Below, piece after piece: positions 1 to 64,000 of a stretch of DNA of 64,000 nucleotides (the stretch's first letter is position 1; each line of letters starts with the position of its first letter). The stretch covers positions 416,001 through 480,000 of the forward strand of contig CAVYXA010000003.1 of assembly GCA_963772365.1 (NCBI GenBank), read 5' to 3'. Under the pieces are notes generated by a model, which saw nothing but the letters and a program-made list of their open reading frames with translations, ran no database searches and was not told the origin of the DNA. A program made the translations under genes and the position numbers. The DNA is from an uncultured Verrucomicrobiae bacterium (GTDB taxonomy: Bacteria > Verrucomicrobiota > Verrucomicrobiia > Chthoniobacterales > UBA10450).

Positions 1-374
1 ATGATTTCTTCGTCGCTCATTTTGGCAAGTTGACGCGCGGAGGGCACTGTTCCGTCGATTGTTTTTGCGGCGAGATCCTTGAGCGCGGCAACTTTGTTGC
101 GCGATAAGCCGCAGGCGCGCAATTTTTCATCCGGCGTGGCCAACACAATTTTCGGATCGAGATATTTTCGTGCCGGGTAAAGAGCGCGTACCCGGGCCCA
201 TATCGTGGCCGCGGCCTTACCGCTCAACTGTTGATAAGCGATCGATTCCGCCAGCGCGTCAAACGGTCGGATCGATAGCGAGGGGGTGATCTCGTACCGA
301 CGGGAACGTGCGATCAGCTCCGCCAGCCGGGGATGCGTAGAAGCAATATGCCGGTGGGCATGATCGTGATTCAC
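1..374 (-). CDS. DNA-3-methyladenine glycosylase II (AlkA/HhH-GPD family), 3' end outside window
   Basis: Manual translation from GTG at 374: ...PFDALAESIAYQQLSGKAAATIWARV...LRACGLSRNKVAALKDLA..., typical AlkA-like HhH-GPD segments. Confidence 0.85.
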   Translation of the reverse strand, partial: MNHDHAHRHIASTHPRLAELIARSRRYEITPSLSIRPFDALAESIAYQQLSGKAAATIWARVRALYPARKYLDPKIVLATPDEKLRACGLSRNKVAALKDLAAKTIDGTVPSARQLAKMSDEEI

Positions 375-474
375 GCGGCTCCATACTCTGGCGAATAACA
401 GATGTCGAATTCATCTATTCGACCATTCCGATCATCGTTCTTGCCCGAGCCACTCTTTTCGTTTTCGTGAATAC

Positions 475-1224
475 ATGGAAACGAAACTCACCTGGTATGG
501 CCAATCTGCTTACAAAATCGTGACCCCGGCGGGGAAAGTTCTGCTCGTCGATCCCTGGTTAACAAATCCGGTTTTCGAAAAGGGGAGGGAGGAGGTTTCC
601 TCGCTAAAAAATGTCGATCTTATTTTGCTCACCCATGGGCATTCCGACCATGTAGGCGAAACGGTAGAGATCGGGAAACAGAGCCGGGCAAAACTCGTGT
701 CCACATTCGATTTATCTGCCGCCATGGTTGGCGCACTCGGCTATCCAAAAGAACTGGCGGATATGGAGACGACCGGTCACATGGGCGGCACACTCAAACT
801 GCTCGATGGCGAAGTGGCCGTCACATTTGTTCCAGCGCAGCATGGCGCGGCTGTAATGAAGGACGAGAAATCACCTCCGGTCTATGGCGGAAATCCCACC
901 GGGCTTGTGATTGCGCTGCGCAACGGGCCTACCTTTTATCATACCGGCGATACCGATCTGTTTTCCGACATGACGCTCATCCCGCGCTTTCACAAGATCG
1001 ACATCATGCTGGTTTGCATCGGCGATCATTTCACCATGGGACCGGATCGAGCGGCAGAGGCAGTCAAACTCGTAGCACCGCAGACCGTAATTCCGATGCA
1101 TTACGGGACGTTCCCTGTTCTTACCGGGACGCCGGATGCGTTCAGCCGAGAATTGAAAGAGCGTGGCGCGAAAGCGGAACTGCGCGTGATGAAAGTGAGC
1201 GAAACGATATCGTTGAGCGTCTAA
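475..1224 (+). CDS. Metallo-beta-lactamase-fold metal-dependent hydrolase (UPF0173/UlaG-like)
   Basis: THGHSDH, YHTGDT and IPMHYGTF motifs. Confidence 0.9.
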   Translation: METKLTWYGQSAYKIVTPAGKVLLVDPWLTNPVFEKGREEVSSLKNVDLILLTHGHSDHVGETVEIGKQSRAKLVSTFDLSAAMVGALGYPKELADMETTGHMGGTLKLLDGEVAVTFVPAQHGAAVMKDEKSPPVYGGNPTGLVIALRNGPTFYHTGDTDLFSDMTLIPRFHKIDIMLVCIGDHFTMGPDRAAEAVKLVAPQTVIPMHYGTFPVLTGTPDAFSRELKERGAKAELRVMKVSETISLSV

Positions 1225-1288
1225 CTTGGGCAAAGCGAATCCTCGGCATACAGCCGCGGAAAGGGGATGAGATCGAATCACAGGGACA

Positions 1289-2274
1289 ATGGGGATGGAG
1301 AAAAACGGGACAACGTTCACGCAGATTTTACCAGAGCGAGTATCGAATGCGGCAACCTCTCTTATTGAATCGCTAAAGATCAATTCGGTTTCAGAAGAGA
1401 AGCGGCGCAGCCGGGCGGTCGCGATAAAACGCCGGAATGGCCACAGCCAACAGATCGCCGAAATGCCGAACCTGTATTTCGGCTGGTGCGGATTGCCGAT
1501 CCGATTTTGTAGTAAGATTCAGCATTGGCGACGTTGGGAAATCGATTCCTTCAACATGCTGAATGGTGACAGGTTTCGCGCTCGCTCTTCCGGCCCGCGC
1601 GCCGTCGTGTCGGACAAACTTCCGGGCGAAAGTCTATGGGATCATATGAATCGCGGGACGTTTCGCAGCCTATGCTTGTCGCTGCAGCCAATGCCCTTCG
1701 CCGAGCACATCAATTCTGGAGCGATGAATTTCAGGGGCCGTGGTCGCATGGCGACGCGACAACGACAAATGTCATTTACGACCCAAAAACGCGTCGAGCC
1801 CGGTGGATCGACTTCGAGATCATCCATAAGAAATCAGTTCCCGCGACCGCACGACACGCGGATGATTTGCTGGTGTTCCTTCTCGATATGGTGGGAATTG
1901 TTCCCGGGAGGAAATGGCTGCCGTTCGCGCTCTGTTTTCCGAACGCCTATGGCAACGCCCAGGTCATCCGCGAATTGCGTGGGCAACTGATTCTCACCGG
2001 CGGTCTGGCTTGGATTTGGTGGGGGGTGCGCACGAATTTTACCTCGCCTCCGAAAATCAAGCAACGCCTCGCGGCATTGCGCGATGCGATCAGTAGAACG
2101 GAATTTTACCGGCTCCCTCCCAGGCGGCGGTTCCGCAAAAGTCGCCGGCCTTCAATGATCTGCCAGGTTGCCAATGCGGGAATGCCAACAGCCAGGTCGC
2201 GGCACCGCGCCAGCAAAGAAATCGCGAAAGCGGTGTGGCCGGGGATTCCGAGGACATTGCCGATCACGAGGTAG
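1289..2274 (+). CDS. Hypothetical protein with protein-kinase-like/phosphotransferase motifs; frameshift near 1660
   Basis: ORF 1289 (…DKLPGESLWDHMNRGT) joins ORF 1636 (…RRAH…SHGDATTTNVIYD…WIDFE); HGDxxxxN plus DFE. Confidence 0.5.
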
Positions 2275-3113
2275 CCGCCTTCTTGCACACCGAGTTGGCC
2301 CGGGACAGCGAAAGCCGCGGAGCGAATTGTCATGGCCATGCTTTGGAGCACAAACGCCTTCAGAAATGTCGCATGAGCGCCGAGAGCACGCAGAGCAATC
2401 CAAATTTCGCCAGAGCTGACAACCAGCGAAACGAGTGTCCATGCCCAACACGCCAAGACACCATGCCGGCGCGAGTAATAATTTCGCACAGTTTGATCGA
2501 GTGACTCGCCGCTTTCGACAAGCGATGCCCACTCTTCCGATTTCGTTAGACGCACGATTGTGCGGCTGAGAAACCCAAACATTCCTAATCGTTGAGCGAT
2601 GTAGAAACCAATGATCGCGACAATTCCGACGATTGTGCCGAGCAGGGTCGGCCCCACCAGGCTTGTTCGTCCCGTTGCATCAACGAGCAAGACCAGCCCA
2701 AGAAGCGTTAAGATGCCCTGCATCGGAACGCCGAGAGTAACATCGACAATCACGCTCGCGACGGCGGAGATCATTGGCGTGCCAAAAAGTCCAATCAAAC
2801 GGGCCCGGACGAGATCGCCTCCGATCATTGCCGATGGAACAAGATTGCTGATCGACTCACCGATCCAGCGAGTCCAAAACAGCGTTCGCAACTTTGGGCG
2901 TTCTTCTTTTGGAAACAAAACCCGCCAGGCAAGCGCATCCAGAAAGAGGGGCAGCGAATGGAACACAGCGATGGCAGCGATTCCCCATCCGGCTGTTGCC
3001 AGGGCGTTCCCAACTGCGCCGGCGCCTTGTCGGATCAAAAGGATTGTGAAAAGCGCGGCACCGGCAAAGCCGAGAAGGTAAAGCGTGAGCCGCATTTTGC
3101 CGCGCGCCATCAT
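2106..3113 (-). CDS. Lysylphosphatidylglycerol-synthase TM/flippase-like membrane protein (HpnL-like)
   Basis: Multi-TM protein with GESISNLVPSAMIGGDLVRA and FAVPGQLGVQEGG motifs. Confidence 0.75.
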   Translation of the reverse strand: MMARGKMRLTLYLLGFAGAALFTILLIRQGAGAVGNALATAGWGIAAIAVFHSLPLFLDALAWRVLFPKEERPKLRTLFWTRWIGESISNLVPSAMIGGDLVRARLIGLFGTPMISAVASVIVDVTLGVPMQGILTLLGLVLLVDATGRTSLVGPTLLGTIVGIVAIIGFYIAQRLGMFGFLSRTIVRLTKSEEWASLVESGESLDQTVRNYYSRRHGVLACWAWTLVSLVVSSGEIWIALRALGAHATFLKAFVLQSMAMTIRSAAFAVPGQLGVQEGGYLVIGNVLGIPGHTAFAISLLARCRDLAVGIPALATWQIIEGRRLLRNRRLGGSR

Positions 3114-3132
3114 GGTTCAAGTTGCGGCAAAG

Positions 3133-3156
3133 TGTAGGACAACCCGAGAGGTTGCC
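3133..3156 (+). repeat. GTAG-type REP-like half element
   Basis: TGTAGGACAACCCGAGAGGTTGCC is 19/24 identical to TGTAGGGCAACCGCATCGGTTGCC at 40856-40879. Confidence 0.5.
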
Positions 3157-3308
3157 AAATCAGAGACCGGCCGAAGAAATCGTCGTTATTCTGAGAGCTT
3201 GCTGGAGAAAGCGGAACTCTGCTGAGTTCGTTAACCGTCAGTTCCGGCAGAGCAACCCTTCGTTGCACGAATTTGCGGGCGAGCAGGCGTTAGGGGCGTT
3301 GAGAAATC

Positions 3309-3526
3309 TCACAACAGCATGGCCAAGTGAGTGTGGAACCAGGAAGCGATATGTCGATCAGGGCCGGCCAGCGGATTGGCCAAACCGAGGACTTCGGCAC
3401 TGCCGGGAAGGAGAAGATTGCTCGGAAAAAAATCACGTAAAAAGTAAGCAAGGTTCCTGCTCGGCCAAGTTCCCGAGTTCGAGGAGGCGTTTCCGGTGTC
3501 GAAGTTTCAAAATGACTTCTTGCCAA
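3309..3526 (-). pseudogene. Possible truncated N-terminal remnant of a PAP2-family membrane phosphatase (one frameshift)
   Basis: Joined frames read GTLLTFYVIFFRAIFSF/GSAEVLGLANPLAGPDRHIASWFHTHL*, resembling PAP2 N-termini; no catalytic motifs. Confidence 0.3.
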
Positions 3527-3594
3527 AATCTTTTAATCCGCTACACCGACAGCGACTCGTTCATCCGATTATAGCGTAGAAGACGTCAAAATTT

Positions 3595-4499
3595 ATGAAG
3601 AGGATTCGATTGTTGTTCGCTATCCAGCTTTTTGTGGCGTTTGGTGTCGCTTGCGCGGATCCCGAGAAAATACTTCAGTCCTCGGGCACACCGCAGCCCG
3701 AAGACGAAAACTCGCACGATCTTTTCTATTACGAAACGGCCTACACCCTGGACACGGACTACACCGAATCAAAGCTTGGGCACACGGACTCGCTCTATAA
3801 TGATTTTAGTTATGATCATCGGTTTTTGATAAACGGGAATTGGTATTTTCGCGGTGGAGTCGAATACGAGCGTTTCGATTTCGAGGGCACCAACAATGGA
3901 TTGCCCGATCATCTGCAAGCCGCCTCCGCGCACGTGGCATTGGAATACGTTGTGAAAGATCAAGCGGGGGGAGGTGTGACCTCGATCCGGGTTTTTATTT
4001 CCAAGACAAGATCAGTGGCGATGCTTTCGATTTGCCGTGGAAGATTTTTGGAACAATCCCGCTGAAAAAGAATAAATTCTTTGCTGTCATTGCGTTGGGC
4101 GGCGGTATTTATCAGGATCCGATTGTCGCTCCTGGGGGCGGAATTATCTGGTTGTTGAACGACGCTGTCCGGCTGCAAGCCGTCTTTCCCAAGCCGGCAC
4201 TGATCTACCAGCCGAACGACGATTGGGAATTTAGATTGCTAGGCGAACTGAACATCGCTAGTTTTCGCACGGACGACGTCCTGACGACCGAGAAAAAGCT
4301 TCAATTGCACAATGCAATTGTTCAATACAGTGAGGACCGCGCCGGCTTTCAGGTGGCTTACTCGGGTTTCAAAGCGTTCAAGATCAGCTTGGGCGCTGGT
4401 GCTACGGTGAGGCGGGAATTCGATTTCTTCCGAGCGAATCAAGCCAAGCGAACCGATCCCGCGCCCTACGTCAAAATCGCCGTCGACGCTAAATTCTAG
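3595..4499 (+). CDS. Outer-membrane beta-barrel protein (DUF6268-like); frameshift near 3975
   Basis: Signal peptide, alternating beta-strand pattern, C-terminal Phe (VDAKF); similar to 8282..9208 (LPDHLQ/LPNTLQ, LHNAIVQYSE/LNNAVLTYSE). Confidence 0.7.
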
Positions 4500-4533
4500 G
4501 TTGCCAAAGTTCGCCGTCGCAGCGCTGGGAATT

Positions 4534-4932
4534 CTAGGGAAAAATTTCGTCGAGCTTTCGAGCGAAACTCCGGCTCCCGCGAACTTTAAGGCGGCCAGTA
4601 AAGAAAGCCCAGGTGCCACTGAGGTCGCCATTCGATAGCTCGACCCAGTTTTTATCGCTGGCAATGAATACTACGTCGGGATTGTCGATTCTGCCCCGGC
4701 CCATTTCATATTTGCCATCATTGACCGTAATCCACCATTCACCGCCGTCTGGTCCGCTGAGTTCCCATTGATATCTGATGTGAACGCCTTTCGCCTTTTC
4801 CGGACGGAAACTTTCTTTCATTGCGTCAAACACATTCTGAGGCACCTCCCCGCTGTCCGATTGCGCCCGAATTCCTTCGCAAAAAATCATCCCGGCCATC
4901 ACGGCTGCCATGAAATACGCGGCCCTTTTCAT
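4534..4932 (-). CDS. SCP2 sterol/lipid-binding domain protein with signal peptide
   Basis: GGEWWITVNDG…PDVVF…GDLSGTWAFFTGRLKVRG, an SCP2 pattern. Confidence 0.8.
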   Translation of the reverse strand: MKRAAYFMAAVMAGMIFCEGIRAQSDSGEVPQNVFDAMKESFRPEKAKGVHIRYQWELSGPDGGEWWITVNDGKYEMGRGRIDNPDVVFIASDKNWVELSNGDLSGTWAFFTGRLKVRGSRSFARKLDEIFP

Positions 4933-5023
4933 GATCTGATCCCCTTAGTAAGAGAATCGTTACCGCCAATGCGCATGGTTGTCGACCGAATGCTAAAAGT
5001 TTGCTGATTCAAAACTACGGCCC

Positions 5024-6214
5024 TCATTCCTCGATTCGCTTCAATAAATAGGAAGCGCCGGCAAAGGTAACAATGGCGCCCGCGAGCAGGATGATAAGAT
5101 CGATAAAGTAAAACGGGCTGCCGCATGATACATGTTCACCAGTCGAAAAGCGCGGCAGAAATGGGTCAGCGGAAAAACTCTGAGACATAGCGGATCGCCT
5201 GAGCCGGCAATTGCGCGAGCGGCGCAAATGCGCCAGAAAGAACAAAAACCGGCAACAAAAAGAAAACGGAAAACTGGATTGCCTGGGTTTGGGTGTCGCG
5301 AGATGGCGGAAATCAGAAGCCCGAGTCCGAGCGAGCAAAGCAAGAAGAGAAAACAAATCAAAGCCAGCGCGCCGGGTTGATGGAAGCGGACTTTGAAATG
5401 CAAACCGGCGACGGAGGTGACCATCATGACTAGTACGCAGGAGACGAGGAGATAGGGAAGCATTTTCCCGATCACGATTTCCCGGCGGCGGATGCAGTGA
5501 CCAGCAATTGATACAGCGTCCCGGACTCGCGTTCGCGCGCGATGGTGCAGGCCATCAGCGTGACAGTGAGCAATTGCAGAATTAAACCGATCACGCCTGG
5601 CACGACATAATCGATGAATCGCGATTTCGGATTGTAAAGTTTTTGCGGTCCGTCGTCCACGCCGTCATGAGCGAAACGAACTGTTTACGAATATCGACCG
5701 GGAATTTCTTGCCTAACTGAATGACGTCTTCGGGAAGCGCTTCGAACAAGCCGGTCCCGTTCGTCGGATTGAAACTTGGCCGAGATCCTGTTGCACGGCT
5801 CCATCGACCGCTACGGCGGTGTTCGTATCACTATCATCGAGATAGAGCGGCATCGGGATCGGATCGCCTTTGTTCGAGGCGTCAGTCCAGCCCGCCGGAA
5901 TGACCAGACTTACTTTGACGCCATTTCCGATCAGGTTCGATTCGTCGTCGGAAATTGGCCGGCGCTATTCCTCCATTTAAACGTTTTGTCCTTAACAGAA
6001 TGTCGATGAGATGCGCGGTGCGCGGCGTTTGGTCGCGATCGATCAAAAGCGCGGGAACGTTGGTGAGCTCGGTATTTTCAAACGCGTGTCCAAAAATCAC
6101 CGTGAACAGCGGCGGCAAAACAAGGAGCAAAATCAAAATCCGGCGGTCGCGGTAGATGTGCAGCAGTTCCTTGTAGGCGACGCTGGCAATGGCGTTGAGA
6201 GCTGCAGATTTCAT
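5024..6214 (-). CDS. ABC-2 type transporter permease (YbhR/YbhS-like); several frameshifts
   Basis: Fragments KELLHIYRDRR, YNPKSRFIDYVVPGVIG…IARERESGTLYQLLVT, GKMLPY, FPLTHF in successive frames. Confidence 0.8.
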
Positions 6215-7161
6215 GGCGTCGATGCAGTCAGCACCTCATCATAGCCTTGCGAATAAGCGGTAAAGACGTCTTCCATGTCCGGTTCGACCCAGCGTTCGTC
6301 TAGCAAGCGCAGATCGGGAAACGGCCAATTGGTTTTCCATCTCTCGATCAATTTTTCCGGTTCGGCGGTATAGATGCGGGCCGAACCGCTTCGGAGCGAG
6401 ACGCCCAGGATCTCCGGGACCGAGCGCAGGCGGACGAGAGCGGGCATTACAGGATCGACATCGATCTCGAGAAGTTTGCTGCGAAAACTCGATTTCAAGG
6501 CCCGAGGCGAAGCTTTGGCCAGGAGACGTCCGTCATGAAGAAAACCGACTTCTGTGCAACGCTCCGCCTCGTCCATGTAATGAGTCGTGACAAAAATCGT
6601 TTTCCCGGCATCGCCCAAATCGTAGAGCAAATTCCAAATCAAATGCCGATGAACAGGATCGAGTCCGGATGTCGGCTCATCGAGAAACAACAGGGGAGGA
6701 TCGTGGACGAGCGCGCAAGCCAGCGAGAGCAATTGTTTCATTCCGCCTGAAAGACTCCCAGCGAGTTCGCCGCGCTTTTCTTCCAAATCTGTCAACTTGA
6801 ACAACCGCCGGACTTGGTTCTCGATCTCAGAAGGCGGGACCCGACAGGCCCCGGCGAAGAAGCGCAGGTTTTCCTCAACCGTCAGATCGGGATACAAACT
6901 GAAACGCTGTGCGACGTAGCCAAATTTTGAGCGGACTGCGACGTCGTTCCTGCCAGACGTCGTGTCCGGCAATTCGGGCGGTTCCGCGCTGGGATGCGTC
7001 AGGCCGCACAACATCCGGATGGTGGTGGTTTTGCCGGCCCCATTGGCGCCAAGGAAACCGAAAATTGTGCCGGCCTCGATAGACAGAGAAAGATTCCGCA
7101 CAGCTTGGATCTCGCCGAAGCTCTTGTTCAGCTCATTTAACACAATCATCGGCTCATTCAT
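6211..7161 (-). CDS. ABC transporter ATP-binding protein (YbhF-like)
   Basis: GANGAGKT, LSGGMKQ, LDEPTSGLD, TTHYMDEAE; two compensating indels near 6940-6990 (alternative frame GTARIAGHDVWQERR). Confidence 0.92.
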   Translation of the reverse strand: MNEPMIVLNELNKSFGEIQAVRNLSLSIEAGTIFGFLGANGAGKTTTIRMLCGLTHPSAEPPELPDTTSGRNDVAVRSKFGYVAQRFSLYPDLTVEENLRFFAGACRVPPSEIENQVRRLFKLTDLEEKRGELAGSLSGGMKQLLSLACALVHDPPLLFLDEPTSGLDPVHRHLIWNLLYDLGDAGKTIFVTTHYMDEAERCTEVGFLHDGRLLAKASPRALKSSFRSKLLEIDVDPVMPALVRLRSVPEILGVSLRSGSARIYTAEPEKLIERWKTNWPFPDLRLLDERWVEPDMEDVFTAYSQGYDEVLTASTP

Positions 7162-7231
7162 TTGCGAAACTCTTATTGCGATGAGGCGAACGGATTTGCA
7201 ACCATCAGCCGCCAACGATTAGTTAACCGCT

Positions 7232-8285
7232 ATGCGACTTCCTTTCATCCCATTCCCGCTCGCCCGCAACACCATAGCCTTCGGCGGATGCTGTTTGCTT
7301 CTGCTTGTAAATTCGACGCTCGCTGCCGATCCGGTGGCTGATATGGCGAACTTTTCCGTGTTCGGTAAGATCGACATCAATGAGTTAGCGACAAGTGATG
7401 TGAAGACGACGCCCGGCCCGCCGATGGGTGGACGTTCTCTCTCCGTGCAAAGCTGTTACATCATGCCGGGCTCGCCGGCGCAACAAATGGAAGCACTGCG
7501 TCATTGGAACCCGCTCAGGCATCGAGAACTGAAGGTTTTTCTGCACGGCGATCTGCCGGGCTCGCCGAGCCCTCCAATTTTTCGAAATTGAAAAATGCGC
7601 CTGATAACAGCCCGGTAAACGCTTTCGTGACCGCAACAAAAGAGCACAAGACCGAACTGCAAATGAGCAAGGAAGAGGCGAAAAAACTTCCGGCGGGGCA
7701 TCCGACGGCGGGACCATGCCAGCGGCCGTCGTCAGTTTTTGGAGCGATCTGTCTGGCTGGACGAACGAAGAATTTCGTCTCCGGCGGGACGGCGGCGCAG
7801 AGCCGCCATACAATTTCGGCGGGGAAACGATTTCGGTCCAAACGAGGAAGTCAATGCCCTGTTCAAACAGCAGGACAAGATTCGAAAACAATTCTCCGGT
7901 TTGCTCGGTCAAAGCAGGAATCGGTCACGGCGCTGGCTCTTCAACACCCGAGCTGTATTGGGAGCTTCTCGATGTCGATGATCAAGGGGTCGTGACTTTG
8001 GGTGCCTCTTACAACAAAGCCGCCGGCAATGGAGCTTATCAATCTGCGGATGTTCTTTATTACGCAAGCGGCGGGTACTACGTTTCTATTACGCTTTACC
8101 AAATGTGGCCGGTTACGATACAAGGCAAGGCTTCCACTTTGGTGTGGCGTGGCGATATGATCTCTTCCGCTTCGCTGGGCTCACTGCATGGAGTGGAACG
8201 GCTCGCCTCCGAATCGGCCATGATGAAAGAAATTAGCAAAGCGGTCGCATTGTTTCGCAAAGACACCGCCCGACAGTCGAAATGA
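7232..8285 (+). CDS. Secreted hypothetical protein; several frameshifts
   Basis: Signal peptide (…LLLVNSTLA/ADP); continuous protein-like sequence across ORFs 7232, 7504, 7739 and 7716; ATGA overlap with next gene. Confidence 0.6.
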
Positions 8286-9208
8286 AGAATTTTTCATATC
8301 GACTTTTTTGGACCGGTGCTGTCCTGTTTTTTTCTGCGACGTCGTCGATGTTCGCGCAGAAAGAAGTAATCACTTCTTCCGCAGCGGAGGATTCGAGTTC
8401 TTTCGGGCCGTTAAGCGGCGAGTACCTTCTGGAAGAAACCTATGTAGGCGAAGCGGATGTCCGGCGCGGCCATCGGGTCGTCAACGATTTCGACGAGAGT
8501 AATTCGATCTTGCGTTTCATCTTCACGCCTCGAACCAGCCTCGGCGTTTTGCGTCTCGGCATGGAATGGGAGCGGTTCTCTTTCGGTTTCCCTTCCTTCA
8601 CGCAACTCCCAAATACGTTGCAATCCTTCAATCTCGTCCTCGGTGCGGACACGCAGTTTTCGGACTCCATTCTCATCCGCTTCGAGGCCGCGCCTGGATT
8701 TTATGGCACGAATCACGTAACGGGAGACACTTTCGACGTGCCGTTCCTTGTTGGCGGAACCTACATCTATAATCCGAATGTTCAGTTTGTTGTGGGGGTG
8801 AGCGTGGATGCGGAACGCAAGTATCCGGTCCTTCCGGGCGCCGGATTGCGGTGGAGATTGCATCGACAATGGGTGCTCAACGCGGTGCTCCCGACACCGC
8901 GGCTAGAATATGATCCAACCAACACCCTGGAACTCTATTTTGGCGCGAACATTAAGGAGACAAGCTTTCGCGTGGATGATTTTTTCGGGCAGAGTCATCG
9001 GATCCCCAAACTGAACAACGCGGTGTTGACCTATAGCGAAATCAGAGCTGGAGTGGGATTCGATTGGAAGATTTGCTCGATTGCTACATTCAGTGCCGAG
9101 GCTGGCTATCAGCCCTATCGAGTGTTTGATTTCTATCGGGCCGATGTTCGCTATCACGAAAATGGCAGCGCACCGTACGGAATGATCTCGCTGCACGGCG
9201 CATTCTAG
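8282..9208 (+). CDS. Outer-membrane beta-barrel protein (DUF6268-like)
   Basis: Signal peptide, aromatic-rich beta strands, C-terminal LHGAF. Confidence 0.75.
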   Translation: MKNFSYRLFWTGAVLFFSATSSMFAQKEVITSSAAEDSSSFGPLSGEYLLEETYVGEADVRRGHRVVNDFDESNSILRFIFTPRTSLGVLRLGMEWERFSFGFPSFTQLPNTLQSFNLVLGADTQFSDSILIRFEAAPGFYGTNHVTGDTFDVPFLVGGTYIYNPNVQFVVGVSVDAERKYPVLPGAGLRWRLHRQWVLNAVLPTPRLEYDPTNTLELYFGANIKETSFRVDDFFGQSHRIPKLNNAVLTYSEIRAGVGFDWKICSIATFSAEAGYQPYRVFDFYRADVRYHENGSAPYGMISLHGAF

Positions 9209-9224
9209 CTCGGCGGTTTCGATC

Positions 9225-10010
9225 TCAATACAAGTCGCGACGGCGATGATCGAACACGCGAATGCGCGAGCGGACATCATCAACTACTTCCTTTGAAATA
9301 TCTGCATAGATGATCTCTTCGCGGTCGACGGAGGCGCCGGCGACAATCGCACCGTGAGGATCGACAATCACCGACGAACCGCAAAGCGTTACGCCGTCAT
9401 CCGTGCCGACGCGATTGGCCACAATGAGATAACATTGGTTTTCAATCGCGCGCGACAGGGCGAAAATGCGCAAATGTTCGATTCGCACCCACGGCCAGGC
9501 CGACGAAATGATGAATAGATTTGTTTTCTGTTCGACCGCCAGTTTGCGCCAGATTTCGGGAAATCGGAGGTCGTAACAAATCGCGAGTCCGGCAATGAAG
9601 TTGTCGATGTTACAACTCGCGAACTCGTTGCCTGCGGTGAACACCGGGCGTTCGTCGAGGGGCGCGGCGGTGACGAGGTGAGTTTTGCGATATTTCGCGA
9701 GCACTTTGCCTTCAACGTCGACAATGACCTGAGCGTTGTAAATGCGCTCGCCTTCGCGCTCCGAGACGCCGCATACGATCGCGAGCGATATTTCCTTTGC
9801 GATCTCTTGCAGAACCGGCACAGCGCCTTCCTTCCATGTCGCCGCATGTTTTTCGATCGCCGGCATCGAATAGCCGGTATCCGTCATTTCCGGAAAGACG
9901 ATTAACTCAGCGCCGGCTTGCTTGGCGCGTGCTGCGAATTCGCGCACCTTCGCCAGATTTGCGGCGCGATTGCCCGATTCACAGGAAATTTGGGCAGCGG
10001 CGACTCTCAT
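9225..10010 (-). CDS. Carbon-nitrogen hydrolase (nitrilase/Nit family)
   Basis: Glu-Lys-Cys triad: VFPEM, YRKTHL, ICYDLRFPE; RAIENQ. Confidence 0.93.
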   Translation of the reverse strand: MRVAAAQISCESGNRAANLAKVREFAARAKQAGAELIVFPEMTDTGYSMPAIEKHAATWKEGAVPVLQEIAKEISLAIVCGVSEREGERIYNAQVIVDVEGKVLAKYRKTHLVTAAPLDERPVFTAGNEFASCNIDNFIAGLAICYDLRFPEIWRKLAVEQKTNLFIISSAWPWVRIEHLRIFALSRAIENQCYLIVANRVGTDDGVTLCGSSVIVDPHGAIVAGASVDREEIIYADISKEVVDDVRSRIRVFDHRRRDLY

Positions 10011-10026
10011 GATTACGAAGTCGATA

Positions 10027-11436
10027 TTAGCGCAAAGTTCTATCGAGCGCGCCGATCTTGCGAATTTCCGGCCATTTCAAAGCCGCGCTAAGGACGACTA
10101 CAATCGTGCCGATGCCTCCCGCCACGACCGAAATGATCGGGCCGAATAAGGCCGCCGTTAATCCCGATTCGAGCGCGCCGAGCTCATTCGATGTGCCGAT
10201 GAAGATATTGTTCACGGATGAGACCCGGCCGCGCATTTCATCAGGAGTAACCAATTGAACGATCGAGCCTCGAATGATCACGCTGACACTATCGAGCGCG
10301 CCGGCTAGAAACAGCACTAACAAGGAGAGCCAGAGTGCCTTCGAGAGACCAAAGACAATTGTTGCGATCCCAAACCCGCTTACGCACCAGAGTAAACTCT
10401 TTCCCGCGCTGCGCATTGGCGGCAAATGCGCAACCGTAAGCGCCATTGCGAAGGCACCGATCGCCGGAGCAGCTCGCATCCAGCCGAGACCGATCGGACC
10501 GCAATGCAAGATTTGATCGGCAAAAATCGGCAACAATGCCGTTGCGCCACCGAGAAGCACCGCGAACAAATCGAGAGTGATCGTCGCCAGAATCACTTTT
10601 CTGCTGAAGACGAATTCGATTCCTGCAACCAGACCGCGCCATGTGCCATCCAGGACGCGACGTCCCATCCGCGGAGCGCGCGGGATGGGCAAAACAAAAA
10701 GAAAAAATAAAAAAGCCGTAATGGCGTCGATTGTGTAAACGATTGGAAACCCGATCTGGGCAACGAGAAATCCGCTCAAGGCCGGGCCAGCAACCGATCC
10801 AATTTGAAAAACGCTGTTGTTCCAGGTGACAGCATTGGAAAACCCGTCGCGCGGGACGAGCGTGGGAAAAAATGAGCTGCGAGCGGCCCAGCCGAAGGTG
10901 CGAGCGACAGCGCCCAGGAAGAGCAAAAGATAAATGAGGGGGATCGATGGATCGTCGAAATGAAAGGTGGCTTGATGCCGCTCGAAAACCGTGGCGATAG
11001 CGTTGAGTCCGTGGTTGCTCGAGCGCAAGATCGACGAGTACGGGATCGCGAGATGTTGCCATGAAACCAGCGCCAGCAATGCGGATGTGATCGCGCTGAA
11101 AATTTGCGAGACCAGAATAATGCGTTTGCGACTGATGCGATCGGCCAGATAACCGGCCGGTAATGATAAACCGACAATCGGAATTGCGAACACTAATCCG
11201 ACAAGACCGAGAGCGGTGGCGGAATGGGTTCGCCGATAGATTTCCCATTCAACCGCGACTGCGAGCATTTGCCGGCCGAGGATCGACAACAGATTGCCCG
11301 CGGTGAAAAAGCTAAACCCGCGCGACCGAAAGGCGGCGTAAGGATCATGCCCGGGAATGACCGCGCCAGTGATTTGGGGACGCTGGCCGATCGGGGTGTC
11401 GCATGGATCGCGTGGCGGATCGGTGTTATCTGGCAT
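10027..11436 (-). CDS. MFS transporter (EntS/MefA-like)
   Basis: GYLADRISRKR motif A, DLFAVLLGGATALLP, MRGRVSSVN. Confidence 0.9.
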   Translation of the reverse strand: MPDNTDPPRDPCDTPIGQRPQITGAVIPGHDPYAAFRSRGFSFFTAGNLLSILGRQMLAVAVEWEIYRRTHSATALGLVGLVFAIPIVGLSLPAGYLADRISRKRIILVSQIFSAITSALLALVSWQHLAIPYSSILRSSNHGLNAIATVFERHQATFHFDDPSIPLIYLLLFLGAVARTFGWAARSSFFPTLVPRDGFSNAVTWNNSVFQIGSVAGPALSGFLVAQIGFPIVYTIDAITAFLFFLFVLPIPRAPRMGRRVLDGTWRGLVAGIEFVFSRKVILATITLDLFAVLLGGATALLPIFADQILHCGPIGLGWMRAAPAIGAFAMALTVAHLPPMRSAGKSLLWCVSGFGIATIVFGLSKALWLSLLVLFLAGALDSVSVIIRGSIVQLVTPDEMRGRVSSVNNIFIGTSNELGALESGLTAALFGPIISVVAGGIGTIVVVLSAALKWPEIRKIGALDRTLR

Positions 11437-11527
11437 TTGAGTAAGGCGAAGTTGGACGGAAGTCTTTTCGCAAGAAATGCTTTCTCATGCAACAAGGAGC
11501 GTGATCCGCTGTCTAAGATCGACACTC

Positions 11528-12154
11528 ATGACAAGAACTCTCCTTTCTGCATTGCTCGCTTTAATTGCCGCCACATTTGCTGTCGATCCTAGTCGCGGAG
11601 AAGATTCGCCTGCTCCTGCCACCAAGACGGCTGTTTTCGCTGGCGGTTGTTTCTGGTGTATTCAGCCAGCGTTCGACAAGGCCGGGGGCGTGATAAAGAC
11701 CGTTGTCGGGTACTGCGGCGGGACCGAGCCGAATCCGACGTATGAGCTGGTCACTTCGGAAAAAACGAATTATCGCGAGTCGATCCAGATCACTTACGAT
11801 CCAGAGAAAATTTCCTTCGAGCAATTGCTCGATATTTATTGGCGCCAGATCGATCCAACCCAGGCCGACGGTCAGTTTACCGATGTCGGGCCGAGTTACC
11901 GGGCTGCCATCTTTTACAGGAATGAAAGCGAGAAAAAAATTGCCGAGGCTTCAAAAGAGAAGCTGGCGCGATCGGGCAAATTTAAGAAACCGATCGTTAC
12001 CGAGGTCCTTCCGGCCATGAAATTTTATCCGGCTGAGGAATACCATCAGAAGTACTATCGGCAGAATGCGGAGAGCTTCGAGGCTTTCGAGATCGGATCG
12101 GGCCGTACGAACTTTCAGAAAAAGACGTGGGGAAACGAAAATCAAGAACCGTGA
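11528..12154 (+). CDS. msrA: Peptide-methionine (S)-S-oxide reductase with N-terminal signal peptide
   Basis: FAGGCFWC, FYPAEEYHQKYY. Confidence 0.95.
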   Translation: MTRTLLSALLALIAATFAVDPSRGEDSPAPATKTAVFAGGCFWCIQPAFDKAGGVIKTVVGYCGGTEPNPTYELVTSEKTNYRESIQITYDPEKISFEQLLDIYWRQIDPTQADGQFTDVGPSYRAAIFYRNESEKKIAEASKEKLARSGKFKKPIVTEVLPAMKFYPAEEYHQKYYRQNAESFEAFEIGSGRTNFQKKTWGNENQEP

Positions 12155-12187
12155 ATGGCTAACCAGTTAACGGTTAGGATTGGCCGC

Positions 12188-12637
12188 TCAATATTTGAAC
12201 AACTTGTCCTGATCCGAATCGACGAACTCGGCGCGTTCTACCGAAAGCGGCTCGTTCATCACCTTTGAGAGTTCCTGGGATAAGACGATCGCGATGGAGC
12301 GAGCATCGCGAGTATAAACGGGAATTGGGAACGAGCCCGCGTTGCGATCGTATCCATAAATCGTGCCGTCGGTCTCCCAGACGCAATAAGCATGCCCGGC
12401 CGAATGATCGTGAAAACGCACGAGGAGAATTTTTGCCCAAAAATTTTGCTCGAGGGAATGCTGGGTTTTTACCACAGCGAGGTAATTGCAGGCCGAGATG
12501 ACGCATCCATTGAGCACAACCAAATCGTCTGCGCCCGGCGTGAGCACGACCGGCGGCTGAGGTCGAGCGCTCAGGGTGAGACAAGCCAGGAGAAGAGCGC
12601 AATGATAAAGGACCTTGGTCAGCAACTGGTGGTTCAT
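12188..12637 (-). CDS. Secreted hypothetical protein, possible Cys-His-Asp papain/transglutaminase-like fold
   Basis: Signal-like N-terminus; NGCV…GHAYC…YGYD spacing. Confidence 0.55.
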   Translation of the reverse strand: MNHQLLTKVLYHCALLLACLTLSARPQPPVVLTPGADDLVVLNGCVISACNYLAVVKTQHSLEQNFWAKILLVRFHDHSAGHAYCVWETDGTIYGYDRNAGSFPIPVYTRDARSIAIVLSQELSKVMNEPLSVERAEFVDSDQDKLFKY

Positions 12638-12779
12638 CGATTTATGAGATTTATACAGGTTATAACACTGATAGCCTCCCGCTGGGAAGTGTTTTTCTCA
12701 TTTATTTCTGCACCCTGCTGCCGATACGAATTTGCCACGCTGACAAGCACACTGTAAATTGTCGATCCTAAAAATAGAT

Positions 12780-13137
12780 GGGGGCGCACTGGCTTCGACT
12801 CGTGGTTGGAAGCGCAGGCGGCATGTCGAGGATGGTTCGTTGGCCTCGTTAAAAACCGGACCAAACAAAATAAACGCAGACAACGAAGGTCTCGCTCTCG
12901 CGGCTTAATTGACCGTGACGTTTTCGCAGTGACGCCTGCTAACGGCGAAAACGTGGACAGCAGGCTGGCGAATCAGCGGAGCGACCGCGCTGGTTCGTAA
13001 GATCGACAATCGTGGATGCTCGGGAGGCGGCAGTGCGCCGGTGCAACGTTCGGCTCCTTAAAACTGAACGCCGGATAAACATGTAGATGTTTGCGTCGAT
13101 AGCGACGAGGACAGGGGTTCAACTCCCCTCGCCTCCA
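12780..13137 (+). ncRNA. ssrA: tmRNA; tag (A)DNEGLALAA* at 12876-12908; CCA not encoded
   Basis: 5' GGGGGCG…GGCTTCGAC pairs with 3' CGCCTCC-A (G3:U70); T-arm GGGGTTCAACTCCCC; tag ends ALAA-stop. Confidence 0.97.
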
Positions 13138-13184
13138 CTTTTGCTCGCAGCGCAAAAGTGCGGCGCCGTCGCCCTGGCGAAGGC
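13136..13184. terminator. Two hairpins between ssrA and the convergent gene (possible terminator/processing signal)
   Basis: CACTTTTGC-N7-GCAAAAGTG (13136-13160), then GCCGTCGCCCTGGCGAAGGC (13165-13184). Confidence 0.4.
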
Positions 13185-13214
13185 GAACCCGCCACCGTTA
13201 GATTCTGAATTCAG

Positions 13215-13721
13215 CTATTTCTTCTTTCGCGGTTTCGCGGATGCATCCAGAGGCACCCCGCCAGTTCGGCCAATTAATTTTCCTGATGCATCAAAAATGG
13301 AATAGCCAGTTTGCCTGCCGTTTTGATCGTAGCTGTAGACGATTTTGTGCAGCACGGCGTCGCTTTTATCCGTCTGGATTTCTTCCTCGATTCTCCCGGC
13401 GTTGTCGTATTTGTAGCGACTCTTGAATCGGAGCTTTCCATCCGCGCCAAATATCTGGCCGCTGGCGAAACGCCCGGCATCGTCCAGTTGATACTGAATT
13501 TTCTCACGCAGTTTGCCATTCTGCTCTGTCGTCGCGGCGAGGCATGTGTGTTGTGCATCATTGAATTTGTAAACGGTGCGCGAGTCGTCGGCATTCATTT
13601 TGACTATGACCCGAACTGCCTCGCTTTCTGACGACGCCGGCTGGGATCGGACGAATCCAATGATCCCAAAAAGAAGGGTTAGTGTGAGGCCGACTGTCGA
13701 TCTTCGGGTGAGATGTTTCAT
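13215..13721 (-). CDS. Small secreted protein with YD/RHS-like repeats
   Basis: Signal peptide; repeated units YQLDDAGR, YKYDNAGR, YSYDQNGR, FDASGK. Confidence 0.65.
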   Translation of the reverse strand: MKHLTRRSTVGLTLTLLFGIIGFVRSQPASSESEAVRVIVKMNADDSRTVYKFNDAQHTCLAATTEQNGKLREKIQYQLDDAGRFASGQIFGADGKLRFKSRYKYDNAGRIEEEIQTDKSDAVLHKIVYSYDQNGRQTGYSIFDASGKLIGRTGGVPLDASAKPRKKK

Positions 13722-13866
13722 GAATGCCGATGCCATGAGAATAAGCATAAGGTGCGGATGAGATCACGAAGAGAGTGAGAGCCTCGCACAGCAGCAGCCG
13801 ATCCTTGGGTGGGGACGTGGCGAGGATTCAAAATCGGGATGCGAAGAATTTCCAGAGAAATTGTTG

Positions 13867-13920
13867 TTGACAGAGACGCAGGAAGGGTGGTTAAAGGTGG
13901 GGAAAAGTGGGGAAATATGG
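13867..13920 (+). promoter_or_regulatory. dcw (mraZ) promoter with MraZ-binding repeats
   Basis: TTGACA at 13867-13872; GTGG at 13887, 13897 and 13907 and ATGG at 13917 (10-nt period). Confidence 0.8.
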
Positions 13921-13939
13921 AGGAATTCACCACGCGACC

Positions 13940-14407
13940 ATGGACAACGCGGCACCGACTTCGCAGCACCACCAGCCTCTCTACGCGGGACAATTCCGTC
14001 ATTTCATCGATGAGAAGAACCGCATCACGATTCCAGCGCGCTGGCGTCGCCGTGGCTCCGAAGAACTCATCATTCTTCCGGAAGCGACTCATCAATTTCT
14101 TCTGGTCATGTCGCCTGAGGAATTTTCCCGCATGAGCGCGGCCGCCGAAAACGAGACCAATATTTCGGCGCGTGATCGTAGAATTTTTCTCCGGCACCTG
14201 CATTCTCGCGCTCAGCACGGCAGTATCGATCGACAAGGGCGGCTCGTTCTTCCCGAAGAGCTCTGCAAAACAATCGGCCTCAAAGGCGAGGTCGCGCTTG
14301 TGGGTGGGCGCGGGCGTTTTGAAATTTGGAATCTGCAGCGCTGGAAAAAAGCGCATGAAGAGGAAACGGCAACTTACCAGCACGTGGCAGGCGTGATCGG
14401 TTTGTAA
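13940..14407 (+). CDS. mraZ: Division/cell wall cluster transcriptional repressor MraZ
   Basis: IDEKNRITIPARWR and IDRQGRLVLP repeats; first gene of the dcw cluster. Confidence 0.95.
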   Translation: MDNAAPTSQHHQPLYAGQFRHFIDEKNRITIPARWRRRGSEELIILPEATHQFLLVMSPEEFSRMSAAAENETNISARDRRIFLRHLHSRAQHGSIDRQGRLVLPEELCKTIGLKGEVALVGGRGRFEIWNLQRWKKAHEEETATYQHVAGVIGL

Positions 14408-14412
14408 GGAGA

Positions 14413-15420
14413 ATGAACATGAAAGCGTTGTTGTTTGAACGGCCTGTCTGGTTCGCAACTGGTCCGCTGATTCTGAAAGAGGAGGCGCAGGAAATGGAGG
14501 ATTTTACTTATCACCAGCCAGTGCTCGTCAATGAAGTTGTCGATCTACTTGCGCCACGGCCCGGCTCGCTCGTTGTCGATGGAACCTGTGGCGGCGGCGG
14601 GCACAGCGAAGCGATTCTGCGTGCCGGTGCCGATGTGCTCGCGCTCGACCAGGATCCGGATGCCATCGAACACGCCACCGAAAACCTTGCTCCGTTCGGC
14701 GGGCGGGTCACGGTGCGGCAGGCAAATTTTCGGCACGCAGATAAAATTCTGGACCAGCTCGGAATTTCTCAGGTCGGCGGGGCACTTCTCGATCTGGGCG
14801 TTTCGTCACGACAACTCGAAAATGCCGAGCGCGGTTTCAGTATCATGCGGAATGGGCCGTTGGACATGCGGATGGATCCAAATGCGACGCTGAGTGCTGC
14901 CGACATCGTTAACAATTACACCGAAGAAGATCTGACCCGGTTGTTTCGCGACTTGGGAGAAGAGCCGGCCGCACGCCGAATTGCTGCATTGATCGTGAAG
15001 ATGCGCAAGGACGCGCCGCTTCGTGAAACGCTGCCGCTGGCGCGTGCCATTGAAAAAGTGGTTGGGCGTCATGGCCGTCGTCATCCTGCCACTCAGGTTT
15101 TTCAAGCACTTCGAATGGAAGCGAACGATGAACTCGGCGCTCTGGAAGAAGGTTTGCGCGTTTTGACTGCGCGGCTCGAAACAGGTGCGCGGATAGCAGT
15201 GATTTCCTTTCACTCTCTGGAAGATCGAATCGTAAAGAATTTCTTTCGTGACCGCAGCCGAGAATGGTTGGATCGGCCGGAATGGCCGGAGCCGCGACCA
15301 AATCCGAAATGCGATCTCCATCTGATCACGTCGAAACCGGTGGAGCCGAGTATGGAGGAGCAACGCGCCAATCCGCGTTCGCGCAGTGCGAAATTGCGGG
15401 TGGCGGAAAAAATCGCATGA
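14413..15420 (+). CDS. rsmH: 16S rRNA m4C1402 methyltransferase (alternative start 14494)
   Basis: HQPVL, DGTCGGGGHS, DLGVSS, ISFHSLEDRIVK, NPRSRSAKLR. Confidence 0.97.
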   Translation: MNMKALLFERPVWFATGPLILKEEAQEMEDFTYHQPVLVNEVVDLLAPRPGSLVVDGTCGGGGHSEAILRAGADVLALDQDPDAIEHATENLAPFGGRVTVRQANFRHADKILDQLGISQVGGALLDLGVSSRQLENAERGFSIMRNGPLDMRMDPNATLSAADIVNNYTEEDLTRLFRDLGEEPAARRIAALIVKMRKDAPLRETLPLARAIEKVVGRHGRRHPATQVFQALRMEANDELGALEEGLRVLTARLETGARIAVISFHSLEDRIVKNFFRDRSREWLDRPEWPEPRPNPKCDLHLITSKPVEPSMEEQRANPRSRSAKLRVAEKIA

Positions 15421-15785
15421 GCCGATCCCGTCGAAAGAATCGCAACATGATCAACGCGCCATCGCTGGCCCGTTGGATTGTGGTAACGGCGTTTCTTGCC
15501 TTGATCGGGCTGAGCTACGTGTATTTGAAACTTCAGCTTTATCATCTGGGCGATCGCACCAAAGCCCTGGAAAAGCAGCTGGCTGGTTTGCGGACGCAAA
15601 ATGAAGTCGCCAGTTCGCAGATTGCGGCGTTGACCTCACGATCGGCATTGCAACGGCAGTTGAAGGACGGCTACCTGAAAATGATTCCGATTTCCGAGCG
15701 TAACATTGTGCGGCTGAGCATTCCTGCACGGCAGAATGATGAAGACGCGATTCAACCGGTAGTGAATCGAAGCGCTGGACGATGA
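15417..15785 (+). CDS. ftsL: Cell division protein FtsL-like
   Basis: Basic N-terminus, one TM helix, coiled coil; lies between rsmH and ftsI with ATGA overlaps. Confidence 0.7.
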   Translation: MSRSRRKNRNMINAPSLARWIVVTAFLALIGLSYVYLKLQLYHLGDRTKALEKQLAGLRTQNEVASSQIAALTSRSALQRQLKDGYLKMIPISERNIVRLSIPARQNDEDAIQPVVNRSAGR

Positions 15786-17545
15786 AGTGGAATAGCCGAA
15801 TTCGCTGCGCCCTGATTTGTATCGGTTTCACTGCCATCTTCAGCCTCTTCTCGATTCGACTGGTTTATGTTCAGATGATCCAGCACGACGAGTACGCCGC
15901 GCTCGCCGCTGAGAAGCACGTTCACAAGCAAATCATCTACGCAGAACGGGGGGCGATCTTCGACGTCAATGGTGAAGTGCTGGCCAATAATGTGCCCGTC
16001 CACACCGTAGTTGCCGACGCCACGCGGCTGAACAATGTGGAAGCGACTGTCGATCTTCTCAGCCGAGAACTGAAAATTCCCGTCACCGAGTTGGCAGAAA
16101 AATTACATAGCAACCGGCGATACATTGTGGTTCAGCGACAGGTCTCCGATGTAGCGGCAAAATCGCTGCGCGAGAAATTACGCGACCAGCGACTGCTTGG
16201 AATTTATTTCGAGCACGATACCAGCCGGATCTATCCGAACGGCTCGATGCTCTGTCACGTGATCGGATTCATGGATTTCGACCATCGCGGAATTCAGGGC
16301 GTAGAACGATCGATGGAGGAATACCTCCATGGTCAGGACGGTTACCGTTACACCGAACGAAATCGCGCCGGGCAGGAAATCGTGCTTTATCGCGGCCAGG
16401 AACGCGCACCGCGCAACGGTTACGATGTCCATCTCACTGTCGATCTGAATTTACAGAACATCGTCGAGAACGAGATCGATGCCGCCATGCGAGAATATTC
16501 GCCCAAGAAGGCAACAATCATTCTCATGCGCCCGGACACGGGAGAAATCCTGGCGATGGCAAACCGGCCAAACTTCGATCTGAACCTGCGTGCGGAAGCG
16601 AAGCCGGAGCAAAAGAAAAACCGGGCCATCATCGATATGATGGAGCCCGGATCCACGTTTAAGATCGTCGCCGCCGCTGCGGCGTTAAACGAGCGTAAAG
16701 TCCGGCCCGACTCAACCATTTTTTGCGAGAACGGTCTCTGGAATTTTGGCGGCACACCGCTCCACGATCACCGAGCTTTCGGGGAATTGAGCGTCAGAGA
16801 CATTTTGGTGAAATCGAGCAACATCGGCGCGGCTAAGCTCGCTCTCAGTGTCGGCGAAGAAAAGTTTTATGAATACATTCGCCGGTTTGGATTCGGAGAA
16901 CGCACTGGGATCGAACTGCCAGGGGAAATCAGCGGCCTGATTCGTGCGCCGCAATCGTGGAGCAGGATTTCGATCACACGCATTCCGATGGGTCACGAGA
17001 TCGGGGTAACCCCGCTCCAAATGACAGTAGCGATGGCCGCCATTGCCAACGGAGGCAAATTGGTCACGCCGCGGATCGTTAAATCGATCACAAATGATCG
17101 CGGCGAAATTATCAGCTCCCTTTCCCCGGTTCCTTTGCGACGAGTAATTTCTCCCCAGACAGCCAGAGAAATCGGCGATGCGCTGCGCGGTGTCGTGAGT
17201 GATCGCGGCACCGCCGCCGCCGCCGCTATCCCGGGCTTTACCATAGCGGGTAAGACCGGAACCGCCCAGAAACTCGATCCAAAAGGCGGCTACGAGCATG
17301 GAAAATATGTGGTTTCATTTTTGGGATATTTGCCTGCCGATCGCCCCGAATTTGTTGGGCTGGTGGTGCTGGACGACGCTCACACCACGAAACCGGAGTT
17401 GAATTATGGCGGACTTGTGGCCGGTCCAATCTTCGCCCGGATCGCCGACAAGGCGGCCCGCTATCTCGATCTTCAGCCGCATCTGGAAATTCGTCGGGCG
17501 ATCCCCGTGGAACGAGTCGCCTTAACCAATGCCTCACACCGTTGA
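15782..17545 (+). CDS. ftsI: Class B penicillin-binding protein (FtsI/PBP3)
   Basis: EPGSTFK (SxxK), KSSN (SxN), GKTGTAQ. Confidence 0.93.
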   Translation: MKWNSRIRCALICIGFTAIFSLFSIRLVYVQMIQHDEYAALAAEKHVHKQIIYAERGAIFDVNGEVLANNVPVHTVVADATRLNNVEATVDLLSRELKIPVTELAEKLHSNRRYIVVQRQVSDVAAKSLREKLRDQRLLGIYFEHDTSRIYPNGSMLCHVIGFMDFDHRGIQGVERSMEEYLHGQDGYRYTERNRAGQEIVLYRGQERAPRNGYDVHLTVDLNLQNIVENEIDAAMREYSPKKATIILMRPDTGEILAMANRPNFDLNLRAEAKPEQKKNRAIIDMMEPGSTFKIVAAAAALNERKVRPDSTIFCENGLWNFGGTPLHDHRAFGELSVRDILVKSSNIGAAKLALSVGEEKFYEYIRRFGFGERTGIELPGEISGLIRAPQSWSRISITRIPMGHEIGVTPLQMTVAMAAIANGGKLVTPRIVKSITNDRGEIISSLSPVPLRRVISPQTAREIGDALRGVVSDRGTAAAAAIPGFTIAGKTGTAQKLDPKGGYEHGKYVVSFLGYLPADRPEFVGLVVLDDAHTTKPELNYGGLVAGPIFARIADKAARYLDLQPHLEIRRAIPVERVALTNASHR

Positions 17546-17573
17546 ACTCATTGCGACCGATTGTTGAATTCTC

Positions 17574-19052
17574 ATGCAGCTCAAAGCCCTTGCCGATGCC
17601 ATTTCAATCCGCCAGATCATCGGCCCACTTGATCGCCCGGTGGAAAATATCGCGTATGACTCGAGGCGAGTGCAGAGGAATGGCATGTTCGTGGCGTTGC
17701 GGGGTGAAAAAAATGACGGACACAATTTCATCGACCAGGCGATCGAAAAGGGCGCCACGGTGATCGTCACCGAGAAGGAAGAGAAACATTCTCGCGCCAC
17801 TTGTCTGGTTGTAGAAAATAGCCGCGAAGCCTTGGCTGGTCTCGCCGCGACATTTTACCGGCGGCCAGCGGAACGATTGAAGATCGCGGGCATCACCGGG
17901 ACGAATGGCAAAACCACGACGACCTTTCTCATCAAACACATTTGTGAAAAGGCCGGGCTGCGCTGCGGGTTGATCGGGACAGTTCGCTACGAAATCGGCG
18001 AGCGCGTTCTGCCGGCGACCCGCACCACACCGGAATCTCTCGATCTTCAGGAGCTGCTCGCGCAAATCGTGAATGCCGGGTGCCGCGCCGCCGCGATGGA
18101 AGTGTCGTCGCATGCGCTGGCCCAGAATCGCACCGGCGATATCGAATGGGACGTCGCAGTCTTCACCAATCTCACCCAGGACCATCTCGATTTTCATCGG
18201 ACGATGGAAAATTACTTTGAAGCCAAGGCCAAATTATTCACCGGACTCGCTGGACAGCAAAAGAAACGGAAACCGATCGCAATTGTGAACATTGACGATC
18301 GATATGGCGAACGCCTCGTAGGGAGGATCGACAAAAACGTTTCCGTAATCACGTTCGGAATGGGCGCGCGCGCCGATTTTCGCGCCTCGAATTATCGAAT
18401 GGAATTTGGCGGCACATCCTATCAGCTCGATGCGCGCGGCCGGAGCTATCTGGTGCGCGTTCCCTTGATCGGCCGGTTTAACGTCGCCAATTCCATGGCC
18501 GCGATTGCAGCAGCGAGTGCTCTCGGAGTGAATCTGCGCGAAGCCATCCTGAGCCTGGGCAAATCGCCACAAGTCCCGGGCCGTCTGGAAACGGTACCAG
18601 CCAAACGGCAATTCCAAGTTTACGTCGATTATGCGCATACACCCGATGCATTGCTCAATGTGATGAAGACGCTGCGGGAACTTGCGCCGCGGCGTTTGAT
18701 TGTGGTTTTTGGTTGTGGCGGAGATCGCGACCGCCAGAAACGGCCGCTCATGGCGCAAGCCGTGGATCAAAATGCCGATTATGCAATCGTCACCTCCGAC
18801 AATCCGCGAAAAGAAGATCCTGACGCGATTATTACCGAGGTCGAAAAAGGTTTTCGATCGGATCACTACGAGAAGATCACCGACCGCGCCCAAGCCATTG
18901 CGCGGGCAGTGGAGATCGCCCAGCCGCGCGACATTGTCTTGATCGCGGGCAAAGGTCACGAAGCATATCAGGAATTCGCGGATCACACCGTGCCGTTCGA
19001 CGATATTCAGGTCGCGCGTCGCGCGATCGAGGACCATCCGGTGGAGTTTTAA
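17574..19052 (+). CDS. murE: UDP-MurNAc-dipeptide--meso-DAP ligase
   Basis: GTNGKTT, MEVSSH, DNPR (DAP specificity), AGKGHE. Confidence 0.97.
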   Translation: MQLKALADAISIRQIIGPLDRPVENIAYDSRRVQRNGMFVALRGEKNDGHNFIDQAIEKGATVIVTEKEEKHSRATCLVVENSREALAGLAATFYRRPAERLKIAGITGTNGKTTTTFLIKHICEKAGLRCGLIGTVRYEIGERVLPATRTTPESLDLQELLAQIVNAGCRAAAMEVSSHALAQNRTGDIEWDVAVFTNLTQDHLDFHRTMENYFEAKAKLFTGLAGQQKKRKPIAIVNIDDRYGERLVGRIDKNVSVITFGMGARADFRASNYRMEFGGTSYQLDARGRSYLVRVPLIGRFNVANSMAAIAAASALGVNLREAILSLGKSPQVPGRLETVPAKRQFQVYVDYAHTPDALLNVMKTLRELAPRRLIVVFGCGGDRDRQKRPLMAQAVDQNADYAIVTSDNPRKEDPDAIITEVEKGFRSDHYEKITDRAQAIARAVEIAQPRDIVLIAGKGHEAYQEFADHTVPFDDIQVARRAIEDHPVEF

Positions 19053-19074
19053 TGAATCATTTGTCGATCTTACG

Positions 19075-19163
19075 AGGTGGATCGGGCTCTCCGAGCACGA
19101 TGCCAAAAAATACGCGGCTTCGCCGTCATGCTTACCATCGCCCCCGGGGGTCGCGATCCACCT
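19075..19163. repeat. REP/MITE-like imperfect inverted repeat between murE and murF
   Basis: 28-bp arms (19075-19102, 19136-19163), 21/28 complementary; ends AGGTGGATCG…CGATCCACCT. Confidence 0.75.
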
Positions 19164-19164
19164 G

Positions 19165-20565
19165 ATGAATTCGATGCCGCTCTCACAGATTGCTGCATTT
19201 GCTGGCGGAACGCTGGTTTCCGGAGATGGAACGACCTCGGTTTCAAAAGTCAGCACTGATTCGCGCACTTTGAAGTCGGGCGAATTGTTCATGGCGTTAC
19301 ACGGTGAAAATTTTGACGGCCATAAGTTTGTCGAGAATGCAGCGAAGGCTGGCGCGGCGGGAGCGATTGTCGATGTTAATTGGAAAGGCAAAACGCAAAC
19401 CGGATTTGCGTTAATTCGGGTGGAAGACACGCTCGCAGCCTATCAAAATCTCGCCGCGAACTATCGAAAATCGCTTTCGATCAAAGTTCTCGCCATTACC
19501 GGAAGCAACGGGAAAACAAGCACGAAGGATTTCGTTGCTTCGGTGCTCGGCAGAAAATTTCGAGTCACGAAGACGGAAGGCAATTTCAATAATCACGTCG
19601 GACTCTCGCGCACGATTTTGGAAGCGACATCAAACGACCAGGTTGGCGTTTGGGAAATCGGAATGAATCATCCGGGTGAAATTGCGGCGCTGGCCAAGAT
19701 TGCGGCAGCCGATTTCGCCATTATCACAAACATCGGCGTCGCCCACATTGAGTTCATGGGAACGCGCGAAGCAATCGCCAAAGAAAAAGGAGCGTTGGCA
19801 GAGGCGGTTGGCTCGCAGGGGATAGTCATTTTGAATGCGGACGATCCGTTCAGCAAAAGCATTGCAGAACGAACCCGTGCCAGAGTGGTTTTTGCCGGCA
19901 CCGCAGCGGGAACGATCCGCGCCGGTGAAATTACCCAAAGTGCGAATGGATCCGATTTCACCATTCTGGAAGGAGCGCATCGTTGTCGCGCTCAACTACC
20001 AGTGCCCGGATTGCATATGGTGCAAAACGCCATGCTGGCCGTGGCCGCCGGACGCGTATTCGGTCTTTCGCTGGAAGAAAGCGCAGCTGGTCTCGCTGCG
20101 GCGCCGCTCACCAAAGCGCGTTTGCAGATCAAAGAGATTCGCGGCGTTCAGTTCATCGACGACAGCTACAACGCGAACCCGGACTCGATGAAAGCGGCCT
20201 TGCGCACACTGGTGGAATTGGACGCGGATGGGAAACGAATCGCCGTCTTGGGTGAGATGCGCGAGCTGGGCGCGGAATCAGAATCCGGCCACCGCGAAGT
20301 AGGCGAAACCGCGGCCGCGCTCGGTGTTGATTACGTGATCGCTATTGGCGATGTCGCCGCAGGAATTGCTGACGCCGCAAAACGAGCCGGACTGGAAAAA
20401 AGCACGGCAGTAGGATCGACATCCGAAGCGGTTGATTTGTTAGACGAGATCGCTCAACCGGGTGATCTCGTTTTGATCAAGGGAAGCCGTCTCGCTCGCA
20501 CGGAAAAAGTAATCGAGCAGTTCGATCTTCGTCATTCCTCATTCGCCGCTCACGATTCGCCATGA
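19165..20565 (+). CDS. murF: UDP-MurNAc-tripeptide--D-Ala-D-Ala ligase
   Basis: GSNGKTSTK, NFNNHVG, DDSYNANP, LIKGSR. Confidence 0.97.
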   Translation: MNSMPLSQIAAFAGGTLVSGDGTTSVSKVSTDSRTLKSGELFMALHGENFDGHKFVENAAKAGAAGAIVDVNWKGKTQTGFALIRVEDTLAAYQNLAANYRKSLSIKVLAITGSNGKTSTKDFVASVLGRKFRVTKTEGNFNNHVGLSRTILEATSNDQVGVWEIGMNHPGEIAALAKIAAADFAIITNIGVAHIEFMGTREAIAKEKGALAEAVGSQGIVILNADDPFSKSIAERTRARVVFAGTAAGTIRAGEITQSANGSDFTILEGAHRCRAQLPVPGLHMVQNAMLAVAAGRVFGLSLEESAAGLAAAPLTKARLQIKEIRGVQFIDDSYNANPDSMKAALRTLVELDADGKRIAVLGEMRELGAESESGHREVGETAAALGVDYVIAIGDVAAGIADAAKRAGLEKSTAVGSTSEAVDLLDEIAQPGDLVLIKGSRLARTEKVIEQFDLRHSSFAAHDSP

Positions 20566-21662
20566 TGTATTATCTTCATCGCTTCAGCGAGCAGTTTGGC
20601 GGATTCAATGTTTTTTCGTACGTCACCTTTCGCGCCGTGGCCGCCGCAGTCACCGCATTTGTGCTTTCGTTGATTTTCGGAAACTGGGTCATCGATAGAC
20701 TGACCGCGCTCAAGCTCGGCCAACCGATTCGTCTGGCAGCAGAAGTTCATCGTTTGGCCGAGCTGCATGGAGGTAAACAGGGGACTCCCACGATGGGCGG
20801 TGTGCTAATCATCGGCGCGGTCTTCATTTCCAGTGTGCTTTGGGCCCGGCCGGATAATCGCTTCGTCTGGCTTGCTCTCTTTGCCTTGCTTTACCTCGGC
20901 GCGCTCGGATTTGCCGACGATTATCTGAAGGTGACCCACAAGAAATCCGCAGGGGTCAGCGGCCGTTACAAATTGCTGTTTCAAATCATTCTGGTCGGGA
21001 TTGTGACGGCGGTTTTTCTCACCAGTCCATTGCTTCAGGTGCAGGCGCGTTCGCTTTACGTGCCGTTCATCAAGGCGCCGGTGATCGACAACATGGGCTG
21101 GTTCACTTTTTTCTTCTTCGCACTGGTGGTGGTGGGAGCGTCCAACGCGGTCAATCTCACGGATGGTCTCGATGGCCTCGCTACCGGTTGCACTGTGACC
21201 GTGGCCTTTGCCTACGCGCTCCTCTCCTACGCGGCCGGAAATTTCCGCATCGCCGAATATCTTCAGGTTCCGTTCTATCCGTTCACCGGCGAGCTTACGG
21301 TTGTTTGTGCAGCGCTCATCGGCGCCGGGCTCGGCTTTCTCTGGTTCAATTGTCATCCCGCGAAAGTTTTCATGGGGGATACGGGCTCGCTCGCCATTGG
21401 CGGGATGATCGGTGTGGTGGCGATTTGTTGTAAACAAGAACTACTTTTGGCCGTGGTGGGCGGGGTCTTCGTTATCGAAGCCGTATCTGTGATTTTGCAG
21501 GTAATTAGCTTTAAAACCACTGGGCGCCGCATTTTCGCAATGTCGCCGATCCATCATCACTTCGAATTGATAGGCTGGAAAGAGAACACCGTGATCGTCC
21601 GGTTCTGGATTTTGTCGGCAATTTTCGCCTTGCTAGGGCTGGCCACCTTAAAACTGCGATGA
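20562..21662 (+). CDS. mraY: Phospho-MurNAc-pentapeptide transferase
   Basis: GTPTMGG, NAVNLTDGLDGLA, FMGDTGS, PIHHHFE. Confidence 0.98.
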   Translation: MMYYLHRFSEQFGGFNVFSYVTFRAVAAAVTAFVLSLIFGNWVIDRLTALKLGQPIRLAAEVHRLAELHGGKQGTPTMGGVLIIGAVFISSVLWARPDNRFVWLALFALLYLGALGFADDYLKVTHKKSAGVSGRYKLLFQIILVGIVTAVFLTSPLLQVQARSLYVPFIKAPVIDNMGWFTFFFFALVVVGASNAVNLTDGLDGLATGCTVTVAFAYALLSYAAGNFRIAEYLQVPFYPFTGELTVVCAALIGAGLGFLWFNCHPAKVFMGDTGSLAIGGMIGVVAICCKQELLLAVVGGVFVIEAVSVILQVISFKTTGRRIFAMSPIHHHFELIGWKENTVIVRFWILSAIFALLGLATLKLR

Positions 21663-22999
21663 ACCAGCCTAATTACGAGAACAAGGATGTTGCCGTTCTT
21701 GGCGCCGGATTGAGCGGAACCGCTGCGGCGCTTCTGCTTCGATCGAAAGGAGCAAACGTTACCGTCCTTGACAGCGCCGACGAAAAAAACCTGCTGAAAT
21801 CCACCATCGACAATCTTCGCCAGGAAAGCATTCGCGTAATTTGTGGACTGCAAGCGGCGAAAGATTCCTCGGTCTGTCAACTCGCGGTTTTGAGTCCTGG
21901 AATCGATCCGGCCTCGGCGCTGGCGCGCAATTTTTCCGGGCGCAACATCGACATCATCGGTGAGCTCGAGCTTGGTTGGCAGTTCTGTGACATTCCAGTC
22001 ATCGCCATTACCGGCACGAATGGTAAAACCACAACCACCGAACTACTCGCGCAGATGCTGAACGCATGCGGTCAACGAACCATCGCCTGCGGCAACATCG
22101 GCAAGCCGCTTTCTGAAGTTGCCCGCGAGCGGAAATCATTTGATGTGCTCACGGTCGAGGTGAGCTCGTTTCAACTGGAAACGGTTCGGACGTTTCGTCC
22201 TTCGATCAGTCTTTGGCTTAATTTCGCTCCCGATCATCTCGATCGTTATCGCTCGGTGGGCGATTATCGCACCGCAAAACTTCGCATTTTTGAAAATCAA
22301 ACGGAGAACGACGTCGCCGTCGTCAATGCGGCGGAAAGGCTTCCCAAAATTCGGCCGCGCAGGATTACTTTCAGCGCTTACTCCGATCAGGCGGACTTCC
22401 GCCTCTCTGCGGGCGCAATTATTTACCAAAATGAAGAGATTCTTCGGCTGGCCGACACAAAATTGCGCGGTTCCCATAACATTGAAAACCTGATGGCGAC
22501 GCTGGCGGCCGGCATGGCGCGCGGTCTCTCATTTAAGGAAATGGTGCCGCCGCTTTGCAGCTATCAACCGCAGCCACATCGCTGTGAATTTGTGCGTGAA
22601 ATCCGTGGGGTCACTTACATCAATGATTCCAAAGCGACGAATCTTGATGCCGTGGAAAAAGCCTTGCGCGCGCAAACCAAGCCGATCGTCCTCATCGCCG
22701 GCGGAAAAGACAAAGGCTTCACGTTCGATCCGCTTCGAGATCTGGTGAAAGAGAAAGTTCGATCGACAATTTTACTCGGTGAAATGGCGCAAAGCATCGC
22801 GCGCTCGTGGAATGGTGCGACCGGGATCGACATTGTCAATTCCCTGGCCGGCGCGGTTGAGAAAGCTCACGCGATCGCCAAGCCGGGCGAAATCGTCCTT
22901 TTTTCTCCAGGCACATCTTCCTTCGACATGTTCAAAAGTTATGCCGATCGCGGCGATCAGTTTCGCGCGCTCGTGCAAGCACTCCCCAAAACAAAATGA
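21659..22999 (+). CDS. murD: UDP-MurNAc-L-Ala--D-Glu ligase
   Basis: GTNGKTTT, EVSSFQLE, DHLDRY, NDSKATN, SFDMF. Confidence 0.97.
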   Translation: MNQPNYENKDVAVLGAGLSGTAAALLLRSKGANVTVLDSADEKNLLKSTIDNLRQESIRVICGLQAAKDSSVCQLAVLSPGIDPASALARNFSGRNIDIIGELELGWQFCDIPVIAITGTNGKTTTTELLAQMLNACGQRTIACGNIGKPLSEVARERKSFDVLTVEVSSFQLETVRTFRPSISLWLNFAPDHLDRYRSVGDYRTAKLRIFENQTENDVAVVNAAERLPKIRPRRITFSAYSDQADFRLSAGAIIYQNEEILRLADTKLRGSHNIENLMATLAAGMARGLSFKEMVPPLCSYQPQPHRCEFVREIRGVTYINDSKATNLDAVEKALRAQTKPIVLIAGGKDKGFTFDPLRDLVKEKVRSTILLGEMAQSIARSWNGATGIDIVNSLAGAVEKAHAIAKPGEIVLFSPGTSSFDMFKSYADRGDQFRALVQALPKTK

Positions 23000-23577
23000 A
23001 AATCCCCAGAATTCTTCGACGCAAAAAACTTCGAGCTACCACTGCGGCGCGCCGGTCGCTTCGTGCTTCTGCCGAAATGGGCTACGACGATTTGTCGGAA
23101 CCGAACATGAAGTTGTCGCGCGCGCTTTTGATTGTCTTGCTGCTGCACATTGTCGCAGTTTCCGGAATCGTCGCTTTCAACGCGATCAAAAGCCGCCAGG
23201 GATCGTTCGTGAAAGCGGCATTAGGGAAAAAGACGTTGGCAGTTCGGCAAAATATCCAGCCGCCGACGAATTCGCCGGTGCGGAGCGAACAGAGCAAACA
23301 AAATACCCGCGTTTCCCGGGTCGTACCATCGACAACGGAGAAACCAAAAGGAGCGGAAACGGCAGTTAAAGCGTCCGAGCGTGATTCTAAGCCAGTTGAT
23401 TCCGGCAAGGTTTACGTCGTCGTAAAAGGAGATAACCCGGTCACGATCGCGAAGAAATTCAAAGTCGCCTACGACGATTTAATGGAGCTCAACCATATCG
23501 AAGATCCGAGAAAATTACAGATCGGCACGAAACTATCGATTCCCGAATCAGTAAAGCAAAGGAAGGCAGGCGAATGA
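22996..23577 (+). CDS. Membrane-anchored LysM domain protein
   Basis: One TM helix; C-terminal YVVVKGDNPVTIAKKFKV…LQIGTKLSIP. Confidence 0.9.
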   Translation: MKIPRILRRKKLRATTAARRSLRASAEMGYDDLSEPNMKLSRALLIVLLLHIVAVSGIVAFNAIKSRQGSFVKAALGKKTLAVRQNIQPPTNSPVRSEQSKQNTRVSRVVPSTTEKPKGAETAVKASERDSKPVDSGKVYVVVKGDNPVTIAKKFKVAYDDLMELNHIEDPRKLQIGTKLSIPESVKQRKAGE

Positions 23578-23628
23578 CAGGGAGGGTGGTCAAAGTTTTT
23601 TGGCGAGCGCACGCGCCTTCGAATCCAC

Positions 23629-24771
23629 ATGCATCGTAAGAGCGCGTACATTCTTTTTCTGGCTGTGCTGGCGCTGCTGGTGATCGGCATCGTGATGCTT
23701 TTCAGCACCAGCGCATTTGCCCGTGATAGTCACGGCGATGTCCTGTTTTTCATTAAACGACAGGCGATCTGGCTCGCTGTCGGACTGTCGATCTGCGCGG
23801 CAGCCGCGCTGGTGGATTATCATTTCTGGCAACGCACCTGGTGGATTTGGTTGGCCGTTGCGCTCGTGGCTTTGGCGCTTTGCTTTGTGCCTCATGTCGG
23901 CCTGCGCCTCAATGGCTCGCGGCGTTGGATCGGTTTTGGCCAGGTGGCCTTTCAACCCTCGGAGATTGCAAAGATTGCTGTCGTTCTTTTTCTGGCGTGG
24001 TGGTTTTCGCGTTATGAAAAAGTAATGAGCAATCCGCTTCACAGTTTTCTTTTGCCACTCGCCATCGTCGGTTGCCTGCTCGCGCTGATACTATTTGAAG
24101 TGGATCTTGGGACGACAGCATTGCTGGTGGCGACCGTATTTGTGATCATGTTTGTTGCCGGCGCAAATCCTGTAGTGCTAGGTCTGATTACCTCCATCGG
24201 TCTTGGCGGCATTTTCGTTGTCGCTACGCAAATCTCCGAACGAATGGGCAGGCTCTCCGCATTTCTCGATCCGCAACGCTTCAAGGAAGACGCCGGCTTG
24301 CAGCAAATGCAGGCGTTGATCGCGCTCGGCAGCGGAGGAATGGACGGTCTGGGCCTGGGCAATGGCCGACAGAAAATGCTCTATCTTCCTTACGCGCATA
24401 CCGATTTCATTTTCCCGATCATCGGCGAGGAACTTGGCCTTCGGTTCAGCTTGCTCGTCGTTTTCCTCTTCATCGTCATTATTGTTTGCGGAATCATTAT
24501 TGCGCTCCACGCCAAGGATCGGTTTGGACTGCTCGTTGGCTGCGGCGTGGTTTCGTTGCTCGGATTGCAAGCCGCGGTAAACATCGGCGTCACGACATCG
24601 CTCCTGCCAAACAAAGGATTACCATTGCCATTCATCAGTTATGGTGGTTCCAACCTTGTTGCCTGTTTATTTGGAATCGGGTTGCTGTTGAATATTTATC
24701 GCCAGGGAATTTTCGAGCCGCGCAATCAGAAACAGCACTCCATGCACGCGCGGATCACGCCACGAATCTAA
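23629..24771 (+). CDS. ftsW: SEDS peptidoglycan polymerase FtsW
   Basis: GSRRWI, FQPSE, LPYAHTDFIF, LPFISYGGS. Confidence 0.95.
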   Translation: MHRKSAYILFLAVLALLVIGIVMLFSTSAFARDSHGDVLFFIKRQAIWLAVGLSICAAAALVDYHFWQRTWWIWLAVALVALALCFVPHVGLRLNGSRRWIGFGQVAFQPSEIAKIAVVLFLAWWFSRYEKVMSNPLHSFLLPLAIVGCLLALILFEVDLGTTALLVATVFVIMFVAGANPVVLGLITSIGLGGIFVVATQISERMGRLSAFLDPQRFKEDAGLQQMQALIALGSGGMDGLGLGNGRQKMLYLPYAHTDFIFPIIGEELGLRFSLLVVFLFIVIIVCGIIIALHAKDRFGLLVGCGVVSLLGLQAAVNIGVTTSLLPNKGLPLPFISYGGSNLVACLFGIGLLLNIYRQGIFEPRNQKQHSMHARITPRI

Positions 24772-24790
24772 TGAGACGAATGTTTCACAA

Positions 24791-25888
24791 ATGAACGCCG
24801 TTATCGCATGCGGAGGAACGGGGGGACATCTCTTTCCCGGGATTGCGGTGGCCGAAGTGCTGCGCGATCGCGGACATCAGGTGATGTTGCTCGTCTCGGA
24901 AAAAGAGATCGACATGCTCGCACTCTCCGGTCATGCCGATTTTCGATTTGAGAAACTGCCGACGGTCGGATTCTCTTCGGCATTTTCACCGGCGTTCTTT
25001 GGTTTTCTGGGACGCTTCACCGGCAGCTTGTCGATCTGCCGCTCGCTCTATCGCAAGTTCAAGCCCCAGGTTGTTCTTGGTATGGGCGGTTTCACGTCCA
25101 CAGCTCCGGTCCTGGCCGGTCGGATGCACGGTGTCCCCACTTTCATCCACGAATCGAATGCGATTCCCGGTAAAGCGAACCGATGGGCTGCACGTTTCGT
25201 TCGCGCCGTCATGCTCGGATTCAAGGAGTGCGCTCCGTTCTTTCCGAAAGTAAAAACGGAAGTCACCGGCACACCGATTCGCACTGAGCTCAAGCGACTG
25301 GATCGACGTCTTGCCCGGCAGAAACTCCGGTTGCGCGATGACTTGCCGACCCTGCTCGTGATGGGCGGGAGTCAGGGGGCAAGCGGGATTAATCAGGCCA
25401 TTATTAAATCGCTTCCATTACTCCGCGACGCACCTCTTCAAATTATTCATCTCTCCGGCGCACGTGACGAGCGTCTGGTGGCTGATAATTACCGGCGCGA
25501 GAATATTCCCGCGTATGTAGCCGCGTTTCATCATGAGATGGAAGAGTTGTATAGCGCTGCCGATCTGGTGATCGCCCGGGCTGGCGCAGCCAGTCTCTCC
25601 GAGATCGCATTCTTCGCCTTGCCAGCCATTTTGATTCCATATCCCTACGCCACCGACGATCACCAAACTCGTAACGCGGAAATCTTTGTGAAAGCCGGAG
25701 CAGCGATTCTGCTGAAAGAATCGGAACTCGAAGTCGAATTACTCGCGCGCAAAATCAAGGAATTGATCAGCGATCCAAAACTACTCCAGACGATGTCGCA
25801 ACATTGTGGCAACCTCGCACCGAAGAACGCCGCCAGCCTTGTGGTTTCAACAATGGAGAAATACACGACTCATGAGGCGCGCCTCTGA
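24791..25888 (+). CDS. murG: Lipid II GlcNAc transferase
   Basis: GGTGGHLFP, HESNAIPG, GGSQGA, RAGA, HQTRNA. Confidence 0.97.
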   Translation: MNAVIACGGTGGHLFPGIAVAEVLRDRGHQVMLLVSEKEIDMLALSGHADFRFEKLPTVGFSSAFSPAFFGFLGRFTGSLSICRSLYRKFKPQVVLGMGGFTSTAPVLAGRMHGVPTFIHESNAIPGKANRWAARFVRAVMLGFKECAPFFPKVKTEVTGTPIRTELKRLDRRLARQKLRLRDDLPTLLVMGGSQGASGINQAIIKSLPLLRDAPLQIIHLSGARDERLVADNYRRENIPAYVAAFHHEMEELYSAADLVIARAGAASLSEIAFFALPAILIPYPYATDDHQTRNAEIFVKAGAAILLKESELEVELLARKIKELISDPKLLQTMSQHCGNLAPKNAASLVVSTMEKYTTHEARL

Positions 25889-28199
25889 TCCTGCAGTGAG
25901 CGAACTTGACCGCTTGGAGCCGTCCACTCTGACAGCTCTGTTCACGCGTGAGCGGCACAGGATTCATCTCGTTGGCGTAGCCGGCAGCGGCATGAGCGGG
26001 ATTGCTGCGCTTTTGCTCGAGCTCGGGCACGACGTCAGTGGCTCGGACAAAGCCAGTACAGTGGAGACCGATCGATTGCAGCGTCTCGGTTTGCGTTTTC
26101 ACCATGGTCATCGCGATGAAGACGCCAGCGCCGCCGAGCTGGTCATTTATTCCTCGGCGATCAAGATCGACAATCCCATCTTGTTGGACGCGCGGGACTC
26201 CGGGAAACCAATGATTCGCCGCGCGGAAGCGCTCTCTGCGATCATGCGGGGAAAGCGCGGCATCGTCGTGGCCGGAATGCACGGCAAGACAACGACGTCG
26301 GCGATGACAGCTCACGTTTTGCGCGAAGGTGGATTACATCCATCACATTATGTCGGCGCCGAGATTCCGATCCTCGGGACGAACGCGCATTGGGACCCGC
26401 GAGGCGAATATTTCGTGGCGGAGGGAGACGAAAGCGATGGAACACTCCGCTTCTTTAATCCCGAGCATTCGCTCATTCTGAACATCGAGGAAGAGCATCT
26501 GGATTTTTACAAGGACCTTGCTGCAATCGAAGAAGTCTTTACGCAATTGATCAACCAAACCAGCGGCATGGTTTTTCACTGTGGCGATGATGCCAATTGC
26601 ATCCGGCTATGCGTGAAACACAAACGCGCGATCTCCTACGGCTTTTCCGAAAAAGCCGACTATCGTGCCGCGGACATCGAACTGCGCGATTTCGCATCGG
26701 TCTTTTGCGTTCATCGACGCGGTGAGCGCCTGGGAGAAGCAGTATTGAATGTTCCGGGCCGGCATAACGTGCAGAACGCAGTGGGTGTAATCGCGCTGGC
26801 TACCGAACTCGGGATTCCATTCGAGAAAATAGCCACTTCGCTGCGGAAATTCGAGCACGCGCGCCGCCGATTCGAGATCAAATACGACAGCGACCGCTTT
26901 CTGCTTATTGATGATTACGGCCATCATCCGACAGAGATTCGCGCGACGCTCAGGACGGCGCGGGCCACGCAACGCAAGCGCGTGCTGACGATGTTTCAGC
27001 CGCATCGCTATTCGCGAACCAAAGCACTGGCAAAAGAATTTGGGGGCGCCTTTGACGACGCCGATCAAGTCGTGGTGACGGACGTGTATCCCGCGAGCGA
27101 ATCTCCGATTCCGGGAATTAGCGGCCAAACAATCGCGGACGAAATTGCAGCGCACGGACATCGCGGAGTCAGCTACCAACCGCGCCTCGAATGGGTGCAT
27201 CGCGACGTGGGAAACATGCTCGATACCGGCGATCTCGTTCTCAGTCTCGGTGCCGGGAACATTCATGAGCAATTGTCGATCCTCGCTGCCGATCTCGTGA
27301 TCGCGGAAAAATTAAAATCGATTATTGGCGAAGAAGGAGACGTTCGTCTGTACGAACCACTTTCGAAGCACACGACACTTCGCGTCGGCGGGCCGGCCCA
27401 ATATTGGGTGGAACCTCGAACGGAAAACGCGCTGGCGGAATTAATCCGCTTTTGCCGGCGCGAGGATCTCCCGCTCTTTGTGATTGGGCGAGGATCGAAC
27501 CTGCTGGTGCGCGACGCCGGAATTCGCGGTGTGGTGGTTCACCCGCATGGCGGCGATTTCGACAGGATTGAAATTGGCGCAAACGAAATCATTGCCGGCG
27601 CCGGCGCGAAATTTAAAGATGTGGCATACGCGGGCAAAGCCGCTGGTCTCGCTGGATTAGAATGGATGGAAGGAATTCCCGGAACCGTCGGCGGCGGATT
27701 ACGGATGAACGCCGGAGCGATGGGTACCGAGACCTTCGAACATGTGCTGAGGATTCGCTATCTCGATACAAATGGTGCCGCGCACGAAAACACACGCGAG
27801 CAACTCGAAGTCGAATATCGGCATTTTCCGCTCTTGAAAAAGAACTTCGCCGTCTCTGCGGTTTTTCGCGCTACGCCTGCTTCCACAGAGGAAATTGTGC
27901 GCAAATTGGAGGAGTCGCAGGAAAAACGCCGCACCACTCAACCGGCAGCCAAGAGTGCCGGGTGCATCTTCAAAAATCCTGATGCATGTCCCGCTGGAAA
28001 ATTAGTAGACGAATTGGGACTAAAAAATTCACGGGTTGGCAAAGCGCGCGTATCAGAGGTGCACGGCAACTTCATTGTGAATGACGGCGGAGCGACCGCG
28101 GCGGAAATGTTGGAATTGATCGAGAGGATCAAGGCGACGGCACGCGCAAAGCGTGGCATCGAGCTGGAGACCGAAGTGCAAATCGTGGGAGAAGATTGA
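25872..28199 (+). CDS. murC: Fused MurC (N-terminal)-MurB (C-terminal)
   Basis: MurC motifs GVAGSGMS, HGKTTT, EGDESD, DDYGHHPTE; MurB motifs RVGGPA, GRGSNLL, IPGTVGG, MNAGA, SAGCIFKNP, HGNFIVN, LETEV; one ORF. Confidence 0.95.
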   Translation: MRRASDPAVSELDRLEPSTLTALFTRERHRIHLVGVAGSGMSGIAALLLELGHDVSGSDKASTVETDRLQRLGLRFHHGHRDEDASAAELVIYSSAIKIDNPILLDARDSGKPMIRRAEALSAIMRGKRGIVVAGMHGKTTTSAMTAHVLREGGLHPSHYVGAEIPILGTNAHWDPRGEYFVAEGDESDGTLRFFNPEHSLILNIEEEHLDFYKDLAAIEEVFTQLINQTSGMVFHCGDDANCIRLCVKHKRAISYGFSEKADYRAADIELRDFASVFCVHRRGERLGEAVLNVPGRHNVQNAVGVIALATELGIPFEKIATSLRKFEHARRRFEIKYDSDRFLLIDDYGHHPTEIRATLRTARATQRKRVLTMFQPHRYSRTKALAKEFGGAFDDADQVVVTDVYPASESPIPGISGQTIADEIAAHGHRGVSYQPRLEWVHRDVGNMLDTGDLVLSLGAGNIHEQLSILAADLVIAEKLKSIIGEEGDVRLYEPLSKHTTLRVGGPAQYWVEPRTENALAELIRFCRREDLPLFVIGRGSNLLVRDAGIRGVVVHPHGGDFDRIEIGANEIIAGAGAKFKDVAYAGKAAGLAGLEWMEGIPGTVGGGLRMNAGAMGTETFEHVLRIRYLDTNGAAHENTREQLEVEYRHFPLLKKNFAVSAVFRATPASTEEIVRKLEESQEKRRTTQPAAKSAGCIFKNPDACPAGKLVDELGLKNSRVGKARVSEVHGNFIVNDGGATAAEMLELIERIKATARAKRGIELETEVQIVGED

Positions 28200-28201
28200 T
28201 G

Positions 28202-28306
28202 CGTCATTCTGAGCGGAGCGAAACGAAGTGGAGCGCAGTCGAAGAATCCCGCGAAATTCCCTTCGAGGTGGTCTCACGGGATCCCTCGACTTCACTCGGG
28301 ATGACG
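28202..28306. repeat. Palindromic intergenic element of the GTCATTCTGAGC…GGGATGAC type
   Basis: Ends CGTCATTCTGAG / CTCGGGATGACG; inner pairing AGTCGAAGAATCCCG / CGGGATCCCTCGACT. Confidence 0.75.
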
Positions 28307-28308
28307 AT

Positions 28309-29241
28309 ATGAATCCGATCCCTTACAAGAAGATTGCGATTTTAATGGGCGGGCCCGGTTCCGAACGCGATGTTTCACTCGCCACCGGGCGCGGAATGGC
28401 AAAAGCGCTCCGATCGTTAGGCACAGAGGTCATCGAGGTCGATGTACGCGATGAGAAATTTCCACTTCCGTCCGATGTCGATCTTGCCTTCATCGCCTTA
28501 CACGGCACGTTTGGCGAGGACGGTCAGGTCCAGAAAATTCTCGAAGACCGCGGCGTGGCTTATACCGGCGACGGTGTAAAGGAGAGCGAGATCGCCTTCG
28601 ACAAAATTCGGTCGAAAGAAAAATTTCGTGAACACGGGGTGAAAACGCCCGAGTGGGAAGTTCTGCGTCCGGGTGAACGCCCAAGGTTGGATGTGCCGAT
28701 CGTGGTCAAACCATCGCGGCAAGGATCGACAGTTGGTGTTCACATTGTGAAAAAGAACGAGGAAGTCGAGCAAGCGCTGGCCGATGCGGCGAAGTTCGAC
28801 AGCGATCTGTTGATCGAAAAATTTATTCCCGGCCGCGAATTGACCATCGGAATTCTGGGCAATCAAGCCCTGCCGATCATCGAGATCATTCCGAAAGGTG
28901 GCTTCTACGATTTTGCCACGAAGTATCCCTTTTTAAATCCGCAAGCGGGGGCGAGCGCCCAGCACGTTTGCCCCGCTAAGATCGAGAAAGACAAAACGCG
29001 CGAGATTCAAGAGCTGGCGTTGCGGGCATTTCGCGCGCTGGGGTTGAAGGTTTATGGACGCGTCGATTTGATTTTGCCGGATAGCGGCGCTGCGACGGTG
29101 CTGGAAGTAAACACGATTCCCGGAATGACGGAGACGAGTCTCCTGCCGGAAGCGGCAGCAGCGGCGGGAATCGGCTATGTCGATCTTTGTGTGCGGATTA
29201 TTGAGCTTTCGCGCGCGCGAACAAAAGGAGCGATGCAATGA
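28309..29241 (+). CDS. ddl: D-alanine--D-alanine ligase
   Basis: GGPGSERDVS, LHGTFGEDG, GSTVGV, EVNTIPGMT. Confidence 0.97.
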   Translation: MNPIPYKKIAILMGGPGSERDVSLATGRGMAKALRSLGTEVIEVDVRDEKFPLPSDVDLAFIALHGTFGEDGQVQKILEDRGVAYTGDGVKESEIAFDKIRSKEKFREHGVKTPEWEVLRPGERPRLDVPIVVKPSRQGSTVGVHIVKKNEEVEQALADAAKFDSDLLIEKFIPGRELTIGILGNQALPIIEIIPKGGFYDFATKYPFLNPQAGASAQHVCPAKIEKDKTREIQELALRAFRALGLKVYGRVDLILPDSGAATVLEVNTIPGMTETSLLPEAAAAAGIGYVDLCVRIIELSRARTKGAMQ

Positions 29242-30356
29242 GGCGCGTCCAAAAGCGGGCGCGAAACCAGCGAGTCTCTAACCGGCGGCAGCGCCAGCGG
29301 CAACATCTCCTGGATGTCAAGGTGCGTTCCCGGACTGCCACAGAGCAACGAAACCGACGCATCCTGGTCTTTATGTCCAAAGCCATTCTCGTTGTGATTC
29401 TCGTAATCGGAGTTTATTTCGGAGCGCGGGAAGGTGCGCGCCGTTTGTTTTTCGAAAACCCGGATTATGCGCTCAGCACGATTGCAGTTCAGACTGACGG
29501 AACTTTGCAACGAGATCAGATTCTGAAAGCGGCTGATCTATATGAAGGCGAAAACATTTTCGTGGTAAATCTCGGGCGAGTTCACGACCGATTGCAGGAG
29601 CTTGCGCAAGTGGATGAAGTGCAGGTTGTCCGGAAGTTGCCGGGCGAAATCGACATTCAAGTGGTCGAGCGCAAACCGATCGCGTGGATCACCGCTGCGA
29701 AACAGATCACGGATCCTTTTTCATCCGATGGTGTTTTTCTGGTGGACGCGCGCGGTGTTTTGATGAAAGAAAAGAAATTGCTGCCCGAATATCTCGGATT
29801 GCCGGTCATTTTGGGATGCTCGAGCGATGCGCTCGAGGCGGGAAAAGTTGTCGAATCTCCCGAAGCAAGAGCAGCGCTGGAAATGTTGCGGCTGAGCACG
29901 CGCAGCTTCATGCAAACGCGTTTTCAAATCCGCGACATCGATCTCTCGAAAGAGTACTGCCTCGTAGTGACGGACAAGGAACGGACGCGGGTCACGTTCG
30001 GTTTTGACGATCTTGATATGCAATTGCGCCGACTGGAACAATTTCTGACGTATGCCGATGATACGAAGCAGGAGCTCGCGACTGTGAATTTGCTGGTTCG
30101 ACGCAATATCCCGGTGACGTTTGGGAAATCGCCGACTGAAATCATCAATGACACGATTGACCCGACGTTAACCCCACGTCCGTTAAATTCGGTTCCCGCA
30201 AAATCCGAATCGCAGCAGTTTGGCACTTTTTCGGCGCGCAAACCCAGGGAGACTTCGAAGCCACGGTCGACGCCCGCGGCTACAGCGACGCCGCACCCGA
30301 TTCGCCGTGCGCTTCCCGTCAATCAGCCAAAGAAGGAGAAACGAAGTGGGCGGTAA
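29238..30356 (+). CDS. ftsQ: Cell division protein FtsQ/DivIB (POTRA domain)
   Basis: TM helix then POTRA (…VVRKLPGEIDIQVVERKPIA); lies between ddl and ftsA. Confidence 0.85.
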   Translation: MRRVQKRARNQRVSNRRQRQRQHLLDVKVRSRTATEQRNRRILVFMSKAILVVILVIGVYFGAREGARRLFFENPDYALSTIAVQTDGTLQRDQILKAADLYEGENIFVVNLGRVHDRLQELAQVDEVQVVRKLPGEIDIQVVERKPIAWITAAKQITDPFSSDGVFLVDARGVLMKEKKLLPEYLGLPVILGCSSDALEAGKVVESPEARAALEMLRLSTRSFMQTRFQIRDIDLSKEYCLVVTDKERTRVTFGFDDLDMQLRRLEQFLTYADDTKQELATVNLLVRRNIPVTFGKSPTEIINDTIDPTLTPRPLNSVPAKSESQQFGTFSARKPRETSKPRSTPAATATPHPIRRALPVNQPKKEKRSGR

Positions 30357-31544
30357 TGATTTGATGGTGGGTCTCGAAATCGGGACATCGAAAATTTGTG
30401 TCGTTGTCGGTGAAAGCCGGGCCGATGGAACGATCAAGATCCTCGGAGTAGGCGAGGCCCCATCGCGTGGTGTGCGCAAGGGCGAGATTGTCGATTTTGA
30501 AACGGCAATGAAATGCGTGCACGAGGCCGTTGTCGATGCGGAACAGAAAAGCGACGTGATGATTCGGAGCGTTTATGTGGCTGTGGCCGGCGCGCACATT
30601 CAGAGCTTCAACAATCGCGGCACGGTGATGTTGCCCGAAGACCGTGATGAGATCGACGAGCAGGACATCGAAGATGTGAAGATCAACGCGCGGGAGGTCA
30701 GCATTCCCTCGCAAAACGCTTTTCTGCATTCGATCATCCAACATTATCATGTCGATGGTCAGGATGGCGTGCTCAATCCCATCGGGATGCTCGGGCAAAA
30801 GTTGGAAGCAGATTTTCACATTGTTCACGGCGTGCGCACGCGGATTCAAAACACGATCCGTTGCGTGAAAGAGCTGCCGCTCGACGTGGAGGATGTCGTG
30901 TTCAGCGCGCTCGCTTCGGCCCAGGTTGTATTGACCCAGCACCAAAAGGATCTGGGTGCGCTGGTGATCGACATGGGCGGTGGCACGACGGATTACATTT
31001 TGTATGCGGATGGGGCCATCAAGCAGAGCGGCGCACTGGCTGTAGGCGGCGATCACATCACAAACGATATCTCGATGGGGCTGCGCATTCCGATGGCTCG
31101 GGCTGAAAAATTGAAGATTGAGGAGGGCAGCGTCGTTCTGGGGAATTGTCTGCCGGGCGAAACAATTCTGTTAAAGGACGATTCGGGATTTGCCGGGAAA
31201 GAAGTCGAGCGCGAAACGCTCAATACGATCATGAATCTACGGATGCGGGAAACTTTCGACCTCCTCAAACGGACGCTGGAAGAAGAATCATTCATCAACT
31301 ACGTCGGCGCGGGGGTTTTCATTACCGGTGGCTGTAGCTTGCTCAATGGAATTGATCATCTGGCCGAAGAAGCGTTCGAAATGCCCGCGCACGTGGCCCA
31401 TGCCCAAACAATGTCAGGGTTAACATCGGCTTTCGAAAACCCCAATTTTCCACCGCCATCGGTCTCCTTAAGTATGCGCAAGCAGTGCAAGCCGATCGGC
31501 CGCGGCGCGGGATCCGAGGAATGCTCGGCAGAGTTTTTCGGTGA
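30346..31544 (+). CDS. ftsA: Cell division protein FtsA; frameshift near 31443
   Basis: GLEIGTSKI, IDMGGGTTD, GGDHITNDI, ITGG; C-terminus QFSTAIGLLKY in the shifted frame; GTG start with AAGGAG. Confidence 0.93.
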
Positions 31545-31571
31545 ATGCGATAGGCAAAATTTTAATGTTTG

Positions 31572-31635
31572 GTAGGGCGCGACCGCCGGGCGCGCTGGAG
31601 ATACGCAATTGTGGACGGCCCGGCGGTCCGCCCCC
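31572..31635. repeat. GTAG-type REP-like hairpin between ftsA and ftsZ
   Basis: Starts GTAGGGCG; perfect 11-bp IR GACCGCCGGGC (31581-31591) / GCCCGGCGGTC (31618-31628). Confidence 0.7.
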
Positions 31636-31647
31636 CAAATGATTTAA

Positions 31648-33040
31648 ATGATTCAACTCAGCAAAAATTACAGTTTGCCCGAACGGGAAGCCGAAGCGAT
31701 CCCGATTAAAGTTGTCGGATTGGTGGCGCTGGCTCCAATGCCCTGGATCGCGTTGTCCTGGATGGATTGGAACGTGCGGATCTGGTGGCGATTAACACCG
31801 ATGTGCAATCCCTCGCCAGCTCGGTAGCCACGCACAAAATCCAATTGGGTCGAGCGGTGACCCGTGGCCTGGGCACCGGCGGCGATCCGGAGCTTGGTTA
31901 TCAGGCAGCCATTGAATCGGCCGACGAGATACGGGAATCTCTGGCCGGCGGTCGAATGATTTTTTTGTGCGCTGGACTTGGCGGCGGGACCGGTTCCGGT
32001 GCTGCGCCGTTCGTTGCTCAGCTCGCTCGAGAAGCCGGCTCATTGGTCATCGCATTTGCCACGCTTCCGTTTTCTTTCGAAGGCAAACGACGCACTGGCC
32101 AGGCGCAGGAAGCGCTGGCTCGGCTTAACGAAATTGCTAATGCGGTAATTTGTTTTGAAAACGATCGAATGGGCGACATGGTTGCGCCCAAGGCTGGAAT
32201 TCATCAGGCATTCGCCGTCGCGGACATCACTATCAGCCAAAGCGTGCGCGCCATTGTGAATCTGATTCAGCGTCCTGGCCTGATCCGGATCGGATTTCGA
32301 CGATTTGCTGGCCGCCTTGCGAAGTCAGAACGGACGCTGCCTGTTTGGTTTTGGCGAATCCGAATCCGATAACCGGGCGCACGACGCGCTTACTCAAGCG
32401 CTCAAAAATCCGCTGATGGACAAGGGCCGGATGCTGGCCGATGCGGCGCGCGTGCTGGTCCAGGTCGCCGGTGGTCCGGCCATGACGTTGTCCGAAGTGG
32501 AAATCTTGATGAAAGAACTTGGCCGCCATGTCAGCGATCAAACTCAGATTCTTTTCGGGACGGCTGTAGATGGACGAATGGGGAACCGGCTAAGCGTCAC
32601 GATCATTAGCTCGCTCAGCGCCGATGTCGATCTTGCGATTGGGAACGCCAGCGCCGTCGGAGCCTGTTGCAGCCGCAAAGCCGACACTTGAAGAAACGGT
32701 CGAGGTTCCGTCGCCAGATATCGAGATCCTGCCGGAGCCGCTTCCAGTGGACGCGGAACCGACAAGCGATCTGGTTCCATTGGAACCTGCGCCGGTTGAG
32801 AGTCGCCTGCCACACCGCCGAAATCAAGCCGACCGAGGCGCCTGTTATTCTGCCGAAGAAAAAAGTTATTCCGATCAAGGAAGCCGAAACCGAAAGATCG
32901 ACAAAGTGCACGCCAAACAGGAAGTCCTTCAATTTGAGCCTGTCACGCGTGGCCGGTTCGAGAAGAGCGAGCCCACGATTGTCGAAGGCCAGGATCTCGA
33001 TGTGCCGACCTTCCTACGCAAGAACATTCGCGTAAAATAA
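31648..33040 (+). CDS. ftsZ: Cell division protein FtsZ; several apparent frameshifts
   Basis: IKVVG-GGAGSNA, INTD, GLGGGTGSG, PFSFEG, C-terminal DLDVPTFLRK, spread over frames. Confidence 0.92.
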
Positions 33041-33159
33041 TTACAGAAAAATCGACGACGGAAGTTTAAACCAGGGACATTTTTCAGAATAGCGCTGGCG
33101 ATCGTTATACCGACATTCTGGAATAGGCCGGCAAACCTCTCGATCCTTCGCAAGCGGCC

Positions 33160-34506
33160 TTATTTTTTCATCAGATCGAGCACGGCACTGGCCATCGCAA
33201 CAAGACCGGTGCGAATCGTTGGCTCTGGAACCGGGGCGAATTTGCTCGAGTGCAAACTCGGTAGCGGCATCGCGCCCGGCTTTTTCGAAGCGGCAATCTT
33301 TTCCGGAGCAACTGCACCGACATGAAAATCGACCGCCGGAATCGAGTGGTCCGGCAAACTGAACTCGGAAAAATCTTCGCCGCCCATGGTAGGATCGACA
33401 ATCTCCACGTTCTGATCGTCTAACACTTTTTTCCAGACGCCGATCAGACGCTGAGTCAGCTCTGGATTATTGTAGGTCGAGGGAGTGAATTCGTTCTTCC
33501 GTACCTGGACATCGGGCAGCTTATCGTCCGGCCAACCGCCGGCTTTGGCGCAGCCCTTGGCGATTCGATCAATCGCGGCGAGGACCTGGTCGCGCACGTC
33601 AGCTTTGTAGGTCCGCACGGTGAGCTGCATTTTAACTTCGTTAGGGATGATGTTGTGCTTGGTGCCGCCGTGGATCGAGCCAACTGTAATCACGACTGGA
33701 TCGATCGGGTTGATCTCGCGTGAGGCGATCGTTTGCCAGGCGTTAATCATTTCGGCCGAAAGCACGATCGGGTCTTTGGTCCGATGCGGATACGCTCCGT
33801 GCCCGCCCATTCCATGCACAGTCACATCGACAGAATCGACATTGGCGTAGGTGTACCCGGGCGTGACGCCGATATGATTTGTTTCCAGTTGCGCGTTGTC
33901 GTGAAAACCGAGCGCGTAATTTGGTTTCGGAAAACGCGTGTAGAGACCATCTTTCAGCATCGCTCGAGCCCCGGTGCCGAGTTCTTCGGCCGGCTGAGCT
34001 ACAAACAAAATCGTGCCGTGCCACTGGTCTTTAAGCTTGGACATCGCCCGAGCCACGCCGATGAAGGTCGCGATGTGAATGTCATGCCCGCAGGCATGCA
34101 TCACGTGGACTTCGTCGCCTTTGTCATTCTTTGTGATCACCGTGCTGGCGTAGGGCAAATCGGTCTCTTCCTGTACCGGCAAGGCGTCCATGTCGGTGCG
34201 CACCAGCACAACCGGGCCGCTTCCGTTTTTCATCACGCCGACGACGCCATAACCTTTTTGCTGCGGATTAGCGTATTTGCCGATGTGGTCCGTGACTTCA
34301 CAACCCGCGGTCTTCAATTCCTTTGCTACCATCGCCGACGTCCGCTCTTCTTGCGTCGACAGTTCCGGATGAGAGTGAACGTCTTTGTAGATCGCGAGCA
34401 GCGATGGCAATTCCGCTTTAGCCAGAGACTGCGGTGTTTGCTGCGCAAAAGCGACACCCGGCGCGAATAACAAAAGCGATAGGATCGACAACCAATGAAT
34501 CTTCAT
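33160..34506 (-). CDS. Secreted M20D-family amidohydrolase
   Basis: HSHPELS, RTDMDALP, MHACGHD, QPAEE, GGEDFS, LHSS; signal peptide from M at 34506. Confidence 0.92.
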   Translation of the reverse strand: MKIHWLSILSLLLFAPGVAFAQQTPQSLAKAELPSLLAIYKDVHSHPELSTQEERTSAMVAKELKTAGCEVTDHIGKYANPQQKGYGVVGVMKNGSGPVVLVRTDMDALPVQEETDLPYASTVITKNDKGDEVHVMHACGHDIHIATFIGVARAMSKLKDQWHGTILFVAQPAEELGTGARAMLKDGLYTRFPKPNYALGFHDNAQLETNHIGVTPGYTYANVDSVDVTVHGMGGHGAYPHRTKDPIVLSAEMINAWQTIASREINPIDPVVITVGSIHGGTKHNIIPNEVKMQLTVRTYKADVRDQVLAAIDRIAKGCAKAGGWPDDKLPDVQVRKNEFTPSTYNNPELTQRLIGVWKKVLDDQNVEIVDPTMGGEDFSEFSLPDHSIPAVDFHVGAVAPEKIAASKKPGAMPLPSLHSSKFAPVPEPTIRTGLVAMASAVLDLMKK

Positions 34507-34625
34507 TTTCTCATGCTGAGGGAATTCGAGGTCTCTCTCAACTTTTATTCTATCGAAAACCTGCCACCACATAAGCAGCGCACGCACGTGAAAGCGTTTG
34601 CCCGCGCGATGTTTATCGTGAGATC

Positions 34626-36261
34626 ATGCCCCCGACCAAGAGAACGGAGAAACAGATCATGGGAAAACTGCCTGCCGGAATAGAATTGCTCGGCGAAATC
34701 GCGCCCGCTTACGCGCAAATCCTGACGACGGAGGCGCTGACGTTCGTCGCGAAGCTGGAACGGAGTTTTCGTAAGCCGCGGAAGGAATGCCTGGCCCGGC
34801 GACAGCAGCGCCAGGCCGCGCTCGACCGCGGCGGGACACTCGATTTTCTACCGGGAACAAAATCAATTCGGGAAAGCGATTGGCAATGCGCTTCCGATTC
34901 CGGCCGATCTCCGAGATCGGCGAGTGGAGATCACCGGGCCCACCGATCGCAAAATGGTCATCAATGCGCTCAATTCCCGCGCGCGGATTTTCATGGCCGA
35001 TTTTGAGGACGCTAATTCACCGACTTGGGCGAACATGGTTGAAGGCCAGATCAATTTGCGTGACGCCATTCGGCGCACGATCGCGTTCACGAATCCCGAA
35101 GGGAAAGGAATACAAGCTCAACGATAAGCACGCTGTTCTGATTCGTCGGCCGCGCGGCTGGCATCTCGAGGAGAAACATATGCTTGTCGATGGCGAGCCG
35201 GTTGCCGGCGCGCTGTTCGATTTTGGTCTCTTTTTTTTTCACAACGCCAGGGAATTGATCGCGCGCGGCACGGGCCCATATTTTTATCTTCCGAAAATGG
35301 AAAGCCATCTGGAGGCGCGCATTTGGAACGACGTCTTCAATCTGGCCCAGGACGAACTGGGGATTCCGCGGGGCACGATCCGCGCGACGGTTTTGATCGA
35401 GACGATTCCGGCCGCGTTCGAGATGGACGAAATTCTTTACGAACTGCGCGAACATTCCGCCGGACTGAACTGCGGGCGATGGGATTACATTTTTTCCTGC
35501 ATCAAAAGATTCCGAAACAAACCGGATTTTTTGCTGGCCGATCGCGCGCTCATTACGATGACGACGCATTTCATGCATTCGTATTCGCTGCTCTGCATCA
35601 AGACCTGTCATCGGCGAAAAACATTCGCGATGGGTGGAATGGCGGCGCAGATTCCGGTGAAGAACAATCCGGCGGCGAACGAAGAAGCGTTTGCCAAAGT
35701 GCGCGCGGACAAGGAGCGCGAAGCGCGGCGATGGTCACGACGGAACCTGGGTCGCGCATCCGGGAATGGTGCAATTGGCCACGGAGGCGTTCGACGCAGT
35801 GATGCCGCAGCCCAATCAAATCGAGCGGAAGCGGGACGATGTCGATGTTACGCGCGAAAGATTTGCTCGACTTCGGCCCGCGCGGTCCGATCACGGAAGC
35901 GGGTTTGCGCACGAACGTGAGCGTCGGCGTGCAATATCTCGAGGCGTGGTTGCGCGGCCAGCGGCGCGGTGCCAATTTTCAATTTGATGGAAGACGCGGC
36001 CACGGCGGAAATCTCGCGCGCGCAGGTTTGGCAATGGATTCGCCATCCCGAGGGCAAACTCGAGCGATGGTCGCAAAGTCACGAAGGAGTTTTTCGCGAA
36101 CGTCTTGGACGAAGAGCTGGCAAAGGTCCGAGCGCAGATCGGCGACGATCGTTTCGCCAAAGGCAAATTCGAAATGGCGCGCGACGTTGTTCGATCAGAT
36201 CACCACCGACGATGAGTTCGCCGAATTTCTAACCTTACCGGGCTATGAAAAACTCAACTGA
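34626..36261 (+). CDS. aceB: Malate synthase A; several apparent frameshifts
   Basis: [76 protein letters not shown]. Confidence 0.92.
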
Positions 36262-37514
36262 TTGGACAAGCCGACTCGCGCTGGAGCGGCGGAGTCACGG
36301 ATCGAACGGCCATATTCGCCGGCAGATGTGAAACGGCTGCAAGGCAGCATCGTCGTCGAGCATACCCTTGCCCGGCGCGGCGCGGAAAAGTTTTGGCAGT
36401 TGCTTCAATACCGAGAACTTACATCGCCGCGCTCGGCGCACTGACTGGTAATCAAGCGGTGCAACAGGTCCGAGCCGGACTGAAGGCGATTTATTTGAGC
36501 GGCTGGCAGGTGGCGGCTGACGCGAATCTGGCCGGGCAAATGTATCCGGACCAAAGCCTGTATCCGGCGAATAGCGCGCCGGCAGTCGTGAAACGAATCA
36601 ATCAAGCGCTGCAACGAGCGGATCAAATCGATCGGGCAGATGGCAAAAACAAGATCGACTGGTTCGTGCCAATCGTGGCCGATGCCGAAGCCGGCTTTGG
36701 CGGCCCGCTCAACGTGTTCGAGCTGGTGAAGGCAATGATCGAAGCAGGCGCGGCCGGTGTCCATCTGGAAGACCAACTAGCCAGCGAGAAAAAATGCGGC
36801 CACATGGGCGGCAAAGTCTTGGTGCCTACACGCACTGCGATCGCGCATTTGGTAGCGGCGCGACTCGCCGCCGATGTCTCAAACGTTCCGACATTGATCA
36901 TCGCCCGCACCGATGCGAACGCGGCCGCGCTTCTGACCAACGATGTCGATGAACGCGATCAGCGGTTTCTCACAAAGGAACGAACGCGCGAAGGATTTTT
37001 TCGAGTTCGGGCGGGAATCGATCAGGCAATTGCCCGCGCGCTCAGTTATGCGCCTTATGCCGACATGATCTGGTGCGAAACGTCCGAGCCGAACATTCAG
37101 GAGGCGAAAAAGTTCGCTGAAAGCATTCGTGCGAAATATCCGGGCAAACTGCTGGCTTACAATTGTTCGCCATCGTTCAATTGGAAAGCGAAGCTCGACT
37201 CCGCGACGATCGAAAAATTTCAACGGGAACTCGGCGCGATGGGCTACAAGTTCCAATTCGTTACCCTGGCGGGATTCCACGCACTCAACTTCGCAATGTT
37301 CGATCTGGCCCGCGGTTACAAGGAGCGTGGTATGGCAGCGTACTCCGATCTGCAGCAGGCCGAGTTTGCAGCGGAGCACGACGGTTACACGGCAACCAAG
37401 CATCAGCACGAGGTCGGAGCCGGCTATTTCGACGAAGTGGCGCGGATCATCTCAGGAAGTGAGTGTTCGACCGCGGCGCTACGCGGCTCAACCGAAGAAG
37501 AACAATTTCAGTGA
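36245..37514 (+). CDS. aceA: Isocitrate lyase; 5' region frameshifted, start uncertain
   Basis: [45 protein letters not shown]. Confidence 0.95.
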
Positions 37515-39269
37515 GCCGGGACTCATTGGCCGTGGCATCGCTGACCGATAGCCGGCTGGCCACGCTTTGCGCCGAGACGGCGCGCGACGAGTTCCTGAAG
37601 TACGAAACGGGTTTCGATACGATCACCAAAAGAGCGCGCGATCGGTTTGCCCAGAGCGATTGGAAGGGCAGCCATACTGACGCGGCGGAGCGGTTGCATC
37701 TCTATTCTCGCGTCCTCGATGAACTGGTGTCTGAAATCAGAAGACTGATGGGTGAACGTTTGCGCGAGCGATCGGTATGGGTCGCAATGAAAGCGGTTTA
37801 CTCGTCGCTCATCGCCGAATCACTCCGCTGGGAAATCGCCGAGAGTTTTTTCAATTCTCTCACCCGCCGCATCTTCGCCACGGAAGGAGTCGATCAATCG
37901 ATCGAATTTGTGGATACCGATTTTGACGCGCCGCCTGCGCGTCCAGCGATGCCTGTATGGAAGCGATTTTCCGGAAGAAACCTGACCGAGCTGCTATTCG
38001 TGGCGCTTACAGATAAAAAGATCGGCGGATTTGAAGAAGAGCGTTGGCAAAATCTTCGCGATGACATTGAGCTTGCGGCGGAACGACTACGCCCGGCGCT
38101 TTCCGCGAAACAAACCGACATCGGTACTCGATTTGGTTAGCGCATTGTTCTATCGCGGCCGAGGCGCTTATCTGGTTGGCCGATTAAGCTCGAACAGCGC
38201 GGATGAATCGGTCCCCGTCGCGTTTTGCCTGTTACATTCCGAATCCGGGATGAGCCTCGACGCCCTCCTTGTCGGAGAGGCGGACTTGTCGATCCTATTC
38301 TCCTACACGCGAGCTTATTTCCGCGTTGAGGCGCCGTGCCCGTATGAACTGGTCCGGTGGCTGCGTCAATTAATGCCACTCAAGCGACTGGCCGATCTTT
38401 ACAACGCCATCGGTTTCAATCGTCACGCAAAGACGGAGTTTTATCGCGACTTTGTTCGTCATCTGGAGAACTCGCAAGACCGATGTGTCACCGCAGAGGG
38501 CGACCGCGGCATGGTGATGCTGGTGTTCACGCTGCCCAGCTACGATGTCGTTTTCAAAATTATTCGAGACCGGTTCGATGCGCCCAAGGAGAACGACCGC
38601 GCCGACGTGATGCGTCGTTACCGGATTGTGTTCGAACACGATCGCGCCGGGCGATTGGTGGAAGCGCATGAGTTCGAGCATCTGCGAATTGGGCGGGATC
38701 GGTTCGAACACAATCTGCTGAAGGACTTGCTCCAGAACGCCGCGAACACTGTCCGTCTTGAGGGCGACGATCTCGTAATCAGCCATGCTTACGTCGAACG
38801 CCGGGTCCGGCCGCTGAATCTATTCTTTCGTAAGTGCAGCCCCGAACAGGCCGTGGCGGCGGCCCGCGATTATGGCCAGGCCATCAAGGACCTGGCTGCA
38901 TCCAACATTTTCCCGGGAGATCTTCTGACCAAAAACTTCGGCCTCACCCGCCGTGACCGCGTCGTGTTTTACGATTACGACGAGCTCACATTTCTTACCG
39001 ACTGCAACTTTCGCGAAATGCCGCAAGCCACGAGCTACGAAGAGGAAATCTCAGCCGAGCCGTGGTTTTCCGTGCGCGAGAACGATATTTTCCCGGAAGA
39101 ACTTCCCAATTTCCTTTCTTTCCCCGAGCCGGCCCGCAAGGCTCTCCTTGAAAAACATGGCGATTTATTCCGGCCCGGGTTCTGGCGTCGGGTTCAAGAG
39201 AAACTAGGCGGTGGCGAGCTGCCCGAGGTGTTTCCCTATGCGCAGCAACGCCGACTGAGAAACGAGTAG
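37511..39269 (+). CDS. aceK: Isocitrate dehydrogenase kinase/phosphatase; frameshift near 38120
   Basis: [53 protein letters not shown]. Confidence 0.92.
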
Positions 39270-39299
39270 CCGAATTGTCATTCCGACCGACTTTTTGGC

Positions 39300-41537
39300 G
39301 TGCAGTTCGAGAAGAATACGATGCTGTTTGGGGTGGGCCCGACGCCGCGGATCGTGGCCATCGAGCTGGGCGAGACCGGCACGGTCAAGGTGTACCGGCG
39401 CGACAAGGATGGATCGACAGTTGCCGATGTCGAGCCATTTCATCCATTCGTTTGGGCCGACAGTGATGTCGCCGATCTGGAGATCGAATCGGAAAAGCTG
39501 CGTGGCGACCTGAAATACGGCTGGAGCGTCACGGTCGATAGCTGGAAGGAGCTGATCGCGCTGCGCAACGGGCTCAAAAAATCGGGGCGCGATTTCTTCG
39601 CCTTTACCGATCCTGTGCAGCATTATCTCACCGCCACGGGCCGGACATTGTTCAAAGATCTGCCATTTGAAGAATTGAAGCGGATGCAGATTGATGTGCT
39701 GAATTCGGCGATGCCTGATCAGATGATGTCCATCGCCATTTCAGACAACACGGGTTGGGAAGAACTGATCGTTGTCGATCCTGAGGAGATCGAGAAATCC
39801 GAGCACGCCGCGATCAAGAAACTCATCGAGCTGATCAAGGAGCGTGATCCCGATGTGATCGAAGGACACGATTTGTTCCGGGTTCATCTTCCATATCTGG
39901 TTGCACGGGCAAGAAAGTTGAAGATCAAACTGGATTGGGGCAGGAGCGGCGGATTTTTGCGGTCGCGCCCGTCGCGTCTGCAAATCGCCGAGAAAACGAT
40001 CGATTACCCGAAGTTTACAATCGATGGACGTCATTTCGTCGATACGTTTTTGCTGGCGCAATTCTATGATGTCGGAATGCGTTCGCTCTCCGGTTTCGAT
40101 CGGGCCGATGTCGCCGGGCATTTTGGATTTTGCGAGAGCAGCGAGATTTCCGGGCTTGCAGGCAAAGAATTGCAGCGCGCGTACATCGACAATGACGAGC
40201 GATTTCGCCGTCGCGCATTGTGCGGCGTCCGGGAGACGCGGGCGATTTCCGATTTACTTAGCCCGAGCTATTTCATCCAGGCGCAGATTTTCCCCTACAA
40301 CTATCAGGACGTGATCGTCCGCGGCAACGCCACCCGAATCAATGCCTTGTTTCTCCGGGAATATTTTCGACAGCGCCATTCGATTCCGGAATTGCCAATG
40401 CCGCGCACGTTCGAGGGTGGCTACACGGATATTTTCTTCACGGGAGTGGCCCGGAACGTTTGGCATTGCGACGTCGCGTCGCTATACCCGTCGATCATGT
40501 TGGAGTTCGATTGCTTTCCCGCAACCGATCAGCTCCAGATTTTTCGGCATTTACTCACGGATCTGCGGGCGTTTCGCCTGGAAGTGAAGGCCAATATGCG
40601 CAGCTCGAAAAACCCGAAGGAACAGCAACATTTCCGAGCGCTGCAAAACACGTTCAAGATTTTGATCAACAGCTTTTACGGCTACCTGGGGTTTGCTCAG
40701 GGACACTTCGCCGATTTCGATGCTGCCGCGCGAGTCACGCAGATCGGGCGCGATTTGTTGAAACAAATGATCGACTGGCTGAACGGGCAGGGCGCGAAGG
40801 TGATTGAGGTCGATACCGACGGCATTTATTTCGTCCCGCCCGGCGACTCTGAACTTGTAGGGCAACCGCATCGGTTGCCTTCCGACCAAGGCAGCCGGAG
40901 CGCCTGCCCTACAATAGAAACACTACAGCGCGGCCTGACCGAGATTCTTCCCGCTGGAATCGAGGTCGAGTTCGATGAGCAGTTCGAAGCGATGTTCAGC
41001 TACAAGGCGAAAAATTACGCACTGCTCACAAAAGATGGAGAGGTAATTATCAAAGGTGGCGCGCTCAAGTCACGCGGGCTCGAAAAATTTCAGCGAGTTT
41101 TCCTCGAACAAATGATCAAGCTGATCATGGAAGGAAAACCGGAAGCGATTGTCGATCTTCGGAATGAATTCGAGAAAAAAATCCGAAACCGGGAATGGAA
41201 CATCGACATGTTGATGAAGACCGACACGCTCCAGGATTCGCTCGACAAATACAAAGCCAAGATTGCGGGCTCGGCCCGTAATCGCGCGGCGGCATACGAG
41301 CTGGCATTAGCCAGCGGCCGCAATTATAAGCCGGGTGATCAGATCAGCTATTATGTCAAAGCGACTCCGAAAAAAGTCCCTGCCTACGAAGCCGCAAAGT
41401 TAGCTACCGAATTCGATCCGCAAAATCGCGATGAAAATGTCGACTACTACGTGGCCAAACTCGACGATCTGGTGACGAAATTCAGCGGCCTCAGTGTCGC
41501 CGCTCCCACGCCCACGCAGGGAAGCCTGGCGCTTTAG
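39300..41537 (+). CDS. Family B DNA polymerase with degenerate 3'-5' exonuclease motifs
   Basis: Motif A DVASLYPSIM, motif B KILINSFYGYLG, motif C VDTDG, KNYA. Confidence 0.92.
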   Translation: MQFEKNTMLFGVGPTPRIVAIELGETGTVKVYRRDKDGSTVADVEPFHPFVWADSDVADLEIESEKLRGDLKYGWSVTVDSWKELIALRNGLKKSGRDFFAFTDPVQHYLTATGRTLFKDLPFEELKRMQIDVLNSAMPDQMMSIAISDNTGWEELIVVDPEEIEKSEHAAIKKLIELIKERDPDVIEGHDLFRVHLPYLVARARKLKIKLDWGRSGGFLRSRPSRLQIAEKTIDYPKFTIDGRHFVDTFLLAQFYDVGMRSLSGFDRADVAGHFGFCESSEISGLAGKELQRAYIDNDERFRRRALCGVRETRAISDLLSPSYFIQAQIFPYNYQDVIVRGNATRINALFLREYFRQRHSIPELPMPRTFEGGYTDIFFTGVARNVWHCDVASLYPSIMLEFDCFPATDQLQIFRHLLTDLRAFRLEVKANMRSSKNPKEQQHFRALQNTFKILINSFYGYLGFAQGHFADFDAAARVTQIGRDLLKQMIDWLNGQGAKVIEVDTDGIYFVPPGDSELVGQPHRLPSDQGSRSACPTIETLQRGLTEILPAGIEVEFDEQFEAMFSYKAKNYALLTKDGEVIIKGGALKSRGLEKFQRVFLEQMIKLIMEGKPEAIVDLRNEFEKKIRNREWNIDMLMKTDTLQDSLDKYKAKIAGSARNRAAAYELALASGRNYKPGDQISYYVKATPKKVPAYEAAKLATEFDPQNRDENVDYYVAKLDDLVTKFSGLSVAAPTPTQGSLAL
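40855..40914. repeat. 60-bp GTAG-type palindromic element in frame within the polymerase gene
   Basis: Perfect 10-bp terminal IR TTGTAGGGCA / TGCCCTACAA; inner hairpin GGCAACCG-CAT-CGGTTGCC. Confidence 0.85.
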
Positions 41538-41546
41538 CGAGAAGAT

Positions 41547-41801
41547 TCAATAATGGTAGCGCAATTGCGCAATCCAGAGATCACCGCCTGCAAGCCGATA
41601 AACCATTCGATGTTCGCTCGTTATCCGGCGGGACCAATATCCATGGAAACGGTGTCTTAGCGGCTCTGGTTTCCCAATCCCACTATATGGATTACGCATC
41701 GTCTCTTTGATGAGATGATTAATGCGCTTCAACGTCTGTGGGTCAGTCTTCTGCCAATAAAGATATTCTTCCCATGATTCCCGCGAGAAGAGTAGATTCA
41801 C
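41547..41801 (-). CDS. yoeB: Txe/YoeB family toxin
   Basis: GIGKPEPL, WSRRITSEHRMVY, C-terminal RYHY. Confidence 0.95.
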   Translation of the reverse strand: MNLLFSRESWEEYLYWQKTDPQTLKRINHLIKETMRNPYSGIGKPEPLRHRFHGYWSRRITSEHRMVYRLAGGDLWIAQLRYHY

Positions 41802-42055
41802 GTCTCGAGCTTTAGCTTCTTTCGTATTCCTTTTCCGCGCTCGAGCGACTCGATCGATCTTAACAGCCGTTTTGCATTGGCCGGAGAGCGCAACAGGTGG
41901 GCAGTTTCCTGGAGCGACTCGTACTCCGATAGCGAGATCATCACGACCGATTGATCCCGTTTCCGTGTAATGATGACCGGCGCGTTGTCCTCACACACGC
42001 GGTTGATCGTATTGGCAAGATTTTCTCGCGCTTCAGTGTAGGTGATTGCCTTCAT
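41798..42055 (-). CDS. yefM: Phd/YefM family antitoxin
   Basis: ITYTEARENLA…PVIITRK…ETAHLLRSPANAKRL. Confidence 0.95.
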   Translation of the reverse strand: MKAITYTEARENLANTINRVCEDNAPVIITRKRDQSVVMISLSEYESLQETAHLLRSPANAKRLLRSIESLERGKGIRKKLKLET

Positions 42056-42059
42056 AAGT

Positions 42060-42093
42060 TGGACAGGATACTGTCCAGATGGCGACCATTCAA
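42060..42093 (-). promoter_or_regulatory. yefM-yoeB sigma70 promoter with overlapping operator palindrome
   Basis: TTGAAT (42093-42088), 17 nt, TATCCT (42070-42065); IR TGGACAG-N4-CTGTCCA (42060-42077). Confidence 0.7.
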
Positions 42094-42124
42094 GACTAGA
42101 TTGATATCCAACAAGCCTCGTTCT

Positions 42125-43300
42125 TCAAAATGCCCACCAGCCGCGGACGAACAGGCTGGAAAAAAGTGCCAGAAAAAGCAGCGACCAAACTGTGATCGCT
42201 GCGTTCCAGAAACGGTTTTTGGCCAGGAGCGCAAAGAGAATGAAAATTGGAAAAAGCGTGAGCACATACCGTGGAGTGCTCTCGATGAATGTGACGGAGG
42301 TAAATAGCAGCCAATTGGCTGTGATCCACATCGCGTACACCGGACGCAATTTGATCCAGCTAACGATCAGGCAAATAAAAGCAAGCGCAGTGAAACAAAG
42401 TTCCTGCGCGCCGACCATTTCGGCCTGATTTGGCAGACGCCGGAGATTCCCGATCCCCTCTTGAACTCCGACCCATGGCCAGGAAAAGGACATGGCAAAA
42501 AGCGATCTTCGCATTCGAAGAAAGGCGAATGGATCACCCGCGATCCTCCAGTTGAGAAGAAGATAAATGCCAAAGCCAACTGGCACAAAGCCGATCCAGA
42601 GCCAACGCCATTGCCAGCGCTTGGTGATAATCAATTGATGAATCACCTCGACGGCGAGAGTCGGCAGCAAAGCAACGCCGGTGGCGCGCGTCATCCAGCA
42701 AAGCGCGCCGAAGGTTCCCGCCAGCCACCAGCGATCCAAGCGCGCGGCCAAAATCGACCCGAGCGCGAAAGCCAGGAAAAGGCTTTCTGTGTAACCGATG
42801 TGCAGAAAATATGCGGTCGGAAAAATTAAGAAGAACCAGACAGCGCGACGTGCAACAGCTTTTGGATAATCGAGCTCAACAATTCGGCGCAACAGAACCG
42901 CCGCGGCGATCGTCGCAATGCCCGATACGATGAACGCGCTCACCAGGTAATTCCCACAAACCCAAGCCACAGCCCGGGTGCACCAGGGAAACAGCGGGTA
43001 AAACCACGCCTTGAACAAGCTCGATGCGCTGTAGCCCTGTTGCGCGATCTGCAGATAATGAATCGCATCCCAGCGGTTCCAGATTTCCAACCAGCCGGGA
43101 GCAGGTTTGTTCTCGAGGATGCGAAAGCTCTGGACGCCGAAGAGCAGAAGCAATAATTCGATTGCAAAAACCCAGCCCATAACCAGCCAATCGTCCCTGT
43201 TCAGGAAAAAAATCGCTGAGTTTGGGCAGCGGGTATTCGCCGGTTTTGTATTCGGTTCCAAAAGGCTAAAACTTATTCCAAGTTCTTCGGGGTTGGCCAT
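42125..43300 (-). CDS. GT-C membrane glycosyltransferase (PIG-V/mannosyltransferase-like)
   Basis: RWDAIHYLQIAQQGY, FYPLFP, FPTAYFL…YTESLF, multi-TM. Confidence 0.85.
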   Translation of the reverse strand: MANPEELGISFSLLEPNTKPANTRCPNSAIFFLNRDDWLVMGWVFAIELLLLLFGVQSFRILENKPAPGWLEIWNRWDAIHYLQIAQQGYSASSLFKAWFYPLFPWCTRAVAWVCGNYLVSAFIVSGIATIAAAVLLRRIVELDYPKAVARRAVWFFLIFPTAYFLHIGYTESLFLAFALGSILAARLDRWWLAGTFGALCWMTRATGVALLPTLAVEVIHQLIITKRWQWRWLWIGFVPVGFGIYLLLNWRIAGDPFAFLRMRRSLFAMSFSWPWVGVQEGIGNLRRLPNQAEMVGAQELCFTALAFICLIVSWIKLRPVYAMWITANWLLFTSVTFIESTPRYVLTLFPIFILFALLAKNRFWNAAITVWSLLFLALFSSLFVRGWWAF

Positions 43301-43377
43301 TCAATAAGAGGTCGCAATCGGACCGTCTGATTCCTGCTTGCGCGTTCAGCCGGAACCGCCTAATAGCTTTAGCCTCC

Positions 43378-43695
43378 ATGATTCATCACGTTGTTCTCTA
43401 CAAGCTCAGGCCCGAGGTCACGCCGGCGCGCGTCGAAGAAATGATGATGAATGCACGCATGCAGCTCCTAAAGATTCCCGAGGTTCTGAGCATCAAATGC
43501 GGCAAACGGGTCGATCCGGAATTGCCCTGGCCCTTCTTTATCGCGATCGATTTCGAATCCATGGACAAATACGCGATCTTTCGCGAGGACTCGATTTTTG
43601 TGAAATTTGTCGAGGAAACGATTAAACCGAACACAGCCGATTCGTTGACCCTCGATTTTGAGATGGACCCGGGCAAAGACGTCCGCTTTTCCTGA
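43378..43695 (+). CDS. Dabb (stress-responsive A/B barrel) family protein
   Basis: MIHHVVLYKL…IPEV…IDFES…LDFE. Confidence 0.8.
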   Translation: MIHHVVLYKLRPEVTPARVEEMMMNARMQLLKIPEVLSIKCGKRVDPELPWPFFIAIDFESMDKYAIFREDSIFVKFVEETIKPNTADSLTLDFEMDPGKDVRFS

Positions 43696-43746
43696 GAAGG
43701 CCGCGCATTCGTTGCTATTTGCAGCGCGGCGCGTAATCATCGACCC

Positions 43747-45651
43747 GTGCGGCTCGGTTATCTCTATTCCCGTTATCCGGTAATTTCCCAGACGTTTTGC
43801 GACCGGGAAATGCTCGCTATGGAGCGCCTCGGGTTTGATCTCGAAATCGGTTCGATTCATCCACCGCTGACGAGTTTGCGCCACGAACATATTGCGCAGT
43901 TGAGCGCGCCCCTTCGCTACGCGCCGCCGCAGAAAATCCTGTCGATCCGGGCGGCTCATGCCAGAAGTCGCGGTCACTGGCCTGGAAAACTTGTCGATCT
44001 TCACGAGCGCAAATATGGCGCGGTGGTGAAAGCGGAGCTGCGTGCGCGTAATGCGCTCTATTTTGCAGACCTTTTTCGGGATCGCGGTGTCGAGCATTGC
44101 CACGTCCATTTCGCTAATCGGGCCGCTCATACGGCAATGTTTTTGAAGGAGCTCTCGGGAATTCCGTTCAGCGTTACGGCGCACGGCCAGGATTTCATGG
44201 CCGATCTGGGCAGTGACGATCTCTTGCGCGAGATTTTCGATGCCGCCGAGTTCATCGCCGCGGAAACGGATTACAGCGCCGAACTTTTGCGAAAACGATC
44301 TCCAAATGCGGCTTCGAAAATCCACCGCGTGTATAACGGGATCGACCTCGATCGTTTCCCAATTTCATCAGTCGCGCCGCCGGCGAATTCGAAACCGCGA
44401 ATCGTCAGTATCGGCCGCCTGGTTGCCTTCAAGGGCTTCGAGCACTTGATCGATGCCTGCGCGGAACTGGTTGGTCGAGGCGACGACTTCATTTGCGAAA
44501 TCGTTGGCGACGGGCCGTTGCATCACGACCTGCAAAGGAAGATCGACAGTCTGGGCATCGGCGACCGCGTCGCTCTGCTTGGGGCGCTATCGCAGGATGC
44601 AGTGCGAGAGAAACTAAACCGGTCCGATTTGTTTGTGCTTGCTTCGACTGTGGATCAAAAAGGTGCCAGCGACATTTTTCCCACTGTCATTGCCGAGGCG
44701 ATGTCTGCCGCGCGCCCAGTCGTTTCCACAACAGTCGCTGGGATTCCCGAGCTCGTAATTGATGGCGAGACCGGACTCTTGGGACCTCCGGGTGACGTTT
44801 CTGCGCTCACTGCCGCGATCAGGTCAATGATTCGGCAACCCGATTTGCGAGTAGCGTGCGGGCGCGCGGGTCGTGCCCGGATCGAACAGCATTTTCAAAT
44901 CGAGCAGACGATACAACCGCTGGTGAAACTGTTCGAGAGGGCGTCACCGGGGAAGCTATCAGCTTCCCCTACAGGTGCGACGATTAGCGACGAGGCTGCG
45001 CAAGTGGCTTATCTGATCGATCGTTGGCCGGATCCGAAATTACTGCACCTCGAATCTGAGCTTGAAGAGATGCAGAAGCGAAATGTCCCCGTCATCGGCC
45101 TGGTTTGTGAATTCGATTGGATGGCGCGGATGTCGCCTCCGATGAAGCGACTTGCCGAGAGTCTGGAATTTTTGCCGGATGCCATGGTGATCGAGGCAGA
45201 ATGGCGCAGCAATCGTGACCTCGCCCAGGAATTGGAAGAAGGCCGGGCCACAGAAACAGAACGGCCACCAGCTGGAATTTTTTTGCGACAGGCCCGATTC
45301 GCTTTGATCCTGCGAAAGATGCTGACGCATAAAAAAATTTCGCACATTCATGCGACCAGCTCGCGAACTCTCGTTTGCACCCGGATCCTACAGCAAATTG
45401 TCGATCTTCCCATTAGCGCCACGATTGAACTGCACCCGGAATTGTCTTCGGGTTGGATTAAGCAAGCTTTGGAAAAATGTGTGGGAGGACGAGTAAGCGA
45501 CCGGAAATTGCTCCCGCCAAATTCCGGTTCGTTTCTCCTCGATAGAAGCAGCAGCTTCCGTTTGACCGCACGGACAAAACTCTGGCAGAAATGGGCGCAG
45601 CTGTTGCAGCAGTGGAGCAATCGAAAATCGAAAATCGAAAATCGAAAATGA
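43747..45651 (+). CDS. GT4 glycosyltransferase (WcaL-like) with an extra degenerate C-terminal domain
   Basis: YPVISQTF, HCHVHFA, IGRLVAFKG, DIFPTVIAEAM, GIPELVIDGETG. Confidence 0.88.
   Translation: MRLGYLYSRYPVISQTFCDREMLAMERLGFDLEIGSIHPPLTSLRHEHIAQLSAPLRYAPPQKILSIRAAHARSRGHWPGKLVDLHERKYGAVVKAELRARNALYFADLFRDRGVEHCHVHFANRAAHTAMFLKELSGIPFSVTAHGQDFMADLGSDDLLREIFDAAEFIAAETDYSAELLRKRSPNAASKIHRVYNGIDLDRFPISSVAPPANSKPRIVSIGRLVAFKGFEHLIDACAELVGRGDDFICEIVGDGPLHHDLQRKIDSLGIGDRVALLGALSQDAVREKLNRSDLFVLASTVDQKGASDIFPTVIAEAMSAARPVVSTTVAGIPELVIDGETGLLGPPGDVSALTAAIRSMIRQPDLRVACGRAGRARIEQHFQIEQTIQPLVKLFERASPGKLSASPTGATISDEAAQVAYLIDRWPDPKLLHLESELEEMQKRNVPVIGLVCEFDWMARMSPPMKRLAESLEFLPDAMVIEAEWRSNRDLAQELEEGRATETERPPAGIFLRQARFALILRKMLTHKKISHIHATSSRTLVCTRILQQIVDLPISATIELHPELSSGWIKQALEKCVGGRVSDRKLLPPNSGSFLLDRSSSFRLTARTKLWQKWAQLLQQWSNRKSKIENRK
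45619..45646 (+). repeat. Heptamer tandem repeat (AATCGAA)4
   Basis: Direct reading; ends just before the rfbA ATG at 45648. Confidence 0.9.
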
Positions 45652-46523
45652 AAAAAGCCATCATTCTCGCCGGCGGAGCCGGAACGCGGCTGTACCCGAT
45701 TACAAAGATCGTCTGCAAACAGCTTCTGCCGGTTTACGACAAGCCGATGATCTGTTATCCGCTGGCCACGCTGATGCTCGGCGGTTTGCGCGAGATTCTA
45801 ATTGTTTCTACGCCGAAAGATTTGCCAATGCTCCGCGATTTCCTTGGCGACGGATCGCAGTTCGGCATTCGGTTGGATTACGCCGAGCAGCCGAAGCCGG
45901 AAGGGATCGCGCAGGCGTTTTTGGTTGGCGCGAAATTTATCGGGAACGCCGGGGCGACGCTGATTCTAGGGGACAATATTTTTTACGGGAAACTGGATTT
46001 CTTCCGGCAAGCGCTGGGCATCGAGCGTGGCGCCTGCATTTTCGGCTATCAAGTGCGCGATCCGGAACGCTACGGCGTTGTTGAATTCGATTCGGCGGGA
46101 AAAGCCATCAGTCTCGAAGAAAAACCAAAGCGCCCCAAGAGTCATTACGCCGTGCCCGGTCTTTACGTGTATGACGAACGCGTTGTCGATCTTTGCCGGA
46201 CGCTGCGGCCGTCCGCCCGTGGCGAACTGGAGATTACTGATTTAAATCTGCTTTATCTCGAGCGAGGCGAACTAAATGTGAAACTGCTGGGGCGCGGCAT
46301 GGCCTGGCTTGATACCGGCACCCAAACCAGCCTGCTCGAAGCAGGGAACTACATCGCCACAATCGAGCATCGACAAGGGTTGAAGATTGCCTGCCTCGAG
46401 GAAGTTGCGTTTCGCATGGGTTTCATCAATCAAGCAGAACTTGCCGCAAGCATCGATCGTTTGCCCAAAGGCGAGTATCGAAATTATCTCCAGTTAGTAT
46501 GCCATGAAGGGCCGGTGTCGTGA
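45648..46523 (+). CDS. rfbA: Glucose-1-phosphate thymidylyltransferase
   Basis: LAGGAGTRLYP, KQLLPVYDKPMI, LGDNIFYG, EEKP, RGELEITD, WLDTGT. Confidence 0.96.
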   Translation: MKKAIILAGGAGTRLYPITKIVCKQLLPVYDKPMICYPLATLMLGGLREILIVSTPKDLPMLRDFLGDGSQFGIRLDYAEQPKPEGIAQAFLVGAKFIGNAGATLILGDNIFYGKLDFFRQALGIERGACIFGYQVRDPERYGVVEFDSAGKAISLEEKPKRPKSHYAVPGLYVYDERVVDLCRTLRPSARGELEITDLNLLYLERGELNVKLLGRGMAWLDTGTQTSLLEAGNYIATIEHRQGLKIACLEEVAFRMGFINQAELAASIDRLPKGEYRNYLQLVCHEGPVS

Positions 46524-46636
46524 AGCGGTTTGGTTAAGGAGAAGCCGATCCACCAATTTGTTCTCGACCCATCGGCGTTTCTGCTTCTCAAAACGCGCTT
46601 TCGAGCCGAGACTTCACGCAACAGGAGGATGAACTT

Positions 46637-47422
46637 ATGCCACTCATTGAAGCTGTACGAGGATTGATCAGTTGGATCGTCCCGCTCGCCATTCTCGCCA
46701 TCATTATTTTGCCTCAAGCCATTCGCATCCTGCGGGAGTACGAACGCGGTGTCATTTTTCGCCTGGGAAAACTACTCGGCGCAAAAGGACCGGGATTGAT
46801 TTTCCTGATCCCGATTGTCGATCGAATGGTCCGCATGGATTTGCGCGTCGTTACCATCAATGTCGAGCGGCAGGAAATGATGACCCGCGACAATGTCCCG
46901 GTAAGTGTGGATGCCGTCGTTTATTTTCGCGTCGTCGATCCGCAGGCGGCCGTAGTGAAAGTGGAGAACTATCTCAAAGCGACATCGCTCATTGCCCAGA
47001 CGACGTTGCGCAGCGTAGTTGGCCAGGCGCCGCTGGATGATCTGCTTTCCCAGCGCGAATCGATCAATCAGACGCTCCAGGATATCATCGACAAACAGAC
47101 CGAGCCCTGGGGCATAAAAGTCACCGCCGTGGAAGTCAAGGACGTGGTGTTGCCCGACACGATGAAGCGGGCCATGGCCAGGCAAGCCGAAGCCGAGCGC
47201 GAGCGGCGAGCCAAAGTCGTGAATGCGGAAGGCGAGTTTCAGGCCGCGGAGAAAATGGTGCAGGCCGCCGCCATGATGAGCAAAGAGCCGATCGCGCTCC
47301 AACTTCGTTTTCTGCAAACGATGCGCGAAATCTCAGGGGAAAATAACACCACCACTTTTCTTCCCGTACCGATCGACATCTTGACGCCGTTCATCAAGAA
47401 GAACCAACCGCCAGCCGAATAG
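46637..47422 (+). CDS. SPFH/stomatin-like (slipin) protein
   Basis: EYERGVIFRLG, TRDNVPVSVDAVVYF, QAEAERERRA, LQLRFLQT. Confidence 0.93.
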   Translation: MPLIEAVRGLISWIVPLAILAIIILPQAIRILREYERGVIFRLGKLLGAKGPGLIFLIPIVDRMVRMDLRVVTINVERQEMMTRDNVPVSVDAVVYFRVVDPQAAVVKVENYLKATSLIAQTTLRSVVGQAPLDDLLSQRESINQTLQDIIDKQTEPWGIKVTAVEVKDVVLPDTMKRAMARQAEAERERRAKVVNAEGEFQAAEKMVQAAAMMSKEPIALQLRFLQTMREISGENNTTTFLPVPIDILTPFIKKNQPPAE

Positions 47423-47540
47423 TGGTTCGTGGCAAGGCGAGCCGGCTCGCTCAAATGCAGAAGGCGGCCGGGGAGTCTTCTCAACTGCCAGCGGCGAACG
47501 AATCCTTGACGAGATTTCTTCCGCCCACACCGTGTAGATA

Positions 47541-47828
47541 GTGAATGTATCGAGATTTCCCTTCAGCCTGCGGGCCATCAAACGCATCATTATTTCCATT
47601 GTCGGTGGAACTGTGCTTCTGATCGGCATCGCCTTAATTGTTTTGCCCGGCCCGGCCTTCATTGTCATCCCGCTCGGGCTCGCGATTCTCGCTACCGAAT
47701 ATGCGTGGGCCAGACACTGGCTCCGCAAAGCGCGGGAGTACGCTTCCAGTTTCAATTCAAGACCAGCCCCACCGTCGCCGGCTCTGCATGAAGTGGAATC
47801 AGATCAGATGCCAAAATGGCGTCGGTAG
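47541..47828 (+). CDS. PGPGW-domain (TIGR02611-like) small membrane protein
   Basis: GIALIVLPGPAFIVIPLGLAILATEYAWAR. Confidence 0.8.
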   Translation: MNVSRFPFSLRAIKRIIISIVGGTVLLIGIALIVLPGPAFIVIPLGLAILATEYAWARHWLRKAREYASSFNSRPAPPSPALHEVESDQMPKWRR

Positions 47829-47838
47829 TTCGGGAACT

Positions 47839-48291
47839 ATGATCGTTTTAAGAGCAAAGGCCGAACACGCTCATGCGTTAACGAAGATCGCTTTCGCAGC
47901 GAAGCGTCACTGGCAGTATCCCGACAATTGGATTCGTCGCTGGGAAGGAGCGCTCACGATTACGCCTGATTACATCATCCAGCATCCGACATTCGCGGCA
48001 GTGGTTGACGGTGAGTTTGTCGGTTTTTGCGCGCTTCAGCTCGAAGCAGGCGCCGCGTTGTTGGATAATCTGTGGGTGCTGCCATCATTCATGCGGCGAG
48101 GCATCGGTCGCGCTCTGTTCGAGCACGCAGAAGTAATCGCACGAGCGAGTGGCGCCGCTCGTCTAAAGATCGTGGGCGATTCGCACGCTGAGCAGTTCTA
48201 TTCGCGCATGGGCGCGACGCTCTACGATCGGAAAACAGCAAGCATGGATGGAGAGGAGCGGTTTCTTCCGTTGTTGGAGAAGGCGCTATGA
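47839..48291 (+). CDS. GNAT family N-acetyltransferase
   Basis: LWVLPSFMRRGIGRALF, AEQFYSRMG. Confidence 0.88.
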   Translation: MIVLRAKAEHAHALTKIAFAAKRHWQYPDNWIRRWEGALTITPDYIIQHPTFAAVVDGEFVGFCALQLEAGAALLDNLWVLPSFMRRGIGRALFEHAEVIARASGAARLKIVGDSHAEQFYSRMGATLYDRKTASMDGEERFLPLLEKAL

Positions 48292-48372
48292 AACCAAAGC
48301 GGCCAAAAGGCGCCAGAGCCAATGCGCTAGAAGAAACCGAACGCCGCTCGGCTTAGCCCAATTTCCAAGATT

Positions 48373-48780
48373 ATGGCGCAACCAGATGAAGATCATCTCC
48401 GGCTCTTGTCGATCTTTCACTATGTAGTTGCCGGACTGGCAGGGCTCTTTTCTTTGTTCCCAATTTTTCACCTGATCCTGGGGCTCGTGTTCATTTTCGC
48501 TCCGGAAATTTTTGGCGACAAAGGACAACCGCCGCCGGCTTTCATCGGATGGTTCTTTGTGATTTTTGCGGCGATATTCATCACGACGGGCTGGGTGTTC
48601 GCTGGTTTTGTTTTTGCCACGGGCCGATTTTTGGCCAAGCGCAGACATTACATGTTCTGCCTTGTCATGGCGGCGGTAGAATGCCTTTTCATGCCATTTG
48701 GCACGGTGCTCGGCGTATTCACCATCATAATTTTGATGCGAGAATCGGTGAAGCCGCTTTTTCAACCGACTTCTGTCTGA
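48373..48780 (+). CDS. Hypothetical membrane protein
   Basis: Three to four hydrophobic segments; PFGTVLGVFTIIIL. Confidence 0.75.
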   Translation: MAQPDEDHLRLLSIFHYVVAGLAGLFSLFPIFHLILGLVFIFAPEIFGDKGQPPPAFIGWFFVIFAAIFITTGWVFAGFVFATGRFLAKRRHYMFCLVMAAVECLFMPFGTVLGVFTIIILMRESVKPLFQPTSV

Positions 48781-48806
48781 GCTTTTGTGGCCAGTTAAGC
48801 CGAAAG

Positions 48807-49526
48807 TCAGAAATGCAAAACTCGCGTCGGGCCGCGGGGATGGCTGGCAATGATTTGACCGTCTTTCATTTCGTGGATCCAATCGCACGCCTCGGCGATG
48901 GCGGGATTGTGCGTAGCCAGAAGCAACGCTTTCTCGCCTTGCTGGACAATTCCTTGCAACAACTCAAACGCCCGTTCGGAATTGTTTGTGTCCAGATTTC
49001 CAGTCGGTTCATCGGCCAAGATCACTGCCGGATCGTTTGCCAACGCGCGGGCAATGGCGACACGCTGTTGTTCGCCACCGGAAAGGTGTCGACTCGGACG
49101 TCGGATTTTCTCGCCCAATCCCACTGCATTCAATAGGACTGCTGCACGCTGTTTCATTTGTTCTTCGGAAAGCCGGCCCAGTTTGCGCATCGGGATCATC
49201 ACATTTTCCTGAGCGGTAAAATCCTCCATCAGGAAATGGAACTGGAAAATGAAACCGATCGATTCATTGCGCTTATGCGAAAGTTCGTTGTCCGCCAAAG
49301 CTGAGGTGGGCGCAGATCCGATTGAGACCTGGCCGGCATCGGGTTTGTCGAGCAGACCGAGGATGTAAAGCAATGTGCTCTTGCCGCAGCCGGACGGTCC
49401 CACCACGGCGTGGATGCTGCCCGGCTCAAGATCGAGGGATACACCGCGCAAAGCGTGGACGCGCTCCTCTTCTTCTCCGAGAAAGCGCTCGATGCCGCGA
49501 CAACTGAGGCAAGCTTCTCCGTTCAT
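48807..49526 (-). CDS. ABC ATP-binding protein (LolD/MacB-like)
   Basis: GPSGCGKST, IGFIFQFHFL, LSGGEQQRVAIARAL, ADEPTGNLD. Confidence 0.93.
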   Translation of the reverse strand: MNGEACLSCRGIERFLGEEEERVHALRGVSLDLEPGSIHAVVGPSGCGKSTLLYILGLLDKPDAGQVSIGSAPTSALADNELSHKRNESIGFIFQFHFLMEDFTAQENVMIPMRKLGRLSEEQMKQRAAVLLNAVGLGEKIRRPSRHLSGGEQQRVAIARALANDPAVILADEPTGNLDTNNSERAFELLQGIVQQGEKALLLATHNPAIAEACDWIHEMKDGQIIASHPRGPTRVLHF

Positions 49527-49536
49527 ATCACAAACG

Positions 49537-49613
49537 GCTGTAGGGTGCGCTGTCCTCAGCGCATTGGTTCGAACATCCGTGGTGAATCCGCTGAGGACAG
49601 CAGACGCTACAGC
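49537..49613. repeat. GTAG-type REP-like inverted repeat
   Basis: GCTGTAG…CTACAGC ends; 13-bp IR GCTGTCCTCAGCG / CGCTGAGGACAGC. Confidence 0.8.
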
Positions 49614-49677
49614 AAACTTGGCCGGTCATGGTTCATTCAATCGTTAATGGTTAAATCGTTAAATCGCTAACTGGGCG

Positions 49678-50916
49678 TCACACGCTCGAACCACGCAACG
49701 TCACAACCGGTGGAAGTTCCGCGGCACGGCGCGCCGGGACATAACTCGCAATAAAAACGGCGAGAATGGCAAGAAGCGTGGCCCAGAGATAATGATGCCA
49801 ATCCCACGTGACTAAAAAATAATCGGCATGAATCAAACCGCGGATATGAATTGGGATATGGGAGATCCCCCAGGTCATGAGCGCGCCGAAGATACAGCCG
49901 AGGAGTGATCCTGCGGCGGCGATGATCGCTCCCTGCCAGAGAAAAATCGCGGCGATGTCGATCCTGCGGTAACCCATAGAACGGAGGATCGCGATCTCCT
50001 TTACCTTGGAGAGAACAGACATTGTCAGCACGTTGAAAATGCCAAATCCAGCAAGCAAAATAATCAGCGAGACGGTCACGGCGGCGGAGATGCGCAGGGT
50101 CGTAAAGACTTGGAGAGTCGATTGGGTGCGTTCCTGCCAGCTTGCGGCCTCGTGCTCAAACAGCGCCTCGAAATGTTTGGCGAGCGCTGGCGCGCGCTGT
50201 GGATCGCGCAATTTATAAATGATGCTCGAGGCGGTGTATGGTTTTTGCAGCAATGTTTGCGTGATCCGGGCGTGAGCATACACGCGGGTCGAATCGATCG
50301 CGCCGATACCGGCTCGCGACATGGCCGCAACGGTGAACCGCCAATACTCGCCACTAGGCGAGAGCAATTGCACCGTATTGCCAATTCCCACGCCCAATGT
50401 TTCCGCCAGGCGCGTGCCAAGTATGACGGCCGAGGAGTTGTTCCGGAAATCATCAAAACTTCCGGCCACGATTTGATGAAGAAGATCGGTGGTTTGAGCC
50501 TGAAGGGCCGGTTCGATTCCGTTAAGATCGACAGTGGCGCTTTCAAATCCGGCGCGTGCGCTCACAGTTCCTCGAAGAAGTGGGCAACAGGAAACCACGT
50601 TTGAAAATTGCCGGCTCACCCGCATGATCTCGTTCGCGTTGGTGATTCCCTCGAAATAAAGGCGATGGGTAGATTTCTGCCTCGAATTTCGCGCATCAAC
50701 CATGAGCGGGTTGTAGCGCGGTCGGAACCGTTCCTGAAGAACCACCGCGCCGTTGCTTCCGATGGTTGAATCGATGAAATAACGGGCGAAACCCTGCGTC
50801 TGCGCTTGCGTGCTGATGAAAATCCCGACCCCAAAAACCACACCGCTCAGACTGAGAAGCAGAGCGCGCTTGCGATGAGTCAAAAACCGGAGCGCGATGT
50901 ATAATGGAGGGGTCAC
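49678..50916 (-). CDS. ABC permease, FtsX/LolC-E/MacB-like
   Basis: N-terminal TM, periplasmic domain, KVKEIAILRSMG, YVPARRAA. Confidence 0.9.
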   Translation of the reverse strand: MTPPLYIALRFLTHRKRALLLSLSGVVFGVGIFISTQAQTQGFARYFIDSTIGSNGAVVLQERFRPRYNPLMVDARNSRQKSTHRLYFEGITNANEIMRVSRQFSNVVSCCPLLRGTVSARAGFESATVDLNGIEPALQAQTTDLLHQIVAGSFDDFRNNSSAVILGTRLAETLGVGIGNTVQLLSPSGEYWRFTVAAMSRAGIGAIDSTRVYAHARITQTLLQKPYTASSIIYKLRDPQRAPALAKHFEALFEHEAASWQERTQSTLQVFTTLRISAAVTVSLIILLAGFGIFNVLTMSVLSKVKEIAILRSMGYRRIDIAAIFLWQGAIIAAAGSLLGCIFGALMTWGISHIPIHIRGLIHADYFLVTWDWHHYLWATLLAILAVFIASYVPARRAAELPPVVTLRGSSV

Positions 50917-52067
50917 CGCTGGTTTGCTCCCGGCATTTTGATTACCCGTTCGCGCACAGTTTGCCCGGGCCGGAATTTATCCAAATCGGTCACAATTACG
51001 CGGTCGCCCTCGGACAGACCGCTGATGATCTCCGAAAAATCGAGCGTCCGATATCCCACTCTTACGGTCCGCCGCCGAACGATATTATTTTTAATCACTA
51101 ACACTTGGTCGACAAGAAGAGCCCGGGTTGGCATGAGCAGCACGTCCTTGTGAGTACCGGTGATGATGTTCATCTCGCCGGTCATTCCAGCCATCAAATT
51201 GTCGGGGGGATCATCCATCTGAAGCACGATTGTATAACGCTGCGTTGTCGGATCGGCTGCCGGTTGAATCGAGGTCACGTGGGCATCGAAAGTTCGCGTT
51301 CGATACGCGTATAGCTGAATCCTGGCCGGCATTCCCGCTTTGACTTCGCCTACGTCTTCCTCGTTTACCTCACCCCGGACGTAATTCTTCCGCGATGAAA
51401 CGGTGAATAGTTCGTTGCCGTCCTGAACCAGCTCGCCGTCGATGGTAAGAACATTGGTCAACAATCCATCCATCGGCGAAGCGATCTCGGAGCTTTTCAT
51501 TTGCGCTTCGAGTTTCTTCACCGTCTGCTCGAGTTCTTCCAGATTTCGGTTGCGCTCGATCCGCTCGGTTTCGACTGCGCCGCGCAAACGATTCACTTCC
51601 GATTTCGCACGTTCATACTCGACCGTCGGCACATTGCCGGACGCGACAACTTTTTCAATCCGTTGTAGATTATCCTCCGCTGCTTTGAGCTGCTCCTCCG
51701 ATGGAAGCGGGAGCGCGGCTCGTTGCTGAGCCGCACTAAGATCGACACGCGCCTGTTTCAATTGCCGCGCAGTTGCTTCGTCGGCAATAGTCGCCAGCAA
51801 TTGTCCCTTTTGCACATTCTTGCCGATTGCTCCGCGGCCCGCTTCGAACGGTTCGGCCAGACGAATGAACCCGGAGTTTTGTGCCCGAACGTGAACCACG
51901 AACGACGGTTCGATCCGCACCGTTCCGTAAACAGCCGATATGGCCGTGCCGCGACGCACCTTCGCGACTTCGGCGACCGGCATCGTGAAATGGTACACGA
52001 TCGCGAACAGCACAATGAGCGCGATAACCCCGACCCATAAGGTTCTTTTTGATTCCGGCAATTTCAT
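50913..52067 (-). CDS. Periplasmic adaptor (membrane fusion protein, HlyD/MacA-like)
   Basis: N-terminal TM, coiled-coil hairpin, IASPMDG, GMTG, GLSEGDRV. Confidence 0.9.
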   Translation of the reverse strand: MKLPESKRTLWVGVIALIVLFAIVYHFTMPVAEVAKVRRGTAISAVYGTVRIEPSFVVHVRAQNSGFIRLAEPFEAGRGAIGKNVQKGQLLATIADEATARQLKQARVDLSAAQQRAALPLPSEEQLKAAEDNLQRIEKVVASGNVPTVEYERAKSEVNRLRGAVETERIERNRNLEELEQTVKKLEAQMKSSEIASPMDGLLTNVLTIDGELVQDGNELFTVSSRKNYVRGEVNEEDVGEVKAGMPARIQLYAYRTRTFDAHVTSIQPAADPTTQRYTIVLQMDDPPDNLMAGMTGEMNIITGTHKDVLLMPTRALLVDQVLVIKNNIVRRRTVRVGYRTLDFSEIISGLSEGDRVIVTDLDKFRPGQTVRERVIKMPGANQR

Positions 52068-52191
52068 CTCGGGTATGGCGACGTTCGACAGCGTACCCGC
52101 GGGAACGGTTCATCGAAAACTGCCCGTCGCGCGGGACCATCGTCACAAAAGCAACGATTAACGTCAATTGCTTCCCGTTGTTACTGAGAAG

Positions 52192-53502
52192 CTAATGACG
52201 GGGCTCTGCCTCTGAAAATTGAAAATATTGCCCTGTAGCGCGGTCCCATTCGGCCAGAGCGACATTGTACAAATAGTTCGCATTGAGCTGACCGCTCTTG
52301 GTTTCGAGATAGCCGTTTTCAGTGAGCCGATATTCCAGTGCAGAGGCTAGACCGCCGGCGAGGTTCTGTTCGACCGTGCGCGTGCTCTCTTCAGCAGCAA
52401 AGGTGGCAGAGGAAAACGATTTCTCACGCGCCTGGATTGCCAGCAAATCATTCCGAATGCGCAACAACTCGCGGGTCACATTCGATTCCAATTTGTGCAA
52501 CACGATCTCATTGATCTCGCGAACTGCGCGCTGCTTTCTTACCGCGCCGGTCACTTCGCCATTGTCAATGACTCGCCAGGTGTAAGCGGCTCCCTCCCGA
52601 GCTTCGGATGAAATCAGATCGTCCGTCCGGCGAGTAGATCCTTCCCGGTGGATTCCAGTGATAGGAACGTAATAACCGGTAAGACTTCCAGTTACAGCGG
52701 GATAATATGCTGCCTCGATGATGCGCTGGTCTTCATTCGCGGAGTGCACGAGAAGACGCGCCAGTTTGATATCGGCCCGATTTTCCAGCGCTGCTCTGGT
52801 TTCGGAATCAAGATCGACATCTTTTGGTGTGAATGCCAGTGCGCCCTCAGGATTGGGCAATTCGGTACCGGATTGCACATCGATGCCCATTTCTTCCGCC
52901 AGATTCAACCTCGCGTCGGCATAATCGCGTCGCGCGTCCTGGATTTCCGAATCCAATTTGTGCGCCTGCACGGTCGCGCTGGTGAATGCGCTGCGTTCGA
53001 CCAGCCCGGCTTCATACCGTTCTTTTTGGCTGGCAATGTTTTGATTCAAGCGCTGCTGCTGATCCTGGCGGAGCGATTCCAGCGAACGATTATAAAGTGC
53101 GGCGTAAAATGCCAACCGGGCGGCGTGGAGTTGTCCCACGATCGCGACGTTCAATTGTTGTTGCGCGATGAGAACATCGACGTCACCGCGTCGGAGCGAA
53201 GGAGGAATGGCCGCGTTAAACAATGGCTGCGCAAAGAAACCGCGTGCGAAGATAAATGCTTTCGTGCTTTCCCCTGCGCGCTTGCCGCCTTGAAGCCCGC
53301 CCGGAACATTCAACTGTGCCGTCGGCCACATGACGGAACGGAGAACAAGACGCTGTCCGGCGGCTTGTTCCAGATTGAGTTTTGCCCGTTGAATTTCCGG
53401 GTTTTTATCGAGCGTTGTCTGGAGAGTTTCTTCGAGTGTGATTGCATGGCTCGTGGCGACGCCAAAAAGAAATAGCACCAGAAACAGAACGCGTGGTCTC
53501 AT
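52192..53502 (-). CDS. TolC-family outer membrane factor
   Basis: Signal peptide, NPEI, RADI, twofold OEP repeat pattern. Confidence 0.85.
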   Translation of the reverse strand: MRPRVLFLVLFLFGVATSHAITLEETLQTTLDKNPEIQRAKLNLEQAAGQRLVLRSVMWPTAQLNVPGGLQGGKRAGESTKAFIFARGFFAQPLFNAAIPPSLRRGDVDVLIAQQQLNVAIVGQLHAARLAFYAALYNRSLESLRQDQQQRLNQNIASQKERYEAGLVERSAFTSATVQAHKLDSEIQDARRDYADARLNLAEEMGIDVQSGTELPNPEGALAFTPKDVDLDSETRAALENRADIKLARLLVHSANEDQRIIEAAYYPAVTGSLTGYYVPITGIHREGSTRRTDDLISSEAREGAAYTWRVIDNGEVTGAVRKQRAVREINEIVLHKLESNVTRELLRIRNDLLAIQAREKSFSSATFAAEESTRTVEQNLAGGLASALEYRLTENGYLETKSGQLNANYLYNVALAEWDRATGQYFQFSEAEPRH

Positions 53503-54881
53503 CGTTTGCTCAGGTTATCCGGCGGTCGGGTAAGATCGACAGCGTCCAGTTCGTTTTGTTTCTTACTCGCGCTTTCGGTATCGGTGTGAAAGTCGAGTGT
53601 CTGCGGTTGGGTAGCGCACGCCCGGGCCAATCGCGCTACGGCGACATTGTGCAGGTAAATTGCGCTCAATCGCGTGGTCCGCGTCCGCGTGACATCCGCG
53701 GCGGCTTGCAGAATATCGAGCTGTGTTCCCAAGCCCGCGCCCAGATTTGTCTTGGCAATTTCGAGAGATTCATCTGCGGTTTGCACGTTTTTTGTTTCCG
53801 TCTGGAGGACCCGGTCGGCTTGCTCGAGATCGAAAAATGCGCTGCGAACTTCCGAGGAAACGGAACGCCGGGCGGCTTCCAGCGCCTGCTGGGCAGCTTC
53901 GCGGCGAGCGCGTGTTGCCTGCAACTTGCCTTTGGTCGCAAATCCATCAAACACGTGCCAGTTCGCATTGATCCCTACGAGATAACCATGATTGAACTCC
54001 GGGCCGACTTCGGGATCGCGCTCATTATAAACTTCGTAGGCGGAGAAAAATTGCACCTGCGGACGCAGCTCGCTTTTGTCCAGAGTGGATTGTTCAGTCT
54101 CGATCGCGACGTCTTTTTCCCGCGCCTTGATTTCGGCGCGGTCCACATCAGCCCGCGCCAGGCATTCGTTCAAATCGGGATGGCGCGGATGATATTGCAA
54201 TTCCCCTGAAACGTCGAAAGGGGGCTCGGCGGAATCGGGGAGGAAATCGATGCCGCACAGTTCGCCCAGGTGCAGGTAGGAATTTTTTAATTGCGTTTGC
54301 GCGTTGATCAGTTCTGGGCGCTCATTGGCCAGGGCGACCTCGGCCCGGTGCACATTCAAAGTGCCGGAAATGCCGGCTTTCAGCTTTTCGTTCTGTGATT
54401 TCAGTTCTTCCTCCAGAACCCGCACGGAATCTTCGTGCACCCAGACCCGAGCGCGATTGAGAAGGATCTCATTGAAAGCGATCCTCACTTCCATCGTGAC
54501 CCGATTCGCAATTTCCTGAAATTCATACTCCTGTTTCTCAACGTTCAGCCGGGCGATGGCCATCTGGCTGGTTACTGCCCCTCCGGTATAGAGATTTTGC
54601 AAGAGGCGAATCGAAGCGCTGTAATCTTCGTCTCGCAATTGCGTTTCGCGCTGATGCTGGCGTTTGTCGATCAAACCCGTTGACGCGATGGAGGGGAGAA
54701 ATCCGGCACGAGCGCTCATTAAATCGCCGCGCGCGGCTTCGATTTGTTTCCGGGCAATGGCGATTTCAGGATTTTGGGCCTGGGCCAGTGCAACCGCCTC
54801 CTCGATCTTATAAACGGGCTTTGCGGCCTGCAACGAAGTGGCGAGGAGCAGAGGCGCGATGAGCCAGATCGCCGGACGCAT
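53499..54881 (-). CDS. TolC-family outer membrane factor
   Basis: Signal peptide from M at 54881, QNPEI, RAEIKA, WHVFDG, GLGTQLDIL. Confidence 0.88.
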   Translation of the reverse strand: MRPAIWLIAPLLLATSLQAAKPVYKIEEAVALAQAQNPEIAIARKQIEAARGDLMSARAGFLPSIASTGLIDKRQHQRETQLRDEDYSASIRLLQNLYTGGAVTSQMAIARLNVEKQEYEFQEIANRVTMEVRIAFNEILLNRARVWVHEDSVRVLEEELKSQNEKLKAGISGTLNVHRAEVALANERPELINAQTQLKNSYLHLGELCGIDFLPDSAEPPFDVSGELQYHPRHPDLNECLARADVDRAEIKAREKDVAIETEQSTLDKSELRPQVQFFSAYEVYNERDPEVGPEFNHGYLVGINANWHVFDGFATKGKLQATRARREAAQQALEAARRSVSSEVRSAFFDLEQADRVLQTETKNVQTADESLEIAKTNLGAGLGTQLDILQAAADVTRTRTTRLSAIYLHNVAVARLARACATQPQTLDFHTDTESASKKQNELDAVDLTRPPDNLSKR

Positions 54882-55081
54882 TTGTTTTATCTGCTCGCGA
54901 GGGCGACTTTTTTCAATAAAAATCCCTCTAGGCTTTATGGTTATAACAATCCTTGCAAGTGAATGCGAGCCAGTGCAGAATCCCGCCAATTTTCTTCGGT
55001 CCACTCCTTCAAAAATCACTTAAGTTGCGCTTGCTCCAACCCCGTAAGCGCAGCTAGCCTAGCACCTTTCATGAACCAAGA

Positions 55082-56185
55082 ATGAGAAAAATTCGAATCG
55101 CAATCGTCGGCGTCGGCAACTGCGCCAGTTCACTTGTTCAGGGAATCAATTTCTACCAGAGCACTTCGGGAGATGGCACGAGCATCGGCCTCATGCATCG
55201 TCTGATCGGCTCATATCAGCCGAACGACATCGAGGTGGTCGCCGCATTTGATATCGACCGCCGCAAGGTCGGCCTCGACGTAAGCAAGGCCATTTTCTCT
55301 CCTCCCAATTGCACACAGGCTTTTTGTCAAAAGGTTAAGCTCACCGGCGCGATCGTGAAGATGGGGTGTGTTCTGGATAGTTATGCCCCGCATATGGCGG
55401 ATCAGGATCCGCTTCGCACGTTCCTGCCTCTCGAAAAAGAATCCACTCGCGAGCAAATCATTGCCGAACTAAAAAATTCGTCCGCCGAGATAATGGTCAA
55501 TTATCTGCCGGTCGGCTCCGAGGAAGCCACCCGCTTCTATGCCAGCTGCGCGCTCGAGGCCGGTCTTGGTTTCGTCAATAATATCCCGGTCTTCATCGCG
55601 AGCGATTCGGTCTGGGCGAAGAAATTTGCCGATAAAAATCTTCCTCTCGTCGGAGATGACATCAAGGCACAGCTGGGCGCCACGATTTTGCATCGAATGC
55701 TTGTCGATCTTTTTCGGAAACGCGGCGTAAAAGTCGAGCGAACCTATCAATTGAACACCGGGGGTAACACCGATTTCCTCAATATGTTGAATCGTGCCCG
55801 GCTGGCTTCCAAGAAAACTTCGAAGACCGAGGCAGTCCAATCGGTAATGGCCGAGCGTCTGGCGGACGAGAATATCCACATCGGTCCGAGCGATTATGTG
55901 CCGTGGCAGCTCGACAATAAAATCGCCTTTATTCGAATGGAGGGCCGCCTTTTCGGCAATGTTCCGATGGAGCTCGATGTGAAACTTTCAGTGGAGGATT
56001 CCCCCAATTCCGCCGGCATCGCGATCGATTCGATCCGCTGTTGCAAACTCGCTCTCGATCGAGGAATCGGCGGTGCGCTACATTCGCCTTCCGCGTTTTT
56101 CTGCAAGCATCCGCCCGTGCAGATGACGGACGATGAAGCCTATCGCTGCGTCGAGCAATTCATCCGGGGCGAACGGGAGCATTAA
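55082..56185 (+). CDS. ino1: myo-Inositol-1-phosphate synthase
   Basis: GVGNCASSLVQG, NYLPVGS, GDDIKAQLGAT, YQLNTGGNTDF, EDSPNSAG. Confidence 0.95.
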   Translation: MRKIRIAIVGVGNCASSLVQGINFYQSTSGDGTSIGLMHRLIGSYQPNDIEVVAAFDIDRRKVGLDVSKAIFSPPNCTQAFCQKVKLTGAIVKMGCVLDSYAPHMADQDPLRTFLPLEKESTREQIIAELKNSSAEIMVNYLPVGSEEATRFYASCALEAGLGFVNNIPVFIASDSVWAKKFADKNLPLVGDDIKAQLGATILHRMLVDLFRKRGVKVERTYQLNTGGNTDFLNMLNRARLASKKTSKTEAVQSVMAERLADENIHIGPSDYVPWQLDNKIAFIRMEGRLFGNVPMELDVKLSVEDSPNSAGIAIDSIRCCKLALDRGIGGALHSPSAFFCKHPPVQMTDDEAYRCVEQFIRGEREH

Positions 56186-57464
56186 TCGCAGCCGCGGTTG
56201 CGGGAGCAGGCGCAGGGACCGCGTGTGGCAACGGGATACTGAAGCGGGCGCAATAACGGCTGAATCGGCGTGCCTCGGCCAAAACATCGAAGCCCGATTC
56301 AGCCAGAGCAGGTCTGAATCCACGGCCGCGATAACGTTCCCGACTCAATACCAGCGAGCGCATCCGATTCTCGGTCGATTCAGAGAGCGGAAGATCTAAT
56401 CGCTTGTAGATGCTACGGATCGTTGCCAGCGGATCAGCGATCAGCTCCCGGTATTGCACATCGATGAAGCGATCCCTTAGCTCCGGATGTGCGTCGCGAA
56501 ATCGCGTGATGCGTTCCATCGATTCGGCCAGACCCTCGGCTTCCCGTGCGCACAATTCGGTTCGATCCTGCGGGCGAGCAAACATACGGCGCAGAACTTT
56601 CGTCAGTTGAATTGACGAGCTCAGCACGTCGAGCGGATTACGATGCATTTGCACGACCATTGCATCTGGAAACGTTTGCCACAGCGGGTCAAGACCGCGT
56701 ACATGATCGGGCGATTTTAATACCCATTGTCTCTCTGGCCAGCCTTGTTGGAGATGTTGCAGGAAATGTTTTTGCCAGGCGTAGGCCGGGAGCGTGCCGT
56801 TATTGTGCAGCCAGGTTTCGTAACCCGGCACATGGAAGATCGACACGAATTCCTGCGATAGGAGCGAGTAACTGTGAATGGCCACGCATTCATGCGGCGT
56901 GTGCGCCCGCATTGGATAAACGGAATCGGCTCCAGGCGCCAGCAGCCGAAACCACCACAGGTTCATTTCGGCTTTCAAGATTCGCCAGCTCGCGCCACGA
57001 TTGGCCGGTTCCGGCGAGGGCAGGGGAAACATTACTTCCCAAAATCGCGGCGCGCGGTTGTCAGGATCCTGTGCCAGCAGTTCGTGCAAAAAAGTCGATC
57101 CGCTTCGCGGCATACCCGTAATGAAAATTGGGCGCCGCATCGGCCGCGAGTCGAGCCCACTCGCGTTCTTCCACGCGTCCAATAGCCGCAGACGCATTTC
57201 CAAGAGTGTCCGAATATGGAGCCGGGCTAGAAATCGACCGCGAGGGTGCAAGTCCGCTTCGTTTTCCAAGCTCTCGACCAAGACTGACAACGCGGGGAAA
57301 ATCGACGCATCACCGAAATCATCGAGACCAGTCCTGCGTCGGACGCAGGCGCATAATTCCTCTGCGTCGAGCGAATAGAACCGGCGAGCGCTCTCTAAAT
57401 TCCCGGCAATCGCTACGCGGCGGAGATCGTCATGGTTTTCGTCGCGCCAAAAAGAGGAAAGCAT
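56160..57464 (-). CDS. Sulfotransferase family protein
   Basis: 5'-PSB GMPRSGSTFLH, WVLKSPDH, 3'-PB HRNPLDVLSS. Confidence 0.88.
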   Translation of the reverse strand: MLSSFWRDENHDDLRRVAIAGNLESARRFYSLDAEELCACVRRRTGLDDFGDASIFPALSVLVESLENEADLHPRGRFLARLHIRTLLEMRLRLLDAWKNASGLDSRPMRRPIFITGMPRSGSTFLHELLAQDPDNRAPRFWEVMFPLPSPEPANRGASWRILKAEMNLWWFRLLAPGADSVYPMRAHTPHECVAIHSYSLLSQEFVSIFHVPGYETWLHNNGTLPAYAWQKHFLQHLQQGWPERQWVLKSPDHVRGLDPLWQTFPDAMVVQMHRNPLDVLSSSIQLTKVLRRMFARPQDRTELCAREAEGLAESMERITRFRDAHPELRDRFIDVQYRELIADPLATIRSIYKRLDLPLSESTENRMRSLVLSRERYRGRGFRPALAESGFDVLAEARRFSRYCARFSIPLPHAVPAPAPATAAAINAPVRPG

Positions 57465-57551
57465 TTTGTCTCTTAATCGCAGCCGACGTTGTTAACACGC
57501 GTCTGGAAATGACTGCAATTTCAATTCGCCGGGTGCTGCGCGGCTATGAAT

Positions 57552-60500
57552 TCATACAACTGGCGATTGCCGAAGTCTTTTCCACTCCTGCGCAAGTTCA
57601 TCGCCATGGTACGGCAGAATCTGACCTGCCGCGGTCGAATAGATTGCCGCCTCCACGGATCCAGTAGTGAGCTGGCTAAGCGCACGCCAATAACCTGCCA
57701 TCTGTGGTAAGTAAACTCCGCGTAACATGTCGATCTCTGCGCGATTCGTTTTCCAATCCAGAATGAACCATCTTTTCTTTTCCGGATGGCAGAGGGCAAG
57801 ATCGACAATTCCTTCCAGAGATTCTCGATCATCCATTCGCCAGAAAAATGGCATCTCTGCATGAACAACTGGCCTGTCACAGCCGAGTCGATCCGAGAAG
57901 TCCCCGAGCTTCGAGATTCGGTCGCGGAGTAATTTCCATTCCCTCGCCGAGCGCGTCATGTCCGGAGATTTGGGATGCATTTGCAAAAAGATTTCATCCC
58001 AGGCGGACGAATCGGAGCTCCAGGGAATCTGTTGCACAAACTCATGCCACCAGATTCCATAGCGCGTGGCCGGGTTTTCGATCCGCGGCGGACGCAATTC
58101 CGGCTCGATCTCCATCCAGATGTCTGGGTTTTCTTCCGGTTGCTTTTTCGGAGCGAATTTGCTCGGACTGACCGTGCGAATAAATCGCGCTGCGCTCCGT
58201 CCCGCATTGTCGATCCAACCGGTCTCACGTCGGCCAAGATTATTGTGAACCGGTTCAGCCGTGACCGCTCGTTGTCTCGTTTCTGTATCCGGGCATTCGC
58301 GGGCCTCTGATGAGAGGGAAGCCAGCGCCTGGCAATTGCATCCGGCATTGCCAGCACGCAACCATTCGATCTGCGAATCCGAGTGAAACTGACGTTTCGA
58401 TGTCAGAAACAAATCGTGATCGAACGCCAAAACCAGCGTGTGCCTGGCCCGGGTGAGTGCAACGTAAAGCAATCGCTCCATTTCCTGGCGATCCGTTTGT
58501 TTCACGCTTTCCTCTAGCTCGCTGAAATCCGTGCGATCGAACAGGAGTCGCGGTCCATTTGGGGTTCTGATCACGTACGGATAACGCGGCGAATTCATCC
58601 AAACTCTTCGGGTTAGAAACGGCGCGATCACTGCCTGCCACTCCGAGCCTTTGGCTTTATGCGAAGTGATTAGTTGAATCGCATCTTCCGACGATGGATT
58701 CGTTTCTCGAATCGTATGGAATTTCGTCCGCAGTTGCGCGGCGAAGTCGAACAGGGAAAGCCCACGCGCCTCTGCCGCGGCTGCGCGACTCAGCAAATTG
58801 TCCAGCTCCCAGCCGAGGTCGCCGAATTCCTCTCGCGGAAGGCAGCGCAATCTTTCCCGCAGTTGCGTTGTGCGAACAATTTCCTGGGTGGCGGTGAAGA
58901 GCGGTTGTCGGGCGATTGCATTGCGAATCCGAAACAAATTATTGAGAATGTCCTGCACGGCGCCGCGGCCGGCAGTTCGCTCTGCGATTTGAAATTTGGC
59001 ACCCTTACCTTCCGAAAATCGGGCGAGATCGTCATCGGAGAGACCGAACACTTCGCGAAGCACTCCAACAATTTCATAGCTTGCGTTCGGATCGATTAGG
59101 ATTGCCAGCAGCGCCGTCAACCAGGCATACGCGGGATTCTCGGCTTCGCGATCCGTCTCCGATTGGACTTCTACCGGAAGATCGACCTCCGTGAGCGCAT
59201 CTCGCAGTGAGCGGAGCCATGCTTTTCTCGGACAGAGGATGGCCACGTCTCGCCACGATTGCGCCCGCAATTTTTTCAGACCGGCGTCGCGTATCCATTT
59301 GGCAAGTTCTCGGGCTTCGATTGCCGCGCACTGGGCCTCGAGCAATTTAGGATCGACATCGCAGTGAAAATCGAGCCGGACGACTTGTCCGGGCAAGACA
59401 TCCGGGCGCGGATTCAATTCCACAAACTCAACTTGTCCATCCTGGTTGTTCAGGATTTCGCCGAAAGTTTGATTCGCGAAACCAAGCTGTTTTCGATCTA
59501 GCCGAAACGTGACCGAGAATTTCAACTCCTCCGCTGCCCCAGTTTTGACTAGCGATTGATGAAGCTCGCGGTAATGCCCCAGATCCGCCGGATCGCGATA
59601 AATCGATTGCTGAAAATCGCCGACCATGCAGAAATGGCCCGGACGCGGCGACGGCTGTAGATTCGAAGCGTTGGCAGATCCGGCAATTTGCAGCAGGACG
59701 AAAAATTGTTCGGGATCCGTGTCCTGTGCTTCATCCAGGATCACCCGATAGTTTTTCTCCCGGATACGCTGCACAACTTCCGGTCGCCGCAATAATTCCG
59801 ATGCCAGTGTAACCTGGTCGCGATATGTCACTAGCCCGCGTTCGAGTCGAAAATCGCGGTAATCGCGCTGGATCTCGCCCGCGACACAGAGCGCGCATGT
59901 ATTCACCCATTCGCGTAAAGGCCGAAACGCTTCGCGCCAGATCCGCACGAACTCGCGCGAATTCGTCACGCACGGCGGCCACGGCGCAAATTGATCATTG
60001 TCACGCCATCGCTTTTCCCAGCGTTTCAGTTCGGCCTGGGCAGTTGCGATCTTGGTCGCGCCTTTGATTCGCGCCGCATAAACCGCAGCAAAGTTTGTAT
60101 CAGGGCATGTGGTTTCTGGCTGGCCGCCGCTAAGATCGACATCGGCATTGCGCGCCAGCTCCATTAATTGCCGCACTCGCACGTGCCGCAAGAGGACTCG
60201 CCGATTCTCCTCGGTCAAGGAGCGCCCGATGGTGGCGTATTGTTGAACAAAGTGGTTCCACAAATCTTCGTCATCGGTGATCAACTCCAGATTCGCCGGA
60301 AGCCCGAGATAATGGCCGTGCGCGGCAAGCAGTTTCACGCAGAAGCTATGGATCGTCCCGAAAAATGCACGATTGAACGCTTCCATCACATCCAGCGATA
60401 AACCGGCCTCGAGAATCTGCTGACGGGCCCGCTGCTGCATCTCGTCTGCCGCCCGATTGGTGTATGTGACCACCACGAGCTGAGGCAGCCATTCCAGAGC

Positions 60501-60641
60501 CTGCCGGCTCCTGGCGATCTCCCAAATTCGATCCGTGATAGCGCGAGTTTTTCCTGAGCCAGCTGACGCAACCACGGAAAAATTTTTGTCCAGCTCGGAG
60601 GAGAAACGCTGGCGCATGATCTGGTCGGCGGTCTCGGTCAT
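57552..60641 (-). CDS. UvrD-type helicase with C-terminal RecB-like nuclease (AddA-like)
   Basis: ASAGSGKT, TIHSF, LDEAQD, VGDFQQSIY, TSHKAKG, LLYVALTRA, GIVDL…ILDWKT. Confidence 0.9.
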   Translation of the reverse strand: MTETADQIMRQRFSSELDKNFSVVASAGSGKTRAITDRIWEIARSRQALEWLPQLVVVTYTNRAADEMQQRARQQILEAGLSLDVMEAFNRAFFGTIHSFCVKLLAAHGHYLGLPANLELITDDEDLWNHFVQQYATIGRSLTEENRRVLLRHVRVRQLMELARNADVDLSGGQPETTCPDTNFAAVYAARIKGATKIATAQAELKRWEKRWRDNDQFAPWPPCVTNSREFVRIWREAFRPLREWVNTCALCVAGEIQRDYRDFRLERGLVTYRDQVTLASELLRRPEVVQRIREKNYRVILDEAQDTDPEQFFVLLQIAGSANASNLQPSPRPGHFCMVGDFQQSIYRDPADLGHYRELHQSLVKTGAAEELKFSVTFRLDRKQLGFANQTFGEILNNQDGQVEFVELNPRPDVLPGQVVRLDFHCDVDPKLLEAQCAAIEARELAKWIRDAGLKKLRAQSWRDVAILCPRKAWLRSLRDALTEVDLPVEVQSETDREAENPAYAWLTALLAILIDPNASYEIVGVLREVFGLSDDDLARFSEGKGAKFQIAERTAGRGAVQDILNNLFRIRNAIARQPLFTATQEIVRTTQLRERLRCLPREEFGDLGWELDNLLSRAAAAEARGLSLFDFAAQLRTKFHTIRETNPSSEDAIQLITSHKAKGSEWQAVIAPFLTRRVWMNSPRYPYVIRTPNGPRLLFDRTDFSELEESVKQTDRQEMERLLYVALTRARHTLVLAFDHDLFLTSKRQFHSDSQIEWLRAGNAGCNCQALASLSSEARECPDTETRQRAVTAEPVHNNLGRRETGWIDNAGRSAARFIRTVSPSKFAPKKQPEENPDIWMEIEPELRPPRIENPATRYGIWWHEFVQQIPWSSDSSAWDEIFLQMHPKSPDMTRSAREWKLLRDRISKLGDFSDRLGCDRPVVHAEMPFFWRMDDRESLEGIVDLALCHPEKKRWFILDWKTNRAEIDMLRGVYLPQMAGYWRALSQLTTGSVEAAIYSTAAGQILPYHGDELAQEWKRLRQSPVV

Positions 60642-63600
60642 GGGTTTTCCTCGCCTTCAATCGCCAGCGCAGGGTGCGTGAGCCCCCATTTTTCTTTCAG
60701 CAACTCCTGATCGATCGCGAGCGTCGCCAGCGGGTACGTGCGGGCAAATCCAAATTCCTGGTAAATCGGCCCGACCATTCCGAACACGCCGGTTTCCTGC
60801 ATCCGGTAAAGCTCGCACCAGAATTCCTTTTGTGCGTGGACATGGGATAAGTCGAACTGCGGTTCCAATTCATCCTCGAGACCGAGCAGCGTGAGCCGGA
60901 TATTCGACGCGCCAAGCGATTCGGCAGCCAAAGCATAAAGACCGAGCTGCACGCCGCGGCCTTTCACCAATTGCTTCCGAAATTTTTGTTCGTGCGATTC
61001 GTGGCGTCTGAGATCGCGCAGGTTAAAACCGCGTTGTCGTCCAGTCTTGTAATCGACAACCCAAAGGTCCGGAAAAGTAATCCGCGACGAATTCCGTTCG
61101 CCTCGTCCCAGAATCAGATCAATCCGGCCGCTCACATGCAGCGATTTGTTTTGCGCTAGAACAATATTCGTCGGCTTGTCCAGAGCCCATTCTGGTGCCA
61201 TGTGCGGCCAGTCTTCGTCGAGTCCCGACAATTTCAGCGTCAGGCAATCGGCTATATGAAGTGCATTGTTCCAGCCCGATACCCACCAGTCCGGCATTGG
61301 CTGGGAGCTTGCGGTGCACAGGTCGCTCACATCGTTCCGAAATCGGCGAGCATTCTCGATCATGCGCGCACGGATCTCTTCCACCTGGCACAGCTCGACA
61401 AACGCTTCGCTACTGGAACCGCGCACGCCATCGGCCAGCCAGCGATGCACCCATTGTCCTGTCGATGTTGCCCAGGCATCGGCATTTTCATCGGTAGGCT
61501 CAATCCCGAGGAAAACTTTCATCCAAACGATCGCGGGCGACTTGATCGCGGCTTCCCATTCGGTGACCCGCAAAGAAAGCTGTCGGTCGGGCGGTCTGCG
61601 CAGCGCAAATTCATATTCGCCGGCTTCGCGCAATTGCCGTCGCGCATCGAAAGCATATCGAGTCCGTCCTACGCTAATGGAATCCACCTTCTGCGCATCA
61701 ACCGGCGACCAATCTTTTAGCCATTCTCGCGTTAGTGCTTCCAGTGCGAGCAGGGTTCTCTGTGAAACACCTCGGCCCCGTGCGGTGAAGTAAAGACGCG
61801 AAAACAGCTCCGTCGGATTTGCGGTCCGGCTTGGGAATGATTCCGAATAGAGGTTCGCTGTCACTCCGATGCCAGCTGACGCCGATTCGATCAGATTCCG
61901 AAGTTGTCGATGTCGAATCTGGCGGCGCTCGCTCGATCCTAACAGCAGCGTTTTACCTTCATGGACGCTCCACTGACCTTCTCCATGCCGGCCGCGTTTT
62001 ACCGCCCGCCGGTTCAACTTCTTATTTTGGCGATTGAATTCGTCCACAGCCTGATCGCCCACGAATCCAAATTCGCTGTCGAAGGACGGCCATGCTTCTT
62101 CGTTCAATCCGGCGAAAATCAAGTGAGTCCAGGATTGGCCTTCCGCTTCCGAATAATGAAGCAGATGCACTTTGGCGTAGGGATGAGCTCCCAATTCATC
62201 ACGGTCGAGAGAGACCGCTCCGAGAATTTCGCCTAACCAGCGCAAATAGATACTTCTTGAGAAAGGTTGCGGGATGCGATCAGACCATTCGCGGCTGAGC
62301 CGTTCCACTTCGCTCCAATGCTGTTTCCACCCGAGCTGGCCGAAGGTCTTTCGAGTTTGAGCCAGAAATTCGGCGAACGGCGCGAGTGCGGAGAGAAATT
62401 GAATCTTCTCCAGACCGGTCGCGATGCCGGCTTTGTCGTCCGAGCGGGTGCAGAATTCGCGTAGGATGTCGATGTTATCTATCAGCACTTCCGCGTAAGC
62501 GCGGCGCAGTTTGTCCTCGATCTCGAAGATCGACAGATTGTCGAAAATCGTGGCGTCAGTTGCGCGCAGGAATCGAAAGAGAAATTTCAGCCGCGGATTT
62601 TGCTGAAGTGCCAGCCAGGATCGCCAGGCATCATCGTCGAAAACACTCGGCGTTAGATGCGCGATTCCGTCGTAGTGCGCAATCCCGGCCGACTCTAGAA
62701 ATTTCGCCACTAATCGCGGAAGCGCGCCGCTCTGCGGGAAGAGAACGCCAATACGGCTGGCATTTTCTTCATCAAGAAATTTTGCCGTTAGCGCGACAAC
62801 TGCCCGGGCCTGCTCACTCGTGTCTCGTCCCACCAGAAAGTAAACATTCTCGAGCGGATTTTCAGTGCGCTCCATTCTCTCCGATTCGGTTTCCGGCACC
62901 TGAAAAACTTGATTGGTTAAACCAGCAAAACTTGGCCGAGCACTTTCCGGTTCTGCAATTGGTTCAGCGGCGCCAAATGTTTCTTCCCATGTCCCAATCC
63001 AGGTTTCATCGAGATCGCGGGCTTCATCTCGCGGGTCGCTTAGGATCACTGTTGCCTCGGAAGAAGATTTCACCGCGGCCTGTAGCAGCGGCCAAAGCGG
63101 CCAGTGCGCGCCGTCAAACCCGATCACCAGCAAATTGGCAAAACGCGCCGGCGATGTTTCGGTGTTTGTGACAGCATCTCGATCGGCTTCGTGAACGAAA
63201 GCGAACCCGCAAGCGTGCGTGATTTGAGCAAATCGCTCCGCGATCTCGCGCAGATCGGGTTCGGCAATCTCTTCGAGCTGCCAACCGGCTGCGCTCAATT
63301 GATCGATCACGCGCAGAAAATGTTCCGGATCGCGCGCCACGGCTTTGGCAACGAGCGATTCTTTTTGTTCCTCTGCCGCGACCCCCAAAATGAGCCGCAA
63401 ATGCTCGCGCAACGGAATCTTTAAAGCGCGGTCACGTAGAAGAATTTCCCGGAGCTGTGCCGGCGAAAGAAATTTCACGGCCAGCAGAGACAGATCGGTG
63501 TTCAGAATCCTGCTCCGCAAGAAAGTGGCATAACTGCGAGAGGGAGTGATCACGGCCACGGGCAAAGAGTCTTCAGATGCTCTCGGCGCTACATTTTCGA

Positions 63601-63667
63601 ACCAATGCATCACCACGCTTTCCCAGGCGGCATCGGATGAACTGCTAAGATGGAGGGAAACGGCCAT
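60638..63667 (-). CDS. AddB-like protein: degenerate helicase-like region plus PD-(D/E)XK nuclease
   Basis: C-terminal SGRIDL…VVDYKTG…QLGLY; no Walker A; ATGA overlap with the AddA-like gene. Confidence 0.8.
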   Translation of the reverse strand: MAVSLHLSSSSDAAWESVVMHWFENVAPRASEDSLPVAVITPSRSYATFLRSRILNTDLSLLAVKFLSPAQLREILLRDRALKIPLREHLRLILGVAAEEQKESLVAKAVARDPEHFLRVIDQLSAAGWQLEEIAEPDLREIAERFAQITHACGFAFVHEADRDAVTNTETSPARFANLLVIGFDGAHWPLWPLLQAAVKSSSEATVILSDPRDEARDLDETWIGTWEETFGAAEPIAEPESARPSFAGLTNQVFQVPETESERMERTENPLENVYFLVGRDTSEQARAVVALTAKFLDEENASRIGVLFPQSGALPRLVAKFLESAGIAHYDGIAHLTPSVFDDDAWRSWLALQQNPRLKFLFRFLRATDATIFDNLSIFEIEDKLRRAYAEVLIDNIDILREFCTRSDDKAGIATGLEKIQFLSALAPFAEFLAQTRKTFGQLGWKQHWSEVERLSREWSDRIPQPFSRSIYLRWLGEILGAVSLDRDELGAHPYAKVHLLHYSEAEGQSWTHLIFAGLNEEAWPSFDSEFGFVGDQAVDEFNRQNKKLNRRAVKRGRHGEGQWSVHEGKTLLLGSSERRQIRHRQLRNLIESASAGIGVTANLYSESFPSRTANPTELFSRLYFTARGRGVSQRTLLALEALTREWLKDWSPVDAQKVDSISVGRTRYAFDARRQLREAGEYEFALRRPPDRQLSLRVTEWEAAIKSPAIVWMKVFLGIEPTDENADAWATSTGQWVHRWLADGVRGSSSEAFVELCQVEEIRARMIENARRFRNDVSDLCTASSQPMPDWWVSGWNNALHIADCLTLKLSGLDEDWPHMAPEWALDKPTNIVLAQNKSLHVSGRIDLILGRGERNSSRITFPDLWVVDYKTGRQRGFNLRDLRRHESHEQKFRKQLVKGRGVQLGLYALAAESLGASNIRLTLLGLEDELEPQFDLSHVHAQKEFWCELYRMQETGVFGMVGPIYQEFGFARTYPLATLAIDQELLKEKWGLTHPALAIEGEENP

Positions 63668-63692
63668 GCGAGGTTAATGATTTGCGCAGATT

Positions 63693-64000
63693 CTAACGCA
63701 AGGCTCGTTTGTCTCCCATTCTTTGCGTAATGCCGTCGCGATCGAGCCGCTCCAGGAGCGGCACCATGATTCGTCGGGAACTCTCCAGCGCTTTTCTTAA
63801 ATCACTCACTGTGCCCGAGCCGTTCCGAGAAAGAAATTCAGTCACTCGCGATTTCATTTTCTCAAAGTTTTCCCGGAGCAAGAGAATATCTGCGGAGATT
63901 TCGATTAGCTCTCCGTTCTGGATCAAGAACTGCAAGACCTGCTGCGAATCTCGATCCGGCGCGATCTCTTTGCGCGGCGGCGGATCGAATGGACTCTGCG
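63693..64000 (-). CDS. selB: Selenocysteine-specific elongation factor, C-terminal winged-helix part (5' end outside window)
   Basis: TVSDLRKALESSRRIMVPLLERLDRDGITQRMGDKR resembles the SelB WH4 SECIS-binding motif. Confidence 0.8.
   Translation of the reverse strand, partial: QSPFDPPPRKEIAPDRDSQQVLQFLIQNGELIEISADILLLRENFEKMKSRVTEFLSRNGSGTVSDLRKALESSRRIMVPLLERLDRDGITQRMGDKRALR

What the first reader, a model, noticed from the sequence alone, without database searches (positions are those of the whole stretch)
612..62535. Highly iterated non-palindromic 10-mer TGTCGATCYT: candidate DNA-uptake-like or chromosome-wide signal
Seen: 43 exact copies by eye. TGTCGATCYT on + starts at 612, 11581, 12760, 13695, 16048, 19062, 27274, 28476, 29178, 32625, 38287, 39773, 41150, 43992, 45399, 46184, 48407, 49956 and 55702. 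The reverse complement ARGATCGACA starts at 994, 6451, 7367, 9357, 11279, 11515, 12999, 18324, 20412, 26163, 28722, 32894, 33391, 34481, 44539, 50524, 51738, 52810, 53532, 56836, 57798, 59349, 60132 and 62526. There are also many 9/10 near-matches. The uniform-base expectation is about 0.25 in 64 kb (4 words x 64000 / 4^10). The word is read in several frames (VDL/VDP, LSI, KID/RID, GST/RST), sometimes through codons such as AGG and CTA. It also lies in non-coding DNA (11515, 12760, 19062) and inside tmRNA (12999), so one peptide motif cannot explain it. Established: about 1 per 1-1.5 kb is the density range of Neisseria DUS and Pasteurellaceae USS uptake sequences and cyanobacterial HIP1. Inference: this may be an undescribed uptake sequence, nucleoid-protein site or methylation-linked motif (it contains GATC and TCGA). 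Both orientations are common, unlike Chi/KOPS.
Basis: partly seen in the sequence, partly recalled or inferred. Interest (0 to 1): 0.85.

Follow-up and report, generated by a model that had tools for sequence, protein, structure and literature searches.

The report
Uptake-like 10-mer in soil Verrucomicrobia
A ten-letter DNA word is written about once every two kilobases into the genes of one branch of uncultured soil bacteria, even changing their proteins, and it behaves like the 'self' tags that Neisseria and Haemophilus use to pick kin DNA for uptake, although that function is untested here.

Summary
All 43 sites are real (0.4 expected). The genome, a Chthoniobacterales soil bacterium related to Ca. 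Udaeobacter, has 1,531 copies. In genes there are 1,314 against 100±9 after synonymous shuffling. The word is common in five of six frames and in intergenic DNA, has no strand skew, periodicity or terminator pairing, is thin in foreign-looking genes, and reshapes proteins (KID 3.6-fold). It is confined to one clade (43 of 201 family genomes at ≥200/Mb, up to 1,640/Mb) and has decayed in some members. An unrelated 9-mer, GCCTAACGA, is dispersed the same way in sister lineages; one genus has both. The scan earlier noted a 9-mer of this kind in another genome.

Best reading (0.6): an uptake-sequence-like signal. The family has pili, ComEC, DprA and a tip pilin folding like Thermus ComZ. All 15 of 72 near-complete genomes with the densest motifs keep both that pilin and a full ComEA-like gene; 0 of 51 lacking either reach that density (post hoc cut, kin not independent). 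Against: this genome's ComEA-like gene is truncated, pilin clades do not track motifs, and there is no experiment. Ten literature searches found no description.

The parts
612..55711 (+). 19 exact TGTCGATCYT copies at 612, 11581, 12760, 13695, 16048, 19062, 27274, 28476, 29178, 32625, 38287, 39773, 41150, 43992, 45399, 46184, 48407, 49956, 55702 (10 bp each)
994..62535 (-). 24 exact copies on the minus strand at 994, 6451, 7367, 9357, 11279, 11515, 12999, 18324, 20412, 26163, 28722, 32894, 33391, 34481, 44539, 50524, 51738, 52810, 53532, 56836, 57798, 59349, 60132, 62526
2739..62476 (.). 9 copies of the variant TGTCGATGYT (+: 9602, 19368, 35840, 61460, 62467; -: 2739, 21944, 41199, 46366). Genome-wide TGTCGATGTT is 12-fold over the synonymous null, so the working consensus is (W)TGTCGATSYT
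12999..13008 (-). copy inside the tmRNA gene (12780-13138, +), i.e. outside any codon constraint
12760..12769 (+). intergenic copy 20 bp upstream of tmRNA
19062..19071 (+). intergenic copy between murE and murF
14413..31575 (+). dcw cluster (rsmH to ftsA) used for orthologue comparison. It carries sites shared with relatives, e.g. 29178 (ddl YVDL, exact in 9 of 12 motif-rich genomes) and 27274 (murC LSIL, 10 of 12)
57552..63667 (-). context only: AddA-like helicase and AddB-like PD-(D/E)XK nuclease pair, relevant to the Chi-like rival; carries 4 exact copies

Best explanation
The word is an uptake-sequence-like signal, analogous to DUS/USS but unrelated in sequence. Inferred mechanism: a type IV competence pilus binds extracellular DNA with a sequence preference for (W)TGTCGATSYT, most likely through the minor-pilin tip cassette whose large subunit folds like Thermus ComZ. 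Fragments with the word are taken up and recombined more often, so the word accumulates wherever the protein tolerates it (molecular drive) and marks kin DNA. The preference arose once, at the root of one clade of the family, beside an older family-wide 9-mer (GCCTAACGA). It is strongest where both the tip cassette and a ComEA-like gene are intact, and weaker or eroded where one is lost. This genome (truncated ComEA-like gene) is a mid-density case with a looser dialect. Shown: enrichment, distribution, proteome effect, clade restriction, decay, gene presence, predicted fold. Inferred: DNA binding, specificity, uptake, drive.
For: Statistics match DUS/USS. 10-bp non-palindrome, 1,531 copies, up to 4,747 in 2.9 Mb. 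13-fold over the synonymous null, and used at 229 of 268 KID[ITKNMSR] and 92 of 100 [KEQ]DR[HQ] places. Intergenic 36 vs 0.6 expected. No replichore skew. 0.28/kb in the most codon-atypical decile vs 0.80 in the most typical. Absent from cas and type I R-M loci. KID 3.6x vs reversed DIK 0.75x; in orthologous dcw proteins permissive sites use the word 106 of 191 times in rich genomes vs 0 of 55 in poor ones. Sites are shared across genera and replace other residues. One clade, support 1.0, with graded decay. Uptake genes in G000: ComEC, DprA, PilT, secretins, PilB/PilC, pilins. The tip-cassette protein (G001 orthologue, pLDDT 84) has ComZ as its only Foldseek match at E<=1e-3 (best 6e-8) and as top VIA hit (Z 13.7, rmsd 10.4, 351 aligned). 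All 15 of 72 near-complete genomes above 1,000/Mb (10-mer) or 390/Mb (9-mer) have cassette plus full ComEA-like gene; 0 of 51 lacking either do. Genus g10, decayed, lacks the cassette in 22 of 22. Within g6 the cassette is found in 6 of 7 9-mer-rich vs 4 of 14 poor genomes, p=0.02.
Against: No experiment. In G000 the only ComEA-like gene is a truncated remnant, and it is absent or partial in 5 of 5 other 10-mer-rich genomes tested and in many, which still hold 200-570 sites/Mb. One of G000's two ComZ-like genes has no in-frame N-terminus (the assembly has several split genes). Cassette trees do not sort by motif: 10-mer-rich genomes carry at least three cassette types, and motif-poor g16 and g21 share them. 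Within g35 cassette presence does not predict density (p=0.47). g15 is rich but no cassette was found in 4 of 4 (73-87% complete). ComEC is in 43 of 45 genomes regardless of motif. 6 of 21 near-complete genomes with both genes are below the strong cut. No inverted pairs in terminators, unlike DUS/USS. Solenoid PilX pilins also cap adhesion pili in cyanobacteria (PMC13759059, passages), and Thermus uptake is not sequence specific (PMC6561018, passages). The cut-offs were chosen after seeing the data, and kin are not independent.
Confidence: 0.6

Rival explanations
1. A cytoplasmic recombination or self-protection mark. The word is read after DNA entry or at breaks (Chi-like for the AddAB pair, or a site that protects self DNA from a host nuclease), so repair or recombination favours it.
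For: An AddAB-like pair is encoded in the window. The word is depleted in foreign-looking DNA. It persists in genomes without the ComEA-like gene.
Against: No co-orientation with replication on C1: 132/136, 229/241, 152/160 (replichores inferred from weak GC skew and gene-strand bias). No motif-rich viral locus among 115 that held a 14-base extension of the word (a weak test, since host phages may be absent). The densest genomes are those with intact uptake genes.
Confidence: 0.15
2. A HIP1-like methylation ratchet: a methyltransferase marks TCGA or GATC inside the word, and biased repair or methylation-dependent transformation multiplies it.
For: The strictest positions are TCGAT. An orphan N4/N6 methyltransferase is conserved in the family. 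HIP1 is linked to methylation-dependent transformation (PMC13756078, passages).
Against: The word is not palindromic. GCGATCGC and GATC are not enriched. No C5 methyltransferase in G000, G001, G027 or G026. Dam-type family absent from the two densest genomes tested. The orphan enzyme is in 5 of 5 genomes, rich and poor. No periodicity. The sister 9-mer contains neither tetramer.
Confidence: 0.1
3. A binding site for a nucleoid-organising or replication-related protein, kept by direct selection on each site.
For: Even spread over coding and non-coding DNA, and conservation of sites across genera.
Against: No macrodomain, polarity or period. Density varies from about 25 to 1,640 per Mb inside one clade, which is hard to square with an essential architectural role.
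Confidence: 0.09
4. Drive by another transfer route, such as a packaging or pac-like signal for a gene transfer agent or transducing phage.
For: It would give the same unskewed accumulation and needs no ComEA (inference).
Against: No such element was identified (not searched for systematically). It does not explain the association with uptake genes.
Confidence: 0.06

Closest known systems
Neisseriaceae DNA uptake sequence (DUS, 10-12 bp; receptor ComP)
   Same: Length, non-palindromic form, copy number (1,892 in N. meningitidis per PMC7811141, passages), both orientations, lineage dialects (the CCT form is about 6-10% of exact sites in G027 and G007 but 32% in G000), depletion in acquired DNA.
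   Different: Unrelated sequence and phylum. No inverted pairs in terminators. No ComP above cut-off in 5 of 5 genomes; three weak hits fall on an acidic, mostly cysteine-free pilin that does not sort by motif. Function untested.
Pasteurellaceae uptake signal sequence (USS, 9-bp core; ComN/PpdA predicted as receptor, PMC12616744)
   Same: Strict inner core with softer edges, proteome imprint, about one per 1-2 kb, candidate reader is a minor pilin.
   Different: No flanking AT tracts: information content is near zero beyond -2 and +1. Two unrelated words coexist in one genome (genus g27).
Thermus thermophilus ComZ/PilA2 tip complex (PDB 6QVI)
   Same: Pilin domain with inserted beta-solenoid, encoded in a minor-pilin cassette.
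   Different: About 10-12% identity, TM about 0.22-0.24 and rmsd 10-14 A over the whole chain. Thermus uptake has no sequence preference. DNA binding not shown here.
Cyanobacterial HIP1 (GCGATCGC)
   Same: Density, conservation in coding and non-coding DNA, contains GATC.
   Different: Not palindromic, no quasi-periodicity, no C5 methyltransferase in most genomes tested.
Chi and KOPS (recalled)
   Same: Asymmetric over-represented word on the core genome; AddAB-like genes present.
   Different: No polarity.

Membership tests
DUS/USS uptake sequences | 9-12 bp non-palindromic word, hundreds to thousands of copies, far above codon and Markov nulls | tested here: met
   1,531 copies; 1,314 vs 100±9; masked Markov 28-85
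DUS/USS uptake sequences | Both orientations, no replichore polarity | tested here: met
   (replichores inferred on C1 only)
DUS/USS uptake sequences | Fills permissive coding positions in several frames and biases tripeptides | tested here: met
DUS/USS uptake sequences | Under-represented in newly acquired DNA | tested here: met
   codon-atypicality deciles 0.28 to 0.80 per kb; cas and type I R-M loci empty (these were picked from gaps, so partly circular)
DUS/USS uptake sequences | Often paired as inverted repeats in terminators | tested here: not met
   7 inverted pairs within 35 nt among 1,960 gaps; all close pairs 14 vs about 30 expected
DUS/USS uptake sequences | Complete competence machinery | tested here: inconclusive
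   ComEC, DprA, PilT, PilB/C, secretins present; ComEA-like gene truncated in G000
DUS (Neisseriaceae) proper | ComP receptor | tested here: not met
   PF16732 over cut-off in 0 of 5 genomes; weak hits are a pilin with no motif-linked pattern. ComN/PpdA was not searched
DUS/USS uptake sequences | The word raises DNA uptake in competent cells | not testable with these tools
   needs an experiment; the organism is known from metagenome bins
HIP1-type iterated palindromes | Palindromic octamer | tested here: not met
   sequence; GCGATCGC 690 vs 818 expected at order 4
HIP1-type iterated palindromes | Cognate methyltransferase tracking the motif | tested here: not met
   (5 genomes each; specificity of the orphan enzyme unknown)
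HIP1-type iterated palindromes | Quasi-periodic spacing | tested here: not met
   periodogram maximum above 1 kb 6.7 vs null mean 7.7
Chi / KOPS | Polarised with replication | tested here: not met
REP / MITE repeats | Shared flanks or hairpin beyond the core | tested here: not met
   flank information content below 0.06 bit outside -2..+1
ComZ-type tip pilins (for the candidate reader) | Pilin fold with inserted beta-solenoid | tested here: met
   model of the G001 orthologue
ComZ-type tip pilins (for the candidate reader) | Binds DNA | not testable with these tools
   no protein-DNA modelling or assay available

The most novel reading that the evidence does not exclude
This soil family runs sequence-specific DNA uptake outside Proteobacteria with at least two unrelated signals. 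An old 9-mer was joined, and in most descendants replaced, by a new 10-mer; genus g27 is still 'bilingual'.
Probability: 0.3. Interest if true: 0.92.

Novelty: new variant of a known kind. Interest (0 to 1): 0.8.

Why it matters
Self-specific uptake sequences are established in Pasteurellaceae and Neisseriaceae (PMC7811141, PMC12616744, passages). A comparable system in the relatives of Ca. Udaeobacter would show that kin-biased DNA uptake shapes genomes and proteomes of common soil bacteria in another phylum. The family also holds what the two classic cases lack: a dated gain of a new word, lineages with two words, and lineages at every stage of decay. That makes the origin, turnover and loss of uptake specificity, and molecular drive versus selection, directly testable. 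In practice the word could tag DNA for transforming these uncultured organisms, and its density separates native from foreign or mis-binned DNA.

Tried and rejected
Codon or peptide artefact: rejected. Mobile repeat: rejected, flanks unrelated. Terminator pairs, replichore skew, periodicity: none found. Methyltransferase link: none found. Standalone pilin with weak ComP_DUS scores as receptor: present in 48 of 60 genomes regardless of motif, acidic, tree unrelated to motif; a second standalone pilin had a full orthologue in 1 of 5. Cassette trees as a one-to-one key to motif: not found; only one clade (6 members) is purely 9-mer-rich. A third strong word in motif-poor genomes: none clear in 80-116 kb samples of G133, G021, G029, G024, G002, apart from weak GCCTAACGA and a CCTAACCG variant in G021. 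Sequencing runs: none was listed, so no polymorphism or expression test. PDB sequence search for the ComZ-like protein: 0 hits; Pfam 0 hits. One search was a mis-set search and gave nothing. Literature, 10 searches: TGTCGATCTT anywhere (48 papers, 20 listed, none on this by title); Udaeobacter + uptake sequence (0); DNA uptake sequence + Verrucomicrobi + overrepresented + motif (0); USS receptor; ComZ; a six-term molecular drive search (0); motif words with Verrucomicrobi or uptake sequence (10 listed, none describing it by title or abstract start); comEA Legionella; Udaeobacter competence (1 listing, not opened); HIP1. Subscription papers and supplements were not searched.
Full report
OBSERVATION. 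100 dinucleotide shuffles give 0.41 on average. The window is G000:C3:416001-480000 of a 3.35 Mb, 6-contig, 55% GC genome. The genome holds 1,531 exact copies (1,048 TGTCGATCTT, 483 TGTCGATCCT; 756 +, 775 -), plus 299 TGTCGATGTT and 144 TGTCGATGCT. There is a soft preference for W before the word and nothing shared beyond -2 and +1. It is a free-standing word, not part of a longer repeat.

NULL MODELS. No gene finder was installed, so I wrote a dicodon gene caller (3,074 calls, 81% coding); frames below depend on it. 1,314 sites are in coding sequence against 100±9 in 20 within-gene synonymous shuffles. Five of six frames are common (584, 335, 189, 112, 90; the sixth has 4), 199 sites are intergenic and 18 straddle an edge. 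Where the peptide allows it the word is usually chosen: 229 of 268 for KID[ITKNMSR], 92 of 100 for [KEQ]DR[HQ], 404 of 641 for xVDL (genes with score ≥20). Short intergenic spacers hold 36 copies against 0.6 expected. Markov models trained with the word masked expect 28-85 (orders 3-6). Single-base variants at the central TCGA are at or below the null, while edge variants are 3- to 13-fold enriched.

LAYOUT. On contig C1 the two strands are used equally in three segments delimited by weak GC skew: 132/136, 229/241, 152/160. Close pairs are not in excess (14 within 35 nt, about 30 expected; 7 inverted), so the word does not build terminators. No period was found. Density rises from 0.28/kb in the most codon-atypical tenth of 2,135 genes to 0.80/kb in the most typical. 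Long gaps include cas1/cas4 with a C2c1 gene and a type I R-M locus. The 16S gene has no copy and 48 tRNAs have none, but these are too short to be informative.

LINEAGE. The nearest MurD relatives are metagenome bins titled Chthoniobacterales, Spartobacteria, Verrucomicrobia or Ca. Udaeobacter; the family name UBA10450 is recalled, not from a call. By hand count 43 of 201 family genomes have ≥200 copies/Mb, in 14 of 36 genera; two of the 43 (G014, G196) are flagged unpublished and matter only to this tally. The highest are genus g27 (2,743-4,747 copies) and G007 (2,724). The 24 genomes from 15 other families of the order have 1-49 copies. In a tree of 12 concatenated dcw proteins from 40 genomes, all rich genomes fall in one clade (support 1.0) that also holds low-density members (G010, G012, G021, G022, G029, G036); G013 (79/Mb) lies outside. 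At 14 sites shared by ≥4 rich genomes, G027 is exact at 13, G007 and G011 at 12, G000 at 9. G010 and G022 average 2.2 mismatches, G012, G021, G029 and G036 3.2-3.7, and outgroups 3.9-5.2. This fits one gain followed by uneven decay. Of 14 loci ≥9 kb titled Ca. Udaeobacter, only 2 hold four or more copies.

PROTEOME EFFECT. 36 distinct sites occur in the dcw genes of 12 rich genomes, 20 shared by two or more. Many sit where outgroups have other residues, e.g. ddl YVDL against YAQL/YPEL. In these orthologues KID occurs 45 times in 12 rich genomes and 5 times in 14 poor ones, and permissive sites use the word 106 of 191 times against 0 of 55. The word therefore changes amino acids as well as codons.

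A SECOND WORD. The same loci revealed GCCTAACGA, dispersed in coding sequence in several frames in G004, G026, G019, G006, G020, G005 and G027. It reaches 4,633 copies in the family. G000 has 86 (reversed control 65), with CCTAACGA still the top residual 8-mer after masking. Genus g27 has both words at high density. Three look-ups by words and two by place returned no note on the 10-mer.

CANDIDATE MACHINERY. G000 encodes ComEC (766 aa), DprA, PilT-family ATPases over cut-off, secretins, two PilB, PilC and N-methyl pilins; ComM, ComF and RecA are suggested by recalled motifs only. It has two four-gene minor-pilin cassettes (C1:1130384-1134302 and C1:761966-765823). The large subunit has no Pfam or PDB sequence match. 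An AlphaFold2 model of the G001 orthologue (33-row alignment, pLDDT 84, pTM 0.81) matches only Thermus ComZ at E≤1e-3 and ranks ComZ first among 48,161 chains (Z 13.7, rmsd 10.4 A, 351 aligned), ahead of ice-binding solenoids. ComZ binds DNA and is a proposed tip receptor (PMC6561018, passages). Similar pilins cap both competence and adhesion pili in cyanobacteria (PMC13759059, passages), so the fold is suggestive only. The family's only ComEA-like protein is a secreted SNase + HhH fusion. In G000 only about 90 N-terminal codons remain.

GENE-MOTIF ASSOCIATION. I tabulated by hand the 104 published genomes tested for both genes (with densities from 29 and 58). Two-piece ComEA hits within one open frame were scored present, as was G092, split over two contigs; SNase-only or frameshifted hits were scored absent. 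Among 72 genomes ≥90% complete, all 15 with ≥1,000/Mb of the 10-mer or ≥390/Mb of the 9-mer have both genes; they come from 7 genera. None of the 51 lacking either gene reaches that level, and 6 of 21 with both do not. Inside the 10-mer clade densities are 21, 92, 1,048, 1,283, 1,637, 1,637 with both genes, 14-569 with cassette only (n=16), 26-215 with ComEA only (n=14), and 12-550 with neither (n=7). The cut-offs were set after seeing the data and relatives are not independent. Within-genus tests disagree: g6 supports (6 of 7 vs 4 of 14, p=0.02) and g35 does not (p=0.47). Cassette trees show exchange between genera and no one-to-one match to either word. In Legionella, comEA loss lowers transformation about 100-fold without abolishing it (PMC7811196, passages), so loss here may weaken drive without ending it.

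MECHANISM AND VERDICT. The word behaves like DUS/USS in every population-level respect tested except terminator pairing. Molecular drive from biased uptake can produce such distributions (PMC7811141, passages). I put 0.6 on uptake bias, 0.15 on a Chi-like or self-protection mark, 0.10 on a HIP1-like methylation ratchet (PMC13756078, passages), 0.09 on a nucleoid site and 0.06 on a packaging signal. It is not a member of DUS or USS in the strict sense: the sequence is unrelated, there is no ComP over cut-off, there are no terminator pairs, and uptake is untested. It works like them on present evidence. Papers were seen only as search listings and the passages cited (PMC12616744); none was read whole and no supplement was opened. 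Ten searches of the open library found no description of either word, but subscription papers and supplements could hold one.

Noticed in passing
G000 C1:1-~60000 and C3:~774000-832895 (L336, L337): Contig ends with 66-74% GC, almost no motif and unrelated-looking gene content; probably chimeric joins or foreign DNA in the bin.
   Followed up: partly
L034, L133-L137 (G040, another family of the order): Other dispersed over-represented words (ATGGAACTC and relatives; TCCTAACA / CTAACATC), suggesting further signals in the order.
   Followed up: partly
L021, L130, L319-L322 (G021): CCTAACCG is the top 8-mer (15 vs 2 expected): a possible dialect of the 9-mer.
   Followed up: no
L139 (G044): AATTCCTC / AAATCCTC words at about 10-fold excess in 20 kb; not examined.
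   Followed up: no
window 31648-32691, 34787-35920, 37463-39269: ftsZ, malate synthase and aceK appear split or partial, so the assembly likely carries indel errors.
   Followed up: no
window 25806-28199: MurC-MurB fusion protein.
   Followed up: no
window 39300-41537: Family B DNA polymerase-like gene directly after the glyoxylate-shunt genes.
   Followed up: no
L334 (G000 C1:93500-102500): Cas4-Cas1 fusion with a C2c1 (Cas12b) gene whose helical and RuvC parts lie in two overlapping frames.
   Followed up: partly
L127-L133: The family's ComEA-like protein is a secreted staphylococcal-nuclease-fold + HhH fusion, an unusual pairing; repeatedly truncated or lost.
   Followed up: partly
G000 C4:28032-28889 (L309): Orphan N4/N6 DNA methyltransferase conserved at 66-83% identity in 5 of 5 family genomes tested; target unknown.
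   Followed up: partly
G000 genome-wide: After masking, the next enriched 10-mers (GTCATTCTGA, TGCCCTACAA, CGCCGCTACA) look like REP-type hairpin repeats (label recalled).
   Followed up: no
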